This document shows, piece after piece, positions 1 to 64,000 of a DNA stretch of 64,000 bases. The position numbers and the translations under genes were made by a program. The notes under the pieces are model-generated. The model was given only the letters and a program-made list of their open reading frames with translations. It did no database searches and had not been told where the DNA came from. Each line of letters begins with the position of its first letter. Positions within the stretch are counted from its first letter, which is position 1. Origin of the DNA: a virus. The DNA is taken from positions 1-64,000 of the IMG/VR virus record IMGVR_UViG_3300036761_001135, one strand, 5' to 3'.

Positions 1-140
1 CAGGTGAGTTTAGCTCGCGGAAAATTAAAATCGACATTAGCCTGGACGATTTGCCGTTGACGAACGCGGTTGGAGGTAGCAAATTCTCACTAGGCGAGAG
101 AACCTGGCCGAAGATGGCCAGTAGCCGAAGGAGAGTCATC

Positions 141-449
141 ATGTGTTTTACCCCGACCCAAGTATACGAAATGGCTTGTTATACGTCGCTTTGGGCTGAC
201 GAAGACCCTTCGCGTTGTGGTTGTAGGGGTCGTGGTTGGATGTTGTCGGACGTCGATACGTGGCATCAGTGCCCGGCTCACGGCCGTGGCGTGATGCACC
301 CCGAGCAAGCGGAGTACGAGGCGGAGATCCGAGAAGAAGTCGAAGCCGCTGCGAAGGCGGCTGGTATGTCCGTCGAGGCGTTTCTGGCCTCGTTGGAAGC
401 GGAGAAGCCGGTTGCGGTCGTGGTTGAAGACGACGGGATCCCGTTCTGA
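141..449 (+). CDS. Hypothetical protein with Cys/His cluster and SSB-like acidic C-terminal tail (DDGIPF)
   Basis: GGAG RBS before ATG 141; promoter-like TTGACG-17-CAAATT at 57-85. Confidence 0.6.
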   Translation: MCFTPTQVYEMACYTSLWADEDPSRCGCRGRGWMLSDVDTWHQCPAHGRGVMHPEQAEYEAEIREEVEAAAKAAGMSVEAFLASLEAEKPVAVVVEDDGIPF

Positions 450-494
450 AACAATCCGGGTCACCGATGACCCGCTAACGAAGGAGGCCACCCC

Positions 495-1487
495 ATGTCA
501 GCAGAAATCGAATCACTGTGTTTCGCAGGCGAGACCCCTTGGCACGGCTTTGGCGAGCAGCTTCCCGAGGACGCGGACAGCCCCGAGGCCCAGCTCAAGT
601 CGGGCCTGACCTGGGAGGTCGAGAAGCGGCCCCTCATGGTCCCGGTCGCTGGCGTCAACCAGTTCATGACAGTCGAGGACCACGTCGCCATCGTCCGCAA
701 GACGGACGAGCGCATCCTGGGCGTGGTCGGGGCGGGCTGGCAGGAGCTTCAGCCCTGGGAGATGTTCGAGTGGACGGACAGCTTGGTCGGCGAGGGGCTC
801 ATCAAGTACCACACGGCGGGATCGCTGCGCGGGGGGCGCAAGGTTTGGTTGCTGGCCAAGTTCGACGAGTCGGTGATCCTGCCGACGGATCGCGTGGGCA
901 AGTTCCTGTTCTTCCTAAACGGGTACGATGGAACGCAGAGCATCGTCATCAACTCGACGGCGGTCCGCGTGGTCTGCATGAACACGGCGCGTCTGGCGCT
1001 TGCGGACGGTCGGAGCAGCGAGGTCCGTATTCGCCACACGGCGAGCATGAAAGAGCGCATGGAGGCGGCTCGTGCGGCTCTTGGCATCGCTCGTGAGCAC
1101 GGCAAGGTCTACGACGCGTTGCTGCGGGCCTTCACCCAGCTTCGCATGACGGGCGAGCGCTGGAACGAGTACGCGAACGTGCTTATCCCGAACAACCCCG
1201 AGGCGAAGCACAACACCCGCGCTCAGAACGCTCGGCAGGCGCTCCTTGGCCTCGCGGTGACCGGGCGCGGCCAGGACATCCCGGGCGTCGCGGGGACAGG
1301 CTATGCGGCCTACAACGCCGTCACGGAGTACGTCAATTACGTGCGTCCGAGCCGGGGTGGCGACGAGGCTCAAGAGCGTCGTTTCGAGTCCAGCTTGATG
1401 GGCAGCGGCGATGATTTCGTCCAGGCCGCCGTCGTCCAGCTCGATACCTACCTCAAGCAGGACGGCATCATCGTCCAGGCCGCCTGA
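495..1487 (+). CDS. DUF932 / TIGR03299-family phage-plasmid protein
   Basis: TPWHGFG, GLTWEV, TAGSLRGGRKVW, VRVVCMNT and AYNAVTEY motifs; AGGAGG RBS. Confidence 0.85.
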   Translation: MSAEIESLCFAGETPWHGFGEQLPEDADSPEAQLKSGLTWEVEKRPLMVPVAGVNQFMTVEDHVAIVRKTDERILGVVGAGWQELQPWEMFEWTDSLVGEGLIKYHTAGSLRGGRKVWLLAKFDESVILPTDRVGKFLFFLNGYDGTQSIVINSTAVRVVCMNTARLALADGRSSEVRIRHTASMKERMEAARAALGIAREHGKVYDALLRAFTQLRMTGERWNEYANVLIPNNPEAKHNTRAQNARQALLGLAVTGRGQDIPGVAGTGYAAYNAVTEYVNYVRPSRGGDEAQERRFESSLMGSGDDFVQAAVVQLDTYLKQDGIIVQAA

Positions 1488-1535
1488 TTCCCCCTCCACG
1501 CGAACCCAGGTTCGCCTCTCACATACAATCCTTGT

Positions 1536-1565
1536 TTGACAACCTGCCGATTTCACGTCTATAAA
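1536..1565 (+). promoter_or_regulatory. Sigma70-like promoter
   Basis: TTGACA-18-TATAAA, intergenic. Confidence 0.6.
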
Positions 1566-1586
1566 TTAGACGCTGAATGAGGTGAC

Positions 1587-1895
1587 GTGATGACGGTTGA
1601 CGAGATGCTGCGCGACCTGCGCAGCGTGAAGATGCGTCCTAGCGAACGGACACACGTAAACGACTTGCGGGTGCGCTTCCAAGTGCTTGGCGCGGTCACA
1701 CCTTTAGATGAGCGGTGGCTGAGGGACATTTGCCGGCGGTATGGCATCCAACTTCGGATGCTGCATGAGTCGAGGGAGCGCGCTCGTCATACGAATGCTC
1801 TGAGATCGATGGGCATCTCAACTTCTGATGCGGCTGAGCGGGCAGATGTGAGGATGAAGCAGATGGAGTCAGAGGGAAACGATCTGGGATTTTGA
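1587..1895 (+). CDS. Hypothetical protein
   Basis: ORF with GAGG RBS downstream of a TTGACA promoter. Confidence 0.6.
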   Translation: MMTVDEMLRDLRSVKMRPSERTHVNDLRVRFQVLGAVTPLDERWLRDICRRYGIQLRMLHESRERARHTNALRSMGISTSDAAERADVRMKQMESEGNDLGF

Positions 1896-1911
1896 GAGAG
1901 TTGAGGGATGC

Positions 1912-2244
1912 ATGGGAAAAGTGCGCGTGACGTCCGAGGTCATGGATGCTGCCAAGGAGATCGTGTTCATCGTGCGTCATATTGTGGACCATCCTTCCGA
2001 CGTAGATGTGCGCGTGCGCGGTGGTGAATATCGTCTTGGCCTAGAGCTGTTCACGCATCCTTCCGACGTTGGCCAGGTGGTGGGTAGGTCTGGTCATCTC
2101 ACTACGTCCCTGCGGTCGTTCCTTTCGGCGTTGGCTGGCAAACATAAGATCAAGATTGATTTCGACTACGTGACCGAAGAGGACAACGCTCGTGGTGATA
2201 GTGAGCTGAGGCAAGGTTCTCGACCTGTTGCTACCGCGACTTGA
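1912..2244 (+). CDS. khpA: KH-domain RNA-binding protein, KhpA/YlqC family
   Basis: IVRHIVDHPSDVDV...HPSDVGQVVGRSG matches the KhpA pattern, including the GxxG loop. Confidence 0.8.
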   Translation: MGKVRVTSEVMDAAKEIVFIVRHIVDHPSDVDVRVRGGEYRLGLELFTHPSDVGQVVGRSGHLTTSLRSFLSALAGKHKIKIDFDYVTEEDNARGDSELRQGSRPVATAT

Positions 2245-2316
2245 CAAACACGGCCATCTGGTGAATAACCGAAGGCACAGTTAGATCGCCCGAGCGATTC
2301 GGGTGCGGAGGCACGA

Positions 2317-2751
2317 TTGCTGAACAGGCCGACACAGGGTTCTGTGATCTTTTTCGCTCCTGGTCCCATTGGGTGCGTCGTTTGGGAGCCTGGCACCGGA
2401 GCGCGGTATTTCCTCCAGGCGACGGACGTTGGAGATCGGATTGCGGTGGAACTCGGAGGACGGATCATGGTGGCGTTATCGTCGATGTCTGACAACACGT
2501 TTGTCGCGCATGCCTTGAATCCGGCAAAGACGGGTCATTGGACGAGGGAGTACGTGCGCAAGAAATGGCAGAGGATTTATGGGATCGGAGATCACGCGGC
2601 GCATTTGGCGATGTTGCTGAATTGGAGCCTTGGCGGAGAGCGTGCGCGGGCCTATGCGGACGAGCAGTGGCGACTTGTATGTGGAGAGGACGGAAAGGTG
2701 GTGAGCCTACATGAAAGACGTGTTCATCGGAGACAAGGTGGGCACCCCTGA
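2317..2751 (+). CDS. Hypothetical protein
   Basis: GGAGG RBS, downstream of TTGACA at 2241. Confidence 0.5.
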   Translation: MLNRPTQGSVIFFAPGPIGCVVWEPGTGARYFLQATDVGDRIAVELGGRIMVALSSMSDNTFVAHALNPAKTGHWTREYVRKKWQRIYGIGDHAAHLAMLLNWSLGGERARAYADEQWRLVCGEDGKVVSLHERRVHRRQGGHP

Positions 2752-2965
2752 CGGGGTTGGTTACGTTGAGGATGTGACTACTTGGAGAGATCGCATCCTG
2801 ACGATGATTGACGCTGAGGCACAGGAATTCTCGGCGGAGTGCCGTCGGTCGCATGGGCAGAAATATCAGCAGGAGTGGGGACAGATCATGGTGCGGTTTG
2901 GACGGGTGACGCGCACATACGATGCACGTCAAGTGACGATCTTGGAGGGACGTGATGACCTCTAG
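2711..2965 (+). CDS. Hypothetical protein
   Basis: Tightly packed ORF within the operon. Confidence 0.55.
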   Translation: MKDVFIGDKVGTPDGVGYVEDVTTWRDRILTMIDAEAQEFSAECRRSHGQKYQQEWGQIMVRFGRVTRTYDARQVTILEGRDDL

Positions 2966-3536
2966 CCGGCTCAAGCTATGTGCGTTGCGGCAATTGGTGC
3001 GCGATTCATCCGAGCGGACAGTCGTGGCGAAGGAGAATGTTGAGAAGAAGCGCCAGAAGCGCAAGCAAAAGGCAGCGGCGGAGCCTAAGCAGGAAGTGCC
3101 GAAATTTGAACAGGATCATGGACATTCAAAGAAATCGTTAGTAAATTCAGTGCAGGTGGAAGATTGGTTTCGAGAAGGGCTGAATTGTTTGTACGGTGGC
3201 AAGCTTGAGTTGCCACAGCGCGGCAAGTGGTGGACGGCTGGGGAGCGGAAAAACGCTAAGAGTTTGTTGGATTTGTATGGCGAGGCTGACGTGAAAAAAG
3301 CTGTGTCGCATTTGTGTGAGACATGGCATCAGAGGGTGGAGGCATCCGATGGTGTGCTGGCAGGGATACCGAGCATTGGGTATCTGGTCAGTCGCAAGGA
3401 TACGATTTTTGCAGAGGTGAAGGGATTGGCTGCCGTCCCTAAACGGTCAAAAAAGGCGGCTAGGCGTAAGAACAGTAAGGACTCTGACGAGTATCGCCCA
3501 CCTGAGAAGCCGAATGATGTTGGGTGGTACGTATGA
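2952..3536 (+). CDS. Hypothetical protein, possible replication initiator
   Basis: Directly upstream of DnaC-like and DnaB genes; function inferred from position only. Confidence 0.5.
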   Translation: MMTSSRLKLCALRQLVRDSSERTVVAKENVEKKRQKRKQKAAAEPKQEVPKFEQDHGHSKKSLVNSVQVEDWFREGLNCLYGGKLELPQRGKWWTAGERKNAKSLLDLYGEADVKKAVSHLCETWHQRVEASDGVLAGIPSIGYLVSRKDTIFAEVKGLAAVPKRSKKAARRKNSKDSDEYRPPEKPNDVGWYV

Positions 3537-4189
3537 CTGCGATAGCTATGGATACGACTAAATTATGGAGGCGGCTGACGGAGACCGATCTGGTGCGCAT
3601 GCGGATTCCGCGTCGCTACTGGTGGGTTCGTTATGAGGGCATCCCGGATGGGACGTGCGTTGGCAGTGGAGTGTCCGCTCGCAAGGCGGCTCATAACTAC
3701 CTGACGCAGATAGACGAGATGCGCCACAACGGCATGGGTCTATTGCTGTGGGGGACGAATGGCACGGGCAAGACTTGCATGGCGATTGTGGTAGCGAAGG
3801 AGTATCGTCGGCACGGATATCCCGTGCTGTTCATTGAGGCGGCAGACATCAAGCGTTTCGTCATCGAGCGCGAGATGTTCGACGAGGACCAGACCTTTTG
3901 GGATCGTGCCATGAACGTGGACGTCCTTGTGATTGACGATCTTGGCAAGGGTGTGCAGGATTCCACTGGGTTTGGAGCCCGGATGATCGATGAGTTGATC
4001 CGGCATCGCAACGCGAGTAAGCTGGTCACGCTCATTACGACCAACATGAACCAGCGTGACCTCGCTGAGGAGCTGAAGGTTTCTACGATGTCGTCACTCA
4101 AGGAACATGTGTTTCCAATTCATGTTACGGGGATCGACCGTCGTGATGCGGTCGCCAGCGGAATAGCGAAGACATTGTTCGACCAGTAG
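3533..4189 (+). CDS. DnaC/IstB-like AAA+ ATPase (helicase loader)
   Basis: Walker A GTNGTGKT, Walker B LVIDDLG, TLITTN; adjacent to DnaB. Confidence 0.88.
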   Translation: MTAIAMDTTKLWRRLTETDLVRMRIPRRYWWVRYEGIPDGTCVGSGVSARKAAHNYLTQIDEMRHNGMGLLLWGTNGTGKTCMAIVVAKEYRRHGYPVLFIEAADIKRFVIEREMFDEDQTFWDRAMNVDVLVIDDLGKGVQDSTGFGARMIDELIRHRNASKLVTLITTNMNQRDLAEELKVSTMSSLKEHVFPIHVTGIDRRDAVASGIAKTLFDQ

Positions 4190-4200
4190 TGGAGGGGAAT

Positions 4201-5529
4201 ATGAATGGCTCCTCGGGGCGTATGCCTCATGATCAAGCAGCCGAACGCGCCGTTTTGGGTGCAGTATTTTTGGAAAATGATTGCCTGGAAAGAATTTCAA
4301 GCCTGATCGACGAGGATGATTTCTTTGTCAGTGCCTACAGCAAGATCTACGGGGTCATGTGTGAATTGCGTCGGAAGGGGGTTGGTGTAGACCACGTAAC
4401 GGTTGGCAGCGAGTTGCATGCGCTAGGCATCATGGATTCCATAGGCGGACCCATGGTGCTGGCGGACCTGACCGATGCCGTGGCGACGGTTTCCAACGTC
4501 GAATACTACGCCAACATCGTGCATGAGCGGTCTGCGATGCGGTCCGTGATCATGGCGGCACGAAACGTGGCAATGAAGAGCTATCCTGGGAACGACCAGG
4601 CAGGCGTTGAGACTGAGTTTGGGGTGCTTCAGGACGCCATGCACCTCCTGGCACGGACTCGGATGCCTGCGAGCCTTTTGACCATGGGCGATGCCGTCAT
4701 GGAGAACTACTCTTTGGCGGCGCATGGGCGCACGGGCGTCCAGTTGCCATGGCCAACCATGAACGCGATGACGGCTGGTATGTGGCCGAAGACGATGACC
4801 ATGTTTGTGGCTCGTCCCGGAATCGGGAAGACGATGGTCGCTGTGATCGCGGCGCGGCATGCGTGGATGAACGGATCGCGTGTGCTCATTGTCTCACCCG
4901 AGATGAGTCGCACGGAGATCGCAGAGAGGTTCTTCGCAATTCACAGCTCTGTGAGTTACCAACGGATTGTGAGCGGAAGCGTGTCAGACTTCGAGATGCC
5001 AAAGTTGCAGGCGACCATCGAATCCTGCAAGGTCCAGGACGGGCTTTGGATCATGGATTCTGATGACGACCTGACAACACGCGGCATCGAAGCCGCTGTA
5101 CGAGCCTGCCGTCCTGCCCTCCTCGCCATCGACTCTCTGTACGACCTGCACATCAGAGGGGAGCGTCGTGACAAGCTGCTCGTGGCGCTTGAGTGGTTCA
5201 AGGGCACGGTGAAGTATTTCGATTTGGCCGGCGTGGGTTTTGTGCAGTTGAATCGAGCGGCAGAGGTGTCGGAGAAAAAAGGCGGTGGCGTGCGCCTCGG
5301 GACGATTGCGCTGGCAGACGAGATTGGCCAGGACTCGCATGCGGTGTTTGCGTTGGAACAGGACAAGGACATGAAGGCCGACCGGAAATTGAGATTCAAG
5401 CCGCTCAAGCTACGTCGAGGGTCATACGTTGGGGACGGGGTCGAGGTTCATTGGGATTTTGACAATATGACGTTTTCCGAAATATCTAATGATAACGATA
5501 CCTTCGAGGACGATGCGACGCCGTTCTAG
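4201..5529 (+). CDS. dnaB: DnaB-like replicative helicase
   Basis: N-terminal PHDQAAERAVLGAVFL, Walker A ARPGIGKT, SPEM, QLNR. Confidence 0.92.
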   Translation: MNGSSGRMPHDQAAERAVLGAVFLENDCLERISSLIDEDDFFVSAYSKIYGVMCELRRKGVGVDHVTVGSELHALGIMDSIGGPMVLADLTDAVATVSNVEYYANIVHERSAMRSVIMAARNVAMKSYPGNDQAGVETEFGVLQDAMHLLARTRMPASLLTMGDAVMENYSLAAHGRTGVQLPWPTMNAMTAGMWPKTMTMFVARPGIGKTMVAVIAARHAWMNGSRVLIVSPEMSRTEIAERFFAIHSSVSYQRIVSGSVSDFEMPKLQATIESCKVQDGLWIMDSDDDLTTRGIEAAVRACRPALLAIDSLYDLHIRGERRDKLLVALEWFKGTVKYFDLAGVGFVQLNRAAEVSEKKGGGVRLGTIALADEIGQDSHAVFALEQDKDMKADRKLRFKPLKLRRGSYVGDGVEVHWDFDNMTFSEISNDNDTFEDDATPF

Positions 5530-5702
5530 CATGGGGATTTAGAAACGAACCCCGTGCGAAATAGGATGGATGAAGCGCCTTGTTTGGTTCCACGCGGGGT
5601 TCAAGTACATTTTAAGTCCGCGTTTGGCCGTGTCACAAAAAGCGTCAAGCTGAGATGAGGAAATTGGCTGTCGATCTTCCGACGCGAACCCAGGTTCGTT
5701 CG

Positions 5703-5731
5703 TTGACAAACACAGGCGATTGCAGTAACAA
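5703..5731 (+). promoter_or_regulatory. Sigma70-like promoter
   Basis: TTGACA-17-TAACAA, 3 bp after the palindrome at 5684-5699. Confidence 0.55.
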
Positions 5732-5815
5732 AGATCGGCGCGGCTGCGGCTGCGATGAACATTAGACATCTGTTGATGTTGCAAGGCGTTCTCAGTTGAG
5801 AACAAGGAGGTTGGC

Positions 5816-6760
5816 ATGCCTGGGATTGGTGATCACGTAAAGACCAGTTTTGGATACGACGGCTGGGATCCGCCCGAGGGTCATGGGGAGTTCTCGAATG
5901 ATGGAGGCGGTGGTGGTGGGTTCGGACCGACGGATCGTGGTCCGGCGCGGTTCAAGGTGCCAGAACCTGACGATAACCCGTTGGAGAGGGGCAAGCCTGC
6001 TCGCAAGCGATTCATGATCGTTGGTGCGCCGTTCTACATGTGGGAGCACGGAACATACAAGATGCAGAACATCCCGCGTGGGGTGTATTCACCATTGTGT
6101 CTGAAGCAGAACCAGCTCGCTGACCGATGTCCCATGTGTGAGGACAAGCGATGGCCGAGCTACGGGGCCTACTTCACCGTGGTGGACATGGGATTCGTGC
6201 GGTACGCGTCTGGCGGAGCAGAGCTGATCGGAGAGAACTGGGTCGATGACCGTGGCAAGAGCCACGATATGCAGTTCCGGCGGCGCTTGATGGTGGCGAA
6301 GCGTGGTGGAAAGGAAAACCCTGGCACGCTGGCGTTTTTCGAAGACCAGCGCAATCGGCGTGGCGACCTGACCGGGTGTGTATATGACACGCAGCGCACG
6401 GGCAAGAAGAAGGCGGGCATGGGAGACAACCTTGAGTTTGTCGAGCGTGCTGGGTCGGTGGTCCCTCCGACGGTGGAGGAGATGCGGGCGTACTTGCAGT
6501 CGCATGGCGCATCTGACGATGCGCTGAAGTGGGCGAAAGAGACTACTGTGTTCGACCACCTCAACAAGGAAGAGGTGAAGATCGAGGAGACTCTGTTCAC
6601 GCGGATCACGCCTATTCGAATGATGCCGCTGCTCTACTCCATGGAGGAGATGGATCGGTGGATTGGGAACGCTCCACGGGTGGCTCCAGGTTCCACGGAT
6701 GGCGAGCGCACTTTGACCACGGGCGCTGGATACCAAGAAGACGATCAAATTCCGTTTTAG
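5816..6760 (+). CDS. Putative single-stranded DNA-binding protein (gp32-like)
   Basis: His and Cys residues (CxxxxxxxxxCPMC), acidic tail EDDQIPF, replication context, AGGAGG RBS. Confidence 0.6.
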   Translation: MPGIGDHVKTSFGYDGWDPPEGHGEFSNDGGGGGGFGPTDRGPARFKVPEPDDNPLERGKPARKRFMIVGAPFYMWEHGTYKMQNIPRGVYSPLCLKQNQLADRCPMCEDKRWPSYGAYFTVVDMGFVRYASGGAELIGENWVDDRGKSHDMQFRRRLMVAKRGGKENPGTLAFFEDQRNRRGDLTGCVYDTQRTGKKKAGMGDNLEFVERAGSVVPPTVEEMRAYLQSHGASDDALKWAKETTVFDHLNKEEVKIEETLFTRITPIRMMPLLYSMEEMDRWIGNAPRVAPGSTDGERTLTTGAGYQEDDQIPF

Positions 6761-6785
6761 CAAGCAATAGCAAGGACATAACGAC

Positions 6786-8333
6786 ATGCGGGTAGAGATC
6801 GCGGGGTACGCCTGGCTGGATCGAGCAGCTTTGACAGACCGCCAGGTTTCCAACATTGTCACTCGGCTGACCATTCAGCCGAGAAAGACGTCTGATATTG
6901 ATTCGGTGGAGACACCGGATCCCATCCGTTTGTACCGCCTAGATGAAGATCGACAGTTGATAGGCGTGCCTCGCGGTTTCTACCGGCAGATGAGCAAGGG
7001 GTTGAATGACGAGGTCTTGCGCATTGGGTGGGGAAAGCCCATGCGGAAGTTGGAGACGACGGCGCGGTTTGAGGGTCCGTTTGCCGAGCAGGCCGAGGCC
7101 ATCGACACGCTGGTGACAGCGTTGTATCCGCCTGAGACGTGCCCGGAGAACCCGCCGTGGGGCGGGGCGCTGCTACAGGCACAGCCGGCGTTCGGCAAGA
7201 CGGCATGTGCTTTGGAGGTAGCTCGACGCCTGGGTCGGAGAACGCTTATCCTCGTCCATCAGGAGTTCTTCTTGGACCAGTGGCGCAAGCGGATCGAACA
7301 GTTCTTGCCGGAAGCGCGGATCGGCATTGTTCAGCAGGATCGAATGGAGTATGCGCGCACAAAGGGAGGGGAGGCTCCAGACTTCGTGATCGGGCTCTTG
7401 CAGAGCTTGGCGAGGGACACTGGAAGTCGGTATCCCAAGGAAATGTACGAGGGCACCTTTGGTTTAATTATAAGCGACGAAGTTCACAGAACTGGCGCAG
7501 CTTCGTGGTCTGATATAATTCCAAAGTTCGATGCGGCCTACAGGCTAGGCTTGACGGCCACCCCTCGTCGCAAGGACGGGGCCGAGGACGTGTTCTTCCA
7601 CCACATCGCGCCGGTCACGTACCGGGCGACCACGGAGTCGGTGCGGCCGAAGTATCGTAGGATTGTGACGACGACGGAGGTGCGATCCATTTCGCGTGGT
7701 GAGTACAAGGTGCCCGTTGACCAGTTGAACAGCGCTCAGATCATCAATCAGGTGTGTTTGGACACGTTTCGGACGCAGGCTATTGCAGACGACATCGTGC
7801 AGGCGGTGAAGGTTGGGCGGAAGATCATGGTGGTGAGTGCCCGGCTGGAGCATTTGAGGGTCATGGCCGAGCGCACAGGGCAGGCGTTGTTCAATTTAAA
7901 CCTGCCTTTCGTGCCCATCATGGACTTTTACACGGGGGAGTGGTTTACAGGGGAGGTTTGGGAAACATCGAACAAGTCGCACAAGCGGGGCGATTTGAAG
8001 ATGGCATCTCGGACGCAGGTCGATCTTGAGCGTGCGGAGCGGGCCAACGTGATTTTTGCTACCCCCCAGCTTTGCATGGAGGGACTCGATATTCCAGCAT
8101 TGGATGTCATGTTGATGGCTACACCGATTAGCGATGTGGAGCAGTTGACAGGGCGGGTGCGGCGATGGTGCGTGCCTGGGAAGCAGTGTGCTCACTATTG
8201 CCCTTGGAGGGCGGGCAAATGCAAGGGCAAACCCATCCCGATCATCGTAGATGTGGTGGATGAGAGGATCCCGCGTTTACGTGGTATGGCTGCCAGACGC
8301 GAGAAATTTTACAAAACCTGTTGCACGATGTAA
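6786..8333 (+). CDS. SF2 DExH helicase (UvsW/ResIII-like)
   Basis: PAFGKT, DEVH, GLTATP, EGLDIP and QLTGRVRR motifs. Confidence 0.88.
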   Translation: MRVEIAGYAWLDRAALTDRQVSNIVTRLTIQPRKTSDIDSVETPDPIRLYRLDEDRQLIGVPRGFYRQMSKGLNDEVLRIGWGKPMRKLETTARFEGPFAEQAEAIDTLVTALYPPETCPENPPWGGALLQAQPAFGKTACALEVARRLGRRTLILVHQEFFLDQWRKRIEQFLPEARIGIVQQDRMEYARTKGGEAPDFVIGLLQSLARDTGSRYPKEMYEGTFGLIISDEVHRTGAASWSDIIPKFDAAYRLGLTATPRRKDGAEDVFFHHIAPVTYRATTESVRPKYRRIVTTTEVRSISRGEYKVPVDQLNSAQIINQVCLDTFRTQAIADDIVQAVKVGRKIMVVSARLEHLRVMAERTGQALFNLNLPFVPIMDFYTGEWFTGEVWETSNKSHKRGDLKMASRTQVDLERAERANVIFATPQLCMEGLDIPALDVMLMATPISDVEQLTGRVRRWCVPGKQCAHYCPWRAGKCKGKPIPIIVDVVDERIPRLRGMAARREKFYKTCCTM

Positions 8334-8356
8334 TGTGCGCGCATGAGGTGTTCGTC

Positions 8357-8926
8357 ATGACGCGTATCGAAACAGGATCTACAGGTGAAAGTTCTGGGGA
8401 CAGGGATCGGAGCGAGTACCAGAAACAATATTATCTGGACAGGAAAGAGGCGATTTCCAAGGAGCGGAAGCGTCGATACCGCGAGGATCCCGAGTACCGC
8501 GAGTCGATCTTGGATCGGGTTAGCGACTACCGAAACAAGAAGCAGGAGAATATCAATAAGTTGCGGGCCGAGGGGAAGTTGCCGCCGTCGCATCCGAGGG
8601 GGCCACGTCCGCCGATGAAGGTCAAGGTGAACGGTGTCAGCACCATTGTGTACACGGTGGGTCGCATGGCTGTAGAGTTGAATCGGTCCAAGGACGTGAT
8701 CAACTACTGGACGCGGATTGGGCTCCTACCGCCGACACCATATCGTTCTGCAAGTGGAGACCGGCTTTACACAGAGAGCATGGCCATCGTGGTAAAAATC
8801 GCCGTTGGCAAGCGTGGGCGAGTTTCGGCTAGCGACCGAGAATTTACGCGAGAGATTCGGCAAGGTTGGGAGGGCTTAGGCGTGGTCATTCCGGTTCACG
8901 TTGACAAAACGTTCATACGGCGGTAA
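8357..8926 (+). CDS. MerR-like HTH DNA-binding protein
   Basis: YTVGRMAVELNRSKDVINYWTRIGLLPP..R...GDRLYT. Confidence 0.65.
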   Translation: MTRIETGSTGESSGDRDRSEYQKQYYLDRKEAISKERKRRYREDPEYRESILDRVSDYRNKKQENINKLRAEGKLPPSHPRGPRPPMKVKVNGVSTIVYTVGRMAVELNRSKDVINYWTRIGLLPPTPYRSASGDRLYTESMAIVVKIAVGKRGRVSASDREFTREIRQGWEGLGVVIPVHVDKTFIRR

Positions 8927-8929
8927 TTT
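8901..8929 (+). promoter_or_regulatory. Sigma70-like promoter (recA operon)
   Basis: TTGACA-17-TAATTT. Confidence 0.65.
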
Positions 8930-8963
8930 TGCGCGCACATAGAAGTGCGGCGTTGATGCCGCA

Positions 8964-9512
8964 TTGGAGGCGCGAAATATGAAAACTCAAGGAAACGAAC
9001 GCATGACGCGGACCTATAACGTGGTCGGCGCACAGGAGCAACCAATGACAGACATTAGTCGGCCCTATGGCCCGGTTGTCGATCAACAAGACAGCCAAAT
9101 GGTGGAGGTGACCTATGCAGCGGGGCGCACGGTATCGCTGGGCAACTATGAATTTGTGCGCATCCAGATCGGTGCGCGGGTGCGGATTGCGGACCTTGGC
9201 AAGGTTGACGAGGCTTTCATTGGCGTGCAGCAGTTCGTGGATGCCGTGATTAACCGAGAGGAATCGTTGGTTCGCAAGCAGCCGGTGTCATCGGATCCGT
9301 TGCCTACATTAGAGGGCGTGCGACGTGAGATCTGGGTGGAGTACGGCATGACCTTGAACGCAAAGGTGAAGTTCGAGAGTTTCAAGGTCGATCTTGGTTT
9401 ATCGCGTCCGTTGGGCGATTCAGAGGACGCTGATGCCGCCATGGTGGCGTTGGAGTCGTACTTGTCTCAGAGGATCGACACTGAGCGGGGTCGCATACGG
9501 GGAGAGGCATGA
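8964..9512 (+). CDS. Hypothetical phage protein with an internally duplicated domain
   Basis: GRTVSLGNYEFVRI and GMTLNAKVKFESFKV repeats; start uncertain. Confidence 0.55.
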   Translation: MEARNMKTQGNERMTRTYNVVGAQEQPMTDISRPYGPVVDQQDSQMVEVTYAAGRTVSLGNYEFVRIQIGARVRIADLGKVDEAFIGVQQFVDAVINREESLVRKQPVSSDPLPTLEGVRREIWVEYGMTLNAKVKFESFKVDLGLSRPLGDSEDADAAMVALESYLSQRIDTERGRIRGEA

Positions 9513-10756
9513 TAGGAATTCGAGCACGCAATCTCGCCAATCTACGAAACAAGGTCAATAAGCAATATGGCGACCGGACGATTGACATGGCGAGTCGTTT
9601 GCAGCCGTTGAATTGTCCGCGCGTGACGACGGGAAGCTTGAGCTTCGACTATGTGCTCGGTGGTGGTATCCCGGTGGGCCATGTTTTGATCTATCACGGT
9701 GGAGAGAGCAGCGGGAAGACCACCCAGGCAGTGCGCTCTGCCGGGAGTTTCCAGAGGGTATGCGCCAACTGCTATCGGCGTGTGATGGGTGGATTGGAGT
9801 TGGAGGAAGTGGTGGACAAGGAGACTGGCGAGGTCGATCTGTCCCAAATAGGATACTGCGATTGCGTGAATGCGGGTCTGTTCGTGCCTGTGCAATTGGA
9901 GAAGGAGACAGACACAGAGTTCAAGGCGCGGTTGAAGCGCTATGCGGTGAACTCTTACGAGGAGCCGCGAGTCGCCTATATCGACGTGGAGGGCACGTTC
10001 GACAACTCATGGGCGATAAAGTTGGGTTGCAATCCAGACTTGCTCTTGCTGGCGCGTCCACAGACGGCGGAGGAAGGCATCGACCTGCACGACGAGATCG
10101 TGCGCACGGGAGCGGTGGATTTCATCGTGCTGGACAGCATTGCGGCCATGACTCCGAGCGAAGAGATCACGGCAAGTGCCTCGGATTGGCAACAGGGTCT
10201 CGCGGCGAGGCTCATCAACAAGTTTGCGCGTAAGACTAACTCGTCGAGGAACGCTGTGCGGTCTGATTTTAATAGGAAGATTACCGAGATTTGGATCAAC
10301 CAGGAACGAGATAAAATTGGAGTAACTTGGGGCGATCCGACCGTGCTTCCTTGTGGCAAGGGCCAGAAATTTGCGGCGTCGGTCATCGTGAAGATGTGGT
10401 CGAGCAAGTGGGAGAAGGACACGATAGACGAAGAACTCAAGAAGGAGTGGCATACGGAGATCGGGTCCGAGGTCCACATGAATTACAAGGTCACGAAGAA
10501 CAAGACGGGGCCGGCCATGGGGCAGGGTGGTTTTCGCATGGGGGTGTTTGGGGACGAGGCGGCACAGGTTTTGGATATTGATTACATGTTGGCGCAGGCG
10601 GAGAAGTTCGGCCTGTTCAAGAAAGAGGGCAAGGAGTGGCAGCTCGGAGACGAATCGTACAGGACGAAAACAGAGTTGATAGCGCGGATGTCGGAGCCAG
10701 CGGTACGGGACACCTTGAGGGCGATCCTTGTGAAGAGGATGATTGCGAGGGTGTAG
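9509..10756 (+). CDS. recA: RecA/UvsX-like recombinase with a Cys-containing insertion
   Basis: TGSLSFDYVLGGGIPVG, GGESSGKTT, IDVEG, VLDSIAAM, WINQ. Confidence 0.9.
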   Translation: MIGIRARNLANLRNKVNKQYGDRTIDMASRLQPLNCPRVTTGSLSFDYVLGGGIPVGHVLIYHGGESSGKTTQAVRSAGSFQRVCANCYRRVMGGLELEEVVDKETGEVDLSQIGYCDCVNAGLFVPVQLEKETDTEFKARLKRYAVNSYEEPRVAYIDVEGTFDNSWAIKLGCNPDLLLLARPQTAEEGIDLHDEIVRTGAVDFIVLDSIAAMTPSEEITASASDWQQGLAARLINKFARKTNSSRNAVRSDFNRKITEIWINQERDKIGVTWGDPTVLPCGKGQKFAASVIVKMWSSKWEKDTIDEELKKEWHTEIGSEVHMNYKVTKNKTGPAMGQGGFRMGVFGDEAAQVLDIDYMLAQAEKFGLFKKEGKEWQLGDESYRTKTELIARMSEPAVRDTLRAILVKRMIARV

Positions 10757-10806
10757 GCGAACCTGGGTTCGTGTCTGGGCATAGTCCGTTCGTGACGAAT
10801 TGCCAA

Positions 10807-11073
10807 ATGTCCGAGTTTGGAATTCTCGCGCTGCATCATGAGCACATCAAGATGCTGTCGGTGTTGCCTCGGGTGCCTAGAAATGCCGAGGGTGAATTCG
10901 ATACTTGGGCATGGTCTCGCATGGTGGATTTGCCACAGCGGAGAGTTCGGGAACTATCGCGTGGGTTGATGGACATGGGAGCGATCCTGGCCGATGGGAC
11001 GATGCCGTCGATTGTTTTTGAATATCTGTCAAAATTGGCAAAGGACTGTGTGATCAAGGGGAAGGATAGATGA
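10807..11073 (+). CDS. Hypothetical protein
   Basis: ORF between recA and the IS remnant; start uncertain. Confidence 0.4.
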   Translation: MSEFGILALHHEHIKMLSVLPRVPRNAEGEFDTWAWSRMVDLPQRRVRELSRGLMDMGAILADGTMPSIVFEYLSKLAKDCVIKGKDR

Positions 11074-11074
11074 C

Positions 11075-11271
11075 GGAAACAAGGACAAAATAGGACAATG
11101 AGGGCCTACCGCACAGAGTTAGATCCCAACAATGCGCAGCGCATGGCGTTTATGTGTCATGCAGGCGCGGCGCGGTGGGCGTTCAACGATGCGCGTGAAA
11201 CGGGTCTCGGTGAAGCAGGAATCTAACACTGAACGGGGCATGTCCTCGTTTGGGTCAGTTTAGGAGAACGG
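11075..11271 (+). mobile_element. Internally deleted TnpB-type (IS607/IS200-IS605) element remnant
   Basis: ORF 11098-11226 (MRAYRTELDPNNAQRMAFMCHAGAARWAFN...) matches a TnpB N-terminus; joined to a right-end-like GTGAAGCAGGAA...TTTGGGTCAGTTT...GAACGG; AGGACAA direct repeats at the left end; GG at both ends. Confidence 0.7.
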
Positions 11272-11286
11272 AAGTAGGTGTTGTTG

Positions 11287-12702
11287 ATGGCGCGGATTCG
11301 ACCACGGGTCTTTGAGCAGGGCGGGCGCACGCCGACAGAGCAGGAAGATCGCGTTGCGAGGGTGGTTCGTGGGCATCGGCAGCGGGGCAGCGGCGCGTCG
11401 ATGTATGCCAAAGGGGACGTTTCCTCAGACCATTTTTTGATAGAATGTGTCGTTCCAGAAACGCCGATCCTTGTTGGACATGGAGAGTTTGTTTGCGCTG
11501 GCGAGGTGACAGAAGGACAACTTGTGATAGGAGGAGACGGAGAACATCATGCGGTAGATTATGTTTTTGTTAGGCACTACAATGGTCCTCTGATTGATGT
11601 TTCATTGAATTATTCTGACGCGGTTATTTCATTTACTCCTGATCATCCTGTTCTTGTTTTTTGCCCGCATTGCAAACGAACGTCTTTTGTCTCTGCTGAA
11701 CATATAGTTGCTGGAGACTATGTACTACGTCCAGCTCTTAAGAAAGTATTGCAATGTGAACAATATGTTAAAATACCAGAAAAGAAGCTTTCAAAGAAAT
11801 TCCGAGGAGGAACTATTAGAATCGACAATGATTTTGCGCGTTTTTTGGGTTATTATGCTGCTGAGGGTTGGGTTCGTATGTCAAAGATTTTCATGTGTTT
11901 TTCTATCCGTGAGAAGGACACATTTGTTCATGATGTCATTGGGTTATTCAGGACGTTGTTTTCGCTTGATGCTCACACAAGGGAGACAACTTGGAATTCT
12001 ATCGAAATTCGTGTTGGAAGTTCAGTTTTGGCAGATTATTTATTAAAAGAGATAGGTACTGGATCTCAAAAAATAAGGATTCCGTCTTTTGTCTTTCGAT
12101 CTGATACGTCGATAATTGAGAGCTTCATACAAGGATTGTACAGAGGAGATGGATACCGTGATGACGAGAAGGTGTCATTGACGACTCATTCCTATTCGTT
12201 GGCGTATGGAACGCAAGATATTTTGTTGCAACTAGGGATTGCGTCATCAATCTCTGAAACGACAAAGAATGGTTACCAAGTTCGTTCTTTTGGTGTTAAT
12301 GGACGGAAGCTGAGGAATATTGTGTGGGGAGAAGATCAAGAGTTCGAGAATGTTCGTTGTCCTCGTCCTCTTTCCTATGTTGAAAACGGTGTGCTTTTTT
12401 CACGCATCAAGAGCATTTCAAGTCGAGAATACAGTGGAGATGTTATAAATTTTCAAGTAAATGGTGACGAACGCTATGTTTGTGGCAACGCAATCGTGCA
12501 TAATTGCAAGCGCACTGAGCATGCCAGTTTGAGCCTGAAGAAGTCGTGGTTAGACAAGATCTCGCGTGAGGCAGCGGCGGCGAGCAAAGAGCCAGCGCTG
12601 GCCATCGAGATTGCAGGCGGTCCCGATGACGCGCATGGTGAACGCGAGTGGATCATGATCCCCTTGCGATGCTGGAAGAAGTTGGTTGGAATTACGGAAT
12701 GA
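11287..12702 (+). CDS. Hjc-like PD-(D/E)XK Holliday junction resolvase containing an intein
   Basis: Spliced product reads GSGA..KGDV...FLIE-CKRT...SLSLKKSWLDKI..EA (about 118 aa). Confidence 0.75.
   Translation: MARIRPRVFEQGGRTPTEQEDRVARVVRGHRQRGSGASMYAKGDVSSDHFLIECVVPETPILVGHGEFVCAGEVTEGQLVIGGDGEHHAVDYVFVRHYNGPLIDVSLNYSDAVISFTPDHPVLVFCPHCKRTSFVSAEHIVAGDYVLRPALKKVLQCEQYVKIPEKKLSKKFRGGTIRIDNDFARFLGYYAAEGWVRMSKIFMCFSIREKDTFVHDVIGLFRTLFSLDAHTRETTWNSIEIRVGSSVLADYLLKEIGTGSQKIRIPSFVFRSDTSIIESFIQGLYRGDGYRDDEKVSLTTHSYSLAYGTQDILLQLGIASSISETTKNGYQVRSFGVNGRKLRNIVWGEDQEFENVRCPRPLSYVENGVLFSRIKSISSREYSGDVINFQVNGDERYVCGNAIVHNCKRTEHASLSLKKSWLDKISREAAAASKEPALAIEIAGGPDDAHGEREWIMIPLRCWKKLVGITE
11446..12504 (+). 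mobile_element. Intein (353 aa) with LAGLIDADG homing endonuclease
   Basis: Starts CVVPET, block B TPDHPV, FLGYYAAEG and FIQGLYRGDG, ends VHN followed by Cys; visibly AT-rich. Confidence 0.92.
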
Positions 12703-12974
12703 AGTTCAAGACGCCACAGGCTCAGGAAGCGTATGCTGAGGTGCTTAGGGAGCTTGGTCAGGTAATTGCGGAGGTTCAGGCGCAGTCCAAGGTTCAGGAG
12801 GCGCGGGTGTCCATGGCCGATGCGCCTGCTATTGCGTTGAGCACGGCGTACAAGGTTGGCGAGATGCGCATGAAGGGTCTTGAGATGGCCTTGCGTGTCG
12901 GGACGGAGATCGACATCCAGTGGGGGTGCCTCATGGCGCGCTTGACCATGGAGGCGCAGGATGGCGATAGGTAA
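12699..12974 (+). CDS. Hypothetical protein
   Basis: ATGA overlap with the upstream stop codon. Confidence 0.55.
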   Translation: MKFKTPQAQEAYAEVLRELGQVIAEVQAQSKVQEARVSMADAPAIALSTAYKVGEMRMKGLEMALRVGTEIDIQWGCLMARLTMEAQDGDR

Positions 12975-12977
12975 TTG

Positions 12978-13006
12978 TTGACAAACACTAAATAGGACGT
13001 TAAAAA
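12978..13006 (+). promoter_or_regulatory. Sigma70-like promoter
   Basis: TTGACA-17-TAAAAA, intergenic. Confidence 0.55.
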
Positions 13007-13048
13007 CAGGGTTGATGCCTGGCGCGATGCCAGTGGAGGATCTGAAGA

Positions 13049-13699
13049 ATGTTTTTGCCGTGTACGATTCCAGATGGTCAGTCGGGCGCGTGGCGCGTCG
13101 AGCGTTGCGTCGTGAGTGAGTGCGAAGCTCGGATCGAGAACATGCGGAGTGCGTTCTCAAGAGTGCGGCAGTTGCCGGTGAATCCAGGCACGTATGTCCG
13201 GCTGGTCGGGCCGGGCGGGATCTGGATGAGCGATACGCCGAGCGAGGTGGGGGATCACTCCGCGCCCATTCGGCATGCTGGGGCGGTTGGCGGGCATTGC
13301 CTGGTGACTGGTCTCGGGCTTGGCCTGGTCACGGAGGCGCTGTTGGCGATCCAATCCGTGACGCGGGTGACGGTAATCGAGCTGGAGCCGGACGTGATCG
13401 CGCTTATTGGTCCGACGTTGCGGGAGCGCTGGGGCGACCGGCTGGAGATCGTGCAGGCGGACGCCCTGACGTGGCGACCTCCACGGGGGGTACGCTACAG
13501 CGTCGTCTGGCATGATATTTGGCAGTTTATATGCTCGGACAACCAGGCGAGCATGACGACGTTGAAGCGGAGGTACGCTTTTCGGGCGGACTGGCAGCGG
13601 TGTTGGCGGGAGGAGTCTGTACGGAAGGTGAATCGGGAGGATCGGAAGGCAGCGCGGCAGATGGCGTTTTGGAAGCGTGTGCGTCAAGCGAACGGATGA
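13049..13699 (+). CDS. Class I SAM-dependent methyltransferase-fold protein (spermidine-synthase-like)
   Basis: WMSDTPSE, LVTGLGLG, VTVIE, ADA, WHDIW. Confidence 0.75.
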   Translation: MFLPCTIPDGQSGAWRVERCVVSECEARIENMRSAFSRVRQLPVNPGTYVRLVGPGGIWMSDTPSEVGDHSAPIRHAGAVGGHCLVTGLGLGLVTEALLAIQSVTRVTVIELEPDVIALIGPTLRERWGDRLEIVQADALTWRPPRGVRYSVVWHDIWQFICSDNQASMTTLKRRYAFRADWQRCWREESVRKVNREDRKAARQMAFWKRVRQANG

Positions 13700-15427
13700 G
13701 GAGGCAGCATGGCACGCGGTAAGCGACAGGGGCCGCCACAGGAGCCGAAGCGTCTGGTGTTCGAGACCTTCCGGCAACCCAGCCACTTCCTGTTGCGCGG
13801 GTTGGAGCAGGCAGCCTATGACGTGTTCAATCGTGAGGTCCATGTTCGGCGCTGGCGCATCACGGTGGAGACGATTGAAGAGACGGACGACGTGATCTAT
13901 GCGCGTCTGTTGGACCTGTGGGAGCGGTCGGCCAACTTCCACGAGTGGGAGCCGCTTCGGGATGCCGCGAAGGCGCTGGGCCGGGAGTTGCCGTCGGATC
14001 GGCTGGGCAAGCGGCGGGAAAAGAAATAGGAGGACGCCATGGAGTACCCGATGGAATTTGCGAACGATCATGAGGTAGCTGAGGCGCGGCATGGGGAGGT
14101 GAAGCGGGCGTGCCTGGACCGGATCGACCCTGGCAATACAAGTCGGTGGGGCCATCGGGACGATAGTGATGAGGAAGTCGCGCGGGTCTTGGCCACGATA
14201 GCGTGGGAGAGCGGATGGGACGAGGCGGTGTTGGCGAGTCAGCGTGCCCAGGTGGAGAGCATCGGACAACTGATCGCGCAGCGGGACGTGGAGCACGAGG
14301 CGGCGCGGGCATGGTGTGAGAGATACGAGAGGCAGTTGTGGCAGACGCAGGACTTAGACCAGAGGTGGCAGGCAAAGTTGCGGGATGCGCAGGACGCGCT
14401 CGTGAAGATGAAGGCGGAGCGGAACGAGGCGCGGGCGGATGCTGCTCAGTGTGCGATGGCCTACCGCGACAAGTTGCCCATTGGGGGGATCTTGAAGCGG
14501 ATTGACGCCTATGCGCGGGGCATGTCGGCGGATGGCGGCAAGCTATGAAGGGGCGATGGTACGGTCTGCGGGGCGACCGGCCCGCGCACTGGCACGAGTA
14601 CGTGGAACGCCCGGACGGCACGGGGTTCTGGGCGGCGCTGAGTCGGTGCGGCATGCAGAAGGTGGTGCCGTCCGTGCTGGCGGACATCGACGCCTGGCAT
14701 GGGCGATACCCGGACGCGCCGGAGATGGACGGGCGGTGGCGGTGTCGCCCCTGCGAGCGGAACCGGGCGCGGGACGTGGCCCGGCGGCGGGCGCAGGAGG
14801 ACGGCGCAGGCATCTGAGGAGGCGAGCATGGTGACGCGAGAGACATTGGGCGAGGGGCTGCACGCGGCGTTGCTGAGTGATTGTGATAGCAATGCCACGT
14901 CGTTGGCGTGGGATCTCATCAGTTTGTGGGAGATGCACTACGCCTGGCAGGCGTACTTGGATTTGGCCTGGGAGGAGCTGTCGAAGCGTCCCGTGTATGA
15001 ACCCGTGGAGAACGCACTACGGCGGGCCTCGGGGCGTATGGGGTCCGTCACGGGCGTGTGTCCTGTACGCTTGCGGATCATTAGGTTGACCCTGGAGCTG
15101 TTCAGCGGGGTGGACTGGCAGCGGTTTGCCTCGTGTCTGGAGGAGTCCTGATGGGGGCCACGCCCATCGTGTTTAGGTGCTCGGCGTGTCGGCATCGCCA
15201 TACCATGCGATTTCGGGCAGAGAATATGTCATTGGCGAGCACGGGCATGGCGAACGATGTGACGTTGACGGGACGGACGAGGAATCGTCGGCGGACGGGC
15301 GGGCATCGTAGTTCGGCGCTGGCGCGGGAGTATCGGTGCCAGGATTGCGGGCATGTGGGCTGGGCCGCGCATCGTGACCTGGACCAGTTGGCGGCGCGTG
15401 AGGAGCCGCGTGACCAGGGAGGTGACC

Positions 15428-15604
15428 ATGAATAGTCTCCAGGATCGTCCCGCGTGTCCGCTGTGCGGCAAGAACATGGTGCTGCGGACGCGGAACCGGG
15501 ATCAGCATGTCTTCTGGGGGTGCGTCCAGTACCCGGACTGCCGGGGGACGCGCCCGGAGTACGTGCCCGATCCCGATCCGAACAACGGGCTGGAGATCGA
15601 CTAG
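15428..15604 (+). CDS. Stand-alone topoisomerase-type C4 zinc-finger protein
   Basis: CPLCGKNMVLR....FWGCVQYPDCRGT. Confidence 0.75.
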   Translation: MNSLQDRPACPLCGKNMVLRTRNRDQHVFWGCVQYPDCRGTRPEYVPDPDPNNGLEID

Positions 15605-16753
15605 AGGGGTGCGGCATGCCGGTGAAACGACGAGAGGGTGAATCGGACGCGCTGTTTGGGGCGCGGTGCTACCGGGAGCAGTTGCGGCAAGAGATCAACA
15701 TGCACACCGGGGCAGGGCGGTCCACGAATCCCGCGCCGCCGTGGTTGCGGCAGGGCCGGGCCAGCTACCTGTATGAGCGGGCCACGGGGTATGGGCCGCC
15801 TGCGGGGATGACGAACGAGGCCATCGTGGAGGCGCTCGTGCAGATGGCCTACCCAGTCGAGGAAAGGTTGGAGGCGAGCAAGTACGTGGGCCTCACTGAA
15901 CGGATAGCGCGGGAGATCGATAAAGAGGTGATCGCCGAGATGATGGCGTGCGCGGCGGGAGGAGACGGTCATGGCGTGGAATGAGGCGTGCGAGGACTGC
16001 GGCGCCCCGGCGGACGTGGTGACGTGCGAGGTCAGCGAGCTGCGGGGGCTGCACCCCGAGAGCGGCGACACGATCACGGTGCGGGTGCCGGGGACGGCGC
16101 GGGCGCTGTGTCGGGCCTGCGAGGACCGGCGATACGGGCAGGCGGGGCGGCGGCATCAGGTGCGGAATACCATACGGAGGGACACATGAGTGGGTCGGAT
16201 GTGAAATCGTGGGAAGCGGCGTATGACAATGTGGACGGGATCGTTCACTCGGTGAAGTGCATCGTGTGCGGCACCCTGCATGACGCGAACGGCAAGACCT
16301 TCGCGCGGTTGTGGGGCGGTCTGCTGGAGGGGATCAGCGGTGGGTTGTTGGGCGGCATGACGGGGTCCACCTACTACTGCAAGCTATGTTTCGTGAAGGC
16401 AGCGGCGAAGGCGCTTGATGTGGACTTCTATGTGAAGCGTGAGGGGTTCAGACGGGGCATCGATCCGGGGTCAACGCATGAGGAAGCGCCCACGGGCGAG
16501 CCAGGCGAGGATAGCTGGGAGACTCGGGCGTGTACGGAGATGGGCCGGTGAGGCATGGATAACGGGAAGGTTGACGAGGTGGTTTTGGCGACTGGTGGCT
16601 ACTGCCACAAGAGGGTCGCAGGGTGTTTCTGTGCGGTGGGATGGCCAGTGGAGCGCCAGTGTCCCGCGTGTCGGGATCGGTGGCCGGTCGGGGCGTTCCG
16701 GGACTCGTACTGCATCTGTCCGCCGGATGAGGAACGACCCTGTGGAGGGGACC

Positions 16754-17212
16754 ATGGCTAAGCAGGTGTCGTTGGTGATCCAGGTGCATCCGTTCGAGGA
16801 GCGCAGCGAGGTGGAGGTGGACGTCATCGCCATCTGGGCGGACAAGGTGGCGTCGGACTGGTGGGATTACGAGATGGGCAACATCGGTCTGCTTGAGACA
16901 CTTGGCCTCAAAGACTGGGACGATCTCCAGCCGGGGTTCTGGTTCATCGAAGGCCATCTTTGGAGTGATCAAGACTACTACGGCGAATGGGATGGCGGCT
17001 TCGAGATTGAGACGGCGGAGCCCGTGCGGGACATCCTGCCGCTGCTCAAAAAGGTCTGTCCTGACGATCCGGATTTGCTGTGTGTAATGGGGATCTATGG
17101 ACAACTCACCTGCGCCTCTACGGAGGATGGGAAAGCTATCGGCCGGGACCGGCTGAGAACGCTCATGAATACGTTGCTGTTCATGGAGACCTGCATGGAG
17201 GAGGAATCATGA
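16754..17212 (+). CDS. Hypothetical protein, paralog family A
   Basis: Similar to 26306-26809 and 30837-31328. Confidence 0.6.
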   Translation: MAKQVSLVIQVHPFEERSEVEVDVIAIWADKVASDWWDYEMGNIGLLETLGLKDWDDLQPGFWFIEGHLWSDQDYYGEWDGGFEIETAEPVRDILPLLKKVCPDDPDLLCVMGIYGQLTCASTEDGKAIGRDRLRTLMNTLLFMETCMEEES

Positions 17213-19150
17213 AGAAGGTGCGACGAGTGTGGGCAACAAATATGGTTGCGACCAGTGTTGAGACCGAAATGACCATTAACGGGCAGAAGGCATGGAAGCG
17301 GTTGAGCTGTCCATTGTCCCATTTTGATGATGTGGACTACTGCGGAGAGTGGTGCGTCTGGTTCGACGTGGAGAGGATCCGGGGGGCGTTGGGGGCGCCG
17401 GATCGGGAGGTTGTCACTTGCAAGGGGACGCCCATAGGGGAGATTGTCGAGGGCAAGTCATGAGCCAGAGTATCCAGTGGGCGCGGCGGTGCGGTGAGTG
17501 TCACCACTGGCAGGCGACTGTGCATCCGGTGGGTGGCGAGTGTACGGCGGACGTGCCGTTCTGGGTGGATGAGGATGGGAGCATGCAGCGGGAGGCGCGG
17601 TTCGTGGCGAGGGATGAGGTGCGGGCGACGGGGTGTGACAAGTTCACGCCGACGTTCGCGCATAGATGAACCATAAGGAGCAAAAATGAGCGGCACGTTG
17701 AAGTACCATTTGGACAATGCCACGGCGGTATTCGGGGCAGACAGTCCGGCCGTTGCTTTTCTCAAAGAGAAGATCGCCGAGCAGGGAGAGAATGAAGAGG
17801 TCATCGCGGATGAGTCGCAACTCATCGCGGCGTTGTTTTCCATTCACAATCAGTCTCAGTCTGGGCAAGAGTTTACTGTGGAGGAGGAGTCATGAGTCAA
17901 GAAAAACCTGACAATTCCATTACGTTTTGCGTTGGGGAACCAAGCCAAGAGGCAGTGCGGATTTGTGCGGATGGCAAGTTCTTCGTGTATGGGCGGGAGG
18001 TCACGCAGGATCGAGAGGTATACGAGGGCTTCGTGAGATTTCTGAAGGAAAGCGGCCACTATCCAGGAGCAAACCATGTCGATGATTCCGTTGGCTGAAC
18101 TCGTGCAACAAGCGCAATTTGCACACTTCAAGATTCAAGAGCGCTTGCGTTGTTACAATACGCAGGATGAACGGGATCAGATCTTGGCAATTGCTGCGAA
18201 GGCGGCACCTGATTTGCATTTTATCTTGCGAGCACACAATCACCTGGAACCTGACAATATGGATTTAGTTCCCTTGGTAGAGATAGGAGAACGACGATGA
18301 GCAAGTGGAAAGTTGAGGCGAGCGCGGTGGTGGGTTTACGGTTTGATGTCGAGGCAGAAAATGAGGACGAGTCATATAAGAGGGCATGGGATCTTGTAAA
18401 ACAAGTTCGCGGGAACAGTAACGGTGGGATTTCTATTCCTACTGGGGTCATCCTTGCGTGGCCTTGTATTGATGAGTTGGTTTGGGGTGATACCGAAATC
18501 GAAGAGTGTGGATGATGAAGTTCGGGACGAAATTCTGGCTGCGCCGGGGGTCCATGTTTCGCCATGCGGGGGCGGGGAGAGCGCGGTTCGTGGCGGCGCG
18601 GTTGCTATTTTGTCGGGGAGAGCAGGTGTACGCGGAGTTGCTAGAGGACGATCCGGGGACGGACGATCCGGGGACGTGTCACGCGGGGCAGCGGGGGTGG
18701 TGGAGTCGCGTATCCGTATCCCTTTGGGAGGACGAGCGCCCGAAAGCGCATGCCGGGAACTTCATCAGCTATGACTTTTAACAGGCGAACCCAGGTTCGT
18801 GTGGACCCGATAGCGCTAGGTGAGTGGATGCGAAAGATAGAATCTCTGCATGGGGTGGTCAGTGTGGAACGCCGCGAGACGCCGCCGACGTGCGTCTTTG
18901 TGATGGTGCAGGATCCACGACGGGAGCGCTGGGAGCGGGTGGATATGACAGAGGATGGAGGAACACAGGTCACAATAGTGAAGGAGATCGAGTCCTATGT
19001 GCGCCTCTCGGTGTTGCCGTCCGTGTTGCAAGCCCAGGTGCGACTGGCGATGCAGGGCGAATGTCGAGAGCAGGTGATCGCGGGCATGCACGCGGACACG
19101 CAGGCGGAGTTGGAGGAGATGATCTGCAAGGGGCAGACGAAGGAGACGCT

Positions 19151-19615
19151 ATGAAGGTGATGTTCACGTTAGAGTTTTCCGAGGACGAACGGCTGGCGAT
19201 AGCGCATGAGCGTGGTGACATAGAGTTGGGGTCACGGGATGGTGTGCCGAGTTTGGCGTCACTGGAGAGCGTGCAGAACTGGGCACGGCGGAAGATCGAG
19301 GCGGCCATATACGGATTGGTGCAAGAGTACAAGGCGAAGCAGGATCTTGAAAATGAGGAATTGATCCAGGTTTCTGATTTGAAGATCGAACGGTGGCGGT
19401 CTACTGGCAGCGTGGCCGATGATGCCAATGCCGTGCGCATCCTGCATGTGCCGTCGCGGATCGTGGTGGAGAGCAGTGAGCGTGCCCCTTTCCTTGAGAA
19501 CCGGCGATGTGCGATGGCTAAGTTGCGAGAGCGGCTGGCCGATGAGAAGGCTGGGCTTTGCCCGATCTGCCATTACCCGGTGAATAGCGGACCGTGCCAG
19601 CGGAGCCACCCATGA
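19151..19615 (+). CDS. Protein with a release-factor (RF-1) domain lacking GGQ
   Basis: DLKIERWRSTGS....NAVRILHVPSRIVV........ENRRCAMAKLRERL. Confidence 0.6.
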   Translation: MKVMFTLEFSEDERLAIAHERGDIELGSRDGVPSLASLESVQNWARRKIEAAIYGLVQEYKAKQDLENEELIQVSDLKIERWRSTGSVADDANAVRILHVPSRIVVESSERAPFLENRRCAMAKLRERLADEKAGLCPICHYPVNSGPCQRSHP

Positions 19616-21486
19616 GAGTGACCTTGGCGTTCGATCTGGGCGATGTCGTCATTGGGATGGACGAGCATAGGAAATTGGACCTCTGTCTGCGGGCAGAGGC
19701 AATGCACGGTCTGCTTCTGGAGTTGGACGAGCGGTTGCGTACGAGGGAGAAGCATGTGTTGCTGTCCATTGCGACGTTGGACGAGATCGGAGAGCTGCGG
19801 ACGTGGCTGTTGAACGAGATACAGGAGAGGACGATTCCATGGGAGTAGAGAAAGGAATTGGCACCCGTATGCAAGAGGTTGGTAGACCTTGCATCGGGTG
19901 CGGTTGACTTCTGTTGTAGAAAAGCGCCGTGCGTTTATGGGACATGTGATCCGGGCCAGGACTGCAAGCATTTGTTCTGGGATGGGCAGCGGTGGCGGTG
20001 CCACTTGATTGCGATGAGCCCGCCTCATGCAGAGGCACTCTACGCGGGCGAGGGGTGCTGTTGCGGTCTGAATACTTTTCAACGAGAGGGGCGAGTGCCC
20101 ACGCCTGTCGAGGTCGAAGAACTGAGGAAACGACGATGACGCAAGAGGAACAGAAGCGGTATCGGACGCTGATCGAGCGCTGGCAGGCCGAGCAGGGCGA
20201 GCAGAACGGGATCTATGCCGTGCTGGCCGGGTTCGAGAAGGCGCTCAAGGCGCACGATGACGAGTTGGCGGACTGGTACGATGCGGCGGACGTGGACTTG
20301 CAACTCAAGCTGTACGGGTGGGTGGTGTGGCTCCTGGAAGAGCAGGCGAAGGGGGCGAAATAAATACGGGAGCGCCACGAGAATATTTTCTGGATGGGCG
20401 ACGGGCCAAAGGATACATTGAGCGTTCATTTCGAGGCGTGTCGAGCGCTGCGACAGACGGGGAAGATCGACGAAGAGGACGGTTACGGATGAAGGCGTTA
20501 TTTCTCTGGCGTGATGGGATGCGGGATCAGTGCGATGTCATGGTGCCGCTGCTGCCGGTGTACCGGCGTGCGATCCGGGAGCCCTTCGTGCCGCCTTGCA
20601 CGATAGAAGAGGCGAAGTCTTTCAAGAAGAGCCGCGCGGCGAGCTTTCGCCTGGTGCGGTTTCGGGACGGATCTTTTCAGTACAATGAGGTGGCTGGATA
20701 GCGGTTGACGAACGCCGCGAAAGGCGCTAAGCCAGTCCCTTGAGATGCCCGGCGGGATGCCGAGGCCCCGGAGGAGATCATGGCCAGAGATGAGCACGGG
20801 CGCGAACAAGGGTCGATCTACACGGTGCCCGAGGACGCGGTGGGCGACGCGCGCATCTACGGGCTGTTTCGCTCCCAGAGTATTCTGGGCTACCCCTGCG
20901 ACATCGAGTGCAGCCGGGTCGACGACTGCGATCCAAGTGTTCAGGACATCTTTGGCTTCGACATGGTGACGCGGGGAGACAGCGCGATCCATGTGAGCGG
21001 GCTTGATCCGTTTGGGTGCAAGACGGGGCCGGGGTTCATTCGCGCCCTCGGGCGGCAGCAGATCCACTGGCAGTTGCCGAGCCACATCGAGTCCCCGCCG
21101 AGTGGGCTGGGCTGTCGCGGCCCCGAGGTGGGCATCATCGTGACCTGGGACGCGGATGAGGCGGGCAGCGGGCATCGGTCGGACGTCTGGCAGCATCACG
21201 TCTTCTGGAGTTCTCCGAAGAGCTTCCTCACGCTGCGGGGCGTGCATCGCTGGTGGCGCGACCAGGGCATGGGCGACTTCAGCGTGGGCGACCTCGCTGC
21301 GCGCCTGGACGCGGGACGGAAATCCTACATGCGGGTGAGCGGGGACGCCCGGCACGAGGGGGCCTTCCGGCGGCTGCTGGAGGGCCACGTTGGCGTGAGC
21401 AATAACAGGTTGCCAGGCGACCATGGCCCGGCGGTGCTGCGGCGGGTGGGGCGCTGGCGGTACACGTTTACGGAAGGGGAGACGAC

Positions 21487-24117
21487 ATGATCAAGCAAGC
21501 GCACGCCTGGCACCTGGACGATCAACCGGGATGTCAGGAGCATGTGGTCAAGGGCCGGGGCCTCATTTTGAATGTGCCCGCGTCGCTTGCGATGCAGATG
21601 CCCGGGGTGGCGATTGGCGACCGCGTGTATTGGAGCCATGGCCTCTACTGGGTGATCGGGATCGAGTCGGGCGGGGGATCTGGCGGGATCGGCTTGGTCC
21701 TGCGGCCCGAACCTGGGCAGGAGGGGAATCCGATCCCCGTCGTCCTCGATGGGCAGGGGGTGCCCGCCCGCGTGGAGGCGCCGCCGCTAGTGCCCAGCGA
21801 GAGGACGACGAGCAACTGGGAGCGGATCGTGGACGCGTTTGCGCAGTGCGAACGTCGGTCACCCACCGTGAGGTCCGAGGACATGATTGCAGCGCAGCCC
21901 CTGGTGCCCAATGCGAACGGGGATGCGTTGCCGCGCGTGCCGATGGAGGTGTCGCAGTTCTATCCGCCGCCGCTCGATGGTTTGACTGGCAAGATGGCGG
22001 AGACGTTGGCGCAGGAGGCGTGGTTGGCCGAGCAGTTGAAGAGGGTGACGGATGGGAGCGGGACAGAAATGCCGAAGTCGAGCAAAGATCCGTTTGCCGT
22101 GTTTGACGGGATCGATCCGGGATCGTGTTGCCGGGTGTACTTACATCAACTTGGGAAAACTGAGCCTTTGGCGCGAGTGGTGGGACGAGACGAGAATGGC
22201 GAGTTGTGGATGTACTTTGTCGGGTCTCGTCGTCCGGTCGAGGTGGGGGATGCCCAGCTTGTTTGTCGGGTCGAGTCATTTGAGGCGGTGCCGCAGCCTC
22301 CGGTTAGAGGCGAACCTGGGTTCGTGCCATTTGTGTTGCCTACGATGACGACTAGATCGGGTGAGATGCCTGGCGTGGGCGGCGATGGACAAGTGCAGTC
22401 TGGCCAGCAGTTCGACGAGGTACAGCCGGGACGTCCCTGGTGGTGGTGGTTCGAGCGGGCTGGCATGACGACGGGACCGGAGCGGGCGGTGTATCAGGTC
22501 GTGCGGGACGGGTCCAAGAACATTTGGGTGAGCCACCCCCACGGGGGCGTCAAGGTGCAGGAGTTCGCGGGCTGGGTGCCCATCGGGCCGGTGGTGGCGG
22601 TGCCGGACGGGACGCAGGCGTGGCAGAAGATCCGAGATCTGGAGACGTTGCTGGCAGGCGAGCGGCTGGCGCGAAAACGGGATTGGGTAGAGCGTGAGGA
22701 CAAGTCACATGCGGTGCCAGCAGACAACAGTGAGTTGAGGGATCTGCATCAAATATTGAGCACTGCTGGGTACAGGGAATCACGTCCGATGTCTGCCCAG
22801 GAGACTGAGGGGCTCAGCGGGGAGGAGATCGCCGTGTTGCCGCCGTATCGGTATTCGTTGGCAGAACGGATGCTGAACGTCTTGGCAGAGTTGGGAGAGT
22901 ATCGACTTCGGTTGTGCGAGGCGCGGAAGCAGGTTGAGATTTATTCTGAGCAGGTCGAGGCGTTGGTGGCTAATCGGGGAAATCTTAGGGCAAACTTGGA
23001 GGAGACACGCCCAGTGATAGAGAATTTAGTGGCGTCTCTGAATTGGGCTATGTCAGAGCGGGAGGCGAATGCGAAGTCTTGTGGGATCGGTTGCGATCCG
23101 GGAGCGTGCCACCACGAAGGGGATGTGGAGCGGTTACAACGAGAGTTGACGGATCTACGGAATGCCATGGCGAAGGATCGCAGCGAGTTCGAGCGCTGGG
23201 ACCAGCGATGGACAGCGGCTCGCTTGGAATTGGACAAGGCTGGGGTGCCGGACTGGCGACCGTACACGCCCGAGGAGCAGGCGGCGACCGTGTCGGCAGA
23301 CGGGGTGACGACGGATGCCGGGGTGATGATCCCGGTGGCGGAGCGGATAGCAACGCTGGTCGCGCAGCGGGATAAAGAGAGGAAGGCGTGCGCGGAGGCG
23401 GAAGTCAAGATCGCGGCGCTACAGGTCGATCTGGACAAGGCGAAGGGAGATCGGGGCTGGAAAGAGGTGGATCGTATCCTCTCGATTCTGGAAAAGGCGG
23501 GCGGGCATGCGACGACGGGTGCCCCTTATTGGCGAGTTCTGTCGGCGTCTGAACAGCTTTGGGAGCTTGTGGCGGATCGGGACGATCTCAAGGCCAAGCT
23601 GGACGAGGCGCGCACCGCGATTGAAGAGGTCGTGGAGAAGGTGACGCGGGCGAAGGAGGCGCGAGAGGAGCAGTCTTACGGGATTGGTTGCGATTCTGGT
23701 GCGGCCATTCGGCCAGGGGATCCGCGTTCTTTGCGCACGCCGGATTGGGATAAGCTGCTAACGGAGCGACCGATCTCGAAAGACAAGGCCCCCTTGGACA
23801 TCCTGGACGCCAAGCACTGGAACGGCCTGCCGTCGATTTGGCAGGGGCAGGAGCGTGTCTTAGACCGGGAGGCGCTGCGCGATCGGGTGGCGGCGAAGGC
23901 GCATGAAGTATGGGCGACGTGGATGCACTTCCAGAACAGCCTGGTGCGGTTGGAACCACGACCGGGGGGGACATGCGATGCCGCGTGCATTGATAAGTGG
24001 GAGAGGCAGGCGGGGACGCCTTACGACCAGTTGCCCGAGTTGGATAAGTTGTCGGATCGGGTCATCGCTTCGGAGTACCTGGAGTTGATTTTGGGCGAGC
24101 AATGGAGGGAGCCATGA
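21487..24117 (+). CDS. Large mosaic coiled-coil protein (876 aa)
   Basis: Long ORF with RBS, coiled-coil stretches and internal repeats. Confidence 0.75.
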   Translation: MIKQAHAWHLDDQPGCQEHVVKGRGLILNVPASLAMQMPGVAIGDRVYWSHGLYWVIGIESGGGSGGIGLVLRPEPGQEGNPIPVVLDGQGVPARVEAPPLVPSERTTSNWERIVDAFAQCERRSPTVRSEDMIAAQPLVPNANGDALPRVPMEVSQFYPPPLDGLTGKMAETLAQEAWLAEQLKRVTDGSGTEMPKSSKDPFAVFDGIDPGSCCRVYLHQLGKTEPLARVVGRDENGELWMYFVGSRRPVEVGDAQLVCRVESFEAVPQPPVRGEPGFVPFVLPTMTTRSGEMPGVGGDGQVQSGQQFDEVQPGRPWWWWFERAGMTTGPERAVYQVVRDGSKNIWVSHPHGGVKVQEFAGWVPIGPVVAVPDGTQAWQKIRDLETLLAGERLARKRDWVEREDKSHAVPADNSELRDLHQILSTAGYRESRPMSAQETEGLSGEEIAVLPPYRYSLAERMLNVLAELGEYRLRLCEARKQVEIYSEQVEALVANRGNLRANLEETRPVIENLVASLNWAMSEREANAKSCGIGCDPGACHHEGDVERLQRELTDLRNAMAKDRSEFERWDQRWTAARLELDKAGVPDWRPYTPEEQAATVSADGVTTDAGVMIPVAERIATLVAQRDKERKACAEAEVKIAALQVDLDKAKGDRGWKEVDRILSILEKAGGHATTGAPYWRVLSASEQLWELVADRDDLKAKLDEARTAIEEVVEKVTRAKEAREEQSYGIGCDSGAAIRPGDPRSLRTPDWDKLLTERPISKDKAPLDILDAKHWNGLPSIWQGQERVLDREALRDRVAAKAHEVWATWMHFQNSLVRLEPRPGGTCDAACIDKWERQAGTPYDQLPELDKLSDRVIASEYLELILGEQWREP

Positions 24118-24954
24118 GCTGGGGACAAGGAATCGGAGACGCCATGGTTGATCTGGTCAAGGTGTTTCTGTTCGGCATATTTCTCTTGTTCATAGGGATC
24201 ATACTGGGTGGAGTGATTTACCACTATCGTTCGGTCGCTGGGTGCGAAGAGGCCAGGGCCGAATTGGAGAAATGCAGAGCTTCGTTGAATGCCGCGCAGG
24301 AGGAGCCATGAGCGATTGGATACGAGCTGCTATCGAGAAGGATTTGCGTTTGATATTTTGGGTTTCCTTAATACTGTTTACGGTTGGGTTTAGTATCATA
24401 TTGTCTTTTATCGTATTTTACCCGTCGAAAGATGTCATTGAGTTAAAAGAAACACAATCCGACCTAGAGCAAGACCTCGTGAATTGCCAGCTAGAGCTAG
24501 GCAGAGCGATGCTTAAAATCCAGTCGATGGAGGAGCTATGAGGGGTGTTACGACGGGAGCGTTGCTTTTTATTTCTCTTGGCATGGGGGTGTTGGGGATC
24601 ATCATCGGCAGGGTGATCTTTCTACCGGCGAAGCCCGTGGCGCCAGTTCCCAAGGGGTGGGAGGTCCAGGGATGGAACGCCTGCGAGATGGATCTGGTGA
24701 CGTGCCAGGCCGAGTTGGCGGGCACGCAGGAAGAGTTGGACATCTGGCAGCGGGCCGCTGAGTTCTGTACGCGCCGATCTGACGGCGATACACGTAGGCC
24801 CAAGCGTCTGGATGAGTGCCCGTCTCGGTGTCAGGGGTGCTACGAGCTTGTGGCGGACGTGAAGAAGATATTGGGGTCGAAGGACGAGCAACATGAGCTG
24901 TCGATAGAGGAAGTCAAGGAGATCTTGAGGATCAAGAACGGCCAGTCGAGGTGA
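24114..24954 (+). other. Three tandem small membrane-anchored, Cys-containing coiled-coil genes (24114-24311, 24308-24541, 24538-24954)
   Basis: Each has an N-terminal hydrophobic helix followed by an L..C...L heptad. Confidence 0.6.
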
Positions 24955-24955
24955 G

Positions 24956-25345
24956 GTGAGGATGAATTTAGTTGCTCAGTGGAGATCGGCGGCTGTTGTG
25001 CCGGGGGAGCCGTGTCGCGGGTGCCTATCGCTGTCGTATGTGCATCGCACGGGGCACTTGCATACGATGGTGCGGTTGAACGCGCTGAAAAACGAGGTGC
25101 GCGAGACGGAGGCGGGCGCGTACTGTTTTGCCTGCTATCTGTCGCTGCCGATTTGCAAGGTGTGCGGAGCGCGAGTGACGTCCCATGCAGAGTATCCGTG
25201 TGTTGATTGCGAGCTGGAGATGGAGGCGGAGACACAGCGGGAGAGCGGGGGCCGGACGGCATCGCCGACGTACCGGGGCTGGTCGGTTATCTATAATTTG
25301 CAGGGGTCGGATCGGGGGCATTCGAGCCGGAGGAAACACGGATGA
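24956..25345 (+). CDS. Cys-rich zinc-binding protein, paralog family C
   Basis: YC..CY..LP.C.VCG...TSHAEYPC..C, shared with 41858-42250. Confidence 0.6.
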   Translation: MRMNLVAQWRSAAVVPGEPCRGCLSLSYVHRTGHLHTMVRLNALKNEVRETEAGAYCFACYLSLPICKVCGARVTSHAEYPCVDCELEMEAETQRESGGRTASPTYRGWSVIYNLQGSDRGHSSRRKHG

Positions 25346-25623
25346 AATTCTTTGTAGCGACACTTGGGATGGTGGGGTTTGTGGCGTCGGCGCTGGTATT
25401 CGAGGCGGTGTTTCCTGGGAGTCCAGCGAAGGCGTCGGAGTTCCATCGCACAGGCACGCAGCATTGCGAGGCGCGGACTTTGGCGTGTAGGCGGGATCTG
25501 ATGAGATTGCGCGAGGAGTGCATGGCGGATCAGGTGTCGATGCGGGAGCTGGAGTTCTGCCCGGGCTTTGCGGAGTTTGCGGAAGAATGCCGCATCGGAA
25601 CGTGGGATCACGCGGAGGACTAG

Positions 25624-26043
25624 ATGGATGCAACGTGGCGGGTGGAGGTGTTGACAGATGCAGGTCTTTGGGAGTCGGTTCAGATCGCGGATTTGGAGCA
25701 GGGGCAGGTCGTGCGCGTGTTCGAGTCAGAGGGCAGGCCGATTCGGTGGCAGAACGAACCGGATGGGTGTCGCGTTTTCATCGTGGTGAGCCCGCCGAGC
25801 ACGGATGTCGTGGTCGAGGGGGAGCATGTACGGATCAAGCTGCCCTTGCTACCCTTGCGGGGCGTTGACAGGCTGGTCGGGGCCATGGCGGAGCAGCATG
25901 CGAAGGTGTGGGACCGGCGGTTGCGCCTGGCGGTCAACGAGTGGTGCTCGTGCGGGGGCTACGGCCCGGACGATGACAGGTGCTGCCCCGCGTGTGGCGT
26001 CTGGCACATGGCGAAGTACGAGGATCGGGAGGAGGACATATGA
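25624..26043 (+). CDS. Hypothetical protein, paralog family B
   Basis: EVL.D.GLW...EPDG..VF and WC.CGG.GPDD...C.AC, shared with 28419-29078. Confidence 0.65.
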   Translation: MDATWRVEVLTDAGLWESVQIADLEQGQVVRVFESEGRPIRWQNEPDGCRVFIVVSPPSTDVVVEGEHVRIKLPLLPLRGVDRLVGAMAEQHAKVWDRRLRLAVNEWCSCGGYGPDDDRCCPACGVWHMAKYEDREEDI

Positions 26044-26305
26044 GTGAGACATTGCGGCGCGTGGATCGACAGCAGGCGGACGGGACGTGGCAGACGTGCC
26101 GGTTGGCGGACATCAGAAAGAGAGACGTGTTCCGCATGTGGGAGCCGCCCGACTGGACGCCGGTTGTGATGGAGTGCGGGGCAGGTATGCAGGTCACGGT
26201 GTTTCGGGCGGCACGGGACGCCTTCGAGGGGACGTATAACGGGGGCAAGGAGGGGGAATTGCGAATTATGGTGGATGCGGACCCCGTGATTCCCGAGGAG
26301 GAGCT

Positions 26306-26809
26306 ATGAGCCAGAGCGGCACGGTTACGGCGGTGATTCATATCGGCGATTGCGCGGACGAGGCGGCGGTGGTTGCGATATTTGGAAATAGGGAACGGAA
26401 AGCGCCAGACGTTTTGAGCGATGTGGGGTGGTTCGTGGAGGACGTGAACACGATAGGGCTGGCGGACCTGTTGGACCTCGATGATCACGATAGTCCAACT
26501 GCGCCGGGGTACTGGCTGCTCCAGGGGCGTTGCTGGGGCGAGGACATCAACACTGTCGATGGGGGGTACTATGATGGCGGGTTCAAGATCGCACGATTCG
26601 ACATGCTGCCCACCGATTCGGTAGAGGCCGTTCGCCTGGTGTACGAAGCCGTGGGCGTAGACGGTTCCGATCTCGTCGTGGTCGAGGATCTGCTGCGCGG
26701 GTTGTGCATACCGGGGTTCATACGTCAGGACGGCAAGACGCGCCTGGGTAACCTGCTGGGGTTGCTGACGGTGCTGGAGGCCATGGAGGACGCACGCGAG
26801 TGCGGCTAG
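26306..26809 (+). CDS. Hypothetical protein, paralog family A
   Basis: PGYWLLQG...DGGF motif. Confidence 0.65.
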   Translation: MSQSGTVTAVIHIGDCADEAAVVAIFGNRERKAPDVLSDVGWFVEDVNTIGLADLLDLDDHDSPTAPGYWLLQGRCWGEDINTVDGGYYDGGFKIARFDMLPTDSVEAVRLVYEAVGVDGSDLVVVEDLLRGLCIPGFIRQDGKTRLGNLLGLLTVLEAMEDARECG

Positions 26810-28418
26810 GAGGGGCGAGTCATGCGATTGGAGTGGACGAAAGAGGAGGACGGCATTCACACGGCCGCCTTCGATCTGGACGGCGTGCGCGGGACGGTTT
26901 CCATGCGGGCAACCCATGACCCGGTGACCATGCAGTGGCACATGCGGGGGCGCATCACGGGCCTGGGCAAGAGCGCGATTGTGATTCGACAGGCCGTGCC
27001 GGACACGGACCCCGTTGAGAGGGCGTTGGATATATTCCGAAGGACGTGTGAGTACGATTTGCTCATCCATATGGCGGAGGTGCGGTCATGACGCGCGTGC
27101 GGTTGCGGTATCAGGTGGAGGCAACACAGGTCACGGTAGATAACCTCGCCGAGGTGGCGGCGTGGATGGAGGGCACGGTGGTCGGCGTGCGGTTGCTACC
27201 CAAGGATCGGGCGGTGCGGTTCACGAATCGCGATCATTGGGAGCAGGACGCCAACGTGGGGCAGTGGATCGTGCGGTTCGCGTTGGTCGAGGGGCGGCGG
27301 CATGGGTTCGTTTTGTCGCCAGAGGTGTTCGATGCCATGTTCGTGACGGAGGTGTCCGATGGACCACAATGAAACACTGAAGAAACTAAGAAAACTGTTT
27401 GCAGACGTTGACCCCGAGGTCTGGGATTCGCAGGAGTTCGAGCGGGCGCGGGATCTCTTCCAGGCGCTTGACGAGTGGATCGTCAACGGGGGATTCTTGC
27501 CGGACGGATGGAAGCGAAATGGATGATGGAGATGGCCATGATTCCGATGCCAGTGTTGAGATCGAGATCGCACGGGTGCTTCTGGGTCGTGTATTGGATG
27601 ACATTTACAACATTGGGAGCAGGACTGTTCGTGGCTCAGACGTAGGAGGATCTCTGCAAATGGACATGATTCCGATACCAGCGTTGACGTGGACACGCGG
27701 GAAGAAGGGGCGGCGCGAGGCGATCTCTGTGGGCACGGGCGCGACCTACGTTTACGCGGATGAGATACTGCGAGTAGCACGCACCAAGGGGGCCTGGAGC
27801 AACCTCGGGACGTTCCCGGACCTCGATGCGGCGCAGCGGGCGGCGCAGGACTATGACCAGTTGTTGGCGGTCCAGTGCGTGCAAGAGGCTATGGAGCAAG
27901 CCAATGGTTTGATGTTGGCGAAGAAGAGTGCGGAATTGCGCGATCTGTACCGGGACGTGGTGACGCAGGGGACGCTTCGTGGCGTTTACCGGGCCTACTG
28001 CAACCTGCGGAAGAGTGGGTACGGGCATTGGGAATTGATCGATAAAATGGAGGCACTCAACCCCGTGAGCAGGGCGTACCTGGGGCGGGCGTTCGAGGAC
28101 TTTTATAATGCCGGAATGAGGGAAAGATGACCAAGATTTTTGAAAATGCGAATGGCGTGACGGTGCGCGAGCTGAAGGCGTGGTTGGCGGATGTGCCGGA
28201 CGAGCGGCCCAACGGGGAGCCTACACAGGTCTGGCTGGAGACAGGGTGGTGTGCCTCGAATTCGTGCCGCGTGTTGTCTCCCCTGAACGAGCGAACTGAG
28301 GAGGATGGCCGCAAGTCGTGCGATGTCATCTTGGAGTACGGAGCAAAGTGACCATGATCGAGATCAACTGATATGCGGGGGCGCGGACAGATCGGGGGTA
28401 GGATGGGGATGCATTTCG

Positions 28419-29078
28419 ATGTTTCTCGATAGTCGATGGCGAGGCGAGGTGCTGGAAGATGATGGGTTGTGGCATGAGGTAAAGCTATCGACACTTCAGC
28501 GTTGGCAAGTATTTCGATTATTTGATGAGGATGGGGGGATGGTTCGGTATCGCCACGAACCAGACGGGAGTCCAGTGTTCGTCGCGTTGGGATCGGCGGC
28601 GTGGGTATGTGCGGCAGAGGGCATCATGCTGTGCGTTGACTCGGTGCCGATACGCGGTGCGCCGGAAGGCGATGTCATGAGGGGGGACGGCACGATTTTT
28701 TTGGACACCACTGAAGTACAGGATCGTGCTCGACAGAGGCAGATGCAGATCGCTATGTCCATTGGGGTTGGTGCGGAGTGGACGTCGGTCTTGGACGATA
28801 TGAACCAAGAGCAGAGTGCGTTGGTGTCGGGGGACGGGACGATCAATCGGTTCCTTGCCAAGGAGACGAACGTGGCCTCCTACCCGATGGCGCAGTGGAT
28901 GCACGCGCTCGTGAAGAAGGGGCTTGCTCAGCAGCGTGAATGGCGGAAGCAGTTGAGCCAAGAGGTGGACATCTGGTGTACGTGTGGAGGGCGCGGGCCG
29001 GACGATGCAGAGTGGTGCCAGGCGTGCCAATTGTACTATCTTGTTACCGGGGACAGTCGCGGTTCGGTTCGTAGATGA
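28419..29078 (+). CDS. Hypothetical protein, paralog family B
   Basis: Similar to 25624-26043. Confidence 0.65.
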   Translation: MFLDSRWRGEVLEDDGLWHEVKLSTLQRWQVFRLFDEDGGMVRYRHEPDGSPVFVALGSAAWVCAAEGIMLCVDSVPIRGAPEGDVMRGDGTIFLDTTEVQDRARQRQMQIAMSIGVGAEWTSVLDDMNQEQSALVSGDGTINRFLAKETNVASYPMAQWMHALVKKGLAQQREWRKQLSQEVDIWCTCGGRGPDDAEWCQACQLYYLVTGDSRGSVRR

Positions 29079-30083
29079 TGCCGATGGTCTTCTGGTGTGA
29101 CATGCTTACGAAGGCATCAGGGTAGGAACGGAAAGGACAGGTGAGCCGATGGCGGTTCTGGATCTCGGGAATATTCGCTGTCGGATCGAGTCGCATTCCA
29201 ACCAACGCTATTTCAAGATCGAGCTACCAAACGGAGACAGTGAAGACACCTGCATTCAGTTTTTCATGACCATGGAAGATGCCATGCGGATCTCGTCATA
29301 TATCAATGTTTCGATTGGCGGCGATGCGAGCCCGACGAGGCTGGTAGACTTGATGGTCGAGCAGAATGTGCTTGAAGCGACGCTTGGGGATGCACGGGCG
29401 CGAATCAAGGCTATGGAGGCGGAGTATCAGAAGGTTTTGGAGGATGGGTGCGGGAATGCCCATGGTCATTGTCGATGTGTTTCTGCCATGCGTCGTCGGG
29501 TGGACGAGCTGGAGGGCAATTCCAAGTGTTGCACCTGTGGGGAGCTAGTCGAGGAGGATCGACGGCGGTGGGCGGTGCCGACGTGCCATGGATGTTTACC
29601 TCCTTTGGTTCCGTTGGAATTGAATCGCAGGAGATCGACATGATTTCGAAGGATGCGTGCCATTTGTTGGATGCCAGGTGATGGGATGCCAAACTGGATG
29701 GATAAATTTGGTCACATGCCGCCGGAGTCGTCGGTGGAATGGTACTGGCACGAGGACCAACCTTTTTCGCTGTGGACTCCCGTCGGTGTCTACCGCGATG
29801 ACAGGGGCGTCCTGCGATACCAAACAAACGGATCAGCTTTGGCCATGGAGACGGTTATGCCGAACGGGGTGCGTTGTCTCAATCCCGACGATCAGGATCG
29901 GGTCTTTGTGGACCAGGACATAATGCAGGTTCGACGGGAAACCGTGCGGAAGAAGGCTGTTGCGGAGTGCATCGCGGCATTGGAGCGGCGGTTGTGGCTT
30001 TGCACGCTTGAGAAAGATTCCATGGTTGTTGAGTCTGTTGTTTGGCAAATGGCGATAGAAGCCCTGCGGTCGGAGGTTCACAC

Positions 30084-30578
30084 ATGAATTGGTACGTATG
30101 GGCGACACTGTGGCTTGTGGCTTGGCTCTGGCAAAATATGATGCACGAGCTGTCGCATCTGTGGAATGGGTGGAGATGGGAGGGGAGGCATCCTAGAAAG
30201 TTTATTCCGTGGGCGCATTGGCATCTTGGATATTGGTACTGGTCACGGTACGAATGCGGGCCGCCAATGAAGAATGGATCCGCGAGGCATAGGCATACTG
30301 CGCCTATTCGGTGGGCGTCTGTTCAGATCTTTGTCGTGTCGAGCGTGATGTCTGGTTTTTTGTTGGCGGCATGGAGATGGGAGTGGCCGCAGGGCAGTAC
30401 ATTAGCGTTCTATTTTGTTCCATTTTTGGCGTGTCCTATCGTGGATGGGTGCGTGTGGTTGTGGGGGATGTTGGCTAGGCGTCCTGGCACGGACGGGGAT
30501 CGATGGAGGCAGATATACGAGCAGTCGAAGGCGAGCAAACTGTTGCGCTTACGAAATGGGGGCGAACGTGTGGATTGA
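30084..30578 (+). CDS. Membrane protein with HExxH motif (putative metallopeptidase)
   Basis: HELSH next to a hydrophobic helix, further TM segments, GTDG motif. Confidence 0.55.
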   Translation: MNWYVWATLWLVAWLWQNMMHELSHLWNGWRWEGRHPRKFIPWAHWHLGYWYWSRYECGPPMKNGSARHRHTAPIRWASVQIFVVSSVMSGFLLAAWRWEWPQGSTLAFYFVPFLACPIVDGCVWLWGMLARRPGTDGDRWRQIYEQSKASKLLRLRNGGERVD

Positions 30579-30836
30579 TTGGCCCATGCAGGTCGGTTGG
30601 CTATACTTTACGCATGGCACGCAAAAAGGAAGAGTGGGAGAAAAGTCTCCTGTCGAATTTCATTAGCAATGTCAAGTATTACTGTGAATACAATAAGGTT
30701 GAAATGCCAGACAGTGCATTTGTCGAGCGCGAGTGGAAGGCAGGGGTTCCATTAGACGAGGTGGTTGACAAATGGTTGGCTTCGAGGCGGAAGAAGCGGA
30801 TTCTCGACACATAGCTGGAATTGACAGGAGGGGATC

Positions 30837-31328
30837 GTGGACAAACCCAAGGTGATTCGATGCATCGTGAATATCGACGATTTTTGTTGCGTGGATGATG
30901 TGGAGCTGGTGGCTTTGTGGGCTGACAATACGCCTGGTAAGGACGGAAGCTTGAGCCCGGAGGCGTGGTTCGAGGAGATGCTAAATCGGAACGGGCTGTC
31001 GAATCTGTTGAAAATCGACGATCCTCCACAGGCTGGGTTGTGGGTGTACGAGGGGCATCTGGTGACGGACCATGGATCGACCGGAGAACACGAGGATGAA
31101 TGTTCTGGTAGCTTCAACGTGACGCGCCGGGAAAGCCTTACAAGAGCAGGCGCTGTGGCGGAGGCGTTGAAGGTATTGCCAGACGCGCTGGCTATTCCTC
31201 TGTCCCAGTTGTATTTGGAGGTGGGAGTGATCGATAGTGGGTCGGAGTCCTATTGGGCGGCGGTGAACAGGATCTGCGCGGTAGATGATGCGATACGGAC
31301 GATTTTGTGTGTGATCGATTGCGATTGA
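30837..31328 (+). CDS. Hypothetical protein, paralog family A
   Basis: VALWAD...AGLWVYEGHL motif. Confidence 0.65.
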   Translation: MDKPKVIRCIVNIDDFCCVDDVELVALWADNTPGKDGSLSPEAWFEEMLNRNGLSNLLKIDDPPQAGLWVYEGHLVTDHGSTGEHEDECSGSFNVTRRESLTRAGAVAEALKVLPDALAIPLSQLYLEVGVIDSGSESYWAAVNRICAVDDAIRTILCVIDCD

Positions 31329-31577
31329 GTTGGGATGCTGACTGTGGAGGTGAGCGATGGCTGATTCGAGAAAAGCGTTGATGTATCGGTTGACGGCTCA
31401 GGAGGCGTTGGAGGCGGTGCTAGATTTCGCCTTGAAGCACGGCATGGCGGTTCCGAAGAGGGTTGAAGGCGGGAGCGTCGCGGTAGAGAATGGCGTCGTG
31501 GTCGTGACCGTTGTCGATGCCGAACCTCAGATTCAAGTGGCTCTTTCTGGCGCGTCGATGATCACGTAGGAGGCCGC

Positions 31578-32192
31578 ATGTGTGAAAAAGTGGTCGGACG
31601 ACGGGTCGATGCGGAATTGGTCGAGATGCTGTGGGAGGAACTACATACAACGTATCGGACGCGGCGACGGCGCAAGCGGGCTTCGTGGTTCATGAGGATC
31701 GTGGCGTGGGGCATGGGGATATTCGGGGTGATGCCTGCGGATCGTTTTTTGGATCGGTTTGCGACGACGATCAGGCGCACCATTTACATTCCAGGGTATC
31801 CGATGGGTGGGAATCGTGATTTGTTTGGGGAGATTGCCAGGTGTGTGCATGAGCATGTTCATGTGACACAGTGGAGCTTGCGGTTCGCGTGGCGTTACTT
31901 GACGGACAAGATATGGCGGGCTCGGTACGAGGCGATGGCCTTTCGCGCCAACATTGCATTGCGGTATTGGTACGCGGGGGAGTGGCTGGACATCCGGGAA
32001 ATGGCGGCGAAGTTGGGCACGAACTACGGGTGCGGTGAGGCGGGGGTCGAGTTGGCGTATCATATCCTGGAGGACGAGCGCGACAGGTTGCAGTTGGGTA
32101 GTATTTCAGATCCGCTGGTAAAGTCGGTCGTGATCTTTTTGGGCAAGCAGGGGGTGCTGCCAGCGTTTTCGTGGCCGTATATGGATCGATGA
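31578..32192 (+). CDS. Putative zincin metallopeptidase
   Basis: HEHVHVTQ followed by YEAMAF. Confidence 0.6.
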   Translation: MCEKVVGRRVDAELVEMLWEELHTTYRTRRRRKRASWFMRIVAWGMGIFGVMPADRFLDRFATTIRRTIYIPGYPMGGNRDLFGEIARCVHEHVHVTQWSLRFAWRYLTDKIWRARYEAMAFRANIALRYWYAGEWLDIREMAAKLGTNYGCGEAGVELAYHILEDERDRLQLGSISDPLVKSVVIFLGKQGVLPAFSWPYMDR

Positions 32193-33052
32193 CGGAACGC
32201 GTCGATGTTCAATCGAGTGGTGGTCACGTTGGTTTTGGGTGGGACGAGTGCGCGGTCCATGGCGGTAGCCCGGACGATACGCATGTTCGAGAGGATGGAG
32301 GCGTTGCGCTGGGTGGGGGATGCGCGGGTTACTCGGATATTGCGTGGCAGGCATGGATCGGCCATCATTATTTCTGGCGTGTTCATTGGGATGGAGTGGC
32401 GTTCGGTGAGGGATCTGGCCAGGCATTGCGCGACGCGGCATGACTGTTGGGTTGTCGCGTTGTTTTGGGACATGACGGCTCAGGATGGCTGTGAGTTCAA
32501 TGCTCAGACGTTCCTACCGAAAGGATTTTCATAATGGCGTGCATGGCAAACAATCTTCTCGACGTGATGAGGGGCGGAGAGATAATGAAGGTCCGTCGGT
32601 CCGAGTTGACCGTTGGTGACTCTACACCGTTGATAGAGGGCTATATTTACGAGGTCATACCATGTGACAATAGCGACCTTTCGGATACGGATCTGCGCGT
32701 CGTTCGACTTGGTGACGACGATCCGCGTTGGGGTCTGTTTTCACGGTCGTTGGAGGAGTTATGAATGCTGGAGAGCGGCATGTTTGGGCGGGCGTTTTCG
32801 TGCATGAGTTTTTGGCCGCGTGTGCCGATCCGCCTGCGTTTGTGATGAACTCCGAGAAGACGTTGGAAGAGTTCGAGATCGACGCGGCAGAAAACGCGGC
32901 GGAGATCGCGGAGCATGCTGTAAAGTGCATGCGATTGGCGCAGAAGCAGTGCGAGGAGAATTTCGGCATGGAGAGCGACGTGACGCGGATGCTGAACATC
33001 ATGTTGGGTTTGATCGATTGAAGAACGAGTCGAGCGGTGTCACCTGGCTTGG

Positions 33053-33082
33053 TTGACAAATCATAAACATGGGTGGTAAATC
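33053..33082 (+). promoter_or_regulatory. Sigma70-like promoter
   Basis: TTGACA-18-TAAATC. Confidence 0.55.
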
Positions 33083-33128
33083 GGTGGGCGTGGCGGGTGG
33101 CTACGGCAGTGCCGATTTGGAGAAGCCG

Positions 33129-33470
33129 ATGACGACTTATCTCGACAGGTTGCTCACGAGTGAGAATGTAGATCTGAGGATCTGGCCGGAGTATTACGCG
33201 GCGGTGTTGGAGGGGACCAAGAGGTTCGAGGTGAGGTTGGACGACCGGGACTATCAGGTGGGCAAGGTGTACTGGCTACGGGAGTGGGTGCCTGCGGTTG
33301 CGCGGTGTGCCGAGGGCATATTGGGCCAGGATGATTCGCACTACACGGGGAGGAGTGTGATTGTGGTGATCAGCTACGTGTTGCGGGACGTGCCTGGGTT
33401 GGCGTCGGGCTACTGCGTATGGGGATTCCACATACTGGAGAGCAGGTGCGAGCCAGGATCTTCAAGATGA
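33129..33470 (+). CDS. DUF3850 / ASCH-PUA domain protein
   Basis: LRIWPEYYAAVLEGTKRFEVRLDDRDYQVG...LREW...YTGR. Confidence 0.8.
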   Translation: MTTYLDRLLTSENVDLRIWPEYYAAVLEGTKRFEVRLDDRDYQVGKVYWLREWVPAVARCAEGILGQDDSHYTGRSVIVVISYVLRDVPGLASGYCVWGFHILESRCEPGSSR

Positions 33471-33505
33471 GTTGGAACGTAGTAGGTTGATCTGGCGTTC
33501 GGCCT

Positions 33506-33976
33506 GTGGAAGGGTTAGGATGCCTTGTTGCGACGCGAACCTGGGTTCGCGTGTTGATGGAGGAAGCGATGTTCAGTTGCACTCGGTACGAGACCAAGCA
33601 GATTCAAGAGGGGCTGGCGATGAGCGTGACGCGGGTATACCCCAACGGGTGCCCACACGAGGTCGGAAGCCAGATTGTGTTCACGTCGAAGTATCTGACT
33701 GCCAATGACGGGGAGGTGCCGTTCGCGGTGGGTGTGCTCGTGTCGATCCGCCCTATCACCATCGACCAGATGATCCATACGGACCAGTATGCTCAGATGG
33801 ACGGATTTCCCAACGCCCATGCCTGGGAGCAGCACTTCCGCAACGTGCTCTATCCTGGAATCGGGATGGAATCTAAGCTGTATCGACTTCAATTCAGACT
33901 TGAGGAAATGGAGCGGGACATCTCCCGCCTCGCGCCGCGTTCGGAGCCGGAGAACGAGACCGTTGAGGTAGGTTGA
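33506..33976 (+). CDS. ASCH-like domain protein
   Basis: AQMDGF......HF...YP pattern; start uncertain. Confidence 0.5.
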   Translation: MEGLGCLVATRTWVRVLMEEAMFSCTRYETKQIQEGLAMSVTRVYPNGCPHEVGSQIVFTSKYLTANDGEVPFAVGVLVSIRPITIDQMIHTDQYAQMDGFPNAHAWEQHFRNVLYPGIGMESKLYRLQFRLEEMERDISRLAPRSEPENETVEVG

Positions 33977-34001
33977 CAAACCATACCTAGCGGATTAAAA
34001 C
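33973..34001 (+). promoter_or_regulatory. Sigma70-like promoter
   Basis: TTGACA-17-TAAAAC. Confidence 0.55.
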
Positions 34002-34018
34002 GCGGCAGGAGGTGACTC

Positions 34019-34915
34019 ATGATCGGAGATGTCATGCAGGCGGCAACACGCCAATTGTGTGGTGAGATTTCAACGCGTGTTGCGGACACGTTGATTGAGA
34101 AGATGCGGCGACCTGGACGCCCGTATATCGCGGATGTCTCGTCGATGGACGTTTGGTTTGCGGCATCGGACGTTCACAACCTGTGTCCGCGTCTCTACGC
34201 GATGGCCATGCAAGAGGGTGGCGTCATGCGGGAAGAGGTGGATGCCGAGACGCTGTTCAATTTCGCGGTGGGCACGGCTTATCATAGGGCCTTCCAGGAC
34301 GAGATGCTTCCAGCGGGCCTTGCTGGCGTCTTCCAGGGGTGTTGGAAGCGCGAGTTGAATGGGGTGTTGGAGAAGTCAGAGGGGGCTACCCACGGGCCTC
34401 ATACAGAGCGAGGGTGGGGTCCGAAGCCAGAGGGTGATTACTGGGAGTTCCAAGAGCCCAAGGGCCGTGTTGCTGATTTTCGATTGGTTGGCAAGTGGGA
34501 CGGGGTGCTCGCGTGGCCGGACGCGCCGCACGAGGTGCTGGAGCTGAAGTCGATCCGGGAGGAATTGTTTGGTCATGTGAATCCGCATGCGGGCGGGAAG
34601 CCGATGGTCGCGCATTTGCGTCAGGTGCAAGCCTACATGTGGATGAGCGGTTTGGAGCGTGCGCGGATCGTCTATGTGCGCAAGGGCGCTGGGTCGCTTA
34701 GGGAGAGCATTGCGGAGCACGTCGTGGCGCGTGACGAGGCGGCTATCGAATGCTTACAGGTGGATTTGACAGCCTGCATGTCGGCAGTGAGTGGGGCCAC
34801 GAGGGGCGAGGCGTTTCCTGCGAAGTTGACCGAGTGTCGAATCAAGAGTGATCCTCGGGCGCGAAAGTGCGTCTGTCGAGATGCCTGTTTTGCTGCGGCG
34901 AAGGCCGGGAAATGA
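34019..34915 (+). CDS. Cas4-like / PD-(D/E)XK exonuclease
   Basis: CPR, GTAYH, GKWDG, ELKS, QVQAYM, C-terminal Cys cluster. Confidence 0.78.
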   Translation: MIGDVMQAATRQLCGEISTRVADTLIEKMRRPGRPYIADVSSMDVWFAASDVHNLCPRLYAMAMQEGGVMREEVDAETLFNFAVGTAYHRAFQDEMLPAGLAGVFQGCWKRELNGVLEKSEGATHGPHTERGWGPKPEGDYWEFQEPKGRVADFRLVGKWDGVLAWPDAPHEVLELKSIREELFGHVNPHAGGKPMVAHLRQVQAYMWMSGLERARIVYVRKGAGSLRESIAEHVVARDEAAIECLQVDLTACMSAVSGATRGEAFPAKLTECRIKSDPRARKCVCRDACFAAAKAGK

Positions 34916-35529
34916 AATGCTATCTGGGCCTAGACCTGTCGCTCACGGGGGCTGGGATCGTCGTGCTGAACGAGGCAGGGCAGGTTTTGCGGAGTGAGGT
35001 TGTTGGTTACAAATTGGATCGACAATCGACTCCGCGCGACAAGATCGAGCGCATCATTTTCATTGCGTCGCGGGTAATCAGCGTGGTGAAGGCGGTGAAC
35101 GTGGTCAACGATACAGGAGAGATCGAGTGGGAGGCGGGGGTGGAGCACTACGCCTTCCATCAGGGCGGTGCGGTGGCAGACCTCGGAGAGATCAACGGGG
35201 TGGTCAAGACGCAGCTTTGGTTGGCGTACAACATCGCGCCACGGGTCGTTGTGGTATCGAGCGCGCGGAAGCTTGTCATGGGCAAGGGAAACGTTAAGAA
35301 GGACAGGATCATCCCGCTTCTTAAAGAGCGCGGGTTGGTCTTTGACAACCATAACATAGCGGACGCTTACGTGATTGCGGAGGCGTTACGCCGGAGGTGT
35401 GACGATGACGGTAGCAGCGAAAGAAAACCAAGGGCTCATCGTGCTAGGAAGGGAACAGCCGGAGGAGGAAGGCGTGTGCGAGCATGCCGAGATCCGCAAA
35501 CAAGTTTTAAATTTGAGGGATCGAAGTGA
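34912..35529 (+). CDS. ruvC: RuvC-like Holliday junction resolvase
   Basis: LGLDLSLTGAG, VEHY, LGEINGVVK, NIADAYVIA. Confidence 0.8.
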   Translation: MKCYLGLDLSLTGAGIVVLNEAGQVLRSEVVGYKLDRQSTPRDKIERIIFIASRVISVVKAVNVVNDTGEIEWEAGVEHYAFHQGGAVADLGEINGVVKTQLWLAYNIAPRVVVVSSARKLVMGKGNVKKDRIIPLLKERGLVFDNHNIADAYVIAEALRRRCDDDGSSERKPRAHRARKGTAGGGRRVRACRDPQTSFKFEGSK

Positions 35530-36283
35530 CGAGGATTCCTGGGCGTTGGCGGACACGCTGATCCAGGTGTTCAACGGCTCCTACTACAAGCTGTGGGGGT
35601 TCACGAATTGGACGGAATACGTGACCAATGAGCTGGATTTCACGATCCGCAAGGCGCAGTACCTGATTCGCACACAGGAGTGGCTGACCAAGCTCCCGAA
35701 GAACGTGCAGGTGTGGATTCGCCAGCTTGGGTGGCGCAAGGCGCGCATGTTGGTTGGCATCGTGACGGCCGAGAACGCGGCGGAGTGGAAGGCGCGGATC
35801 GGGACGGAATGTTCGACGATGCAGCTAGACGAGATGTTGCATCAAAATGCCGTGGAAGCTGCCAATGATCCAGACGGGAAGGGTGCGGATGCTGGTAGCG
35901 AGCGTCAGCCGAATTACAACCTGGGTCGCCCGAATCCGCAACAGAGGCAGAACATGGATCGAGCGGAAGAGCGTGCGGCTGTGATTGCGGAGTGCGAGCA
36001 GACCAAGGATCGCAAGGCATATTTGTGGGATCTGATTGCGACGGATTTCCTGGCGACAAACAGTGGAATTCGCACGGTGCAGGAGTACCTGTCGAAGATC
36101 GAGACGACGTTGGGCTTGAAGCTGATTGCCATTGATGATCGGAAAGGTCTCACGGTCATTCATGGCGCGGCGACGTTGGATCTGTTTGCAGACTCGGAAG
36201 ATGAAGAAGAGGAAGAAGGGGAAGATGTTGTCGATCCTGGTATAGCCGCTGTCGATACGGATCTTTCCGCGAGTGCTTCGTGA
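35405..36283 (+). CDS. Hypothetical DNA-binding protein
   Basis: YYKLWGFTNWTEYVTNELDFTIRKAQYLI phage-type domain; acidic tail. Confidence 0.65.
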   Translation: MTVAAKENQGLIVLGREQPEEEGVCEHAEIRKQVLNLRDRSDEDSWALADTLIQVFNGSYYKLWGFTNWTEYVTNELDFTIRKAQYLIRTQEWLTKLPKNVQVWIRQLGWRKARMLVGIVTAENAAEWKARIGTECSTMQLDEMLHQNAVEAANDPDGKGADAGSERQPNYNLGRPNPQQRQNMDRAEERAAVIAECEQTKDRKAYLWDLIATDFLATNSGIRTVQEYLSKIETTLGLKLIAIDDRKGLTVIHGAATLDLFADSEDEEEEEGEDVVDPGIAAVDTDLSASAS

Positions 36284-36396
36284 ACTACTGCCGAACGACG
36301 TTGATTCTGGATTGAATTCTCGATAACAATAGAGGGGAGGAGTACACTGACCGTGCGGTTCTATGTGCTGCATTTGATTGCCAAAAGGAGGTCTAG

Positions 36397-36831
36397 ATGC
36401 CAGGGGACAATACGCCGATAAATCCGGTGGAAGAGGTGTCGGGCGTATACCGTTTGCCGCAGTACCCTTACGCTGCCCCCTACTATCCTCAGCATCATGA
36501 GCCTGCGATTAGCAAGGATTCGTGGGTGCGGATCGTCATGTGGATCATCCCGATCATTTTCACGGCGGGGGCTCTGTTTGTGAGCGTGAAGACCATGACG
36601 CAGCGGCAGGACGATCAGGAGTCGGCGTTGCGGGTGGAGATGGATCGCAGCACCAAGCTCGAATCCGAGCAGCGAATCATGCAATCCACGGTACAGGCGA
36701 TTTCGCAGCAGCAGGATCGGATCGTGAACAAGGTCGAGGTCATCGACGACAAGATGAATGAGCAGAGGTCGCAATTGTCTGCGATTGGCGAGCGAATTGG
36801 GGTGAGAGTTTCCGGTGGACGTGATCGATAG
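36397..36831 (+). CDS. Membrane protein with a coiled coil (possibly lysis-related)
   Basis: Single TM segment plus coiled coil; AGGAGG RBS. Confidence 0.6.
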   Translation: MPGDNTPINPVEEVSGVYRLPQYPYAAPYYPQHHEPAISKDSWVRIVMWIIPIIFTAGALFVSVKTMTQRQDDQESALRVEMDRSTKLESEQRIMQSTVQAISQQQDRIVNKVEVIDDKMNEQRSQLSAIGERIGVRVSGGRDR

Positions 36832-36838
36832 CAGTCAG

Positions 36839-36868
36839 TTGACAAATTATCTATTGGGGTGGTAAATC
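36839..36868 (+). promoter_or_regulatory. Sigma70-like promoter
   Basis: TTGACA-18-TAAATC. Confidence 0.55.
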
Positions 36869-36874
36869 GGTTTG

Positions 36875-37147
36875 CAGATCATGGTCGAGGTGGCTATGGT
36901 ACGTCGTCTTTAGGCGACGGTAATCGAACTGGACAGAACTGGATTGATGTCTATTCAGTTGTTTTTGGATCTAGGCGCGGGGCGTCTCGCGTTGCGAAAA
37001 CCGGCTGCAATGGTGCAGTTGATTCGCGGCGCTGGAAGTTGTGCTGGTGGCCGAAAACGAACATTGTGCGTCGGCGTTAGTTGGCGTGCTTAGGCCCTGC
37101 GCCTAGTCCGCTTTGGTTTGTGATCATTCCCTTTCGATGGGGAGTGC
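36875..37147 (+). ncRNA. Candidate structured ncRNA
   Basis: Own promoter (36839-36868); long-range helix 36971-36983/37094-37106; several hairpins with G-U pairs; no convincing ORF. Confidence 0.5.
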
Positions 37148-38373
37148 AGGTTGGATAAGGTGGATGTGTGAAGAAGCGATGTTGCTCGACCTGTAAGTGG
37201 TGGCTGTCGTTGGACGAAACGGTTCGTCGGAAGCTAGATCCTCCACGGCATCGTTTTGGGACATGCGCGTTCAATTCCTATGTGGAGCACGGGCCGGGAG
37301 TTTTTCGGGAACTTCAAGAGTGGCGCTCGCCGGGGAGTGTGTGTAATTCGTTTGCCATGCGACAACTGCTACAGGAAGAACGGATCGATGAAGGGAGAAA
37401 GCCATGAGCAGAGGTAGAGATTGTACGGTGCATCATCATGCGTGTGATTGCCGCGAGGAGAAGTTTGCCGAGCTTGCGGCAGAGCGGGACAAGTTGCTGA
37501 TCGAGGTTGGAGCGCTCAGGCTAGAGGTTGCAAAATTGAAAGCCATCATCGTGATGGACACAGAAAAGCTTGTCGAGATGATCGTAAAACGCTGATCGGA
37601 GCGGCGAGATGAAGGGAAAAAAGACGGACCTACTTTATTCCGCTCCGCTCGATCCTCCGACTTTGAATGTGGAGGTTGGAGGCGTGGGAACGGCGTTGAC
37701 CGTGGCGACGATCTGCACGTTGTGCATTGGGATTGGCGTGGGGTTTGTCTTCGGAATGAACGTCTACGGGTGCCCTTGGATCATGGATCGGTCGGTGGTC
37801 AATGACGTGTGCCAGTGTCCTGACTATGTCGAGATGCCGGAGCAGGGGAAGTCTCCGTCTTCGGCGTTGTTGTCTGTGATATCGGATATTGGAAGGCCCC
37901 CAAAGGTGGGCTTGGAAGATCGACACGGCTGCACATTGATGGTGTTGCTTGCTAAGCAGGATGGAACGAGGTCATGGGTGGACACGTTGACGCGATGTAC
38001 ACCGCGAGGGAGGCGAGAATGAGCGCCGTTTCATGTTGTGGATGGCTGGTCTTGATATGTGTTTTTTGCGCTGGGTGCGGGAGGACGGTGCGGCGTTTGG
38101 AGGCGGAGAACGCGATACTTCGCATCCAACTTTTAGAGGACAACAATATCCGGGATTCACTTCTGGACTATTGCGAGAACGAGCGCTTGTCGCTGTTGGT
38201 CGCGTGCAGCACGGACGACGAGGCGTTGGATTTCGAGGGCGATGAATTTTGCTTGGAGTGCGAGGCGTGCGTGCAGGACTGCCTCACGGCGGGGAGCGAT
38301 ACGGATGAGAGAAAGATCGATGAAAATCCATATCGTGAGTAGTGGTCAGGTAGCCAAGGAAAGTAGGTAGAGG

Positions 38374-38706
38374 ATGCGAGAATCCTATCAGGGTAAGCCG
38401 CCGTTTGTTGCTGGTAGTGAGACCTCGGAGCAGGCAGCGGAGTCGATGACGGCCTGTTCGGCGACGATTCGAGAGCGTGTCTTCCGATATATTTACGAAT
38501 CTGGAACCAATGGATCGACTTGTGACGAGGCAGAGGCTGCTTTGATGTGTACGCACCAGACGGTGAGCGCCCAGATTTGGGAGATGTCGAATCGTCATTG
38601 GATTTTGGATAGCGGACGCAGGCGGAAGACGCGGAACAAACGAGATGCGGTGGTGTGGGTGGCGGCAGAACGTCCGAAATCTGCGCAGTTGTCGTTGTTG
38701 CAATGA
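38374..38706 (+). CDS. Winged-HTH DNA-binding protein
   Basis: TCDEAEAAL..THQTVSAQIWEM...ILDSGRRRKT...AVVW. Confidence 0.65.
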   Translation: MRESYQGKPPFVAGSETSEQAAESMTACSATIRERVFRYIYESGTNGSTCDEAEAALMCTHQTVSAQIWEMSNRHWILDSGRRRKTRNKRDAVVWVAAERPKSAQLSLLQ

Positions 38707-39467
38707 CGAAGTGGCCTGCCAGCGAGACGGATGTTGCTCAGCCGGTTGTGGCGTGGTTGAGGGCGGGTGGCTGGGACGTGTACCAGGAGGTGCGGCAGGG
38801 GCGTGGAGAGCGCTCGTGTGACATCGTGGCGACGCGTGGTCCGTTAGTTTGGGCGGTTGAGGTCAAGGTGCAGTTTGGGATCGAGGTGTTGGAGCAGGCG
38901 ATCTACTGGTCGCAGTACGCGAATTATGCGTCTGTCGCGGTTCCTCAAAAAAGCTCCAAAAGAGGAAACGGTGTGGTGTACCGATTGGCGTTGAGTCATT
39001 GGGGCATCGGGGTATTCGAGGTTGGGGATCCGTCTAAAATGCTATGGCGCGAGGCTGGGATTGAGAACCCAGCCTTGATGGTGAAGCATGAGAGATGTCC
39101 CGTGTTGCATCGCCGTGTACGCGCGGCGGAGATGCGGACGTGGTTGTACGAGGAGCAGAAGACGTATCTCGCGGCCGGGACGGCTTGCGGTGGCGGATGG
39201 AGCCCGTACAAGCAGACGTGTCAGGCTTTACGCGATCAGGTGCGCCAGCATCCTGGGTGTACTTTGCGGGAGGCCATTGTCGGGCGCGAGGTGAGGACTG
39301 GCGAGGATGGAACCGTGGACTATGGGTGGCCTGGAATCAAGCACCATTACCGCGTGGATAGCACGGCGATTAGTTCCCTGAAGGTATGGTTGGAGAAGGG
39401 CAAGGTGCCCGGTGTGCGGTTGGAGTACGAGGGAAGACATGTGCGATTGTACCCACAGAAGGAGTAG
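38703..39467 (+). CDS. PD-(D/E)XK nuclease-fold protein
   Basis: DVYQEV...CDIVA...WAVEVK...EQA. Confidence 0.65.
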   Translation: MTKWPASETDVAQPVVAWLRAGGWDVYQEVRQGRGERSCDIVATRGPLVWAVEVKVQFGIEVLEQAIYWSQYANYASVAVPQKSSKRGNGVVYRLALSHWGIGVFEVGDPSKMLWREAGIENPALMVKHERCPVLHRRVRAAEMRTWLYEEQKTYLAAGTACGGGWSPYKQTCQALRDQVRQHPGCTLREAIVGREVRTGEDGTVDYGWPGIKHHYRVDSTAISSLKVWLEKGKVPGVRLEYEGRHVRLYPQKE

Positions 39468-39470
39468 GAA

Positions 39471-39851
39471 ATGGACCTAAGACATTGGGGAATTTTCTCA
39501 GACGAGCCAAAATCACTATTCCAAAAGGTATTATTCTGCCTGGTCTTCATGCTTCTAGCCGGTCTTTTGACGCTGGGGATCTTGAACATTGTGAGTTTTG
39601 TAAGGGGGGAGAGGTTTGGTTGGCCATTTGTTGGTAATGGCGAGATTGGTACGGACACTGACACGGATACAGAGGTCAATCTGATTGATTTCACTCGGTA
39701 TTACACGGATAAAAACGAAAGAGCGCGGATTCGTCTGAGGTGTGTGTCTGGGTATGAATTTGTGACCTATGACAGCAATGTCGGGGCGAACATGGTCCAG
39801 GTGATCGGCATCAATGGGAACGGGGTGCGTTGCAAGGAAGATCCGTACTGA
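39471..39851 (+). CDS. Membrane-anchored hypothetical protein with a DT repeat
   Basis: TM helix followed by GTDTDTDTE. Confidence 0.6.
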   Translation: MDLRHWGIFSDEPKSLFQKVLFCLVFMLLAGLLTLGILNIVSFVRGERFGWPFVGNGEIGTDTDTDTEVNLIDFTRYYTDKNERARIRLRCVSGYEFVTYDSNVGANMVQVIGINGNGVRCKEDPY

Positions 39852-40270
39852 CGGGGCAAGGAGGCGCGGAATGCGGGCGAAGGATCTAGTAGAAATGCTG
39901 ATGGAGCATCCCGAGTGGAACGTATCCGTGTCCGTGGACATCTCGCGTGGGGAGCACGACTGGCAGTTGCGGGCCTTTGGCGAGATCCTGGAGTTGATGA
40001 ACGATAACGGGGCCTTCGTGATTCTCTGCGAGGGTGCCACGAACAAGGAGATTCTGTGATGGGACGAAGGAAGACCGGAATGGAGCGGGAAGAGAAGCGG
40101 ATCAAGAGGTCGGCGGAGTCGAAGGTGGCGAGGAAGCAGCGGGTTGTGGCGAGCCGTCGCCGGATGACTCCCATGAAGGCGTTGACTCCGACGCGTGGGA
40201 TCGATCCGCCGGAGCCTGGGACACAGGGGGTCGAAGTTGTTGCGGGCAATCCGGCAGTGGAGAGTGACAG

Positions 40271-40603
40271 ATGAGCGGCGGTCATTTTCAATACAAGCAA
40301 CATTATTTCGACGACGTGGCTGAGGAGATCGAGCGCCTAGTGCGGGACAACGACAAGGTTCCCTCGGATGAGGACTGTTACCGTTATGATCCTGACGAGT
40401 CGCGTGGGTACGGGTTTGGGCCGGAGGTGATCGCGCGATTTCGGGAGGCGGCGGCCACCTGTCGGCGGGCGGCGATCATGGCCCAGCGGGTGGACTGGCT
40501 GGTGTCGTCGGATGACGGGCCGGATAGTTTTTTGGAGCGTTGGGACATAGAGTTGGCCAAGTTGGCTGAAAAAGAGAAACCCAAGGATGGCGAGGTGATG
40601 TGA
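40271..40603 (+). CDS. Phage hypothetical protein
   Basis: MSGGHFQY...RVDWLVSSDDG motif. Confidence 0.65.
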   Translation: MSGGHFQYKQHYFDDVAEEIERLVRDNDKVPSDEDCYRYDPDESRGYGFGPEVIARFREAAATCRRAAIMAQRVDWLVSSDDGPDSFLERWDIELAKLAEKEKPKDGEVM

Positions 40604-40988
40604 TGTCAGATGAGAAGAAGATTTTCGCGGAGTGGTATTCGTTGGGCGCGCAGGAGTTATCGCAGGGCACGGTCGAGACGCGGGCGATGCTGGTGCCTGG
40701 GGCGGGCGTGTTGGTGCAGATCGAAGCGCGGACAGCGGGGGGGCGCAACTCGCTCGCGGCCCAGTGGTTGCCGGGCGTGGTGATCTACGAGGGGCGGCTG
40801 GTCGGGGACAAGTGGGCGGAGCGGTTGATGCAGGTGCTGACGGGGGCGCGTCCTAACATGGTTCCTCCACTTCCACCACCGCCACCGTTGAATCTCATAC
40901 CGGAGGGGAGTACGAAGCCGATAGAGGCTCCCCCAGAGCCGAAGAAGAAGCTGCGTGCGGCTCTGAAACGGATTAAGTCGGCGGACGC

Positions 40989-41405
40989 ATGACGTTCACG
41001 ATCCCTCCAAAGGCGAACCCAGGTTCGCGTGTGATCTACGTCTGCCATCCCTACAGCGACGATCCGGTGGGCAATGTTGAGAGCATCAAGCGGTGGTGCC
41101 AGTGGATTACGATGCAAGGGGCAGTGCCGTTGGCGCCGCAGTTGTTCATTCCGCAGTACGTCAGCGAGCAGCATCAGCGGGACGTGGCCATGGCGCATTG
41201 TCTGGCTCTCATTGGGCATTGCGACGAGATGTATGTTTTCTATCCGAAGAACGACTGGTACGACTTCCGGTGCTCGCCGGGACAACAGGCGGAGATCGAA
41301 CGGGCGCGAGCCCTGTGGGGCGATCAGCCGCGCATCTTCCACATCTGGGGGACGCCACAGGGCGAGAAGGAGATCGGCGGGGATGACCGAGCAGAACAAA
41401 AGTAG
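40989..41405 (+). CDS. Nucleoside 2-deoxyribosyltransferase-like (DUF4406-like) protein
   Basis: IYVCHPYSDD...N, PLAPQL, CDEMYV, SPG...EIERA. Confidence 0.7.
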   Translation: MTFTIPPKANPGSRVIYVCHPYSDDPVGNVESIKRWCQWITMQGAVPLAPQLFIPQYVSEQHQRDVAMAHCLALIGHCDEMYVFYPKNDWYDFRCSPGQQAEIERARALWGDQPRIFHIWGTPQGEKEIGGDDRAEQK

Positions 41406-41857
41406 CGAGGCCGGGCTGACGTCGGTGCTGGCGTGGGGGTTTGCCCCGCCGGGTACGACGGCGTGGCGGGGCTGGGAAGCGTGGCGATGGGTGCCCATTC
41501 GTAACGCCAGTTGGCGCCAGGCCACGAACGGATCGTTCTTGGTAGAGATACAGGGCGTGATCGACGGGGACCACCGCGATTGGGTGTCGGAGACATTGGA
41601 AAAGTTCATGTCCGGCGTCGAGTTCGATGCGATCTGGGGCGGGCGCCTCATGGCCATTTGCGCACAGGTGGGGCGGCATCGGGACATCCTGGGACAGTGC
41701 ATCGATCATGATCCGCCGCAGTTGACGCACTACCTGTTGACCGAACCGCTCGTCGTGCGTCGCAAATTGCCGCCGTCCGATGTCCCGTTCATGTTCAGCG
41801 AAGTGGACATCGTGGTGAGCAATGTGATCCCGTCGCCGGGCGAGGGGTAGGTTCGAG

Positions 41858-42250
41858 ATGGAAGACGAGCAGGCGTGGGCGCGGCATTGGGAGATCTATC
41901 CGGTGGCGGACAGTGTCGCCATTTGTCGCCAGTGTGAGGCGTCGGCGGCGAAGCGTCGGGTAGGGCGCATACAGATTCGGGCGAGGATGCGCGACGTGGC
42001 GGTGCGGGATACGGACGAGGGGGTGTACTGCGAGGACTGTTATTCCGCGTTGCCGCCGTGTCCGGTGTGCGGGGTGGCCCCCACGTCGCATGCGGAGTAT
42101 CCGTGCGCGGCGTGTGCGGTCGCGCTGGACGTATCCTGCCTGGTCGCCAGCGGGTGCCGGGTGGCGTCCTCGGTGTATCGGGGGTGGTCCCAGCGGCGCA
42201 AGCATGACGCGCCGTCCAGCCGTCACCATCGGCGGCAGGGCGGCTACTGA
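41858..42250 (+). CDS. Cys-rich zinc-binding protein, paralog family C
   Basis: Similar to 24956-25345. Confidence 0.6.
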   Translation: MEDEQAWARHWEIYPVADSVAICRQCEASAAKRRVGRIQIRARMRDVAVRDTDEGVYCEDCYSALPPCPVCGVAPTSHAEYPCAACAVALDVSCLVASGCRVASSVYRGWSQRRKHDAPSSRHHRRQGGY

Positions 42251-42265
42251 AAAAGAGGGTGGCGG

Positions 42266-43630
42266 ATGGCCAAGAAGAACAGCGGACAGCAACCCTTGTT
42301 GGGGTTGAGTGCGACAGGGACGCGGCTGATCTGGGGGGACTGCGTGCAGGTCATGCGGGGCCTGGAGGAGGCCAGCGTGGACGCGGTGGTCTGCGACCCG
42401 CCCTACGGACTAAAATTTATGGGGAAGGATTTCGATAAGTTAGGGGACGGGCCGGGGCAGCAGGCGTGGCACCAGGCGTGGGCGGTCGAGGCGCTGCGGG
42501 TGCTGAAGCCGGGCGGGCACCTGATCGCATTTGGTGGGACGCGGACCTATCATCGGATGGCGTGTGCGGTGGAGGACGCTGGGTTCGAGATGAGGGACAG
42601 CTTGATGTATGTGTACGGAGCTGGATTTCCTAAGAGCCTTGACGTGAGTAAGGCGTTGGACAAGATGGCCGGAGCGGAGCGCGAGGTGGTTGGACGGTCA
42701 GATCATCATGTGTCTGGCAAGGAGAACCAGCGTACCGAAGGGCTGTGCGGATCGAGCACTTTTCAGGAGACAGTGGGAATGGGGGCGTTCGTGACTGCCC
42801 CCGCCACGCCCGAGGCGCAGGCATGGGAGGGATATGGCACGGCGCTGAAACCCTCATACGAGCCCGCTATCCACGCGGTGAAGCCTGGGGCGGCGGAGGA
42901 TCGCGGGGTGGCCTACGACGCGGCGGTGCTAGCGAGGAAGCCGCTCCAGGGGACGGTGGCGCGGAACGTCCTTGCGCATGGGGTTGGGGCCTTGAACATC
43001 GACGGGTGCCGCGTGGGGACAGAGGGGGGCGGGACGCACTGTACGAATCGCGGGCCTAACGGGCAGTGTTTGGGGCACAAGAACGCGGGGCAGTCGACGA
43101 GCGGGGAGACGTTCCATGGGCCTGACACCGAGGGGGGCCGCTGGCCGCCCAATGTGCTGACGGACGGCAGTGACGCCGTGGTGGCGGGGTTCCCGGATTG
43201 TGATGGCGCATCTAGCAACGGAAGAAAAGGGAATCCGCACGTTAATTGTTACGGGGATTATGGGGCTCAAGCGCAGGTTCCAGGACGAAACGACAGCGGC
43301 AGTGCGGCCCGGTTCTTCCCGGCGTTCCCGATCACCCCAGCGGACGCCTGCTTCTACTACACGTCCAAGGCGGGCGGCGCGGATCGGGCCTACGGCAACA
43401 CGCATCCGACGGTGAAGCCGGTGGACTTGATGAGATGGCTTGTCAGACTTGTGACTCGCAAGGGCGGCCTGGTCCTGGACCCGTTCTGCGGCAGCGGGAG
43501 TACGGGGTTGGCGTGTGGGGCGGAGGGCCTGCGGTTCATCGGGATCGAGCGGGAGCGGGCGTATGCGGAGATCGCGCAGCGGCGGTTGATGCTGACTGAG
43601 ATTGAAGTGGGACCGGGAGGGTCTGAATGA
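42266..43630 (+). CDS. Orphan N6-adenine/N4-cytosine DNA methyltransferase (beta class)
   Basis: CDPPY, HPTVKP, LDPFCGSGSTG. Confidence 0.9.
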   Translation: MAKKNSGQQPLLGLSATGTRLIWGDCVQVMRGLEEASVDAVVCDPPYGLKFMGKDFDKLGDGPGQQAWHQAWAVEALRVLKPGGHLIAFGGTRTYHRMACAVEDAGFEMRDSLMYVYGAGFPKSLDVSKALDKMAGAEREVVGRSDHHVSGKENQRTEGLCGSSTFQETVGMGAFVTAPATPEAQAWEGYGTALKPSYEPAIHAVKPGAAEDRGVAYDAAVLARKPLQGTVARNVLAHGVGALNIDGCRVGTEGGGTHCTNRGPNGQCLGHKNAGQSTSGETFHGPDTEGGRWPPNVLTDGSDAVVAGFPDCDGASSNGRKGNPHVNCYGDYGAQAQVPGRNDSGSAARFFPAFPITPADACFYYTSKAGGADRAYGNTHPTVKPVDLMRWLVRLVTRKGGLVLDPFCGSGSTGLACGAEGLRFIGIERERAYAEIAQRRLMLTEIEVGPGGSE

Positions 43631-44406
43631 CAGGAGGGCGGAGGATGGATAGGCAGACAACGGGGTTGATTGCGGATGGGCGGCAGCGCCCGTTCGTAGT
43701 GATTGAGGGTGCGGATGGCGCGGGGACCACGACACAGGTTAAATCCCTTGGGTGCCAGATCGCCGTGATGCGGGATTCGGATGTTCGTGCGGTGTCCACG
43801 CGGTTGCCGACCGATGGCGAGATCGGGCGGTTGCTGCGGGCGATGTTGCGGGGCGAGCGCCCGACATGGGGGTGGCAGGTGCAGACGCACCTCTTCTGCG
43901 CGGATCGCTGCCTGCATGTGGCCGATGTGGTGGACCCCGCGCTGGGGATCGGCCCCAAGGCGTGGGCGCAACCAGCGGGCGTGCTCCTGGACCGCTATGG
44001 GTACTCGACGGCGGTGTACCAGGGCCTCCAGGCGATGGCGATGGGGGGCGGTTCGTATCACGGGTGGCGCGTTGTGGATTGGGCATTGTTCCTGATGCGG
44101 CAGATGCAAATCGAGCCGGGCTGGCGGGCACCAGATCTTGCGGTGCTTCTCGATGTCGATCTGTCGGAAGCGGAACGGCGGCGAGAGGCTAGGGCGGGGA
44201 CCGTGGAGATGTTTGATGGGGAGACATTCCAAGGCGCTGTCGTCCAGGCGTACCGGGATCTGTGGGCGGAATTGCAGGAGCGGCCGGGGAGCACGCGCTA
44301 CGTAGTCGTGGACGGGAACCAGCCGGTCGAAGCTGTCACAGAGCAGATCATGCAGGCGGCGTGGCCGCTGTTCAAGGGGTGCGAGCCGTGTGCGGTGACG
44401 TTCTAA
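43627..44406 (+). CDS. tmk: Thymidylate kinase
   Basis: IEGADGAGTTTQ, ADR, LDRY..STAVYQG, PDLAVLLDV. Confidence 0.85.
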   Translation: MTGGRRMDRQTTGLIADGRQRPFVVIEGADGAGTTTQVKSLGCQIAVMRDSDVRAVSTRLPTDGEIGRLLRAMLRGERPTWGWQVQTHLFCADRCLHVADVVDPALGIGPKAWAQPAGVLLDRYGYSTAVYQGLQAMAMGGGSYHGWRVVDWALFLMRQMQIEPGWRAPDLAVLLDVDLSEAERRREARAGTVEMFDGETFQGAVVQAYRDLWAELQERPGSTRYVVVDGNQPVEAVTEQIMQAAWPLFKGCEPCAVTF

Positions 44407-44413
44407 CAGGAGG

Positions 44414-45436
44414 TTGCAAATGTTGAATCGAGAGTTGATCTTGCACCATGACGATCTGGACGGGGCGGCGAGCGCGGCTATCGTGATGCACCATGCCCAC
44501 TGGCGCAGGGGCGGGGACGTGGTGGCGCGTCCGATCCGGTACGGGGAGAACGTGCAGGCGGTGTTGGATGCCATGGGGGACGAGTTTGACCGGGTGTTCC
44601 TGGTGGACTGGTCCCCACAGGGGGCGGGGGCCATCGAGGCATTGTATGAGCGACTGGGATCGCGGCTTGTGTGGATCGATCACCATGCGGCGGCGATCCA
44701 GGGCTATCGCGCCAGTGACGGGGGATTGGGCGGCCTGATCAACGGCGTGAGGATGTCCGAGGCCGACGGCCGTCCGTTGGCCGCGTGCGAGCTGGCGTGG
44801 ATCTATTGCTGGACTCCGCAGATACGTGAGACGTTGGCGTGGCCTCGGTGGCTGACCCTGATTGGCGACTGGGACACCTGGCGGCATGCCAAGATCCCGG
44901 ACAGTCCTGCGCCGGACATCAAGCGGTACTTCGACCAGTTCGGCATCGACGAGATGCGCGAGCAACTGGAGGCGCTGGTGAACAAGACGGTGCTCGTGGA
45001 CAGTCAAGTCCTCGTCTTCCAAGCAGCGGACGAGCGGGCGGTCACGCAGATGGTCGACGTGGGGCGGCTCTTCGGGCGTTACGAGCGGGCGCAGGACGCG
45101 GAGTTGATGCGGGCGCGGGCATTCGAGGCGACGTTCGACGGCATCCCGGCGATTATTGCCAATCAGGAGTTCCGGGGCAGCATGCGTTTCCAGTCGGTCT
45201 ATGACCAGAATCGGCACCGACTCATGGTCGGGTTCGCATACGACAATACGAACGTCTGGGCGGTGAGCCTGTACTCGGAGGATCCGAATATCGACTGCGG
45301 CGTGCTCTGCCATCGGCTGGGCCAGGCAGGCCCCGTGGGGAGCGGGGGCGGGCACCGGGTCACGGGTGGGTTCCAGACATCGTGGGATCATCTGCGTTCG
45401 CTGATCGTCCGGGCGGATGGCAAGCTCGTATTCTGA
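44414..45436 (+). CDS. DHH/DHHA1 family phosphoesterase
   Basis: HHDDLDG, IDHH, DWDTW, GGGH. Confidence 0.85.
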   Translation: MQMLNRELILHHDDLDGAASAAIVMHHAHWRRGGDVVARPIRYGENVQAVLDAMGDEFDRVFLVDWSPQGAGAIEALYERLGSRLVWIDHHAAAIQGYRASDGGLGGLINGVRMSEADGRPLAACELAWIYCWTPQIRETLAWPRWLTLIGDWDTWRHAKIPDSPAPDIKRYFDQFGIDEMREQLEALVNKTVLVDSQVLVFQAADERAVTQMVDVGRLFGRYERAQDAELMRARAFEATFDGIPAIIANQEFRGSMRFQSVYDQNRHRLMVGFAYDNTNVWAVSLYSEDPNIDCGVLCHRLGQAGPVGSGGGHRVTGGFQTSWDHLRSLIVRADGKLVF

Positions 45437-45451
45437 CCCGCACCTCTCCGG

Positions 45452-45480
45452 TTGACAAACCCAAGGCGACGCGGTAAATT
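45452..45480 (+). promoter_or_regulatory. Sigma70-like promoter
   Basis: TTGACA-17-TAAATT. Confidence 0.65.
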
Positions 45481-45524
45481 AATAGGGATCGCGGCGGCTG
45501 ATCGTCGCGCGGACCGGAGGGCTC

Positions 45525-47879
45525 ATGGACAACGAAAAGATCGAAATCGCGGAACGGTTGCGCTTTGCGGCGGCGGCCTTGGCGAGCGTCTGCGACGGCG
45601 CGCGCAAACAGGATCAGGTCGGCTTTAGCGCGTCGGATACCTCCTATGGGCGGGCCATCGCGGCCACCCCGGCGGATCAATGGACCGAGGCGGATCTGGT
45701 CGCGGTGAGCGACATGCTGGGCCACTACCGGGGCCAGTTGGCGGCCTACGGGGTGGACTGCGATTCCCTGCCGCGCGTGATCAGGACCGTGCCGGTCGAC
45801 CGGCACGCCAACTACGAATCCTTCAAGACGCGAGCGGCGGCGGCGGAGCGAACTCGGGTTCGCGCGGCCTACGCGGCGGGGACGGCGAGTCGCATGCGGG
45901 TGCGCGAGGTGGCGGACTACCTGGCCTGGGTGGACCGGCGCACGGTCTGTTTCGTGAGTCCGAAGAACGATACGTTGATCGCGGCGATCAAGGCACTGCC
46001 TGGTCGGCGGCGTTGGAACGGCGAGGCCCGGCAATGGGAGGCGGAGCTGTCGGCGGAGAACGCGAAGTCGCTACCGGCGATTTTCGCGCGGTTCGATTTC
46101 GTCGTGAGCGATGCGGACTTGGCGACGATCCATGCATCGGCGCAGGCGAATCCGGCGGCGCATGCGGCTCCAGTGGCAGTCGGACCGGACCACGTTTCCA
46201 TCGAGGGGGATCGGATCGTGTTGCGCGTTCCCTACAACCCCGAGGCGACGACGGCGCTCAAGGACGCGCTGCCAGGGCGACGCTGGGATGCAGCGAACAA
46301 GGTCTGGACGGCGCCTGCCACGGCTGAGGCAGCCAAGGCGGTAGAGGCGTTGGCGGCGCGGTTTGGGTGGCGTCTAGGGGCCAGCGCGAAGCCTCTGTGG
46401 GCGATGCGGGTGGAAGCGGATCGCTTCCGGGCGGCGAGCAAGGCGTCGGACGCGGAGATCGACCTTCGAGGTCTGCGGTCAGACGCGGTTCCTTATCCGT
46501 ATCAGAAGGCGGGGGTGGTCTACACGACGTCCAAGCGTCGGGTGCTGATCGCGGACGAAATGGGAATCGGAAAATCATTACAGGCCCTTATGACGGCATC
46601 GCAGTTGGACGCCTGGCCTTGTCTGGTCGTGGCTCCGAAGGCGGTCTTGAGGCAATGGGCGCGGGAGGTCGGGAAGTTCCTGGAAGGGCGCACAGCGAGC
46701 ATTGTAGGGCTCAAGGGGACGGCGAAGCGGCTGGCCAAACACGGGATGGTCGCGGGCATGGGCGGGGACGTTGTGGTCATCAACTACGACATCCTGGGCA
46801 GGCATCTCGATGCGCTGCGGGCGCACGGATTCCGGTCGCTGGTCGTGGACGAAGGCCACTACATCAAGAGCCGCAAGACTGCGCGTTTTAAGGCGGTTAA
46901 GGAGCTGTCGGGGATGCCGGATCTGGCCTGCACGCTGCTGTTGACAGGCACGCCCGTATTGAACCGGCCCATCGAGTTGGTCGCCCAACTGGACGTGTTG
47001 GGTCAGCTTGATTCGTTTGGCGGGTTCATGCCGTTTTCCAAGCGCTATGCGAACGCTCACGAGACGAAATACGGCTGGGACATGACCGGATCGTCCAACC
47101 TGGACGAGCTGAACCGGCTGCTGCGGGAGCGCTGCATGATCCGGCGGGAGAAGGCGGACGTGCTGGCCGAGCTTCCCGCCCTGCGGCGGACCGTGGTCCC
47201 GGTCGAGGTCGATGATCCGCGTGCTTACGAGAGAGCCATGAACGACATTGTGGCTTGGATGGCGGCGAACCGGGGATCGCTCCCGTCCGAGGCGGCCTAT
47301 CGCGCTGAGATGCTGGTTCGGGTCGAGGGATTGCGACAGCTCGCGGCGCAGGGAAAGTACGCGAACGGGGTGGCCTGGGTACAGGAATGGCTTGAGGCGG
47401 CGGAGGGGCAGAAGCTGGTCCTATTCGCGCATCATCGGAACATCCAAGAGCGGCTGCTGGCGGACCTGTCTGAGTACGGCGCGGTGTCGATCAGCGGCGG
47501 GGACGCGGACGCAGCGCGGGACGCGGCGGTACAGCGGTTCTGGGCGGACCCGACCTGTCGCGTGATCGTGTGCAGCCTCAAGGCGGCGAGCGTCGGGCTG
47601 AATTTGCAGGCGGCGAGCAACGTGGCTTTTTTCGAGTTCGGCTGGCACGCGGGAGACATGGACCAGGCGGAAGCGCGCTGCCATCGCATCGGGGTGCAGG
47701 GGGCTGTCACGGCTTATTGGCTAGTCGGGGAGGACACGTTCGACGAGGACATGGTCGCGTTGATCGAGGACAAGAGGGCGGTAGCTCATGCGGCGGTGAG
47801 TGGAGGAGAGGTTGCTCCGCAGACAGACGTTGTGTCCTGGTTCGAGCGTTTGGCGGCGCGCAAGGGTGCCATGGATTGA
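45525..47879 (+). CDS. SNF2-family annealing helicase (HARP/SMARCAL1-like)
   Basis: Two HARP-like RRW....W domains, ADEMGIGKS, DEGH, TGTPVLNRP, QAEARCHRIG. Confidence 0.88.
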   Translation: MDNEKIEIAERLRFAAAALASVCDGARKQDQVGFSASDTSYGRAIAATPADQWTEADLVAVSDMLGHYRGQLAAYGVDCDSLPRVIRTVPVDRHANYESFKTRAAAAERTRVRAAYAAGTASRMRVREVADYLAWVDRRTVCFVSPKNDTLIAAIKALPGRRRWNGEARQWEAELSAENAKSLPAIFARFDFVVSDADLATIHASAQANPAAHAAPVAVGPDHVSIEGDRIVLRVPYNPEATTALKDALPGRRWDAANKVWTAPATAEAAKAVEALAARFGWRLGASAKPLWAMRVEADRFRAASKASDAEIDLRGLRSDAVPYPYQKAGVVYTTSKRRVLIADEMGIGKSLQALMTASQLDAWPCLVVAPKAVLRQWAREVGKFLEGRTASIVGLKGTAKRLAKHGMVAGMGGDVVVINYDILGRHLDALRAHGFRSLVVDEGHYIKSRKTARFKAVKELSGMPDLACTLLLTGTPVLNRPIELVAQLDVLGQLDSFGGFMPFSKRYANAHETKYGWDMTGSSNLDELNRLLRERCMIRREKADVLAELPALRRTVVPVEVDDPRAYERAMNDIVAWMAANRGSLPSEAAYRAEMLVRVEGLRQLAAQGKYANGVAWVQEWLEAAEGQKLVLFAHHRNIQERLLADLSEYGAVSISGGDADAARDAAVQRFWADPTCRVIVCSLKAASVGLNLQAASNVAFFEFGWHAGDMDQAEARCHRIGVQGAVTAYWLVGEDTFDEDMVALIEDKRAVAHAAVSGGEVAPQTDVVSWFERLAARKGAMD

Positions 47880-47930
47880 GAATGCGTTTTGTGCTCTTAT
47901 TTTTTAGTTGCTACTCTTCCTATACCTATG

Positions 47931-47959
47931 TTGACAAACAAATTTCACGGTGATAAGCA
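47931..47959 (+). promoter_or_regulatory. Sigma70-like promoter for the RAMP-like gene and array
   Basis: TTGACA-17-TAAGCA with an AT-rich upstream tract. Confidence 0.55.
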
Positions 47960-48027
47960 TGCGGACATCGGATCGCAGCAACGATTGCTGCTTCACGAGC
48001 GAACCTGGGTTCGCGTAGAGGTGTCAC

Positions 48028-48837
48028 ATGGCGAAGGAAGAAAAAGTTGGCGTTACGACTAAGTTCAAACCGTTTGTTGATATTAGATTTTTGCGAGTGC
48101 GCATCCAGGGCACGGACACGTTGATCGTGCATTCGTGGTCGGAGAAGGCGATCACGGAAATCCTTGGCAAGCAGATGAAGGTGCCCAAGGGGGCCAAGGG
48201 GGAGCGCGATCCTGAGATGGATTTCGAGGCGGGCAAGTATTACGACGTTAATGGTCGTGAGGCTTTCCCGGTGACGGCGGTCAAGAACTCGATGATCACG
48301 GCGGTCAGCTCGGTTGGGGAGATGAAGAAGACCAACATGAGGCAGGCGTTTTTTGTCTGGGGTATTGAGGACAAGGAGCGCGCTACGATCTTGTTGACGT
48401 CGGGTGAGCCTGCGGTTGGAACGATGCGGGCGGACATGGTTCGGCTTGGTGGGCCTGGGAACGCGGCGGACATCCGATTTCGGCCGGAGTATCCCGACTG
48501 GATGACTGACATCATCATCGAGTACAACGCGTTGGTTGTATCAAAAGACCAGATCGTGAATCTTTTAAACATGGCTGGCTACGGGGTGGGAATCTTCGAG
48601 TGGAGACCAGAAAAAGACGGTTACTATGGTCGTTACTTCGTGACTGAGGCAGAGGACATTACGGAACGTCCACAGTGGGTGAAGGCGACTTCATATCTGC
48701 GCAAGGGCGAGATGGATATCCAGACGATCTTGCGGGCTTTGCGGGACAAGAAGGCGGTTTCTGGGACAGAGGTTGTGAACAAGAACAAGAAGGGCAAGAA
48801 GGTCGTCGAGGAGACTGAAGACGATCTGGAGGCATAG
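48028..48837 (+). CDS. RAMP/Cas7-like protein associated with the pentamer array
   Basis: N-terminal strand VRIQG...LIVH, FPVTAVKNSM helix, DIRFRPEYPDW, C-terminal Gly-rich loop AGYGVGIFEWRPEKDGYYGRY; the array starts about 60 nt downstream. Confidence 0.65.
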   Translation: MAKEEKVGVTTKFKPFVDIRFLRVRIQGTDTLIVHSWSEKAITEILGKQMKVPKGAKGERDPEMDFEAGKYYDVNGREAFPVTAVKNSMITAVSSVGEMKKTNMRQAFFVWGIEDKERATILLTSGEPAVGTMRADMVRLGGPGNAADIRFRPEYPDWMTDIIIEYNALVVSKDQIVNLLNMAGYGVGIFEWRPEKDGYYGRYFVTEAEDITERPQWVKATSYLRKGEMDIQTILRALRDKKAVSGTEVVNKNKKGKKVVEETEDDLEA

Positions 48838-48888
48838 CCTCTTTCAAAGGGTCGGGGTCGCCGCTTAGTAGGGAGGCGATCCAGTCCA

Positions 48889-49956
48889 GGCAAGGCAGGA
48901 GCGGGAGGCGAGGATAGGAGAGGCCGGGGAAGGCGTGGCAGGAATGGCACGGGCAGTACGGGATAGGTGCGGCCAGGATTGGCAGGGCAGGAACGGCTTG
49001 GCGCGGATCGGACTGGTTGTTTATGGATCGGAGAGGCAGGAATGGCGGTGCCTGGAGAGCCGAGGAGGGGTATGGAGGGTTGAGGAACGGCAGGAGTGGA
49101 AAGTTAAGGCGTGTGGAGGTCGGGCCGGGACTGGCGAGGCAGGAGAGGTTGGCATGGATTGTCACGGCGCGGATCGGCAGGAAAGGTCTGGCTTGGATAG
49201 TCGGGTCACGGATTGGCAGGCGAGGCGGGGACCGGCGGGGAGAGGCGCAGAGAGGCAGGATTGGATCGGTGCGGAACGGTGTGTCGTGGCATGGCAGGCA
49301 TGGCAGTGTCGGGAATGGGTTGGTAGGGAAAGGCGCGGCTGGGCAGGAATGGCCAGGACGCGACGGGAGGGGCGAGTGGTGGTGCGGAATGGCAAGGCAG
49401 GCGAGTCTGGGAGCGGTGTGGTGAGTTGTGGAATGGAGTGGACTGGAAGGCAGGATAGGTGAGGCGCGTTCTGGCCTGGGTAGGTCGGGATTGGCGAGGC
49501 AGGATAGGTTGGGTCCGAACGGGCGCGTCGTGGGGTGGGATGGCAAGGCAGGTATGGCAAGGCTAGGACTGGCGAGTTGAGGAGTGGAAGGGGGAGGCAG
49601 GCGGGGATAGGTCTGGAGGGGATAGGCGAGGTTTGGAAGGGATTGGCAGGAGAGGATAGGCAAGGCCAGGCATGTTGTGGGATGGCAGGGACTGGCAGGA
49701 TTGGCACGGAATGGTCGGGTGGCGTCTGGTGTGGTAAGGCGAGGATTGGCAGGCGTGTTGCGGCAAGGCTCGGACGGATGGACTGGGCAGGGCAGGTTGG
49801 GAGTGGGATGGATTGGATTGTTGAGGCCGGGCTGGAGAGGCCAGGTGGGACACGGTGGGAATGGGCTGGGCCAGGATTGGCTGGAATGGTGGGGTATGGA
49901 GGGCCAGGGTGGCGCTGGGCAAGGAAGCTTCTGGCGTGTCAGGAGTGGAAAGGTCT
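48889..49956 (+). repeat. Non-coding array of GG-N-NN pentamers in about 19 GGCA-delimited units (candidate guide-RNA array)
   Basis: 5-nt periodicity; units of 38-54 nt, mostly 49 nt (9 pentamers + GGCA); degenerate 3' end; flanked by hairpins. Confidence 0.88.
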
Positions 49957-50010
49957 GTAGGGGTGCCGCTCGTCATGGAGCGGAAGCGTCTGTAGGAGTT
50001 CGAAACGCAG

Positions 50011-50042
50011 CAGGGCTGGCATCTCTAGGGGTGCCGGCCCTG
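50011..50042 (+). terminator. GC-rich hairpin closing the array (terminator or processing element)
   Basis: CAGGGCTGGCATC / GGTGCCGGCCCTG inverted repeat; no clear U-tract. Confidence 0.5.
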
Positions 50043-50080
50043 TCCTGCCTTGCGTAAAGAACTTGTGGTATACAGCATCC

Positions 50081-50536
50081 ATGAGCAACAAACCTGCAAC
50101 CCAAGAAGGTTCCATGCAGTGGGGGCTCTCGCCAGAAGGTGCCGTGTTCAGCGAAGATTTCGAGGGCTGGCTTTGGATCCCAGTGGATCGACTCATCGTG
50201 ATCGACCAGTGCCAGAATCGTGATCAGTATTCTACCTGGGCCACCCCCTCATGGCAGGGAATCTCCATCTGCGGAGTGCATCACACAGACCAAGATGAAA
50301 AAATCGACCGGTTCGTAAAAGCATGCCTCCACGGTCCCATCTTGCTACAACCAAAACGACTGTGCGCCGTCCGTAGCGTATCCTCAGAAAAACCGCCAAC
50401 CAACGTCATGGTGCTCGATCACATCTCCGTCGTGAAAATACGAAAATCCCCCTTCATCGACCGACTCTATAGCGACATGGACCTGATAGGACGACTCCTA
50501 TCCCTACACACAAACATCCCAACCCCGATCTCTTGA
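50081..50536 (+). CDS. Hypothetical protein with atypical A/C-rich composition
   Basis: Only long ORF in the interval; start uncertain. Confidence 0.45.
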   Translation: MSNKPATQEGSMQWGLSPEGAVFSEDFEGWLWIPVDRLIVIDQCQNRDQYSTWATPSWQGISICGVHHTDQDEKIDRFVKACLHGPILLQPKRLCAVRSVSSEKPPTNVMVLDHISVVKIRKSPFIDRLYSDMDLIGRLLSLHTNIPTPIS

Positions 50537-50562
50537 CAAACTTGTCGCACAAAGCCTAATTT
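50533..50562 (+). promoter_or_regulatory. Sigma70-like promoter upstream of the packaging genes
   Basis: TTGACA-18-TAATTT. Confidence 0.55.
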
Positions 50563-50680
50563 CAATGCACGCTCTAAGCTGTAGCGGTCCCAACCATAGA
50601 CCGCATTGATGTACAAGGCTGAAAAAGATGACCCGTGTCACGATGAATATGATATATCATATTACTGTATCGAGGGGACC

Positions 50681-51427
50681 ATGAGCAAAGCGGTCCCATA
50701 CTCAAAACTCAAGAAGATGCGCTGCCATAGAGAAGTCTATGAAAGACTGTGCGCTGGTTATCCCTTCCCAGAGGTGGCTAGGTTTATTCAAGAGGACGAA
50801 GGCGAGTACCTAGACGTAGGTCGCCGATCCCTCATTGAAATATTGCGCGACTATTCCGAACGCGAAATCGTCGGTGTAGATCTGATCGCACCACGCTTGC
50901 CGCATTTGATCGTGAAGGCACAAAAGGAATTCAGTGACCGATTGGAGGATCTCCGTCGCCTGGAGCGAGCCTACGAGGCGTTGTTGTACAGATTCGATAT
51001 GTCCCATGGTGCGGAGCGGCGCAACGGCAGGGTGAACGCGGACGTAGACCGGCAGGCCAAGGTCTTGATGGACTATGTGTCCAAGATGCACGACATCAAG
51101 ATGGATTTGGGGCTCACGGGGTCGCGTGATCTTGGCACGTTGACGGTGAGTGCAGAGCGTCTGGCAGAGATTCGGGACAAGTACGGCGAGGGTGCGGCGC
51201 GTGCCTTTGGAGATCCGGTCTCACGAGCCAAAGTTCTTGGTCTGTTGAAGCGTGTGATGCGCATTTCGGAAGACTCTGGCATCGACGATGCGGACGTTGA
51301 AGAGGCGAACCTGGGTTCGCGTGACGATCCCGAACTTTATGAGGACGCCATAGAGGCCGAATATTGTGAGGCGACTACCCCAAAATCGACTAGCGAGAGT
51401 GCCGAACAAGATTCGGAAGACAGATGA
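50681..51427 (+). CDS. Putative terminase small subunit
   Basis: Overlaps the large subunit start (ATGA), helical, GAGGGG RBS; assigned by position. Confidence 0.5.
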   Translation: MSKAVPYSKLKKMRCHREVYERLCAGYPFPEVARFIQEDEGEYLDVGRRSLIEILRDYSEREIVGVDLIAPRLPHLIVKAQKEFSDRLEDLRRLERAYEALLYRFDMSHGAERRNGRVNADVDRQAKVLMDYVSKMHDIKMDLGLTGSRDLGTLTVSAERLAEIRDKYGEGAARAFGDPVSRAKVLGLLKRVMRISEDSGIDDADVEEANLGSRDDPELYEDAIEAEYCEATTPKSTSESAEQDSEDR

Positions 51428-54400
51428 TCGTAACAGGCAACAATGGTCGTCGCAGAAGCATTAGGACGACCAGCGAGGACGTGTTGTCGTTCGAGGATGG
51501 GTACGCCCTATGCACACCAGAGGAGCGCGCCTTAGTCCATGCTTTGTTGAGCGATGACCACCCAAACGATGCGGCGAAGCTCAGTTTGGAGTTGAACGAT
51601 TCGCTCTATCAGCGGCCATTGGTGCCGATCCAGCAGTTCATCGAAGATCCTTATTACCTTGGGGACTCCATGATGACTCTGTATCCGGCGTTAAAGCAGG
51701 ATATTATTGACCTTTTTGCGGCTCCATACAGGGAAGTCGTGCTCACGGGCTCCATCGGCGCGGGCAAGAATTTTTTGGCATCTGCGGCGATTTGCCGAAT
51801 TTTGTACGAGCTGTCCTGCCTGAAGAACCCACAGATGACGTTTGGGATGTCTCCTGGTACAGAGATGGTGATCATGCTGATCTCGAAGAACCTCGTCTTA
51901 GCCCGCGAGGTGATGAAGACCAGCATCGACGACAAGGTGAAGCTCAGCCCGTACTTTATGCAGCACTTCACCCCCAAGTTCTCGACCGACTACACGCTGT
52001 TTCCCAACAACATCCGCATGACCATCGGAAGCTATGGGGCAGAGCGTGCCTTGGGAGCGAATATTTTTAGCTGCATGCTGGACGAATGTCTCAGTGGTTC
52101 AGCATGGTTGCAAATAAAAATAAATATTGATTTTTGCGCTGGTTTGTGCGATACAATCGGCATGTCCGTTGGTGATTTGTGGGCAATGGGGCCTTCGGAT
52201 CGTGACGGGTTGCTGGTTGAAGCGCTGGACCATGTGACGGGTCGGCAGACGTGGACGCCGTTTCGGATGCGGCTATCCACGGTGCAACCGTTGGTACGGA
52301 TTGAAGCCGAGGCGAACCCAGGTTCGTGTCGAGCCATCGAGCCTTCCCTTGAACATCCTGTATTGGTGCGGCGCGGCGACTGGCTAGTTTATGTCCCGGC
52401 GATTGAGATCAGCGTCGGGGATGAAGTGGCTTGGAGGCGCGACGATGGCGAAAAAGGGCGAGACACTGAGCGAGGAGATGAAGGCACGTCTATCGGAGGC
52501 GGCGAGCCAGCGGACTGGCGAACTCAATCCATTCTGGGGGAAGACGCACAGCGAGGAGATTCGAGCTTTGTTTGCGGAGAACGCGCGGAAGCAGTGGACG
52601 GGGACGCACCAAAGCGAGGAGACAAAGGCGAAGAGATCGGCATCTTTGAAGGGGCGCGTCATGTCTGCGGAGACGCGGGCAAAGATGGCAGCTTCGGCAA
52701 AGGCACGTTGTACGCCGGAGTGGCGTGCGAAGAAGTCGGCAGAGATGCAGGAACGTGTTGCAGCAGGGCTGGGACCGACGCCACCAATTCAACCTGCCGG
52801 GCCAGATCATCCGTTGAGTGGGAAGCCGAAGACGGAACAGCATCGACAGGCGTTGAGCGCGGCGAGGCTAGGGTTGCCGGGCCATGCGCACACCGAGGAG
52901 TCGCGGGACAAGATTTCGGCGGGGAACGTGCAGGCGATCAAAGATCGGGTGCGGTCATACCGCTACCATGTGTCATCGCCGGATGGCGGGGTGGTTCCAT
53001 GCCGGACGGAGAACGAAGGTCGTTTGGCGCTCCACCTATGTGCGGAGAAGAATGTAACAGCGGTCGTTGGCGAAGATCATATGACGTGGGTGCCATACAG
53101 CATAAACGGACAAAATCGGTTGACAGTGGGAGACTTTCTTGTGACGAGGGACGACGGGGTGCAGGTTTTGGTGGAAGGAAAAGACCCAACGTCCATGTAC
53201 AACCAGCGTACAATGGCGCGCATAGAGGCGCTGTGGAAGTGGAGTCAGGAGAACAGGGTTCTGTTTATTCTTGCGATCAATGGGAAGCCATTCCCAAGCG
53301 TATGGACAGGCCCATTTGTGGACAAATTTCTCATGGACCATCTGTTTTATCAACGACAACGTGTAATCAGGAGGAGGGTCAACTCTGTTGTAATTTCTCC
53401 TTGCGGAACGATTGTGCCGTGCAAAACGGAGATGGAACGGGCGCTGGCGAGATGTTTGTGTATGGAACCTGGAGTTGCCAGTGTGGTTGGAACGGATCGG
53501 ACAGGGTCGATTCCGTACACCACGAGCGGACGAGTGCATCATGTGGAGCCAGGTTTCATGGTGACGCGGTCGGACGGGGTCATTGTCGTTGTGGAGGTGG
53601 AGACGGCATCTGGTCTGTATCGAGAGAAAGACAGGGCGCGGTTGGAGGCATTGTGGGCGTGGTGCCAGGAGCACAAGACGCCGTTTGTGTTGGCTATCAA
53701 CGAAAAGGGGTTCCCGAGCGTATGGACGGGGCCGTTTGTGACGGAAGAGTTCATGGAGAGCGTGCGGCAACGTCGCGTGCGCTTTCGCACCATGCAGACG
53801 GTCGATACCTTGGAGGTTGCCGTGCCGAGTGTTTGCGAGTTGACGACCTGCCTACAGAGTACCGACTCGTTCGCGTGATCTCGACGCGCCTGTTGCCGGC
53901 CGAGCAGACCTACAGCATCGAGACGGACTGCAAGACGTTTGTGGCTGACGGATGCGTGGTCCACAACACCAACTTCCCGCCCAAGAGAAGTGCTCAGCAG
54001 ATTAACCAGACGTTTGGCAAGAAGCTGACGGCGGCCAACTTTGACATCGTGGAGAAGGTGTACCGATCCATGCTGCGGCGCATCAAGTCGCGCTTCCAGA
54101 TCGCTGGCGGCGACTTTCCGGGCATGGTCATCATGGTGTCTTCGGCGGCGACCTTGGACAGCTTCACAGAGCGCAAGTTGAGGGACGCGCGTCGAGACCC
54201 AACTGTGTTCGTTCGAGATCACACGGCGTGGACATCGAAGCCCAGGGATCATTTTTGTGGTAAATGGTTCTACGTGCTGTGTTCAAAATCCAGCCTTCGG
54301 TCTCGTATTCTCGAAGAGGGCGAGTACAACGAGATCACGCAGGAGTTTTTGCAGGAAAACAATGCGTGGATGATCGAAGTGCCGATTGAGTATAGGGAGG

Positions 54401-56649
54401 ACTTCGAGTCCAACCTTGAGGACTCCTTGCGAGACATCGCGGGCGTGTCCACGCAGGCCATCTCGGCTTTCTTCCAGAGGGTGGATGCCATCGACGCCTG
54501 CATAGTGGATCGTCCGCATCCATTCTCCAGCGAGGTCTGGGTGGCTGGGTCGCCGGCGACGTTCACTTGGGATACGCTATGTCGGAAGATCGAGCGGAGA
54601 CTGCCGGGTGGATTTGTAGAAGCCGCATGGGCACCGAAGGAATCTCCAAGCCATCCTCGTTGGATTCATATTGATACTTCCATCAGTGGGGACTGCGTGA
54701 CGGCGGATACGCTGGTGGCAACCCCGGCTGGGAACGTTCGCATTGATTCCATCGTTGCGGGAACTCCTGTGTATAGTCTGGGTGCAGACGGAAAGTTCAC
54801 GGTTGCCACTGCGACGAATCCTGGTCTGAAACGGCGGGAGTCGCCGTTGGTACGTGTCGTGACAGATGGGGGATCGATTCGGTGTACGCCCGATCACAAG
54901 TTCATGTTGCGTGATGGAACATATTGCGAGGCCAGGCTTTTGCGGGATGGAGATTCGTTGATGCCACTGTACAGGCGTTGTTCAGCTAAGCATCCTGGAC
55001 GTCGCGGGGGTGGAGGGTACGAGGAAATTTATCAGCCTGCGTCAGAGCGGTATGCGGCAGCTCATCGTGCGGTGGCGGAATATAAGATAGGTAGATTGCT
55101 AACTGAAGACGAGTGCGTTCACCATGTGGGAACCGAGAATCCAGACAATAAGTTAGACAACCGGCCAGAGAATCTGGAGGTGATGGCGAAGCGGGACCAC
55201 TGGCGTTTACACCAGACGCTGATTGTCGCCTACAACAAAAGTGAGCGGCATCGTGCCTGGGCTCGGGAGTGGGGGCTATGGTCTTGCACGCATCCGACGC
55301 CTGCCATGGTGGAGGCGCGTCGTCGGAATGGGAGTGCGCGGTGCCGATTGATCAATGCTGGGGAATCGAACCCATCCAAGCTGGAGAAAAATAGGAAGCG
55401 ATTTGGGGACATGGTGCGGGAGCGGCATGCCAATGGTTTGTGTACGGAGAACTACAAGAATTTTAAAAGACCTGAAGTACGTGAGAAAACTCGTGCGGCG
55501 GTGTCGATTTCCAGTCGAAATCGCCAATGGAGCGATGAGAGCCGACGCAAGTTATCCATTCGCCGACAGGAATACTTGGCCAGGGTTGCCTCGGGGGAAA
55601 TCGAACAGAAGCCGGTTAGCGCGGAGACACGGGCTAAGATGTCTGCGTCGCGTCGTGGCAAGACATGGACAGATCAGGCTAGAACGAATCATATGGCTTC
55701 CTTGAAGCAACAGGAGTGGACAGAAGAGAGCCGGGCTAAGATAGCAGACGCCAATAGAAACCGCGTGTGGAGTGAGGAGAGCCGTCAGAAATGTGCAGAG
55801 GCACAACGGAGACGGCATGAGAAGAAGCAGTCACAGCGGGAGATTAAGAATCACAAGGTTTTGCGGGTGGAGGATGCGGGCCATGAGGATGTGTATTGCC
55901 TGACGGTGGACGGTGAGCACAACTTCGTGGTGGTGTTTGGCGAGGATCGATTTTCGTCTGGGGTTGTGATCCACAACAGCACAGGATTCGTGATGGGGCG
56001 GATAGAAAGATGGGTAGAGGTAGTGCGCCGTGACGGGGACGGCCATGCCTATACGGACACCGCGCCTTATTACGTCATCGAGGTGCTTCTGTGCATTCGG
56101 CCTCCGACCGGCGATCAAATCTACATGCCGGATTTGAGAAGGCTGGTTTACGAATTGCAGGCGCATGGTTTTCCTATCCATGGGTTTTCGTCAGATTCAT
56201 TCCAAGCCGTGGAAATGCACCAACAGATTCGGCGGCACGGAATCCATACCGAGCTGATTTCGATGGACCGCATCATAGATCCCTATGAGGAGTTGAAGTC
56301 GGCAATTTATGAAAAAAGGATTGAGTATTACGGGTATACTCCATTGCTTCAAGAACTAAGATCGCTTGAGTATGATCGTGTAAAAGGAAAAATAGACCAT
56401 CCTCGTCATGCCAGTAAGGACGTTGCCGATGCATTGGCTGGCGTGGTCTGGGGCCTTCGCCAACAGGCCGCTCGCTTGCCGTGGGCTGCGGATGCTGATA
56501 CACCAATAAGAGCGGTCGGTCATGAGCATGGCTGGGTGAGCGACATGATCCCAGCGGAGGACGTGGATCTCGAAGATGTGAGGTTAACTCGCAGGACGGG
56601 TGCCGCCGCATTAGATATCATGCTCCCATTTTTCATAGGAGATGACTGA
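51424..56649 (+). CDS. Terminase large subunit with two inteins (mature about 686 aa)
   Basis: Walker A GSIGAGKN; Walker B CMLDE-TNF and nuclease motif HIDTSISGD-STG restored by splicing; KDVADALAG; upstream of portal. Confidence 0.92.
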   Translation: MIVTGNNGRRRSIRTTSEDVLSFEDGYALCTPEERALVHALLSDDHPNDAAKLSLELNDSLYQRPLVPIQQFIEDPYYLGDSMMTLYPALKQDIIDLFAAPYREVVLTGSIGAGKNFLASAAICRILYELSCLKNPQMTFGMSPGTEMVIMLISKNLVLAREVMKTSIDDKVKLSPYFMQHFTPKFSTDYTLFPNNIRMTIGSYGAERALGANIFSCMLDECLSGSAWLQIKINIDFCAGLCDTIGMSVGDLWAMGPSDRDGLLVEALDHVTGRQTWTPFRMRLSTVQPLVRIEAEANPGSCRAIEPSLEHPVLVRRGDWLVYVPAIEISVGDEVAWRRDDGEKGRDTERGDEGTSIGGGEPADWRTQSILGEDAQRGDSSFVCGERAEAVDGDAPKRGDKGEEIGIFEGARHVCGDAGKDGSFGKGTLYAGVACEEVGRDAGTCCSRAGTDATNSTCRARSSVEWEAEDGTASTGVERGEARVAGPCAHRGVAGQDFGGERAGDQRSGAVIPLPCVIAGWRGGSMPDGERRSFGAPPMCGEECNSGRWRRSYDVGAIQHKRTKSVDSGRLSCDEGRRGAGFGGRKRPNVHVQPAYNGAHRGAVEVESGEQGSVYSCDQWEAIPKRMDRPICGQISHGPSVLSTTTCNQEEGQLCCNFSLRNDCAVQNGDGTGAGEMFVYGTWSCQCGWNGSDRVDSVHHERTSASCGARFHGDAVGRGHCRCGGGDGIWSVSRERQGAVGGIVGVVPGAQDAVCVGYQRKGVPERMDGAVCDGRVHGERAATSRALSHHADGRYLGGCRAECLRVDDLPTEYRLVRVISTRLLPAEQTYSIETDCKTFVADGCVVHNTNFPPKRSAQQINQTFGKKLTAANFDIVEKVYRSMLRRIKSRFQIAGGDFPGMVIMVSSAATLDSFTERKLRDARRDPTVFVRDHTAWTSKPRDHFCGKWFYVLCSKSSLRSRILEEGEYNEITQEFLQENNAWMIEVPIEYREDFESNLEDSLRDIAGVSTQAISAFFQRVDAIDACIVDRPHPFSSEVWVAGSPATFTWDTLCRKIERRLPGGFVEAAWAPKESPSHPRWIHIDTSISGDCVTADTLVATPAGNVRIDSIVAGTPVYSLGADGKFTVATATNPGLKRRESPLVRVVTDGGSIRCTPDHKFMLRDGTYCEARLLRDGDSLMPLYRRCSAKHPGRRGGGGYEEIYQPASERYAAAHRAVAEYKIGRLLTEDECVHHVGTENPDNKLDNRPENLEVMAKRDHWRLHQTLIVAYNKSERHRAWAREWGLWSCTHPTPAMVEARRRNGSARCRLINAGESNPSKLEKNRKRFGDMVRERHANGLCTENYKNFKRPEVREKTRAAVSISSRNRQWSDESRRKLSIRRQEYLARVASGEIEQKPVSAETRAKMSASRRGKTWTDQARTNHMASLKQQEWTEESRAKIADANRNRVWSEESRQKCAEAQRRRHEKKQSQREIKNHKVLRVEDAGHEDVYCLTVDGEHNFVVVFGEDRFSSGVVIHNSTGFVMGRIERWVEVVRRDGDGHAYTDTAPYYVIEVLLCIRPPTGDQIYMPDLRRLVYELQAHGFPIHGFSSDSFQAVEMHQQIRRHGIHTELISMDRIIDPYEELKSAIYEKRIEYYGYTPLLQELRSLEYDRVKGKIDHPRHASKDVADALAGVVWGLRQQAARLPWAADADTPIRAVGHEHGWVSDMIPAEDVDLEDVRLTRRTGAAALDIMLPFFIGDD
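52087..53967 (+). mobile_element. Terminase intein 1 (627 aa) carrying an out-of-frame nested gene
   Basis: Starts CLSGS right after Walker B DE; SLEHPVLV block B; ends TFVADGCVVHN followed by Thr. Confidence 0.88.
52445..53878 (+). CDS. Nested (+1 frame) homing-endonuclease-like protein: NUMOD3 repeats plus two TnsA-like PD-(D/E)XK domains
   Basis: GGAGG RBS at 52433-52437; NPFWGKTHSEE, HQSEETKAK, HTEESRDKIS; GDFLV...LVEGK; duplicated FPSVWTGPFV. Confidence 0.85.
   Translation: MAKKGETLSEEMKARLSEAASQRTGELNPFWGKTHSEEIRALFAENARKQWTGTHQSEETKAKRSASLKGRVMSAETRAKMAASAKARCTPEWRAKKSAEMQERVAAGLGPTPPIQPAGPDHPLSGKPKTEQHRQALSAARLGLPGHAHTEESRDKISAGNVQAIKDRVRSYRYHVSSPDGGVVPCRTENEGRLALHLCAEKNVTAVVGEDHMTWVPYSINGQNRLTVGDFLVTRDDGVQVLVEGKDPTSMYNQRTMARIEALWKWSQENRVLFILAINGKPFPSVWTGPFVDKFLMDHLFYQRQRVIRRRVNSVVISPCGTIVPCKTEMERALARCLCMEPGVASVVGTDRTGSIPYTTSGRVHHVEPGFMVTRSDGVIVVVEVETASGLYREKDRARLEALWAWCQEHKTPFVLAINEKGFPSVWTGPFVTEEFMESVRQRRVRFRTMQTVDTLEVAVPSVCELTTCLQSTDSFA
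54694..55977 (+). mobile_element. Terminase intein 2 (428 aa) with HNH endonuclease and NUMOD3 repeats
   Basis: CVTADT, CTPDHKF, HH...NKLDNRPENL, SAETRAKMS, ends VIHN followed by Ser. Confidence 0.92.
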
Positions 56650-58369
56650 AATGGGCTGGACGGACACTGTCAAAAAGTTCTTCAGCCGTGACACGACTGG
56701 GAAGGTGTCCGAGCTGGCGAGGGGATCGTCTGGCGAGAACATCATGCCGCAGATGGGGCCAGGCGCTCCAAACTCTGGCATGGGCGGGGCGTACCAGCAG
56801 CTTTCCACCATGCTCTCTGTCGATGCCGATCTCATGCTTCGGTATTCCGACTATGAAAACATGGACGATTACCCGGAAATCAGCGCGGCGTTGGACATCT
56901 ATGCCGACGACGCGACGATCACGGATGCCGTGCATGGGCGGGTGATTTGGGCCACATCGAAAGACAAGATCGTCCGGGACATCATTAACGACCTGCTCCA
57001 TCGGCGCATTCGAATCGAAGAGGACATTTGGGTTGCGATTCGGACGATGGGAAAATACGGAAACATTTTCTGTGAAGTGATCGTGAACGAGAAGGGGGTG
57101 TTGGGCCTAAATTGGCTGCCACCTCCTACCATGCGTCGCATTATCGACGGTCGCGGAAACTTGGTTGGGTTTGTCCAGGATCCTTCGGGGATGTTTGCGT
57201 TCAACATTGCGACGCGTGATGACCTAGAAAAATTGCGTGTGAAACGCGATGGATCTAGCGCGGTCTTTTTCTATCCTTGGGAGGTTGTGCATTGGAGGCT
57301 TCGAGGGAAGCAGATGCGCGCCCTGTATGGCCACTCACTATTGGACTCGGCGAGGTGGATTTGGAAGCGCTTGATCATGCTGGAGGACTCCAGTCTGGTC
57401 TGCAAGCTCACCAAGTCGCCGTCGAGGTTTGCCTTCTACGTTGACACCGGGGAGATGCCGCCGCGAGAGGCGCGGGCCATGGTCGATGAGGTACGGCGTC
57501 GCTATAAGAAGAAGCGGATCGTCGATCCGTCCACAGGAAAACTAGACTTTAGAATAAATCCCATAGCACAGGACGAAGACATCTTTATCCCGACGCGGGC
57601 TGGAAAAGAGGCTTCTCGCGTTGAGGTGCTTTCCGGGCCTGACTACGACGACACCAATGTGCTTGGGTATTTTTTGAAGAAGTTGTACGCGGCGATCCGT
57701 ATTCCACCGCAGTATCTCGGCGGGACAGAGACGACAAATCGTGCTGCTCTTACTCAGGAAGACGTGCAATTCGCGCGCTTGGAATTGCGCATACAGCACG
57801 AGTTTGTGAGCGGTTTATCGCAGGTGGTGCGCGTGCATCTAGCGGCGCTCAACATCGACCCTGATTCTGTGCAGTGGGATCTGCGTATGCCGGCACCGAG
57901 CAGCATTTTCGAGATGCAGCAGATCGAGGTGTGGAACGCGCGAGCTGCATTGGCTGCGGCATTGCGAGACTTCTTCACGATGCCGTGGATTGTTGCGAAC
58001 ATCTTCCACATGTCCGAGGAAGACGCGCTGTTTGCGACCGAGGCCAAGAAGAATGAGGACGAGGCGACTGCAATGGCTCAGGCGCAGGTACAGGCTGAAA
58101 TCATGCAGAAGTTCCCAGAGCTAGGCCCGATGGGTGCCATGGGTGCCATGGGAGTGCCGCCCGAGGGAGAGCAGGGGCAGGCTGGGGCGTATGAGGACGT
58201 GCGGAAGGAGATCCGGCGTGTGTTGGCCGAGAACAGCGGAAGCAACAACGAGGTTTTGCGGCTTTTGAATCGTATTGAGCCTGCTTTGAATCGGGTTGAG
58301 CGGAAAGTGCTCAGCTCAAATCGAGCGGAGAATGCGCGGGGCCAAAACCGGGTCATGATTGCGAGGTGA
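56642..58369 (+). CDS. Portal protein (T4 gp20-like)
   Basis: PEISAALDIYADD, LIMLEDS, FYVDTGEMP, EDIFIPTR...VEVLSG, YFLKKLYAAIRIP. Confidence 0.9.
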   Translation: MTEMGWTDTVKKFFSRDTTGKVSELARGSSGENIMPQMGPGAPNSGMGGAYQQLSTMLSVDADLMLRYSDYENMDDYPEISAALDIYADDATITDAVHGRVIWATSKDKIVRDIINDLLHRRIRIEEDIWVAIRTMGKYGNIFCEVIVNEKGVLGLNWLPPPTMRRIIDGRGNLVGFVQDPSGMFAFNIATRDDLEKLRVKRDGSSAVFFYPWEVVHWRLRGKQMRALYGHSLLDSARWIWKRLIMLEDSSLVCKLTKSPSRFAFYVDTGEMPPREARAMVDEVRRRYKKKRIVDPSTGKLDFRINPIAQDEDIFIPTRAGKEASRVEVLSGPDYDDTNVLGYFLKKLYAAIRIPPQYLGGTETTNRAALTQEDVQFARLELRIQHEFVSGLSQVVRVHLAALNIDPDSVQWDLRMPAPSSIFEMQQIEVWNARAALAAALRDFFTMPWIVANIFHMSEEDALFATEAKKNEDEATAMAQAQVQAEIMQKFPELGPMGAMGAMGVPPEGEQGQAGAYEDVRKEIRRVLAENSGSNNEVLRLLNRIEPALNRVERKVLSSNRAENARGQNRVMIAR

Positions 58370-58372
58370 TTC

Positions 58373-59233
58373 ATGTATGCGAGGTCACAAGATTTACAGA
58401 AATGGTTGGTAGGAAGCTCCGAAGAGCTTCTCGACCGCGTGACTGAGGCGGTGGCGCATGCGGTTGGTTTTGATGTGGAGTTGATTGCCACGAAGAGCGA
58501 TTGCGCTCTGTTTAGAGATCAGTCTGGAAGGCTTTCCGAGGCGGTGTTCACTATGCGTGATGGTGTAGTGGAGGACGTTGAGATCCGGCGCGATCCTGTT
58601 CCTGTGTACGAGGAGGCGCAACTTCCCCGGCTGGTCTCGGACGAGTTGCGGGATATCACAGCGGGTCTGTTGCATGGGAAGCCGGTGACGCGAACCCAGG
58701 TTCGTGCCTTGGCTGGGATCTTACATGCCGACGAGGACTACTGGCTAGGCGACGTGCTTGCGCGCATGGACCAGGCCATATTGGCGGAGGATGCCGATCA
58801 CTGGCATACTGCCTACCAGGCGAACCATGAGAAGATCCGCACGGCGATGTGGGGGTCTATCCGGGAGCTGGAGGCGCGTATTCCGAAGACGGCGTATGCC
58901 AAATTGCCTGCTGGTCGGCTATCGGAGTTTTCTGGAGAGCTAGATGAGTCGCTTGGGATCGTTTCAAACCGCCTAATGGAGATTGTTGACGGAATCTCTA
59001 GCTTGGTGTTTGATAATGATAATGGGTTCTATGGTGCCATCCGCGAGTCGTTGATTGCTGAAGCGCAGCTCATCCATGGGCTGCTCGCCAAGGCCGTAAA
59101 GTTGATGCGCGCGGAAGATCTTGAGCGTATGGCGGTGGCCCATGATCGACTGTGCGGGCGAGCGAAAACCATGGAAGTAGTGGCTGCCTACTTGATGGGG
59201 CGGTCCAAGAAAGGCGCGGAGGAGACGAAATGA
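58373..59233 (+). CDS. Hypothetical head-module protein
   Basis: Between portal and protease genes, with RBS. Confidence 0.7.
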   Translation: MYARSQDLQKWLVGSSEELLDRVTEAVAHAVGFDVELIATKSDCALFRDQSGRLSEAVFTMRDGVVEDVEIRRDPVPVYEEAQLPRLVSDELRDITAGLLHGKPVTRTQVRALAGILHADEDYWLGDVLARMDQAILAEDADHWHTAYQANHEKIRTAMWGSIRELEARIPKTAYAKLPAGRLSEFSGELDESLGIVSNRLMEIVDGISSLVFDNDNGFYGAIRESLIAEAQLIHGLLAKAVKLMRAEDLERMAVAHDRLCGRAKTMEVVAAYLMGRSKKGAEETK

Positions 59234-60126
59234 AGAACAGGTACAGCACGAACACCCTGCAAGAGGATCTGAATTCTCTCGGTATTGGTGGCCTGAACGA
59301 AGACGTCATGGCATCCGTGGCGTTGGGCGTGCCGCTGGCCGAGAAAGCCTGCGCTCGTGACATGGACGACGAGGAGGATGACGACGAAGAGGACGAGGAC
59401 GGCGAGGACTACGAGGAGTCGAAGCACGACCCCATGGACGGTCCGTTCGTCACTCACACTCTGTTCGACCGTATCATGGCCTTGCCGTTCGAGCGATTGG
59501 ACGAAGAGGACATCGAGCGCGTGATCGAAGGCTTGAAGACCAAGCGCATCCCGCGCAACATCCCGGGCATCCAGGAGCGTGCGGAAGAGGTGGCTTCGGA
59601 TCTGTTGGAGCGTGTGAAGACCATCATCAAGGCAGGCAAGCGGGCGCGTATCAATGTCAGCAACTCGCCGGAGGCAAAGAAGCTGCGTCGTGAGCGTCGC
59701 CTGACCTACAAGAAAAAGAAAACCAAGATCAATCGTCGTGCAAGGATCACCGCACGCAAGGCTCCGGGCAAGCGCGCTGCTCTCAAGACCGCGATGGCGC
59801 ACCAACGCATGGGCGACAGCCAGTCCTTCGCCGTCGAGCTGGAGCACATCCTGCACGAGCACGAGGAACGGGACATGGGCGTGCGCGATGAGATCTTGAT
59901 CCGTCTCGACCGGATCATCGATCTCGTTGCCGAAGAGTTCAACGACGAGGCCGTGGTGGAAGTGTTCGAGGAGGCCGTGGAGTCTCTGTCTGCTTCCTAT
60001 GCAGCCGGTCGTCTGGACGAGGATGTCATGGACGCGGACGCCTTCCTGACGGAGCTACGTCCGATCATGGCGTTGGTCTCGAAATCGCTGGACCGACTGG
60101 ACACGGTCGGATCGGGAAACTGCTAA
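59230..60126 (+). CDS. Putative prohead core protein with acidic and basic blocks; ends in a -1 frameshift signal
   Basis: Position in the head module, Asp/Glu tract, Lys/Arg tract, G GGA AAC two codons before the stop. Confidence 0.7.
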   Translation: MKNRYSTNTLQEDLNSLGIGGLNEDVMASVALGVPLAEKACARDMDDEEDDDEEDEDGEDYEESKHDPMDGPFVTHTLFDRIMALPFERLDEEDIERVIEGLKTKRIPRNIPGIQERAEEVASDLLERVKTIIKAGKRARINVSNSPEAKKLRRERRLTYKKKKTKINRRARITARKAPGKRAALKTAMAHQRMGDSQSFAVELEHILHEHEERDMGVRDEILIRLDRIIDLVAEEFNDEAVVEVFEEAVESLSASYAAGRLDEDVMDADAFLTELRPIMALVSKSLDRLDTVGSGNC

Positions 60127-60159
60127 GGGGCCACCTGGGCGAGGGTGGCCAGAGACGCC
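60114..60159 (+). promoter_or_regulatory. Predicted -1 ribosomal frameshift signal (GGGAAAC plus stem-loop/pseudoknot)
   Basis: In-phase X XXY YYZ heptamer; GGCCACC/GGTGGCC stem; the -1 frame stays open to 60323. Confidence 0.7.
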
Positions 60160-60336
60160 GGACGGGGACGACCTCCGGGCGGTTGGAGCTGATGGGTTAC
60201 GAGTCGGTGAAGAAGGCCGCGCGTCTGAGCGGGAACAAGACGGATCGCAGGGTATCACCAGAGGCCCGGCGGAAATCGGAGCGCAATCCCTTGGCGCGAA
60301 CAGGACTTCAGCGGAAGCGCTGAGGAGGGTGATAAG

Positions 60337-63132
60337 ATGCCGCAGTTACTGATCGAAACCAGCAAGCCCGTTGCGTTCCAGATGACCGAGGCTCGTGCGG
60401 CCAAGGGTTCGGGCAAGCTTGTGGCGCGTGGCGAGTTCGGTCGGGTCGGCGTACCGACGCAGAACGGTCGTCGCTATTCCGAGTCGTTGATGAACCGCGA
60501 GATCAAGCGTCTCAATGAGGATCTCAAGTCGAGGCGTGTGCTCGGAGAACTCGATCATCCGTGCCTGACATCGGACGACTTCCGGGTGCTCACATCGGAT
60601 GGATGGAAGGCATTCCGGGACGTGCATGTTGGGGATCGTGTTTGGTCGCGTGTGTCGGGAAAGGCAGTGCTATCTGACGTCACAGGAATCACGGACGAGC
60701 CGTATGACGGGCCTGCATATCATGTAAACGGGCGCAGCATGGATGCGACGTTTACTCCTGCGCACCGCTTCTTGTTGGTGAAGCGACCAGACCGCATGGG
60801 CCATGGGGCAGAGGAGGAGTTCGTTCCTCTTGCGGAGATTGCGGCGCACCCGGAGCGGTTCGGGCACCATGCCGTGCCAAAGACGGCGGAGTTCTGTTCG
60901 GAGGCCATGCCGCAGGTGACGATTCCTGGCGTGCAGGCCAAGCGGCTGGCGTCGTGCAAGAACGATGTGTCGCAGCCGTTGGTGCTAGATTCCTCATTGT
61001 TTGCGGCGTTCATGGGCATATATCTCGCGGAGGGATCTTGCTCGGCGGAAAGCTCGGACAACTACGACGTTCACATCTCGCAGAAGACGTCGTGGAGCAA
61101 ACAGTTCATCTACAACGAGGTGCTTTCCAAGTTCCCGGAAGAGTTGGAGTGGCGCGAGGTAAACGGTGGGTACGCGCTGGCTGACCAGCGGCTATACGCC
61201 TATCTGAATGCGCTTGGAAATATGTACACCAAGCGTGTCCCGGACGAGGCCAAGCGACTGGACGCGGATAGCTTGCGCGAGATGTTGTTCTGGTTCTGCA
61301 TCGGGGACGGCCGCATGGTGGCGAGTGGCGCTTCCAAGAAGGCGGAGATGACCCCGGATGGACAGACGACAAAGGAGGCGCTAGCGGAGACGTTGCGTGA
61401 GGGGCATATCCCCTTCACGAGACAGGATGCCTTCTCGGTATCCGAGGGCCTCGTCCGCGATTTGCACGAGTGCCTGGTGAGGGCTGGCGGTGCGGGCAGC
61501 ATTATGAAGATCGATCCTGACCAGGATTACGAGTACGCGGGTCGTACTATTCTGGCGGAGAATAAGGTGCCGTTGTACCAGTTGCACATCTGCCAATCGG
61601 CGAACGTGTGGATGGACCCGCGCCACCTGGCAGTTGAGTCGGTGCATCACACGGGCGGTATCTACTGCCTGAGTACGACGCATGGGTCGTTCTACATGGA
61701 GCAGGGCGGCCACGCTTTCTGGACGGGGAACAGCGATGGCAAGACCTCGTTGAAGCGGGTCAGTCACGTCATCACGGACCTGTGGATCGAGAAGGGCCTG
61801 GTCATGGGCGAGGCCGAGATCCTGAACACGCCGGAGGGGAAGACCTTGAAGGCGTTGATCGAGGCGCAGATCCCAATCGGCGTGTCGTCACGCGGGTTCG
61901 GCAGCACCAAGCCAGCGGCAGATGAGGCGGAGGATGTGCAGGACGACTTCCTGCTGAAGACCTACGATTTCGTGGCGGACCCGGCGGTGAAGACGGCCAT
62001 CCCCAATATCACCATGGAGTCCGTGGACGATCCCACGGCGGCGCAGATGTTCTTGGCGGAGTTCCCGGACGTGGCGACGCAGATCCAGGAGGCGGCGGCG
62101 CAGGATGCGTTGTCCAAGGCCAAGGACAAGGTGACCTCTGGGTTGGAGGCGGCGGTGCAGGCGGCCGAGAAGCGCGTGCGCGTCGAGATGACGGAAGCGT
62201 TTGAGAAGAACCTGGCGCAGTCGCTGATCGAGGTGCGTGAGGATCTTGGCAACCAACTCCGCGAGGAGTACGCGACCGATCCGGCTGTTGGTGCGGCGAA
62301 GGCTGTCTTGGCGCAGATCGCTGAGATGGTTGGATCGTATCGCCAGCATCCAGACGAGGCGGCGGTACGGGATGCGTTGCGGGCTAAGGATCTGGAGGTG
62401 GCCGAGCGCACGCAAGAGCGGGACGAGGCGATTGATCTGGGCACGCGGGCAGCGGTGTTGCTGCATGTGGAGCGCAAGATCAGCGGGCACCCGATGGCAG
62501 AGGCCGTGCGGGCGCTGATGCACGGCGTACAGGTCACGTCGATCATGGACGTTGACGCGAAGTTGGCGGCCATCATGGAGAACCTACCAGAGCAACCGGC
62601 TGTGGATGTGATCCCGACCGGGCCATCGGAGGACGAGGTTCAGCTACGGGAAGAGAACGCGACACTGCGCGGCGAAATCAAGCTGGTGCAGGCAAAGGCG
62701 GAGTCGTTGGACGAGAAGTTGAGACGTGTTGTAGAGCTGACAAAACGGGCAGACGACCGCTTGGCGGAGTCCGATGCTCGGGCCGAGAAGGCAGAGGCGC
62801 TGTTGGAAGAGGCGCAAGAACGCGCCGTTCAGGCAGAGCTAGACGCCTACAAGGCCAGCAAGGTTGCAGGGATGGTGAACAGTTCGAGTGTGTTGGGTCT
62901 GTTGGAGGACGTCTCCTCCAGGGCCGATGTGGACAAGGTCGTGGCGAAACACGGGGCCATGGAGATCTCGGATCCGCTCTTGCGAGAGATGCGTAGATCG
63001 CTACAACGCGGTCATGGCGACGAGCAGGAGTTGACCGAGGACCGGCAGCCGCAGGGTGGTCGAGTGCGAGGTTCCGACGACTTCGGAAATTCGTTTGACA
63101 TCATGCGGAAACTTGCTGGGTACAACAACTGA
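60337..63132 (+). CDS. Prohead protease (T4 gp21-like) fused to a scaffold-like coiled coil, with an intein
   Basis: NGRRY, LGELDHP, VSH, TPEGK, GVSSRGFGS, DFVADPA. Confidence 0.88.
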   Translation: MPQLLIETSKPVAFQMTEARAAKGSGKLVARGEFGRVGVPTQNGRRYSESLMNREIKRLNEDLKSRRVLGELDHPCLTSDDFRVLTSDGWKAFRDVHVGDRVWSRVSGKAVLSDVTGITDEPYDGPAYHVNGRSMDATFTPAHRFLLVKRPDRMGHGAEEEFVPLAEIAAHPERFGHHAVPKTAEFCSEAMPQVTIPGVQAKRLASCKNDVSQPLVLDSSLFAAFMGIYLAEGSCSAESSDNYDVHISQKTSWSKQFIYNEVLSKFPEELEWREVNGGYALADQRLYAYLNALGNMYTKRVPDEAKRLDADSLREMLFWFCIGDGRMVASGASKKAEMTPDGQTTKEALAETLREGHIPFTRQDAFSVSEGLVRDLHECLVRAGGAGSIMKIDPDQDYEYAGRTILAENKVPLYQLHICQSANVWMDPRHLAVESVHHTGGIYCLSTTHGSFYMEQGGHAFWTGNSDGKTSLKRVSHVITDLWIEKGLVMGEAEILNTPEGKTLKALIEAQIPIGVSSRGFGSTKPAADEAEDVQDDFLLKTYDFVADPAVKTAIPNITMESVDDPTAAQMFLAEFPDVATQIQEAAAQDALSKAKDKVTSGLEAAVQAAEKRVRVEMTEAFEKNLAQSLIEVREDLGNQLREEYATDPAVGAAKAVLAQIAEMVGSYRQHPDEAAVRDALRAKDLEVAERTQERDEAIDLGTRAAVLLHVERKISGHPMAEAVRALMHGVQVTSIMDVDAKLAAIMENLPEQPAVDVIPTGPSEDEVQLREENATLRGEIKLVQAKAESLDEKLRRVVELTKRADDRLAESDARAEKAEALLEEAQERAVQAELDAYKASKVAGMVNSSSVLGLLEDVSSRADVDKVVAKHGAMEISDPLLREMRRSLQRGHGDEQELTEDRQPQGGRVRGSDDFGNSFDIMRKLAGYNN
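60562..61731 (+). mobile_element. Intein (390 aa) with LAGLIDADG-type domain in the prohead protease
   Basis: CLTSD, FTPAHRF, FMGIYLAEG, FCIGDG, ends FWTGN followed by Ser. Confidence 0.88.
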
Positions 63133-63155
63133 CAGACACACAGGAGACAATAGAC

Positions 63156-64000
63156 ATGCAAGCTCGAAACATCGTGGAAGAAGACGGCAAGCGGACCGTG
63201 TTCGACGAGTCCTACGGCAAGGTGTGCGAGGCGCGTTGGGCGAAGATTTTGCAGCCCATGAACGAGCGCGATCCAATCAACAGCCACTACGTGCGGCGCT
63301 GCACGGCGATCATCATGGAGAACGAGATGGACCACATCAAGTCTCTCCATGAGGACACCCTCAGCACCAACGCAGGCGCGTTCACGAAGTACGTGTTCCC
63401 GGTTCTTCGCCGGGTGTTCCCGAACCTGATCGCCAACCAACTCGTCTCGGTGCAGCCGATGACCGCTCCCGTGGGCGGAATCTTCTACTACGAGAAGAAG
63501 TACGACGACCGCAAGGGCACCAAGATCCCGCAGTACGGCATCACCAACGCTCCGTACAACATGGCCTATGACGGCCAGTTGGCGGCGGGCGACAACATCA
63601 ACCAGAACTTCGCCCGCATGTACTCCTCGGAGTACGTGGACTACGACGTCATCTGCACGCAAGCGACCGCCGTGGCCTCTCTTTCGAACGTGGGAGCCAA
63701 CTGCCGCCTGCCCGAGTGGAAGCCGATGCGCGCCCCGGGCGTGGACGGACAGCGCACGTTCTACACCAAGCTCTACTACCGCGTGCTCAACCACGCGGGC
63801 ACACTGCCCATCGACATCGTGGCCACCCTCGACCCGACCGGCCTGACCAGCAACCTCGTTGACCAGTACGGGGCCACCGTGGGCACGGTTACCGTGGGAA
63901 CCGGAGCCTGGACCCTCAACGCCAAGGACGAGACCGGCGTAGCCTCGACCTTCACACCAAGCACCGTGATCTACGCGCAGTATTTCGTGAACTTCGAGCA
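63156..64000 (+). CDS. Major capsid protein (T4 gp23-like), truncated by the window end
   Basis: Translated by hand: FPVLRRVFPNLIANQLVSVQPMTAPVGGIFY; AGGAG RBS. Confidence 0.9.
   Translation, partial: MQARNIVEEDGKRTVFDESYGKVCEARWAKILQPMNERDPINSHYVRRCTAIIMENEMDHIKSLHEDTLSTNAGAFTKYVFPVLRRVFPNLIANQLVSVQPMTAPVGGIFYYEKKYDDRKGTKIPQYGITNAPYNMAYDGQLAAGDNINQNFARMYSSEYVDYDVICTQATAVASLSNVGANCRLPEWKPMRAPGVDGQRTFYTKLYYRVLNHAGTLPIDIVATLDPTGLTSNLVDQYGATVGTVTVGTGAWTLNAKDETGVASTFTPSTVIYAQYFVNFE

Follow-up and report, generated by a model that had tools for sequence, protein, structure and literature searches.

The palindromic sites in the window

The window is the whole stretch of DNA that was analysed, 64,000 nucleotides from the 168.7-kb genome of an uncultured T4-like phage. 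An exact search finds 11 copies of the 14-bp core CGAACC-NN-GGTTCG in it, while about 0.01 would be expected by chance, and 0 of 100 shuffled windows reached this number. As shown in Table 1, every copy has the form CGAACC-YR-GGTTCG and lies where the preliminary description had placed it. The central dinucleotide of the palindrome is CA, TG, or CG without exception. When up to two mismatches are allowed, just four additional matches appear, which is the number expected by chance. A one-mismatch look-alike at 45849..45862 (CGAACTCGGGTTCG) is found in an SNF2 helicase gene; relatives do not keep the sequence and it is probably a chance match.

Table 1. Palindromic sites of the window and genes of candidate site-reading proteins
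Feature	Position	Strand	Context
Palindrome, centre CA	1501..1514	.	Intergenic, 14 nt past stop codon; ~22 nt upstream of a TTGACA-N17-TATAAA sigma-70-type promoter (replication operon)
Palindrome, centre CA	5685..5698	.	Intergenic, 4 nt upstream of a TTGACA -35; gene 5816 downstream
Palindrome, centre TG	10758..10771	.	2 nt past stop of UvsX/RecA-like recombinase gene 9509-10756
Palindrome, centre CA	18786..18799	.	Gene junction, 5 nt past stop; possibly inside first codons of following gene
Palindrome, centre TG	22311..22324	.	Inside 876-aa gene 21487-24117, read GEPGF; conserved in G002
Palindrome, centre TG	33536..33549	.	Directly upstream of operon from 33551, which includes the candidate reader gene
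Palindrome, centre CA	41014..41027	.	Codons 9-13 of gene 40989-41405
Palindrome, centre TG	48000..48013	.	5' leader of gene 48028
Palindrome, centre TG	51306..51319	.	3' part of gene 50609-51427, ~105 nt ahead of large-terminase ORF
Palindrome, centre CA	52313..52326	.	Inside 1741-aa ORF 51424-56649, read ANPGS
Palindrome, centre CA	58691..58704	.	Codons 107-111 of gene 58373-59233 (RTQVR)
Best candidate reader	35405..36283	+	292-aa core protein, predicted KorB/ParB/Noc-type HTH DNA-binding domain
Alternative candidate reader	8333..8926	+	197-aa core protein, MerR/RacA-type winged HTH, residues 107-149
Ribbon-helix-helix protein	genome 92264-92458		64 aa, RHH_1/Arc-type

Promoters are found beside all three copies that had been described as flanking them (1501, 5685, and 48000). 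The copy at 48000 has a TTGACAAAC promoter at 47931 on one side and an RBS on the other. The earlier estimate of about seven copies in coding sequence was slightly high. Four are well inside genes (22311, 51306, 52313, and 58691), and the copy at 41014 and probably the one at 18786 sit near a gene start, within its first 5-13 codons. The copy at 10758, which had been read as RTWVR, follows the recombinase stop and is intergenic. The in-gene copies are indeed read in different frames, with phases 1, 2, and 3 all occurring. Gene 40989-41405 has an ATGA start overlapping the stop of the upstream gene, and gene 50609-51427 is, by its position, a putative small terminase gene.

Distribution over the genome

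Counting and mapping of the motif over the full genome (G000), as the preliminary description had suggested, gives 30 perfect copies of the palindrome, and relatives carry sites at orthologous places. Imperfect copies are rare (four with one mismatch and five with two). The palindrome extends over 14-20 bases, and the extended consensus claimed earlier, A-S-G-core-Y-S-T, is confirmed. About 22 of the 30 copies are in non-coding DNA, which makes up 8.7% of the genome. Typically a site is found right after a stop codon, 2-4 nt ahead of the next RBS, or beside a sigma-70-type promoter, and 10-17 nt separate the end of the site from the start codon. Some copies exist inside long genes, where there is no gap. 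Only 4-5 of the 30 sites adjoin a sigma-70-type promoter, and the majority of promoters lack a site.

The genome is transcribed almost wholly in one direction. The palindrome and TTGACAAAC are the only enriched intergenic words; a search for late-promoter motifs did not find a TATAAATA-type element, and a tRNA scan of the whole genome found none.

The fixed spacer had been reported to form a CCWGG site. This is true of the copies with CA or TG centres, while those with a CG centre read CCCGGG, and relatives differ in the centre. The internal CCWGG is incidental, and a methylation-site reading is disfavoured.

Lineage-specific versions of the site

In relatives with 74-93% DNA identity, orthologous sites are intact within flanks that are 70-78% identical, and the centre flips among CA, TG, and CG. 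At the junctions of the copies at 1501 and 33536, a site is present in all lineages examined. Within genes, third-codon positions of the core are conserved in 40 of 40 cases, compared with 362 of 551 (66%) in the flanks, and synonymous positions switch by lineage. The claim that selection acts on the DNA thus holds.

More distant relatives (portal protein 45-70% identical, GC content 35-67%) have other versions of the word at the same gene junctions: CGAAC-TNNA-GTTCG (T-type), CGAAC-ACGT-GTTCG (A-type), and CGCAC-GCGC-GTGCG. The CGCAC arms are found in the G021, G015, and L270 lineages, and hybrid sites (CGCAC...GTTCG) exist. Gene 58373-59233 gives the clearest example. Its peptide RT[Q/R]VR is constant and its codons switch by lineage (CGA ACC CAG GTT CG; CGA ACT CAA GTT CG; CGA ACT CGA GTT CG; CGC ACG CGC GTG CG), so that G011, G008, G010, G018, and G021 each have their lineage's own version at the codon position of the 58691 copy. 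Re-coding of the same codon to each lineage's word is strong evolutionary proof of selection on the DNA word. In the low-GC outgroup G013 a multi-copy palindrome is absent. A GGCCC-N4-GGGCC "palindrome" of G020 was discarded, as it sits in collagen-like coding repeats.

Positions 6 and 9 of the site are invariant within a genome and switch together between lineages. They are complementary throughout (C/G, T/A, A/T, G/C), although they would be inside the 4-nt loop of any hairpin. This complementarity, together with the switching between lineages at the same codon, favours two-fold symmetric recognition of double-stranded DNA. A binding site for a dimeric protein, as first proposed, is therefore still the best reading, with a two-fold symmetric DNA-binding protein as the presumed ligand.

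DNA or RNA

In every lineage most sites occupy transcribed gaps, right behind a stop codon and with 2-4 nt left to the Shine-Dalgarno sequence. The 2-4 nt spacing has no obvious meaning for a DNA-bound protein and counts against one. It would fit an RNA element, that is, an inter-cistron hairpin read by an RNA-binding protein, which might terminate transcription, direct processing, stabilise the transcript, or be an operator of translation. One site (48000) is in a 5' leader, and a highly conserved core gene (1912-2244) encodes a KH-domain protein, a possible hairpin reader. At +/-1, 27 of the 30 sites have a G:C or G:T flank pair (G:T in 12) and just 2 have A:C, and such an excess of G:T over A:C is an asymmetry that would suit G:U pairing in RNA. 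On the side of DNA, the bases at +/-2 are complementary in only 7 of 30 sites and show no covariation.

The hairpin, however, would have a stem of only 6 bp and a 4-nt loop, with dG mostly between -7 and -10 kcal/mol and no U tract. An intrinsic (Rho-independent) terminator was rejected on the short stem, this range of dG, and the missing T run, and canonical terminators are used elsewhere in the genome (e.g., at 154512). The arms are invariant instead of co-varying, the complementary positions 6 and 9 could not pair in the hairpin, and hybrid sites would break its stem. The orientation of the centre is random (12 CA and 14 TG across the 30 genome sites), which counts against an RNA element. 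Conserved copies within essential genes (the terminase region and 58373) would be harmful if the site caused termination or cleavage. We therefore regard an RNA element as quite unlikely.

Host LexA

The SOS box of the Gram-positive, Actinobacteria, and Chloroflexi type, to which LexA binds (Cheo box), is CGAAC-N4-GTTCG. All 30 sites of G000 match it, and so do those of the T-type and A-type lineages. The preliminary description had considered a host LexA operator or sponge, in which about 30 SOS operators on the phage would serve for repression by host LexA or for its titration. The arms and the spacer length equal those of the SOS box in most lineages, from 35% to 67% GC, and the phage has no LexA-type DNA-binding domain of its own: searches of the genome in six frames for LexA_DNA_bind, WhiB, ParB_N, and HTH_ParB were all empty. 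A host regulon, however, does not need what is seen at spacer positions 6 and 9, which vary no more than the arms do within a genome yet switch together from lineage to lineage. Compared with the Cheo box, the phage sites have a spacer fixed for each lineage, CGCAC arms in some lineages (alone or mixed with CGAAC), and 30 copies in a lytic phage, few of which adjoin a promoter, although an SOS operator would be expected at or beside the promoter of a damage-inducible gene. Nor does any of about 185,000 genomes representing the prokaryotes contain the 18-mer more than once; its 108 single scattered matches there give no lead to a host. The LexA reading is weak, and we consider it very improbable.

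Other routes to the host were likewise uninformative. Megablast of 20 kb against cultured phages gave zero matches, the best cultured relatives of the portal protein are only about 30% identical and thus give no clue to the host, and the GroES-like gene, searched through a protein atlas, was uninformative.

Even spacing and a possible DNA transaction

The mean spacing of the sites is roughly 5.6 kb. In G000, G005, G011, and G008 it is far more even than chance (CV 0.49-0.59, p 1e-4 to 7e-3, and about 1e-4 in G000), while in G010 and G012 the evenness is not significant. Even spacing may have been selected if the sites were loading or recognition points for recombination-dependent replication, concatemer organisation, or packaging, used by the candidate reader or by another protein of the phage. 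The copies within long genes that lack gaps agree with such a role, and one conserved site is at the junction of the small and large terminase genes (51306), where other lineages also carry a site. The gene at 35405-36283, which encodes the candidate reader described below, adjoins a Cas4/RecB-like exonuclease gene and is next to a recombinase in some relatives. Individual sites can be lost (two in G000 and one in G005), which fits a redundant, distributed function. A DNA transaction acting across the genome accounts for even spacing and in-gene sites no less well than gene regulation does.

Against this role, the exact placement of sites relative to stops, RBSs, and promoters would not be needed, the spacing of G010 and G012 gives it no help, and rearrangement breakpoints occur at sites no more often than intergenic DNA would predict. 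In an alignment with G005, 5 of 98 endpoints are near a site, the share expected of intergenic gaps generally. Taken together, a DNA transaction is unlikely to be the main role of the sites. In T4-type phages, the mobile regulatory cassettes called PeSL are repeats at the recombination and shuffling junctions between relatives. A cassette of this kind is rejected here because breakpoints are not enriched at the sites.

Candidate readers

The protein encoded by 35405-36283 is the best candidate reader because of its predicted KorB/ParB-type fold. It is predicted to consist of a disordered N-terminus, a DNA-binding domain at about 29-150, a C-terminal domain, and an acidic tail, and the AlphaFold model has pLDDT above 88 across residues 30-150. 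The top Foldseek matches are ParB-family DNA-binding domains only (Noc-NBS, Spo0J-parS, ParB, and KorB; E 0.3-2). Independently, VIA-align places the operator-bound KorB DNA-binding domain (1r71) first (Z 7.8, rmsd 3.2 A, 108 of 114 residues), followed by ParB-parS and Spo0J. Helical Rubisco-assembly proteins have VIA-align scores similar to those of the ParB family, and the fold match is middling in strength. Neither Pfam HTH_ParB, ParB_N, nor any other Pfam family matches the protein, and single-sequence and profile searches against PDB gave nothing relevant. Its family has 4290 clusters at 50% identity; among 100 distant homologues, 9 weakly match DUF3102, which has no known function. Of the HTH genes that had been named as possible binders, 35405 is thus retained by its predicted fold. 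A canonical ParB-like protein, also suggested earlier, was not detected, since a six-frame search of the genome found neither ParB_N (PF02195) nor HTH_ParB, and the N-domain of the CTPase clamp is not found in 35405-36283.

Among 17 sequences of known motif type, the putative recognition helix and the GWxKARML segment show one signature per type: LIRTQEW and GWRK in C-type, LIKTEEW and WTK in A-type, LVQLQEW and GWTK in T-type, and YISAAKW and GPSK in CGCAC lineages. Because the signatures also track phylogeny, this co-variation is not independent evidence. In all lineages a site stands ahead of the operon of 35405-36283, an arrangement suggestive of autoregulation. The outgroup G013 has a homologue without repeated palindromes, so the presence of the protein does not imply a site array.

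Another phage protein may read the sites instead, either the MerR/RacA-like protein (8333-8926) or the ribbon-helix-helix protein (92264-92458), both encoded by core genes. The former is modelled with confidence, its HTH matching those of MerR regulators and of the RacA-DNA complex, and RacA likewise binds dispersed GC-rich 14-bp palindromes. The HTH and wing of the phage protein are identical in G002 (C-type) and G012 (A-type), however, and so cannot account for the switch at positions 6 and 9. The latter is clearly of the RHH_1/Arc type with a conserved N-terminal strand (MRLNVE), but the DNA-facing residues of the strand are not the same in three T-type lineages, which have one motif in common. 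Both have homologues in the palindrome-free G013, and phyletic profiling against this outgroup is uninformative since all three candidates have homologues there. We judge it unlikely that one of these two is the reader.

Proposed function

We infer that a phage-encoded, sequence-specific protein with two-fold symmetry docks on double-stranded DNA at the palindromes. The word recognised would be (G)CG[A/C]AC-N-nn-N-GT[T/G]CG(C), in which readout would cover the outer arms together with positions 6 and 9 and leave the two central bases free. The 35405-36283 protein, which has no CTP-binding clamp, would be the likeliest reader and may regulate its own operon. The bound protein might act as a roadblock, insulator, or operator and so punctuate the largely one-directional transcription. 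Sites at stops, at RBSs, on both sides of sigma-70-type promoters, and in long genes point to punctuation of transcription as the most likely role. This explanation as a whole is, in our judgement, probably correct. A more specific version is possible but doubtful: that in a virulent T4-like family a clamp-less protein of the KorB/ParB fold, with 20-30 evenly spaced sites, brings about genome-wide punctuation, its recognition helix and the word drifting together.

If the pairing of reader and site is true, the lineage series offers matched protein and site variants for studying the evolution of DNA-binding specificity. The site system could explain the temporal partitioning of a genome transcribed in one direction. 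If the punctuation reading is true, programmable roadblocks or insulators would split the 170-kb genome, read in one direction, into separate units of expression; global gene control of this kind has not been described for lytic phages.

Comparison with known systems

In the IncP plasmid RK2, the OB sites of KorB are found roughly every 5 kb, at promoters, far from them, and inside genes. Sites of the ParB/KorB/Noc type are near-invariant palindromes of 13-16 bp, specified nearly to the dyad and present in dispersed copies, and the phage sites fit this description. KorB is a ParB-family HTH dimer that regulates both globally and its own operon (PMC11790492), and its DNA-binding domain (1r71) is the best match to the model of our candidate reader. 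KorB differs in that it slides as a CTP-dependent clamp, has a ParB N-domain, and has ParA and KorA as partners (PMC11790492); no such domain is detectable in the candidate. The replicons also differ, one a plasmid and the other a lytic T4-like phage, and so do the site sequences.

The stoperators of Cluster A mycobacteriophages (L5 gp71), according to the summary in PMC4351075, are thought to block elongating RNA polymerase, and like the sites here they are 20 to 30-odd near-invariant sequences in short intergenic gaps of co-directional operons. Stoperators, however, have an asymmetric sequence, run in the direction of transcription, and are occupied by a lysogeny repressor that binds as a monomer, while the sites here are palindromic, with centres divided between 12 CA and 14 TG, and nothing about the phage points to lysogeny. 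The stoperator-like reading suggested earlier is, in its lysogeny-type form, unlikely for a T4-like phage with symmetric sites.

Dispersed near-invariant palindromes have been known for about a decade in a few actinobacteriophage clusters, with no function or reader found. A full-text literature search with three 14-mers found no paper. Microbacterium phages of Cluster EG have 18-bp inverted repeats, GATCAACC-NN-GGTTGATC, of unknown function (PMC7302621). They share the ACC-NN-GGT centre with our sites, are found in small gaps between genes at 14-22 bp ahead of starts (10-17 nt here), and are likewise conserved despite diverged flanks. They have only 8-10 copies at one genome end, other arms, and none reported in genes (PMC7302621).

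Among published systems, the nearest parallel is a 17-bp repeat found in Cluster O mycobacteriophages, which in Corndog reads TGTTCGG-N3-CCGAACA and has 34 copies (Cresawn et al. 2015, PMC4351075). The repeat is predicted there to be the target of a dimeric DNA-binding protein, its function being unknown. As in our phage, the arms are invariant and the centre variable, dozens of copies are spread genome-wide, and the phage is non-temperate; many copies are intergenic (about a third of the Cluster O repeats are in genes), mostly away from promoters, and not at rearrangement points (PMC4351075). The arms share the pentamer CGAAC/GTTCG with the T4-like phage sites, but the order of the half-sites is reversed, the spacer is 3 bp, and the carriers are Mycobacterium siphoviruses with 70-kb genomes. 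The phenomenon now extends to a large uncultured family of T4-like phages of 35-67% GC. Lineage versions, even spacing, and a candidate reader are not reported in the Cluster O paper (PMC4351075). The argument from symmetry for double-stranded DNA over RNA, the even spacing, and a concrete candidate reader with a predicted KorB/ParB-type fold are added here.

Copies and genomic setting of the palindrome

The preliminary description reported 11 copies of a palindrome in the window, and an exact search for its core, CGAACC-NN-GGTTCG, recovers all 11 in their places, compared with about 0.01 expected by chance. None of 100 shuffled sequences came near this number, and allowing up to two mismatches adds only four matches in the window, which is the chance level. 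The full IMG/VR contig (G000; 168,688 bp, 58.8% GC, CheckV completeness 91%) has 30 perfect copies (hereafter sites), and its imperfect variants amount to only four with one mismatch and five with two. The two central bases are CA in 12 copies, TG in 14, and CG in four; TA does not occur. With the flanks (A-S-G ... C/T-S-T) the dyad reaches about 20 bp.

The phage branches deeply among the T4-like myoviruses. Its genes include those for a gp20-type portal, a gp21-type prohead protease and a UvsX-like recombinase, together with DnaB and a DnaC-like loader, as well as helicases, SNF2 among them; no cultured phage exceeds about 30% portal identity to it. According to our own codon-model gene caller, 244 of 250 genes are on one strand and 91% of the genome is coding. 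Both contig ends are joined in the contig of one relative, indicating that essentially all of the genome is present, in circularly permuted form. An acidic C-terminal tip is typical of bacterial single-strand-binding proteins. One core protein ends in this way and, judged from its sequence by eye, is probably the phage counterpart (see table).

Features in the phage genome and its relatives (the window is the first 64 kb of the genome)
Feature	Position or genome	Details
KH-domain protein (KhpA/KhpB-like)	1912-2244	small; replication operon; one of the most conserved core genes (61-75% identical in distant relatives)
Putative single-strand-binding protein	5816-6760	314 aa; Gly-rich N-terminal stretch; ends ...EDDQIPF
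MerR/RacA-type protein	8333-8926	winged helix-turn-helix (HTH)
Candidate reader	35405-36283	ParB pattern by eye (...RKAQ.L......W...LP.NVQ.WIR.LGW.KARML)
ORF after putative small terminase	51424-56649	1741 aa; palindrome at 52313 inside; matches large terminase of relatives only as separated segments, consistent with inteins
Ribbon-helix-helix protein	92264-92458	64 aa
Sigma-70-type promoters	8901, 45452, 47931, 50533; 148475-161989; minus strand 91011, 92169	extended consensus TTGACAAAC-N13-14-GT-TAAATT
Sites in leaders	48000, 153358	downstream of a TTGACA-type promoter
Pair of in-gene sites	58691, 108250	two different genes; VTRTQVRAL peptide and an identical 26-nt stretch in common
Intrinsic terminator	154470-154520 (L247:10470-10520)	11-bp GC-rich stem, dG -23.7 kcal/mol, then TTTTTATTT
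RT[Q/R]VR codons, G000 clade	58373-59233	CGA ACC CAG GTT CG
RT[Q/R]VR codons, T-type lineages	same gene	CGA ACT CAA GTT CG
RT[Q/R]VR codons, G018	same gene	CGA ACT CGA GTT CG
RT[Q/R]VR codons, G021	same gene	CGC ACG CGC GTG CG
T-type word	G006, G007, G009, G010, G011, G019	gCGAAC-T[YR]A-GTTCGc
T-type arms	G008, G017, G022	T[CC/GG]A centre
T-type arms	G018	TCGA centre
A-type word	G012, G014, G016, L269, L270	CGAAC-ACGT-GTTCG
CGCAC arms	G015, G021
IS605 OrfB/TnpB genes (Cas12f-like)	L270:5522-6727, L270:16711-17442	161-kb A-type relative; near the candidate-reader operon
Sigma70_r4 protein	L270:19118-19978	near the same operon
Collagen-like Gly-X-Y coding repeats	L263:13500-19800	relative G020; long

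Placement and spacing

Twenty of the 30 sites lie between called genes and two more in very weak ORFs of an AT-rich early region; three overlap a gene at its first or last codons, and five are well inside genes. The usual order is stop codon, 2-20 nt, palindrome, 2-4 nt, GGAGG, and start codon, with 10-17 nt from the end of the site to the start codon. The small cluster of genes on the minus strand contains a single site, 3 nt past a stop codon of that strand. Four or five sites are located 4-25 nt upstream of a TTGACA(AAC) -35 box. About 14 sigma-70-type promoters exist; most of them have no site, and the majority of sites have no promoter. The promoter family with the extended consensus (see table) is concentrated in the early region across the contig ends. 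No promoter-like or late-promoter motif was found alongside the sites, implying that the sites are not promoters themselves.

Sites are evenly spaced. Circular gaps in G000 have a mean of 5.6 kb, a coefficient of variation of 0.55, and a maximum of 11.3 kb, whereas random placement gives 0.96 and 22.5 kb for the latter two (p about 1e-4). The evenness persists against random choice among intergenic gaps. It is likewise found in the relatives G005, G011, and G008, and is weaker, short of significance, in G010 and G012.

Conservation among relatives

Five IMG/VR contigs with 74-93% nucleotide identity have the same motif density. Orthologous sites are intact amid flanks that are only 70-78% identical, while the centre swaps freely among CA, TG, and CG. 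Within genes, third-codon positions of the core are kept in 40 of 40 cases, compared with 362 of 551 (66%) in flanking codons. These cores are read in three different phases, and in one case the residue changed from Q to R with the motif kept. Sites are also lost by point mutation: those at 125960 and 161261 have decayed in G000 but are perfect in G005, and the reverse holds for the orthologue of 80247. Each site is therefore individually dispensable.

The window's motif is missing from relatives with a portal identity of 70% or below. Each of them has instead a dispersed palindrome of its own, equal in geometry (see table), and the same gene junctions are occupied in lineages with proteins only 35-60% identical. 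Such junctions include those upstream of genes 1587 and 33551, the terminase junction, and those ahead of three large structural genes. The most clear-cut example is the in-gene site of 58373-59233. It encodes a peptide, RT[Q/R]VR, that is conserved across lineages and recoded in each, so that the synonymous positions track the genome-wide word of the lineage. G018 has a GC content of only 35% and keeps the GC-rich word CGAACTCGAGTTCG in five copies within 30 kb (L265-L266), indicating that the word is held against base composition. GGCCC-N4-GGGCC palindromes of G020 were rejected as a spurious product of its collagen-like repeats. No repeated palindrome was found in G013, a low-GC outgroup with a portal 36% identical.

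Palindrome avoidance and the variable centre

G000 avoids 6-bp palindromes extremely. Eleven GC-containing hexamers are wholly absent (AGGCCT, CACGTG, CAGCTG, CCGCGG, CTCGAG, CTGCAG, GAGCTC, GGGCCC, GTGCAC, CCTAGG, and AGTACT), with 9-65 copies of each expected, and CGATCG is found a single time where 107 copies would be expected. Such depletion suggests that the DNA is unmodified and faces strong restriction. A TA centre would make CCTAGG, while CA and TG centres make no 6-bp palindrome. We infer from these counts that the free centre may be chosen for escape from restriction. If so, the internal CCWGG mentioned in the preliminary description would be a by-product.

A duplex DNA element or an RNA hairpin

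If transcribed, the element would fold as a 6-bp stem with a 4-nt loop. Such a hairpin has a dG of mostly -7 to -10 kcal/mol and lacks a trailing U tract. A few canonical terminators exist elsewhere in G000; the strong one in the table indicates that ordinary terminators are used by the host polymerase. One feature speaks for RNA: at the flank pair +/-1, G:T is found in 12 sites and A:C in two, but the G:T excess could also come from strand-biased mutation, because GC skew is +0.2 throughout. Several features speak against an RNA structure. Termination or cleavage is hard to square with the conserved copies that essential genes contain. The arms do not co-vary but are invariant, the flank positions +/-2 pair in only seven of the 30 sites, and some hybrid sites combine a CGCAC arm with a GTTCG arm. 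The inner positions 6 and 9, next to the free centre, would open and close the loop, where they could not pair, yet they are complementary in every lineage (C/G, T/A, A/T, G/C). Such complementarity is the requirement of a two-fold symmetric protein on duplex DNA.

One such protein might be the host LexA, as the arms and spacer length equal the Gram-positive-type SOS box and no LexA-type domain was found in the phage genome. This reading is weak. The fixed inner positions change in concert from one lineage to the next, CGCAC arms occur in some lineages, and few sites are linked to promoters. None of about 185,000 representative prokaryote genomes scanned for the 18-mer has many copies.

Candidate readers

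Distant complete relatives have 67 G000 genes in common, three of which encode nucleic-acid-binding folds that could suit the palindrome. The MerR/RacA-type protein (Pfam E 4e-4; model pLDDT 79.5) matches MerR regulators and the RacA-DNA complex in fold. Its HTH and wing are identical in one C-type (G000-like) and one A-type genome and are thus unable to account for the switch at positions 6 and 9. In the ribbon-helix-helix protein, DNA-facing strand residues differ among three lineages with one common word.

The third, 35405-36283, was called an HTH protein in the preliminary description. Its predicted structure resembles ParB-family DNA-binding domains with middling Z scores. Residues 30-150 are modelled with pLDDT above 88, and the top meaningful Foldseek matches are all of this family (Noc, free or site-bound, as well as Spo0J-parS, ParB, and KorB), with probabilities of 0.8-0.92 and E-values of 0.3-2. 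In an independent all-against-all structural search the first match is the DNA-binding domain of KorB bound to operator DNA (1r71), aligned over 108 of 114 residues with Z 7.8 and rmsd 3.2 A; ParB-parS (Z 7.6) and Spo0J (Z 7.4) come next, and helical Rubisco-assembly proteins score alike. There is no trace of a CTPase N-domain and no room for one, and no HMM library names the protein. Its putative recognition helix and GWxKARML segment have one signature per motif type in 17 homologues of known type, signatures that also track phylogeny. A site lies ahead of its operon in every lineage. The family is very large (4290 clusters), and G013 has a homologue and no site array. That this protein reads the sites is a tentative assignment, somewhat short of an even chance.

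Proposed function

By analogy with KorB-OB and stoperators, a bound dimer could serve as a roadblock, insulator, or operator. Such action would fit a genome that is read one way with few terminators and in which the sites follow stop codons, precede ribosome-binding sites, and flank promoters on either side. A distributed DNA transaction instead of gene regulation fits about as well: sites are evenly spaced, some copies sit within long genes, single sites are dispensable, and the candidate reader is encoded in the recombination module. A role in cassette shuffling is argued against, since rearrangement breakpoints are not enriched at sites.

Comparison with published repeats

The three 14-mers of the palindrome occur in no paper in a full-text literature search. 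The closest published cases are the 17-bp repeats of Cluster O (PMC4351075) and the 18-bp repeats of Cluster EG (PMC7302621), neither of which has an assigned function or a known reader. The new elements are the evenness of the spacing, the argument from symmetry at positions 6 and 9, the turnover of sites, the palindrome avoidance tied to the free centre, and a specific candidate reader tested against two alternatives.

Follow-up and report, generated by a model that had tools for sequence, protein, structure and literature searches.

Inteins with an out-of-frame endonuclease have already been described in preprints from the Gogarten laboratory (2025 and 2026), which reduces the novelty initially implied for the locus reported here. 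In the actinobacteriophage inteins of Gosselin, Arsenault and Gogarten (bioRxiv 10.1101/2025.01.02.630785), the homing endonuclease occupies a separate frame, and invasion of the intein by a free-standing endonuclease was proposed as its origin. These inteins resemble ours in being contiguous, in often residing in the large terminase and in carrying an off-frame endonuclease ORF between the splicing blocks while the host frame stays open. The dnaX intein system likewise has an endonuclease overlapping a contiguous intein in another frame; its host is the cellular gene dnaX and the enzyme is reportedly of the LAGLIDADG type, whereas host gene and lineage differ here. Two further systems are related. 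In the fractured genes of Dassa et al. (2009; PMC2677866), split inteins lie on either side of a GIY-YIG or Vsr-like endonuclease gene that is free-standing, and an HNH endonuclease lying out of frame was found inside a phage DNA methylase gene, in the ShiLan domain, by Arsenault et al. (2025; PMC11855218).

We examined a window of 64,000 nt of viral DNA (positions 1 to 64,000 of IMG/VR record IMGVR_UViG_3300036761_001135), in which the gene for the large terminase (TerL) carries two inteins. The coordinates of the features are given in Table 1. The terminase frame was without any stop from 51424 to 56646, and a portal gene (phrog_213) was located downstream. Splicing in silico produced a 686-aa TerL extein with 82% identity, end to end, to an intein-free homologue (P0154) that matches phrog_2, terminase large subunit. 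The second intein carried its HNH and NUMOD3 regions in the intein frame and was of the conventional type, as the initial annotation had taken it to be.

Table 1. Coordinates of the terminase locus, its inteins and the nested endonuclease gene
Feature	Position	Strand	Basis or remark
TerL precursor ORF	51424..56649	+	Open, 1741 aa, two inteins
N-extein, ending in MLDE, the insertion site of intein 1	51424..52086	+	MLDE/TNFPPKR contiguous in P0154
Intein 1 (C1 ... VVHN, then Thr+1), read as 627 aa in the frame of the terminase	52087..53967	+	Invariant residues in homologues
N-terminal splicing region with Cys1, an AT-rich patch that varies, SLEHP as block B (52345-52359) and GDEVAW at its end	52087..52431	+	
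GGAGG Shine-Dalgarno-like (SD) site, 7 nt 5' of the endonuclease ATG, within intein codons W-R	52433..52437	+	
Terminase-frame read-through of the endonuclease gene, ~460 aa, Gly/Arg/Ala/Asp-rich	52438..53814	+	Stop-free, not conserved
Nested homing-endonuclease gene (predicted), 477 aa, +1 frame relative to the terminase	52445..53878	+	Pfam NUMOD3 and TnsA-like N
NUMOD3-repeat, helical DNA-binding region	52445..52940	+	Pfam E 6e-15; profile match to I-TevI DNA-binding domain 1i3j; model helical
Nuclease domain 1, PD-(D/E)xK TnsA-like, catalytic residues intact	52952..53344	+	Alignment, profile, Foldseek; pLDDT >90
Nuclease domain 2	53375..53764	+	Tandem duplicate of domain 1, 420 nt, 48% aa identity
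C-terminal splicing region, YSIET...FVADGCVVHN/T	53815..53967	+	59% identity (E 2e-24) to C half of P0170 mini-intein
Intein 2, 428 aa, HNH and NUMOD3, at ISGD/C ... IHN/S	54694..55977	+	Conventional, in-frame

In precursor numbering, C222 (nt 52087) was the first residue of intein 1 and N848 (nt 53967) the last, with Thr next. It had the hallmarks of a class 1 HINT intein, with C222 as the N-terminal Cys/Ser nucleophile, SLEHP corresponding to the (T/S)xxH of block B, and VVHN/T supplying the C-terminal His-Asn followed by Cys, Ser or Thr at +1. C1, S87, H90, P91, H626 and N627 of the intein were invariant among five aligned homologues, and the N-terminal region was 34% identical to the corresponding half of the P0170 mini-intein (E 9e-15). 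The insertion was precise and in frame: removal of intein 1 restored the sequence of the intein-free homologue (MLDE/TNFPPKR, P0154), and the LDE-TNF junction predicted for spliced TerL was the exact sequence of intein-free homologues. In a Pfam search, the N and C intein halves of the window alone gave no significant match to PF14890 (Intein_splicing), and the P0170 mini-intein (P0170:221-412) matched this family with an E of 1.7e-7 and 31.6 bits, under the 35.8-bit cut-off. When all 627 aa of the intein were modelled with AF2 from a five-sequence alignment, the mean pLDDT was 29.7 throughout, splicing halves included, and the model supports neither fold nor disorder. Overall, the residues and junctions supported the view that intein 1 is a contiguous, probably splicing-competent type of intein inserted after the MLDE of TerL, and the normal N- and C-terminal splicing regions initially ascribed to it (SLEHP, GDEVAW and YSIET...FVADGCVVHN/T) were all located where they had been placed.

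Between these regions, the +1 frame contained the 477-aa protein of the initial annotation, with its own GGAGG site, an ATG at 52445, NUMOD3 repeats and TnsA-like sequence, the last resolved into two tandem nuclease domains of which one is catalytically dead. The stop codon of this gene was at 53876-53878. Pfam analysis detected Tn7_TnsA-like_N (PF08722) at 29.7 bits, with a cut-off of 26.5, in addition to NUMOD3, and a PDB profile search matched TnsA with an E of 8.5e-4. TnsA was also the top Foldseek match (1t0f, E 4e-5, probability 1.0). The AF2 model of the 477-aa endonuclease had a pLDDT of 81, with values below 50 in the C-terminal tail. The catalytic residues of domain 1 were E191, E210, D230, E244 and K246 (endonuclease numbering), and the profile alignment placed D230 and E244-x-K246 opposite D114 and Q130-x-K132 of TnsA. 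Three of these residues were replaced in domain 2 (the equivalents of E210, D230 and K246 being T, G and E), and the domain itself was absent from all other homologues examined. The PD-(D/E)xK fold, the E...D...(E/Q)xK arrangement of the active site and the PF08722 match above cut-off are shared with Tn7 TnsA (1f1z, 1t0f); that protein is one subunit of a transposase and has a domain at its C terminus that interacts with TnsC, whereas the nuclease of the window is fused to NUMOD3 and would function in homing. Two other families were considered and rejected. Membership of the Vsr-like or EDxHD (I-Bth0305I) family was rejected because the PDB profile search gave neither Vsr nor 3r3p at E<=1, Pfam gave no Vsr match and the alignment showed no EDxHD motif; for an endonuclease VII-like enzyme, the Pfam, PDB profile and Foldseek searches all gave TnsA-like PD-(D/E)xK and NUMOD3 instead. 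Among the inteins of Gosselin et al., the same-strand case is endonuclease VII-like and in 'frame 3', and the VSR-like and LAGLIDADG cases are antisense, whereas the enzyme here is a same-strand NUMOD3 and TnsA-like protein in the +1 frame. What is new in the present locus is this nuclease family, together with the tandem, catalytically dead second nuclease domain.

The endonuclease start, MAKKGETLSEE, was conserved among homologues. In those nested loci where the full start was identified, GGAGG or GAGG was present at the same place in combination with an M-[AP]-x-[KR]-G start, and a stop in the endonuclease frame occurred 12-93 nt upstream of the start. A sigma-70 promoter scan of 51300-54300 detected no site for the nested gene, and the AT-rich patch at ~52100-52170, which is not conserved in one of the nested loci (L001), gained no support as a promoter. 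None of the sequencing runs listed as containing the stretch was an RNA run. The succession of N-intein, endonuclease gene with its own start and C-intein on one strand is that of the fractured genes of Dassa et al., which also have the terminase among their hosts and contain NUMOD motifs. The 3' end of the endonuclease overlaps C-intein coding by 6-69 nt in those genes and by about 64 nt (53815-53878) here. In the fractured genes the N-intein ORF is closed by a stop, 27-51 nt of non-coding DNA come next, the C-intein starts independently, and the protein is trans-spliced; in contrast, the present locus has no stop, gap or restart, its SD and ATG are embedded in codons of the intein, and selection keeps the host frame open. 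The ShiLan domain is similar in that an off-frame endonuclease ORF is hidden in an insertion without host-frame stops, but it has no intein splicing domain and the read-through consequently stays in the mature protein. Furthermore, no RBS was detectable and a GTG start was proposed for that ORF, whereas GGAGG-N7-ATG is conserved here.

The initial annotation had described both frames as stop-free for about 1.4 kb, and this was confirmed to be far beyond chance. Across the endonuclease gene the terminase frame had 0 stops, compared to 16.9 +/- 3.0 expected, and none of 20,000 synonymous shuffles (0/20,000) reached 0. The third frame had 17 stops where 18.9 were expected. All potential host-frame stops in the +1 phase had the form T3/AA, T3/AG or T3/GA. 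When stop avoidance was examined across homologues, as had been suggested, none of the 533 at-risk synonymous third positions in the nested loci carried T, compared with 449 of 1,460 (31%) elsewhere (Fisher p 4e-71). Codon pairs that force a stop do not occur in the +1 phase, whereas the other phase has 1-7 such pairs per gene; the +1 phase is permissive because each potential host-frame stop can be removed without altering the endonuclease protein. Avoidance was also detected in L001, L028-L036, L042 and L045-L050. Free-standing relatives of the endonuclease (L039 and L040) contained 6 and 15 overlapping-frame stops, near expectation. These results indicated that terminase-frame stops are actively avoided through synonymous choice in the endonuclease codons.

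The nested layout was retained, with zero host-frame stops and with endonuclease identity down to 36%, in 17 distinct metagenomic or viral loci, which are related to each other such that the counts are not fully independent; the contigs of two (L035 and L042) were too short to tell which gene hosts their inteins. The host phages of this layout were uncultured, came from sediment and wetland and had a T4-type portal. Other states were also found. An intein-free allele had MLDE/TNF contiguous at the same site, a mini-intein (L043) at this site retained a 33-codon remnant of the endonuclease, and the free-standing relatives P0033 (L039) and P0143 (L040, L041) were located among small phage genes. 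The combination of an off-frame endonuclease ORF between splicing blocks, an uninterrupted host frame and existing free-standing relatives is that reported by Gosselin et al. Only the generic NUMOD3 region of the endonuclease was matched in cultured phage records, and searches of prokaryote genome contigs gave only two weak partial matches, to N-terminal residues 6-107 and 42-63. Automated gene calls differed between loci, with the terminase being called as split at L028 and no terminase gene being called upstream of the endonuclease at L032.

The initial annotation had also proposed an analysis of frame-specific dN/dS; here the core was constrained in the endonuclease frame, and the tail showed the reverse. 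In the core, omega for the endonuclease frame was 0.13-0.32 and the third position was fastest, while the terminase frame had an apparent omega of 1.5-1.9 and its wobble position was the slowest site. Over the ~64 nt read in both frames (53815-53878), omega was 0.24 in the terminase frame and 1.0 in the endonuclease frame, and the SNPs of two close relatives, locus L007 and the contig of run X2, were synonymous in the terminase frame within this C-terminal overlap. These substitution patterns showed that purifying selection at the protein level concerns the endonuclease frame within the core but that of the intein in the final ~64 nt. This selection bears on the possibility that the gene is a silent relic, with only the terminase frame translated and the endonuclease ORF not yet decayed. 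A degenerating derivative does exist in the mini-intein with its 33-codon remnant, and the second nuclease domain of the window is already dead, but the purifying selection on the endonuclease frame, and the conservation across the 17 loci of an intact gene with catalytic residues and SD/ATG down to 36% identity, made this reading very unlikely.

Programmed frameshifting, in which ribosomes would shift by +1 near 52440 and return near 53870 to produce a conventional intein with no internal initiation, accounts for the change of frames exactly at the domain borders. In its favour, an SD-like GGAGG 5' of the shift site stimulates +1 frameshifting in prfB. However, stop avoidance over 1.4 kb implies that ribosomes must cross the region in the terminase frame, an ATG with M-[AP]-x-[KR]-G is conserved where the full start was identified, with an in-frame stop just upstream, and no conserved slippery motif was present at either border. 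We know of no precedent for two efficient frameshifts of this sort, and the frameshifting reading was considered extremely improbable.

An equally slim probability was attached to true dual coding, according to which the Gly/Arg-rich terminase-frame stretch has a function of its own as a selected domain within the intein or precursor. The stretch was always present and stop-free, and its composition was similar across loci (G/R/A/D/E-rich, with 13-18% hydrophobic residues). In the window it contained 18% G, 10% R and 5.5% C and had no match to any Pfam family at E<=1, in agreement with the ~470 Gly/Arg/Cys-rich residues without recognisable domain of the initial annotation; a protein-database search with the read-through (P0001 residues 345-815) found only the query itself among 8,000 low-complexity candidates, an outcome uninformative about its spread. 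Against dual coding, the amino acid identity of the read-through was only 20-47% where that of the endonuclease was 45-69%, the slow wobble position and apparent omega above 1 are opposite to constraint on this frame, and the composition follows from shifted Lys/Glu/Arg-rich codons. Furthermore, the length varied from about 230 to 460 aa, and the read-through was almost wholly deleted in the P0170 mini-intein. Apart from the absence of stops, the read-through was unconstrained.

An artefact, in which two compensating indels from assembly or sequencing displace the normally in-frame endonuclease of an ordinary intein, had nothing in its favour beyond a prior plausibility for metagenome assemblies and was given a negligible probability, as no indel was found in independent assemblies (L007, from another metagenome, was 98.8% identical over 2,125 nt with 26 SNPs and 0 gaps, and contigs of runs X2 [38-52x], X3 and X4 span 52056-53985 without indels), the same phase occurred in sixteen other diverged loci, and an artefact would not yield host-frame stop avoidance.

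The comparisons of sequence pointed to a contiguous intein in which the usual endonuclease-insertion loop very probably holds, in the +1 frame, an independently started, free-standing-type gene for a NUMOD3 and TnsA-like PD-(D/E)xK homing endonuclease. Ribosomes on terL would read straight through this gene, making a non-functional Gly/Arg-rich linker of ~460 aa between the splicing halves, and the intein would fold around the linker and splice to release the 686-aa TerL with its native MLDE-TNF junction. A minority of ribosomes would start at the internal GGAGG-N7-ATG (52445) and produce a low level of endonuclease. During mixed infection this enzyme would cut intein-free terL alleles, and repair would copy the whole element in. 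The initial proposal that the intein tolerates a passenger so that an independently translated nuclease can sit in an essential gene held with respect to a contiguous intein containing a +1-frame gene with its own start, as seen in the 17 loci and the frame-specific selection, and was weaker in its claims of novelty and of an intermediate between contiguous and split inteins. The intermediate state was not supported because the nested state is old and stable, the same layout being kept by endonucleases that have diverged down to 36% identity. A broader proposal, which we regard as tentative and rather doubtful, is that NUMOD3 and TnsA-like enzymes may form an old homing-endonuclease lineage found almost only as +1-frame genes in contiguous inteins. 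The overlap would then be a stable strategy and not a transient accident, with stops being avoided at no cost through synonymous removal and with the amount of endonuclease depending on, and limited by, the passage of ribosomes along the late terL message; the enzyme of the window might in addition have become a pseudo-dimer in a single chain, one active site of which is dead, and possibly act as a nickase or asymmetric cutter.

Relative to the inteins of Gosselin et al., the present analysis adds a quantification of stop avoidance, frame-specific selection and all states of the homing cycle. The nested state persists over deep divergence, and the free-standing relatives provide a natural negative control. 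A TnsA-like PD-(D/E)xK nuclease joins the enzymes associated with inteins, and the locus speaks for the idea that the endonucleases of inteins come in as genes of the free-standing kind. Such nested loci are mis-annotated by gene callers, as at L028 and L032, and the tolerance of an unstructured insert of 230-460 aa is relevant to intein engineering. The locus shows that an intein in an essential phage gene can accommodate 1.4 kb that is translated in frame without meaning, so that a separate selfish gene can be read off-frame.

The IMG/VR virus record from which the window derives was 168,688 bp in length and about 91% complete. Its large terminase ORF, upstream of a portal gene (phrog_213), contained two inteins, the first with the limits proposed in the initial annotation and with both splicing regions located, and the second a conventional in-frame intein, as had also been proposed, with HNH/NUMOD3. 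In silico removal of both inteins generated a 686-amino-acid protein with 82% identity from end to end to P0154, an intein-free homologue that matched phrog_2, and the junctions MLDE/TNFPPKR and ISGD/STG were both uninterrupted in this homologue.

Features of the terminase gene, its inteins and the nested endonuclease gene
Feature	Position (nt)	Strand	Description
Large terminase ORF	51424-56649	+	1741 aa; two inteins inside
Intein 1	52087-53967	+	precursor residues 222-848
Intein 1 N-terminal region			Cys1, block B SLEHP, last residues GDEVAW
Intein 1 C-terminal region			...YSIETDCKTFVADGCVVHN/T
Nested endonuclease ORF	ATG 52445, stop 53876-53878	+	+1 frame, between intein 1 splicing regions
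Nuclease domain 2	53375-53764	+	420-nt tandem duplicate, 48% identity to domain 1
Intein 2	54694-55977	+	conventional in-frame HNH/NUMOD3 intein

The terminase family is a hotspot of intein insertion, with at least four different sites among its members. Three inteins were present in L001:1834-7812 (IMGVR_UViG_3300036985_006199), one after VVL, close to the N-terminal TGSIG.GK motif, one at MLDE and one at SKD/C, close to the C terminus; ISGD/C in the window was an additional site, and mini-inteins were detected at the VVL-type site in protein P0174 and at the C-terminal site in P0172. In intein 1, the variable insertion that separates Cys1 from the first conserved strand was encoded by an AT-rich patch of the window (52100-52170; about 47% GC). 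No counterpart of this patch was conserved in L001, and a sigma-70 promoter scan of 51300-54300 yielded no site.

A 477-amino-acid protein encoded in the +1 frame within intein 1, with its own ribosome-binding site and ATG, NUMOD3 repeats and TnsA-like domains, had been described from the sequence, and each element was confirmed. A GGAGG motif (52433-52437) lay 7 nt 5' of the ATG, which was the conserved start, and in the product two TnsA-like domains (PF08722, 29.7 bits; cut-off, 26.5) accompanied the NUMOD3 repeats (E 6e-15). The family profile's N-terminal portion matched the I-TevI DNA-binding domain, and D230 and E244-x-K246 aligned with D114 and Q130-x-K132 of TnsA. An AlphaFold model had a pLDDT of 81 (>90 for nuclease domain 1), and its best structural match was TnsA (E 4e-5), with further PD-(D/E)xK nucleases ranking next. 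The 420-nt duplication left both reading frames intact, and the second domain, which had lost three catalytic residues, was limited to the lineage of the window and L007, a metagenome contig with 98.8% identity. This degenerate copy suggests that the enzyme is a pseudo-dimer formed by a single chain, in which one active site remains. A literature search on TnsA-like homing endonucleases found nothing relevant.

The rival explanations considered were a functional read-through domain, double frameshifting, a silent relic and an artefact. The last of these, compensating indels introduced by assembly or sequencing, was ruled out: L007 differed from the window by 26 substitutions and 0 gaps over 2125 nt, and contigs assembled from three more sediment runs, one of them with 38-52x coverage, spanned 52056-53985 with 0 indels.

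As had been noted initially, the region between the splicing regions was Gly/Arg/Cys-rich in the terminase frame and had no recognisable domain. This read-through of about 460 residues was rich in Gly, Arg, Ala and Asp (G, 18%; R, 10%; C, 5.5%), and a Pfam search returned no family even at E<=1. The reported openness of both frames over ~1.4 kb was beyond chance. When synonymous codons of the endonuclease gene were shuffled 20000 times, 16.9 +/- 3.0 terminase-frame stops were expected and none of the shuffles gave the observed 0, while the third frame contained 17 stops versus 18.9 expected. In eight nested loci pooled, T was used at 0/533 third positions at which this silent choice would produce a host-frame TAA, TAG or TGA, compared to 449/1460 elsewhere (Fisher p 4e-71). 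No adjacent pair of endonuclease codons forces a host-frame stop in the +1 phase, so that all 88-168 potential stops are avoidable synonymously and the open terminase is paid for entirely at silent sites; the alternative phase has 1-7 stop-forcing pairs per gene.

Substitutions in the overlap core were most frequent at third, then first, then second endonuclease codon positions, and the terminase-frame product reached a lower identity (20-47%) than the endonuclease (45-69%). NG86 omega values in the core indicated purifying selection in the endonuclease frame (0.13-0.32), with apparent values of 1.5-1.9 in the terminase frame, and thus the read-through is constrained only against stops. This pattern was reversed in the tail, where the window-L001 pair had an omega of 0.24 in the terminase frame versus 1.0 in the endonuclease frame; the seven L007 SNPs at 53772-53856 all altered the endonuclease, and five were silent in the terminase frame. 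Since the C-terminal splicing region that is conserved between intein 1 and the P0170 mini-intein begins near 53815, the true two-frame overlap amounts to about 64 nt.

A HMMER search with the endonuclease yielded 27 matches below 1e-10. The contigs of 11 matches, six loci from an IMG/VR scan, and L001 and L007, which had been detected by initial scans, comprised 17 distinct loci (window/L007, L001, L028, L029, L030/31, L032, L033, L034, L035, L036-38, L042 and L045-L050). In all 17, the endonuclease was nested in an intein in the identical +1 phase with 0 host-frame stops (2.5-23.6 expected), and identity of the endonuclease to that of the window went down to 36%. The most distant relatives, L039 and L040, were free-standing genes with 6 and 15 stops and T at 6/42 and 15/51 at-risk sites, and this lack of stop avoidance is a natural negative control.

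Several of these loci had peculiarities of their own. The automatic gene call in L028:763-4355 was wrong, with the terminase start placed within the endonuclease tail, and in L032:2560-5341 the terminase was uncalled 5' of the endonuclease despite a frame open throughout. The called products P0011 and P0005 (L034:324-1265 and L033:1-1005) began after the conserved M-[AP]-x-K-G start, and in L034 the frame was open from 324 with a first ATG only at 573; this could reflect either initiation at a codon other than ATG or a copy with a decayed N terminus. In L035:1-1419 and L042:1-936, the nested endonucleases were more distant (33-36% identity) and lay in inteins with flanks unlike those of the terminase intein, on contigs too short for the host gene, and hence the element may also reside in other inteins or host genes.

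Other states of the putative homing cycle were found at MLDE/TNF. Many relatives of 660-690 aa had no intein, and P0170 (L043:1161-1736) contained a 192-aa mini-intein (PF14890, E 1.7e-7, 31.6 bits, below the 35.8-bit cut-off) that matched the two halves of intein 1 (E 9e-15 and 2e-24). In its +1 frame, GAGG-ATG was still present together with 33 codons left over from the endonuclease N terminus (MPPKGQKLSEEA...), which indicated that the mini-intein arose when an internal stretch of the nested gene was deleted in frame.

This locus has the gene order and 3' overlap of fractured genes (Dassa et al. 2009, PMC2677866), whose overlaps of 6-69 nt resemble that in the window; however, fractured genes are interrupted by a stop and a gap and then restart, and the window's terminase gene lacks all three of these features. 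Contiguous actinophage inteins whose endonuclease lies on the opposite strand (LAGLIDADG and VSR-like) or outside the intein frame (endonuclease VII-like, frame 3) have been described by Gosselin et al. (bioRxiv 10.1101/2025.01.02.630785), Phillips et al. (bioRxiv 10.64898/2026.09.14.751524) reported the cyanobacterial dnaX intein, and a methylase (PMC11855218) is an analogue without an intein. As such inteins are already published, the layout of intein 1 is a variant and not a new category. The initial suggestion of an intermediate towards split inteins is disfavoured because the nested state is ancient and stable.

Alongside the observed architecture, stop avoidance, frame-specific selection and conserved start signals and splicing residues, we propose that ribosomes would translate the terminase precursor through the endonuclease gene, that intein 1 would splice and its linker be thrown away, and that internal initiation would produce an endonuclease able to cut intein-free alleles. 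The occurrence of the mini-intein and the full nested form at one site implies, by inference from these sequences, that the intein would work with linkers of ~30 to ~470 residues.
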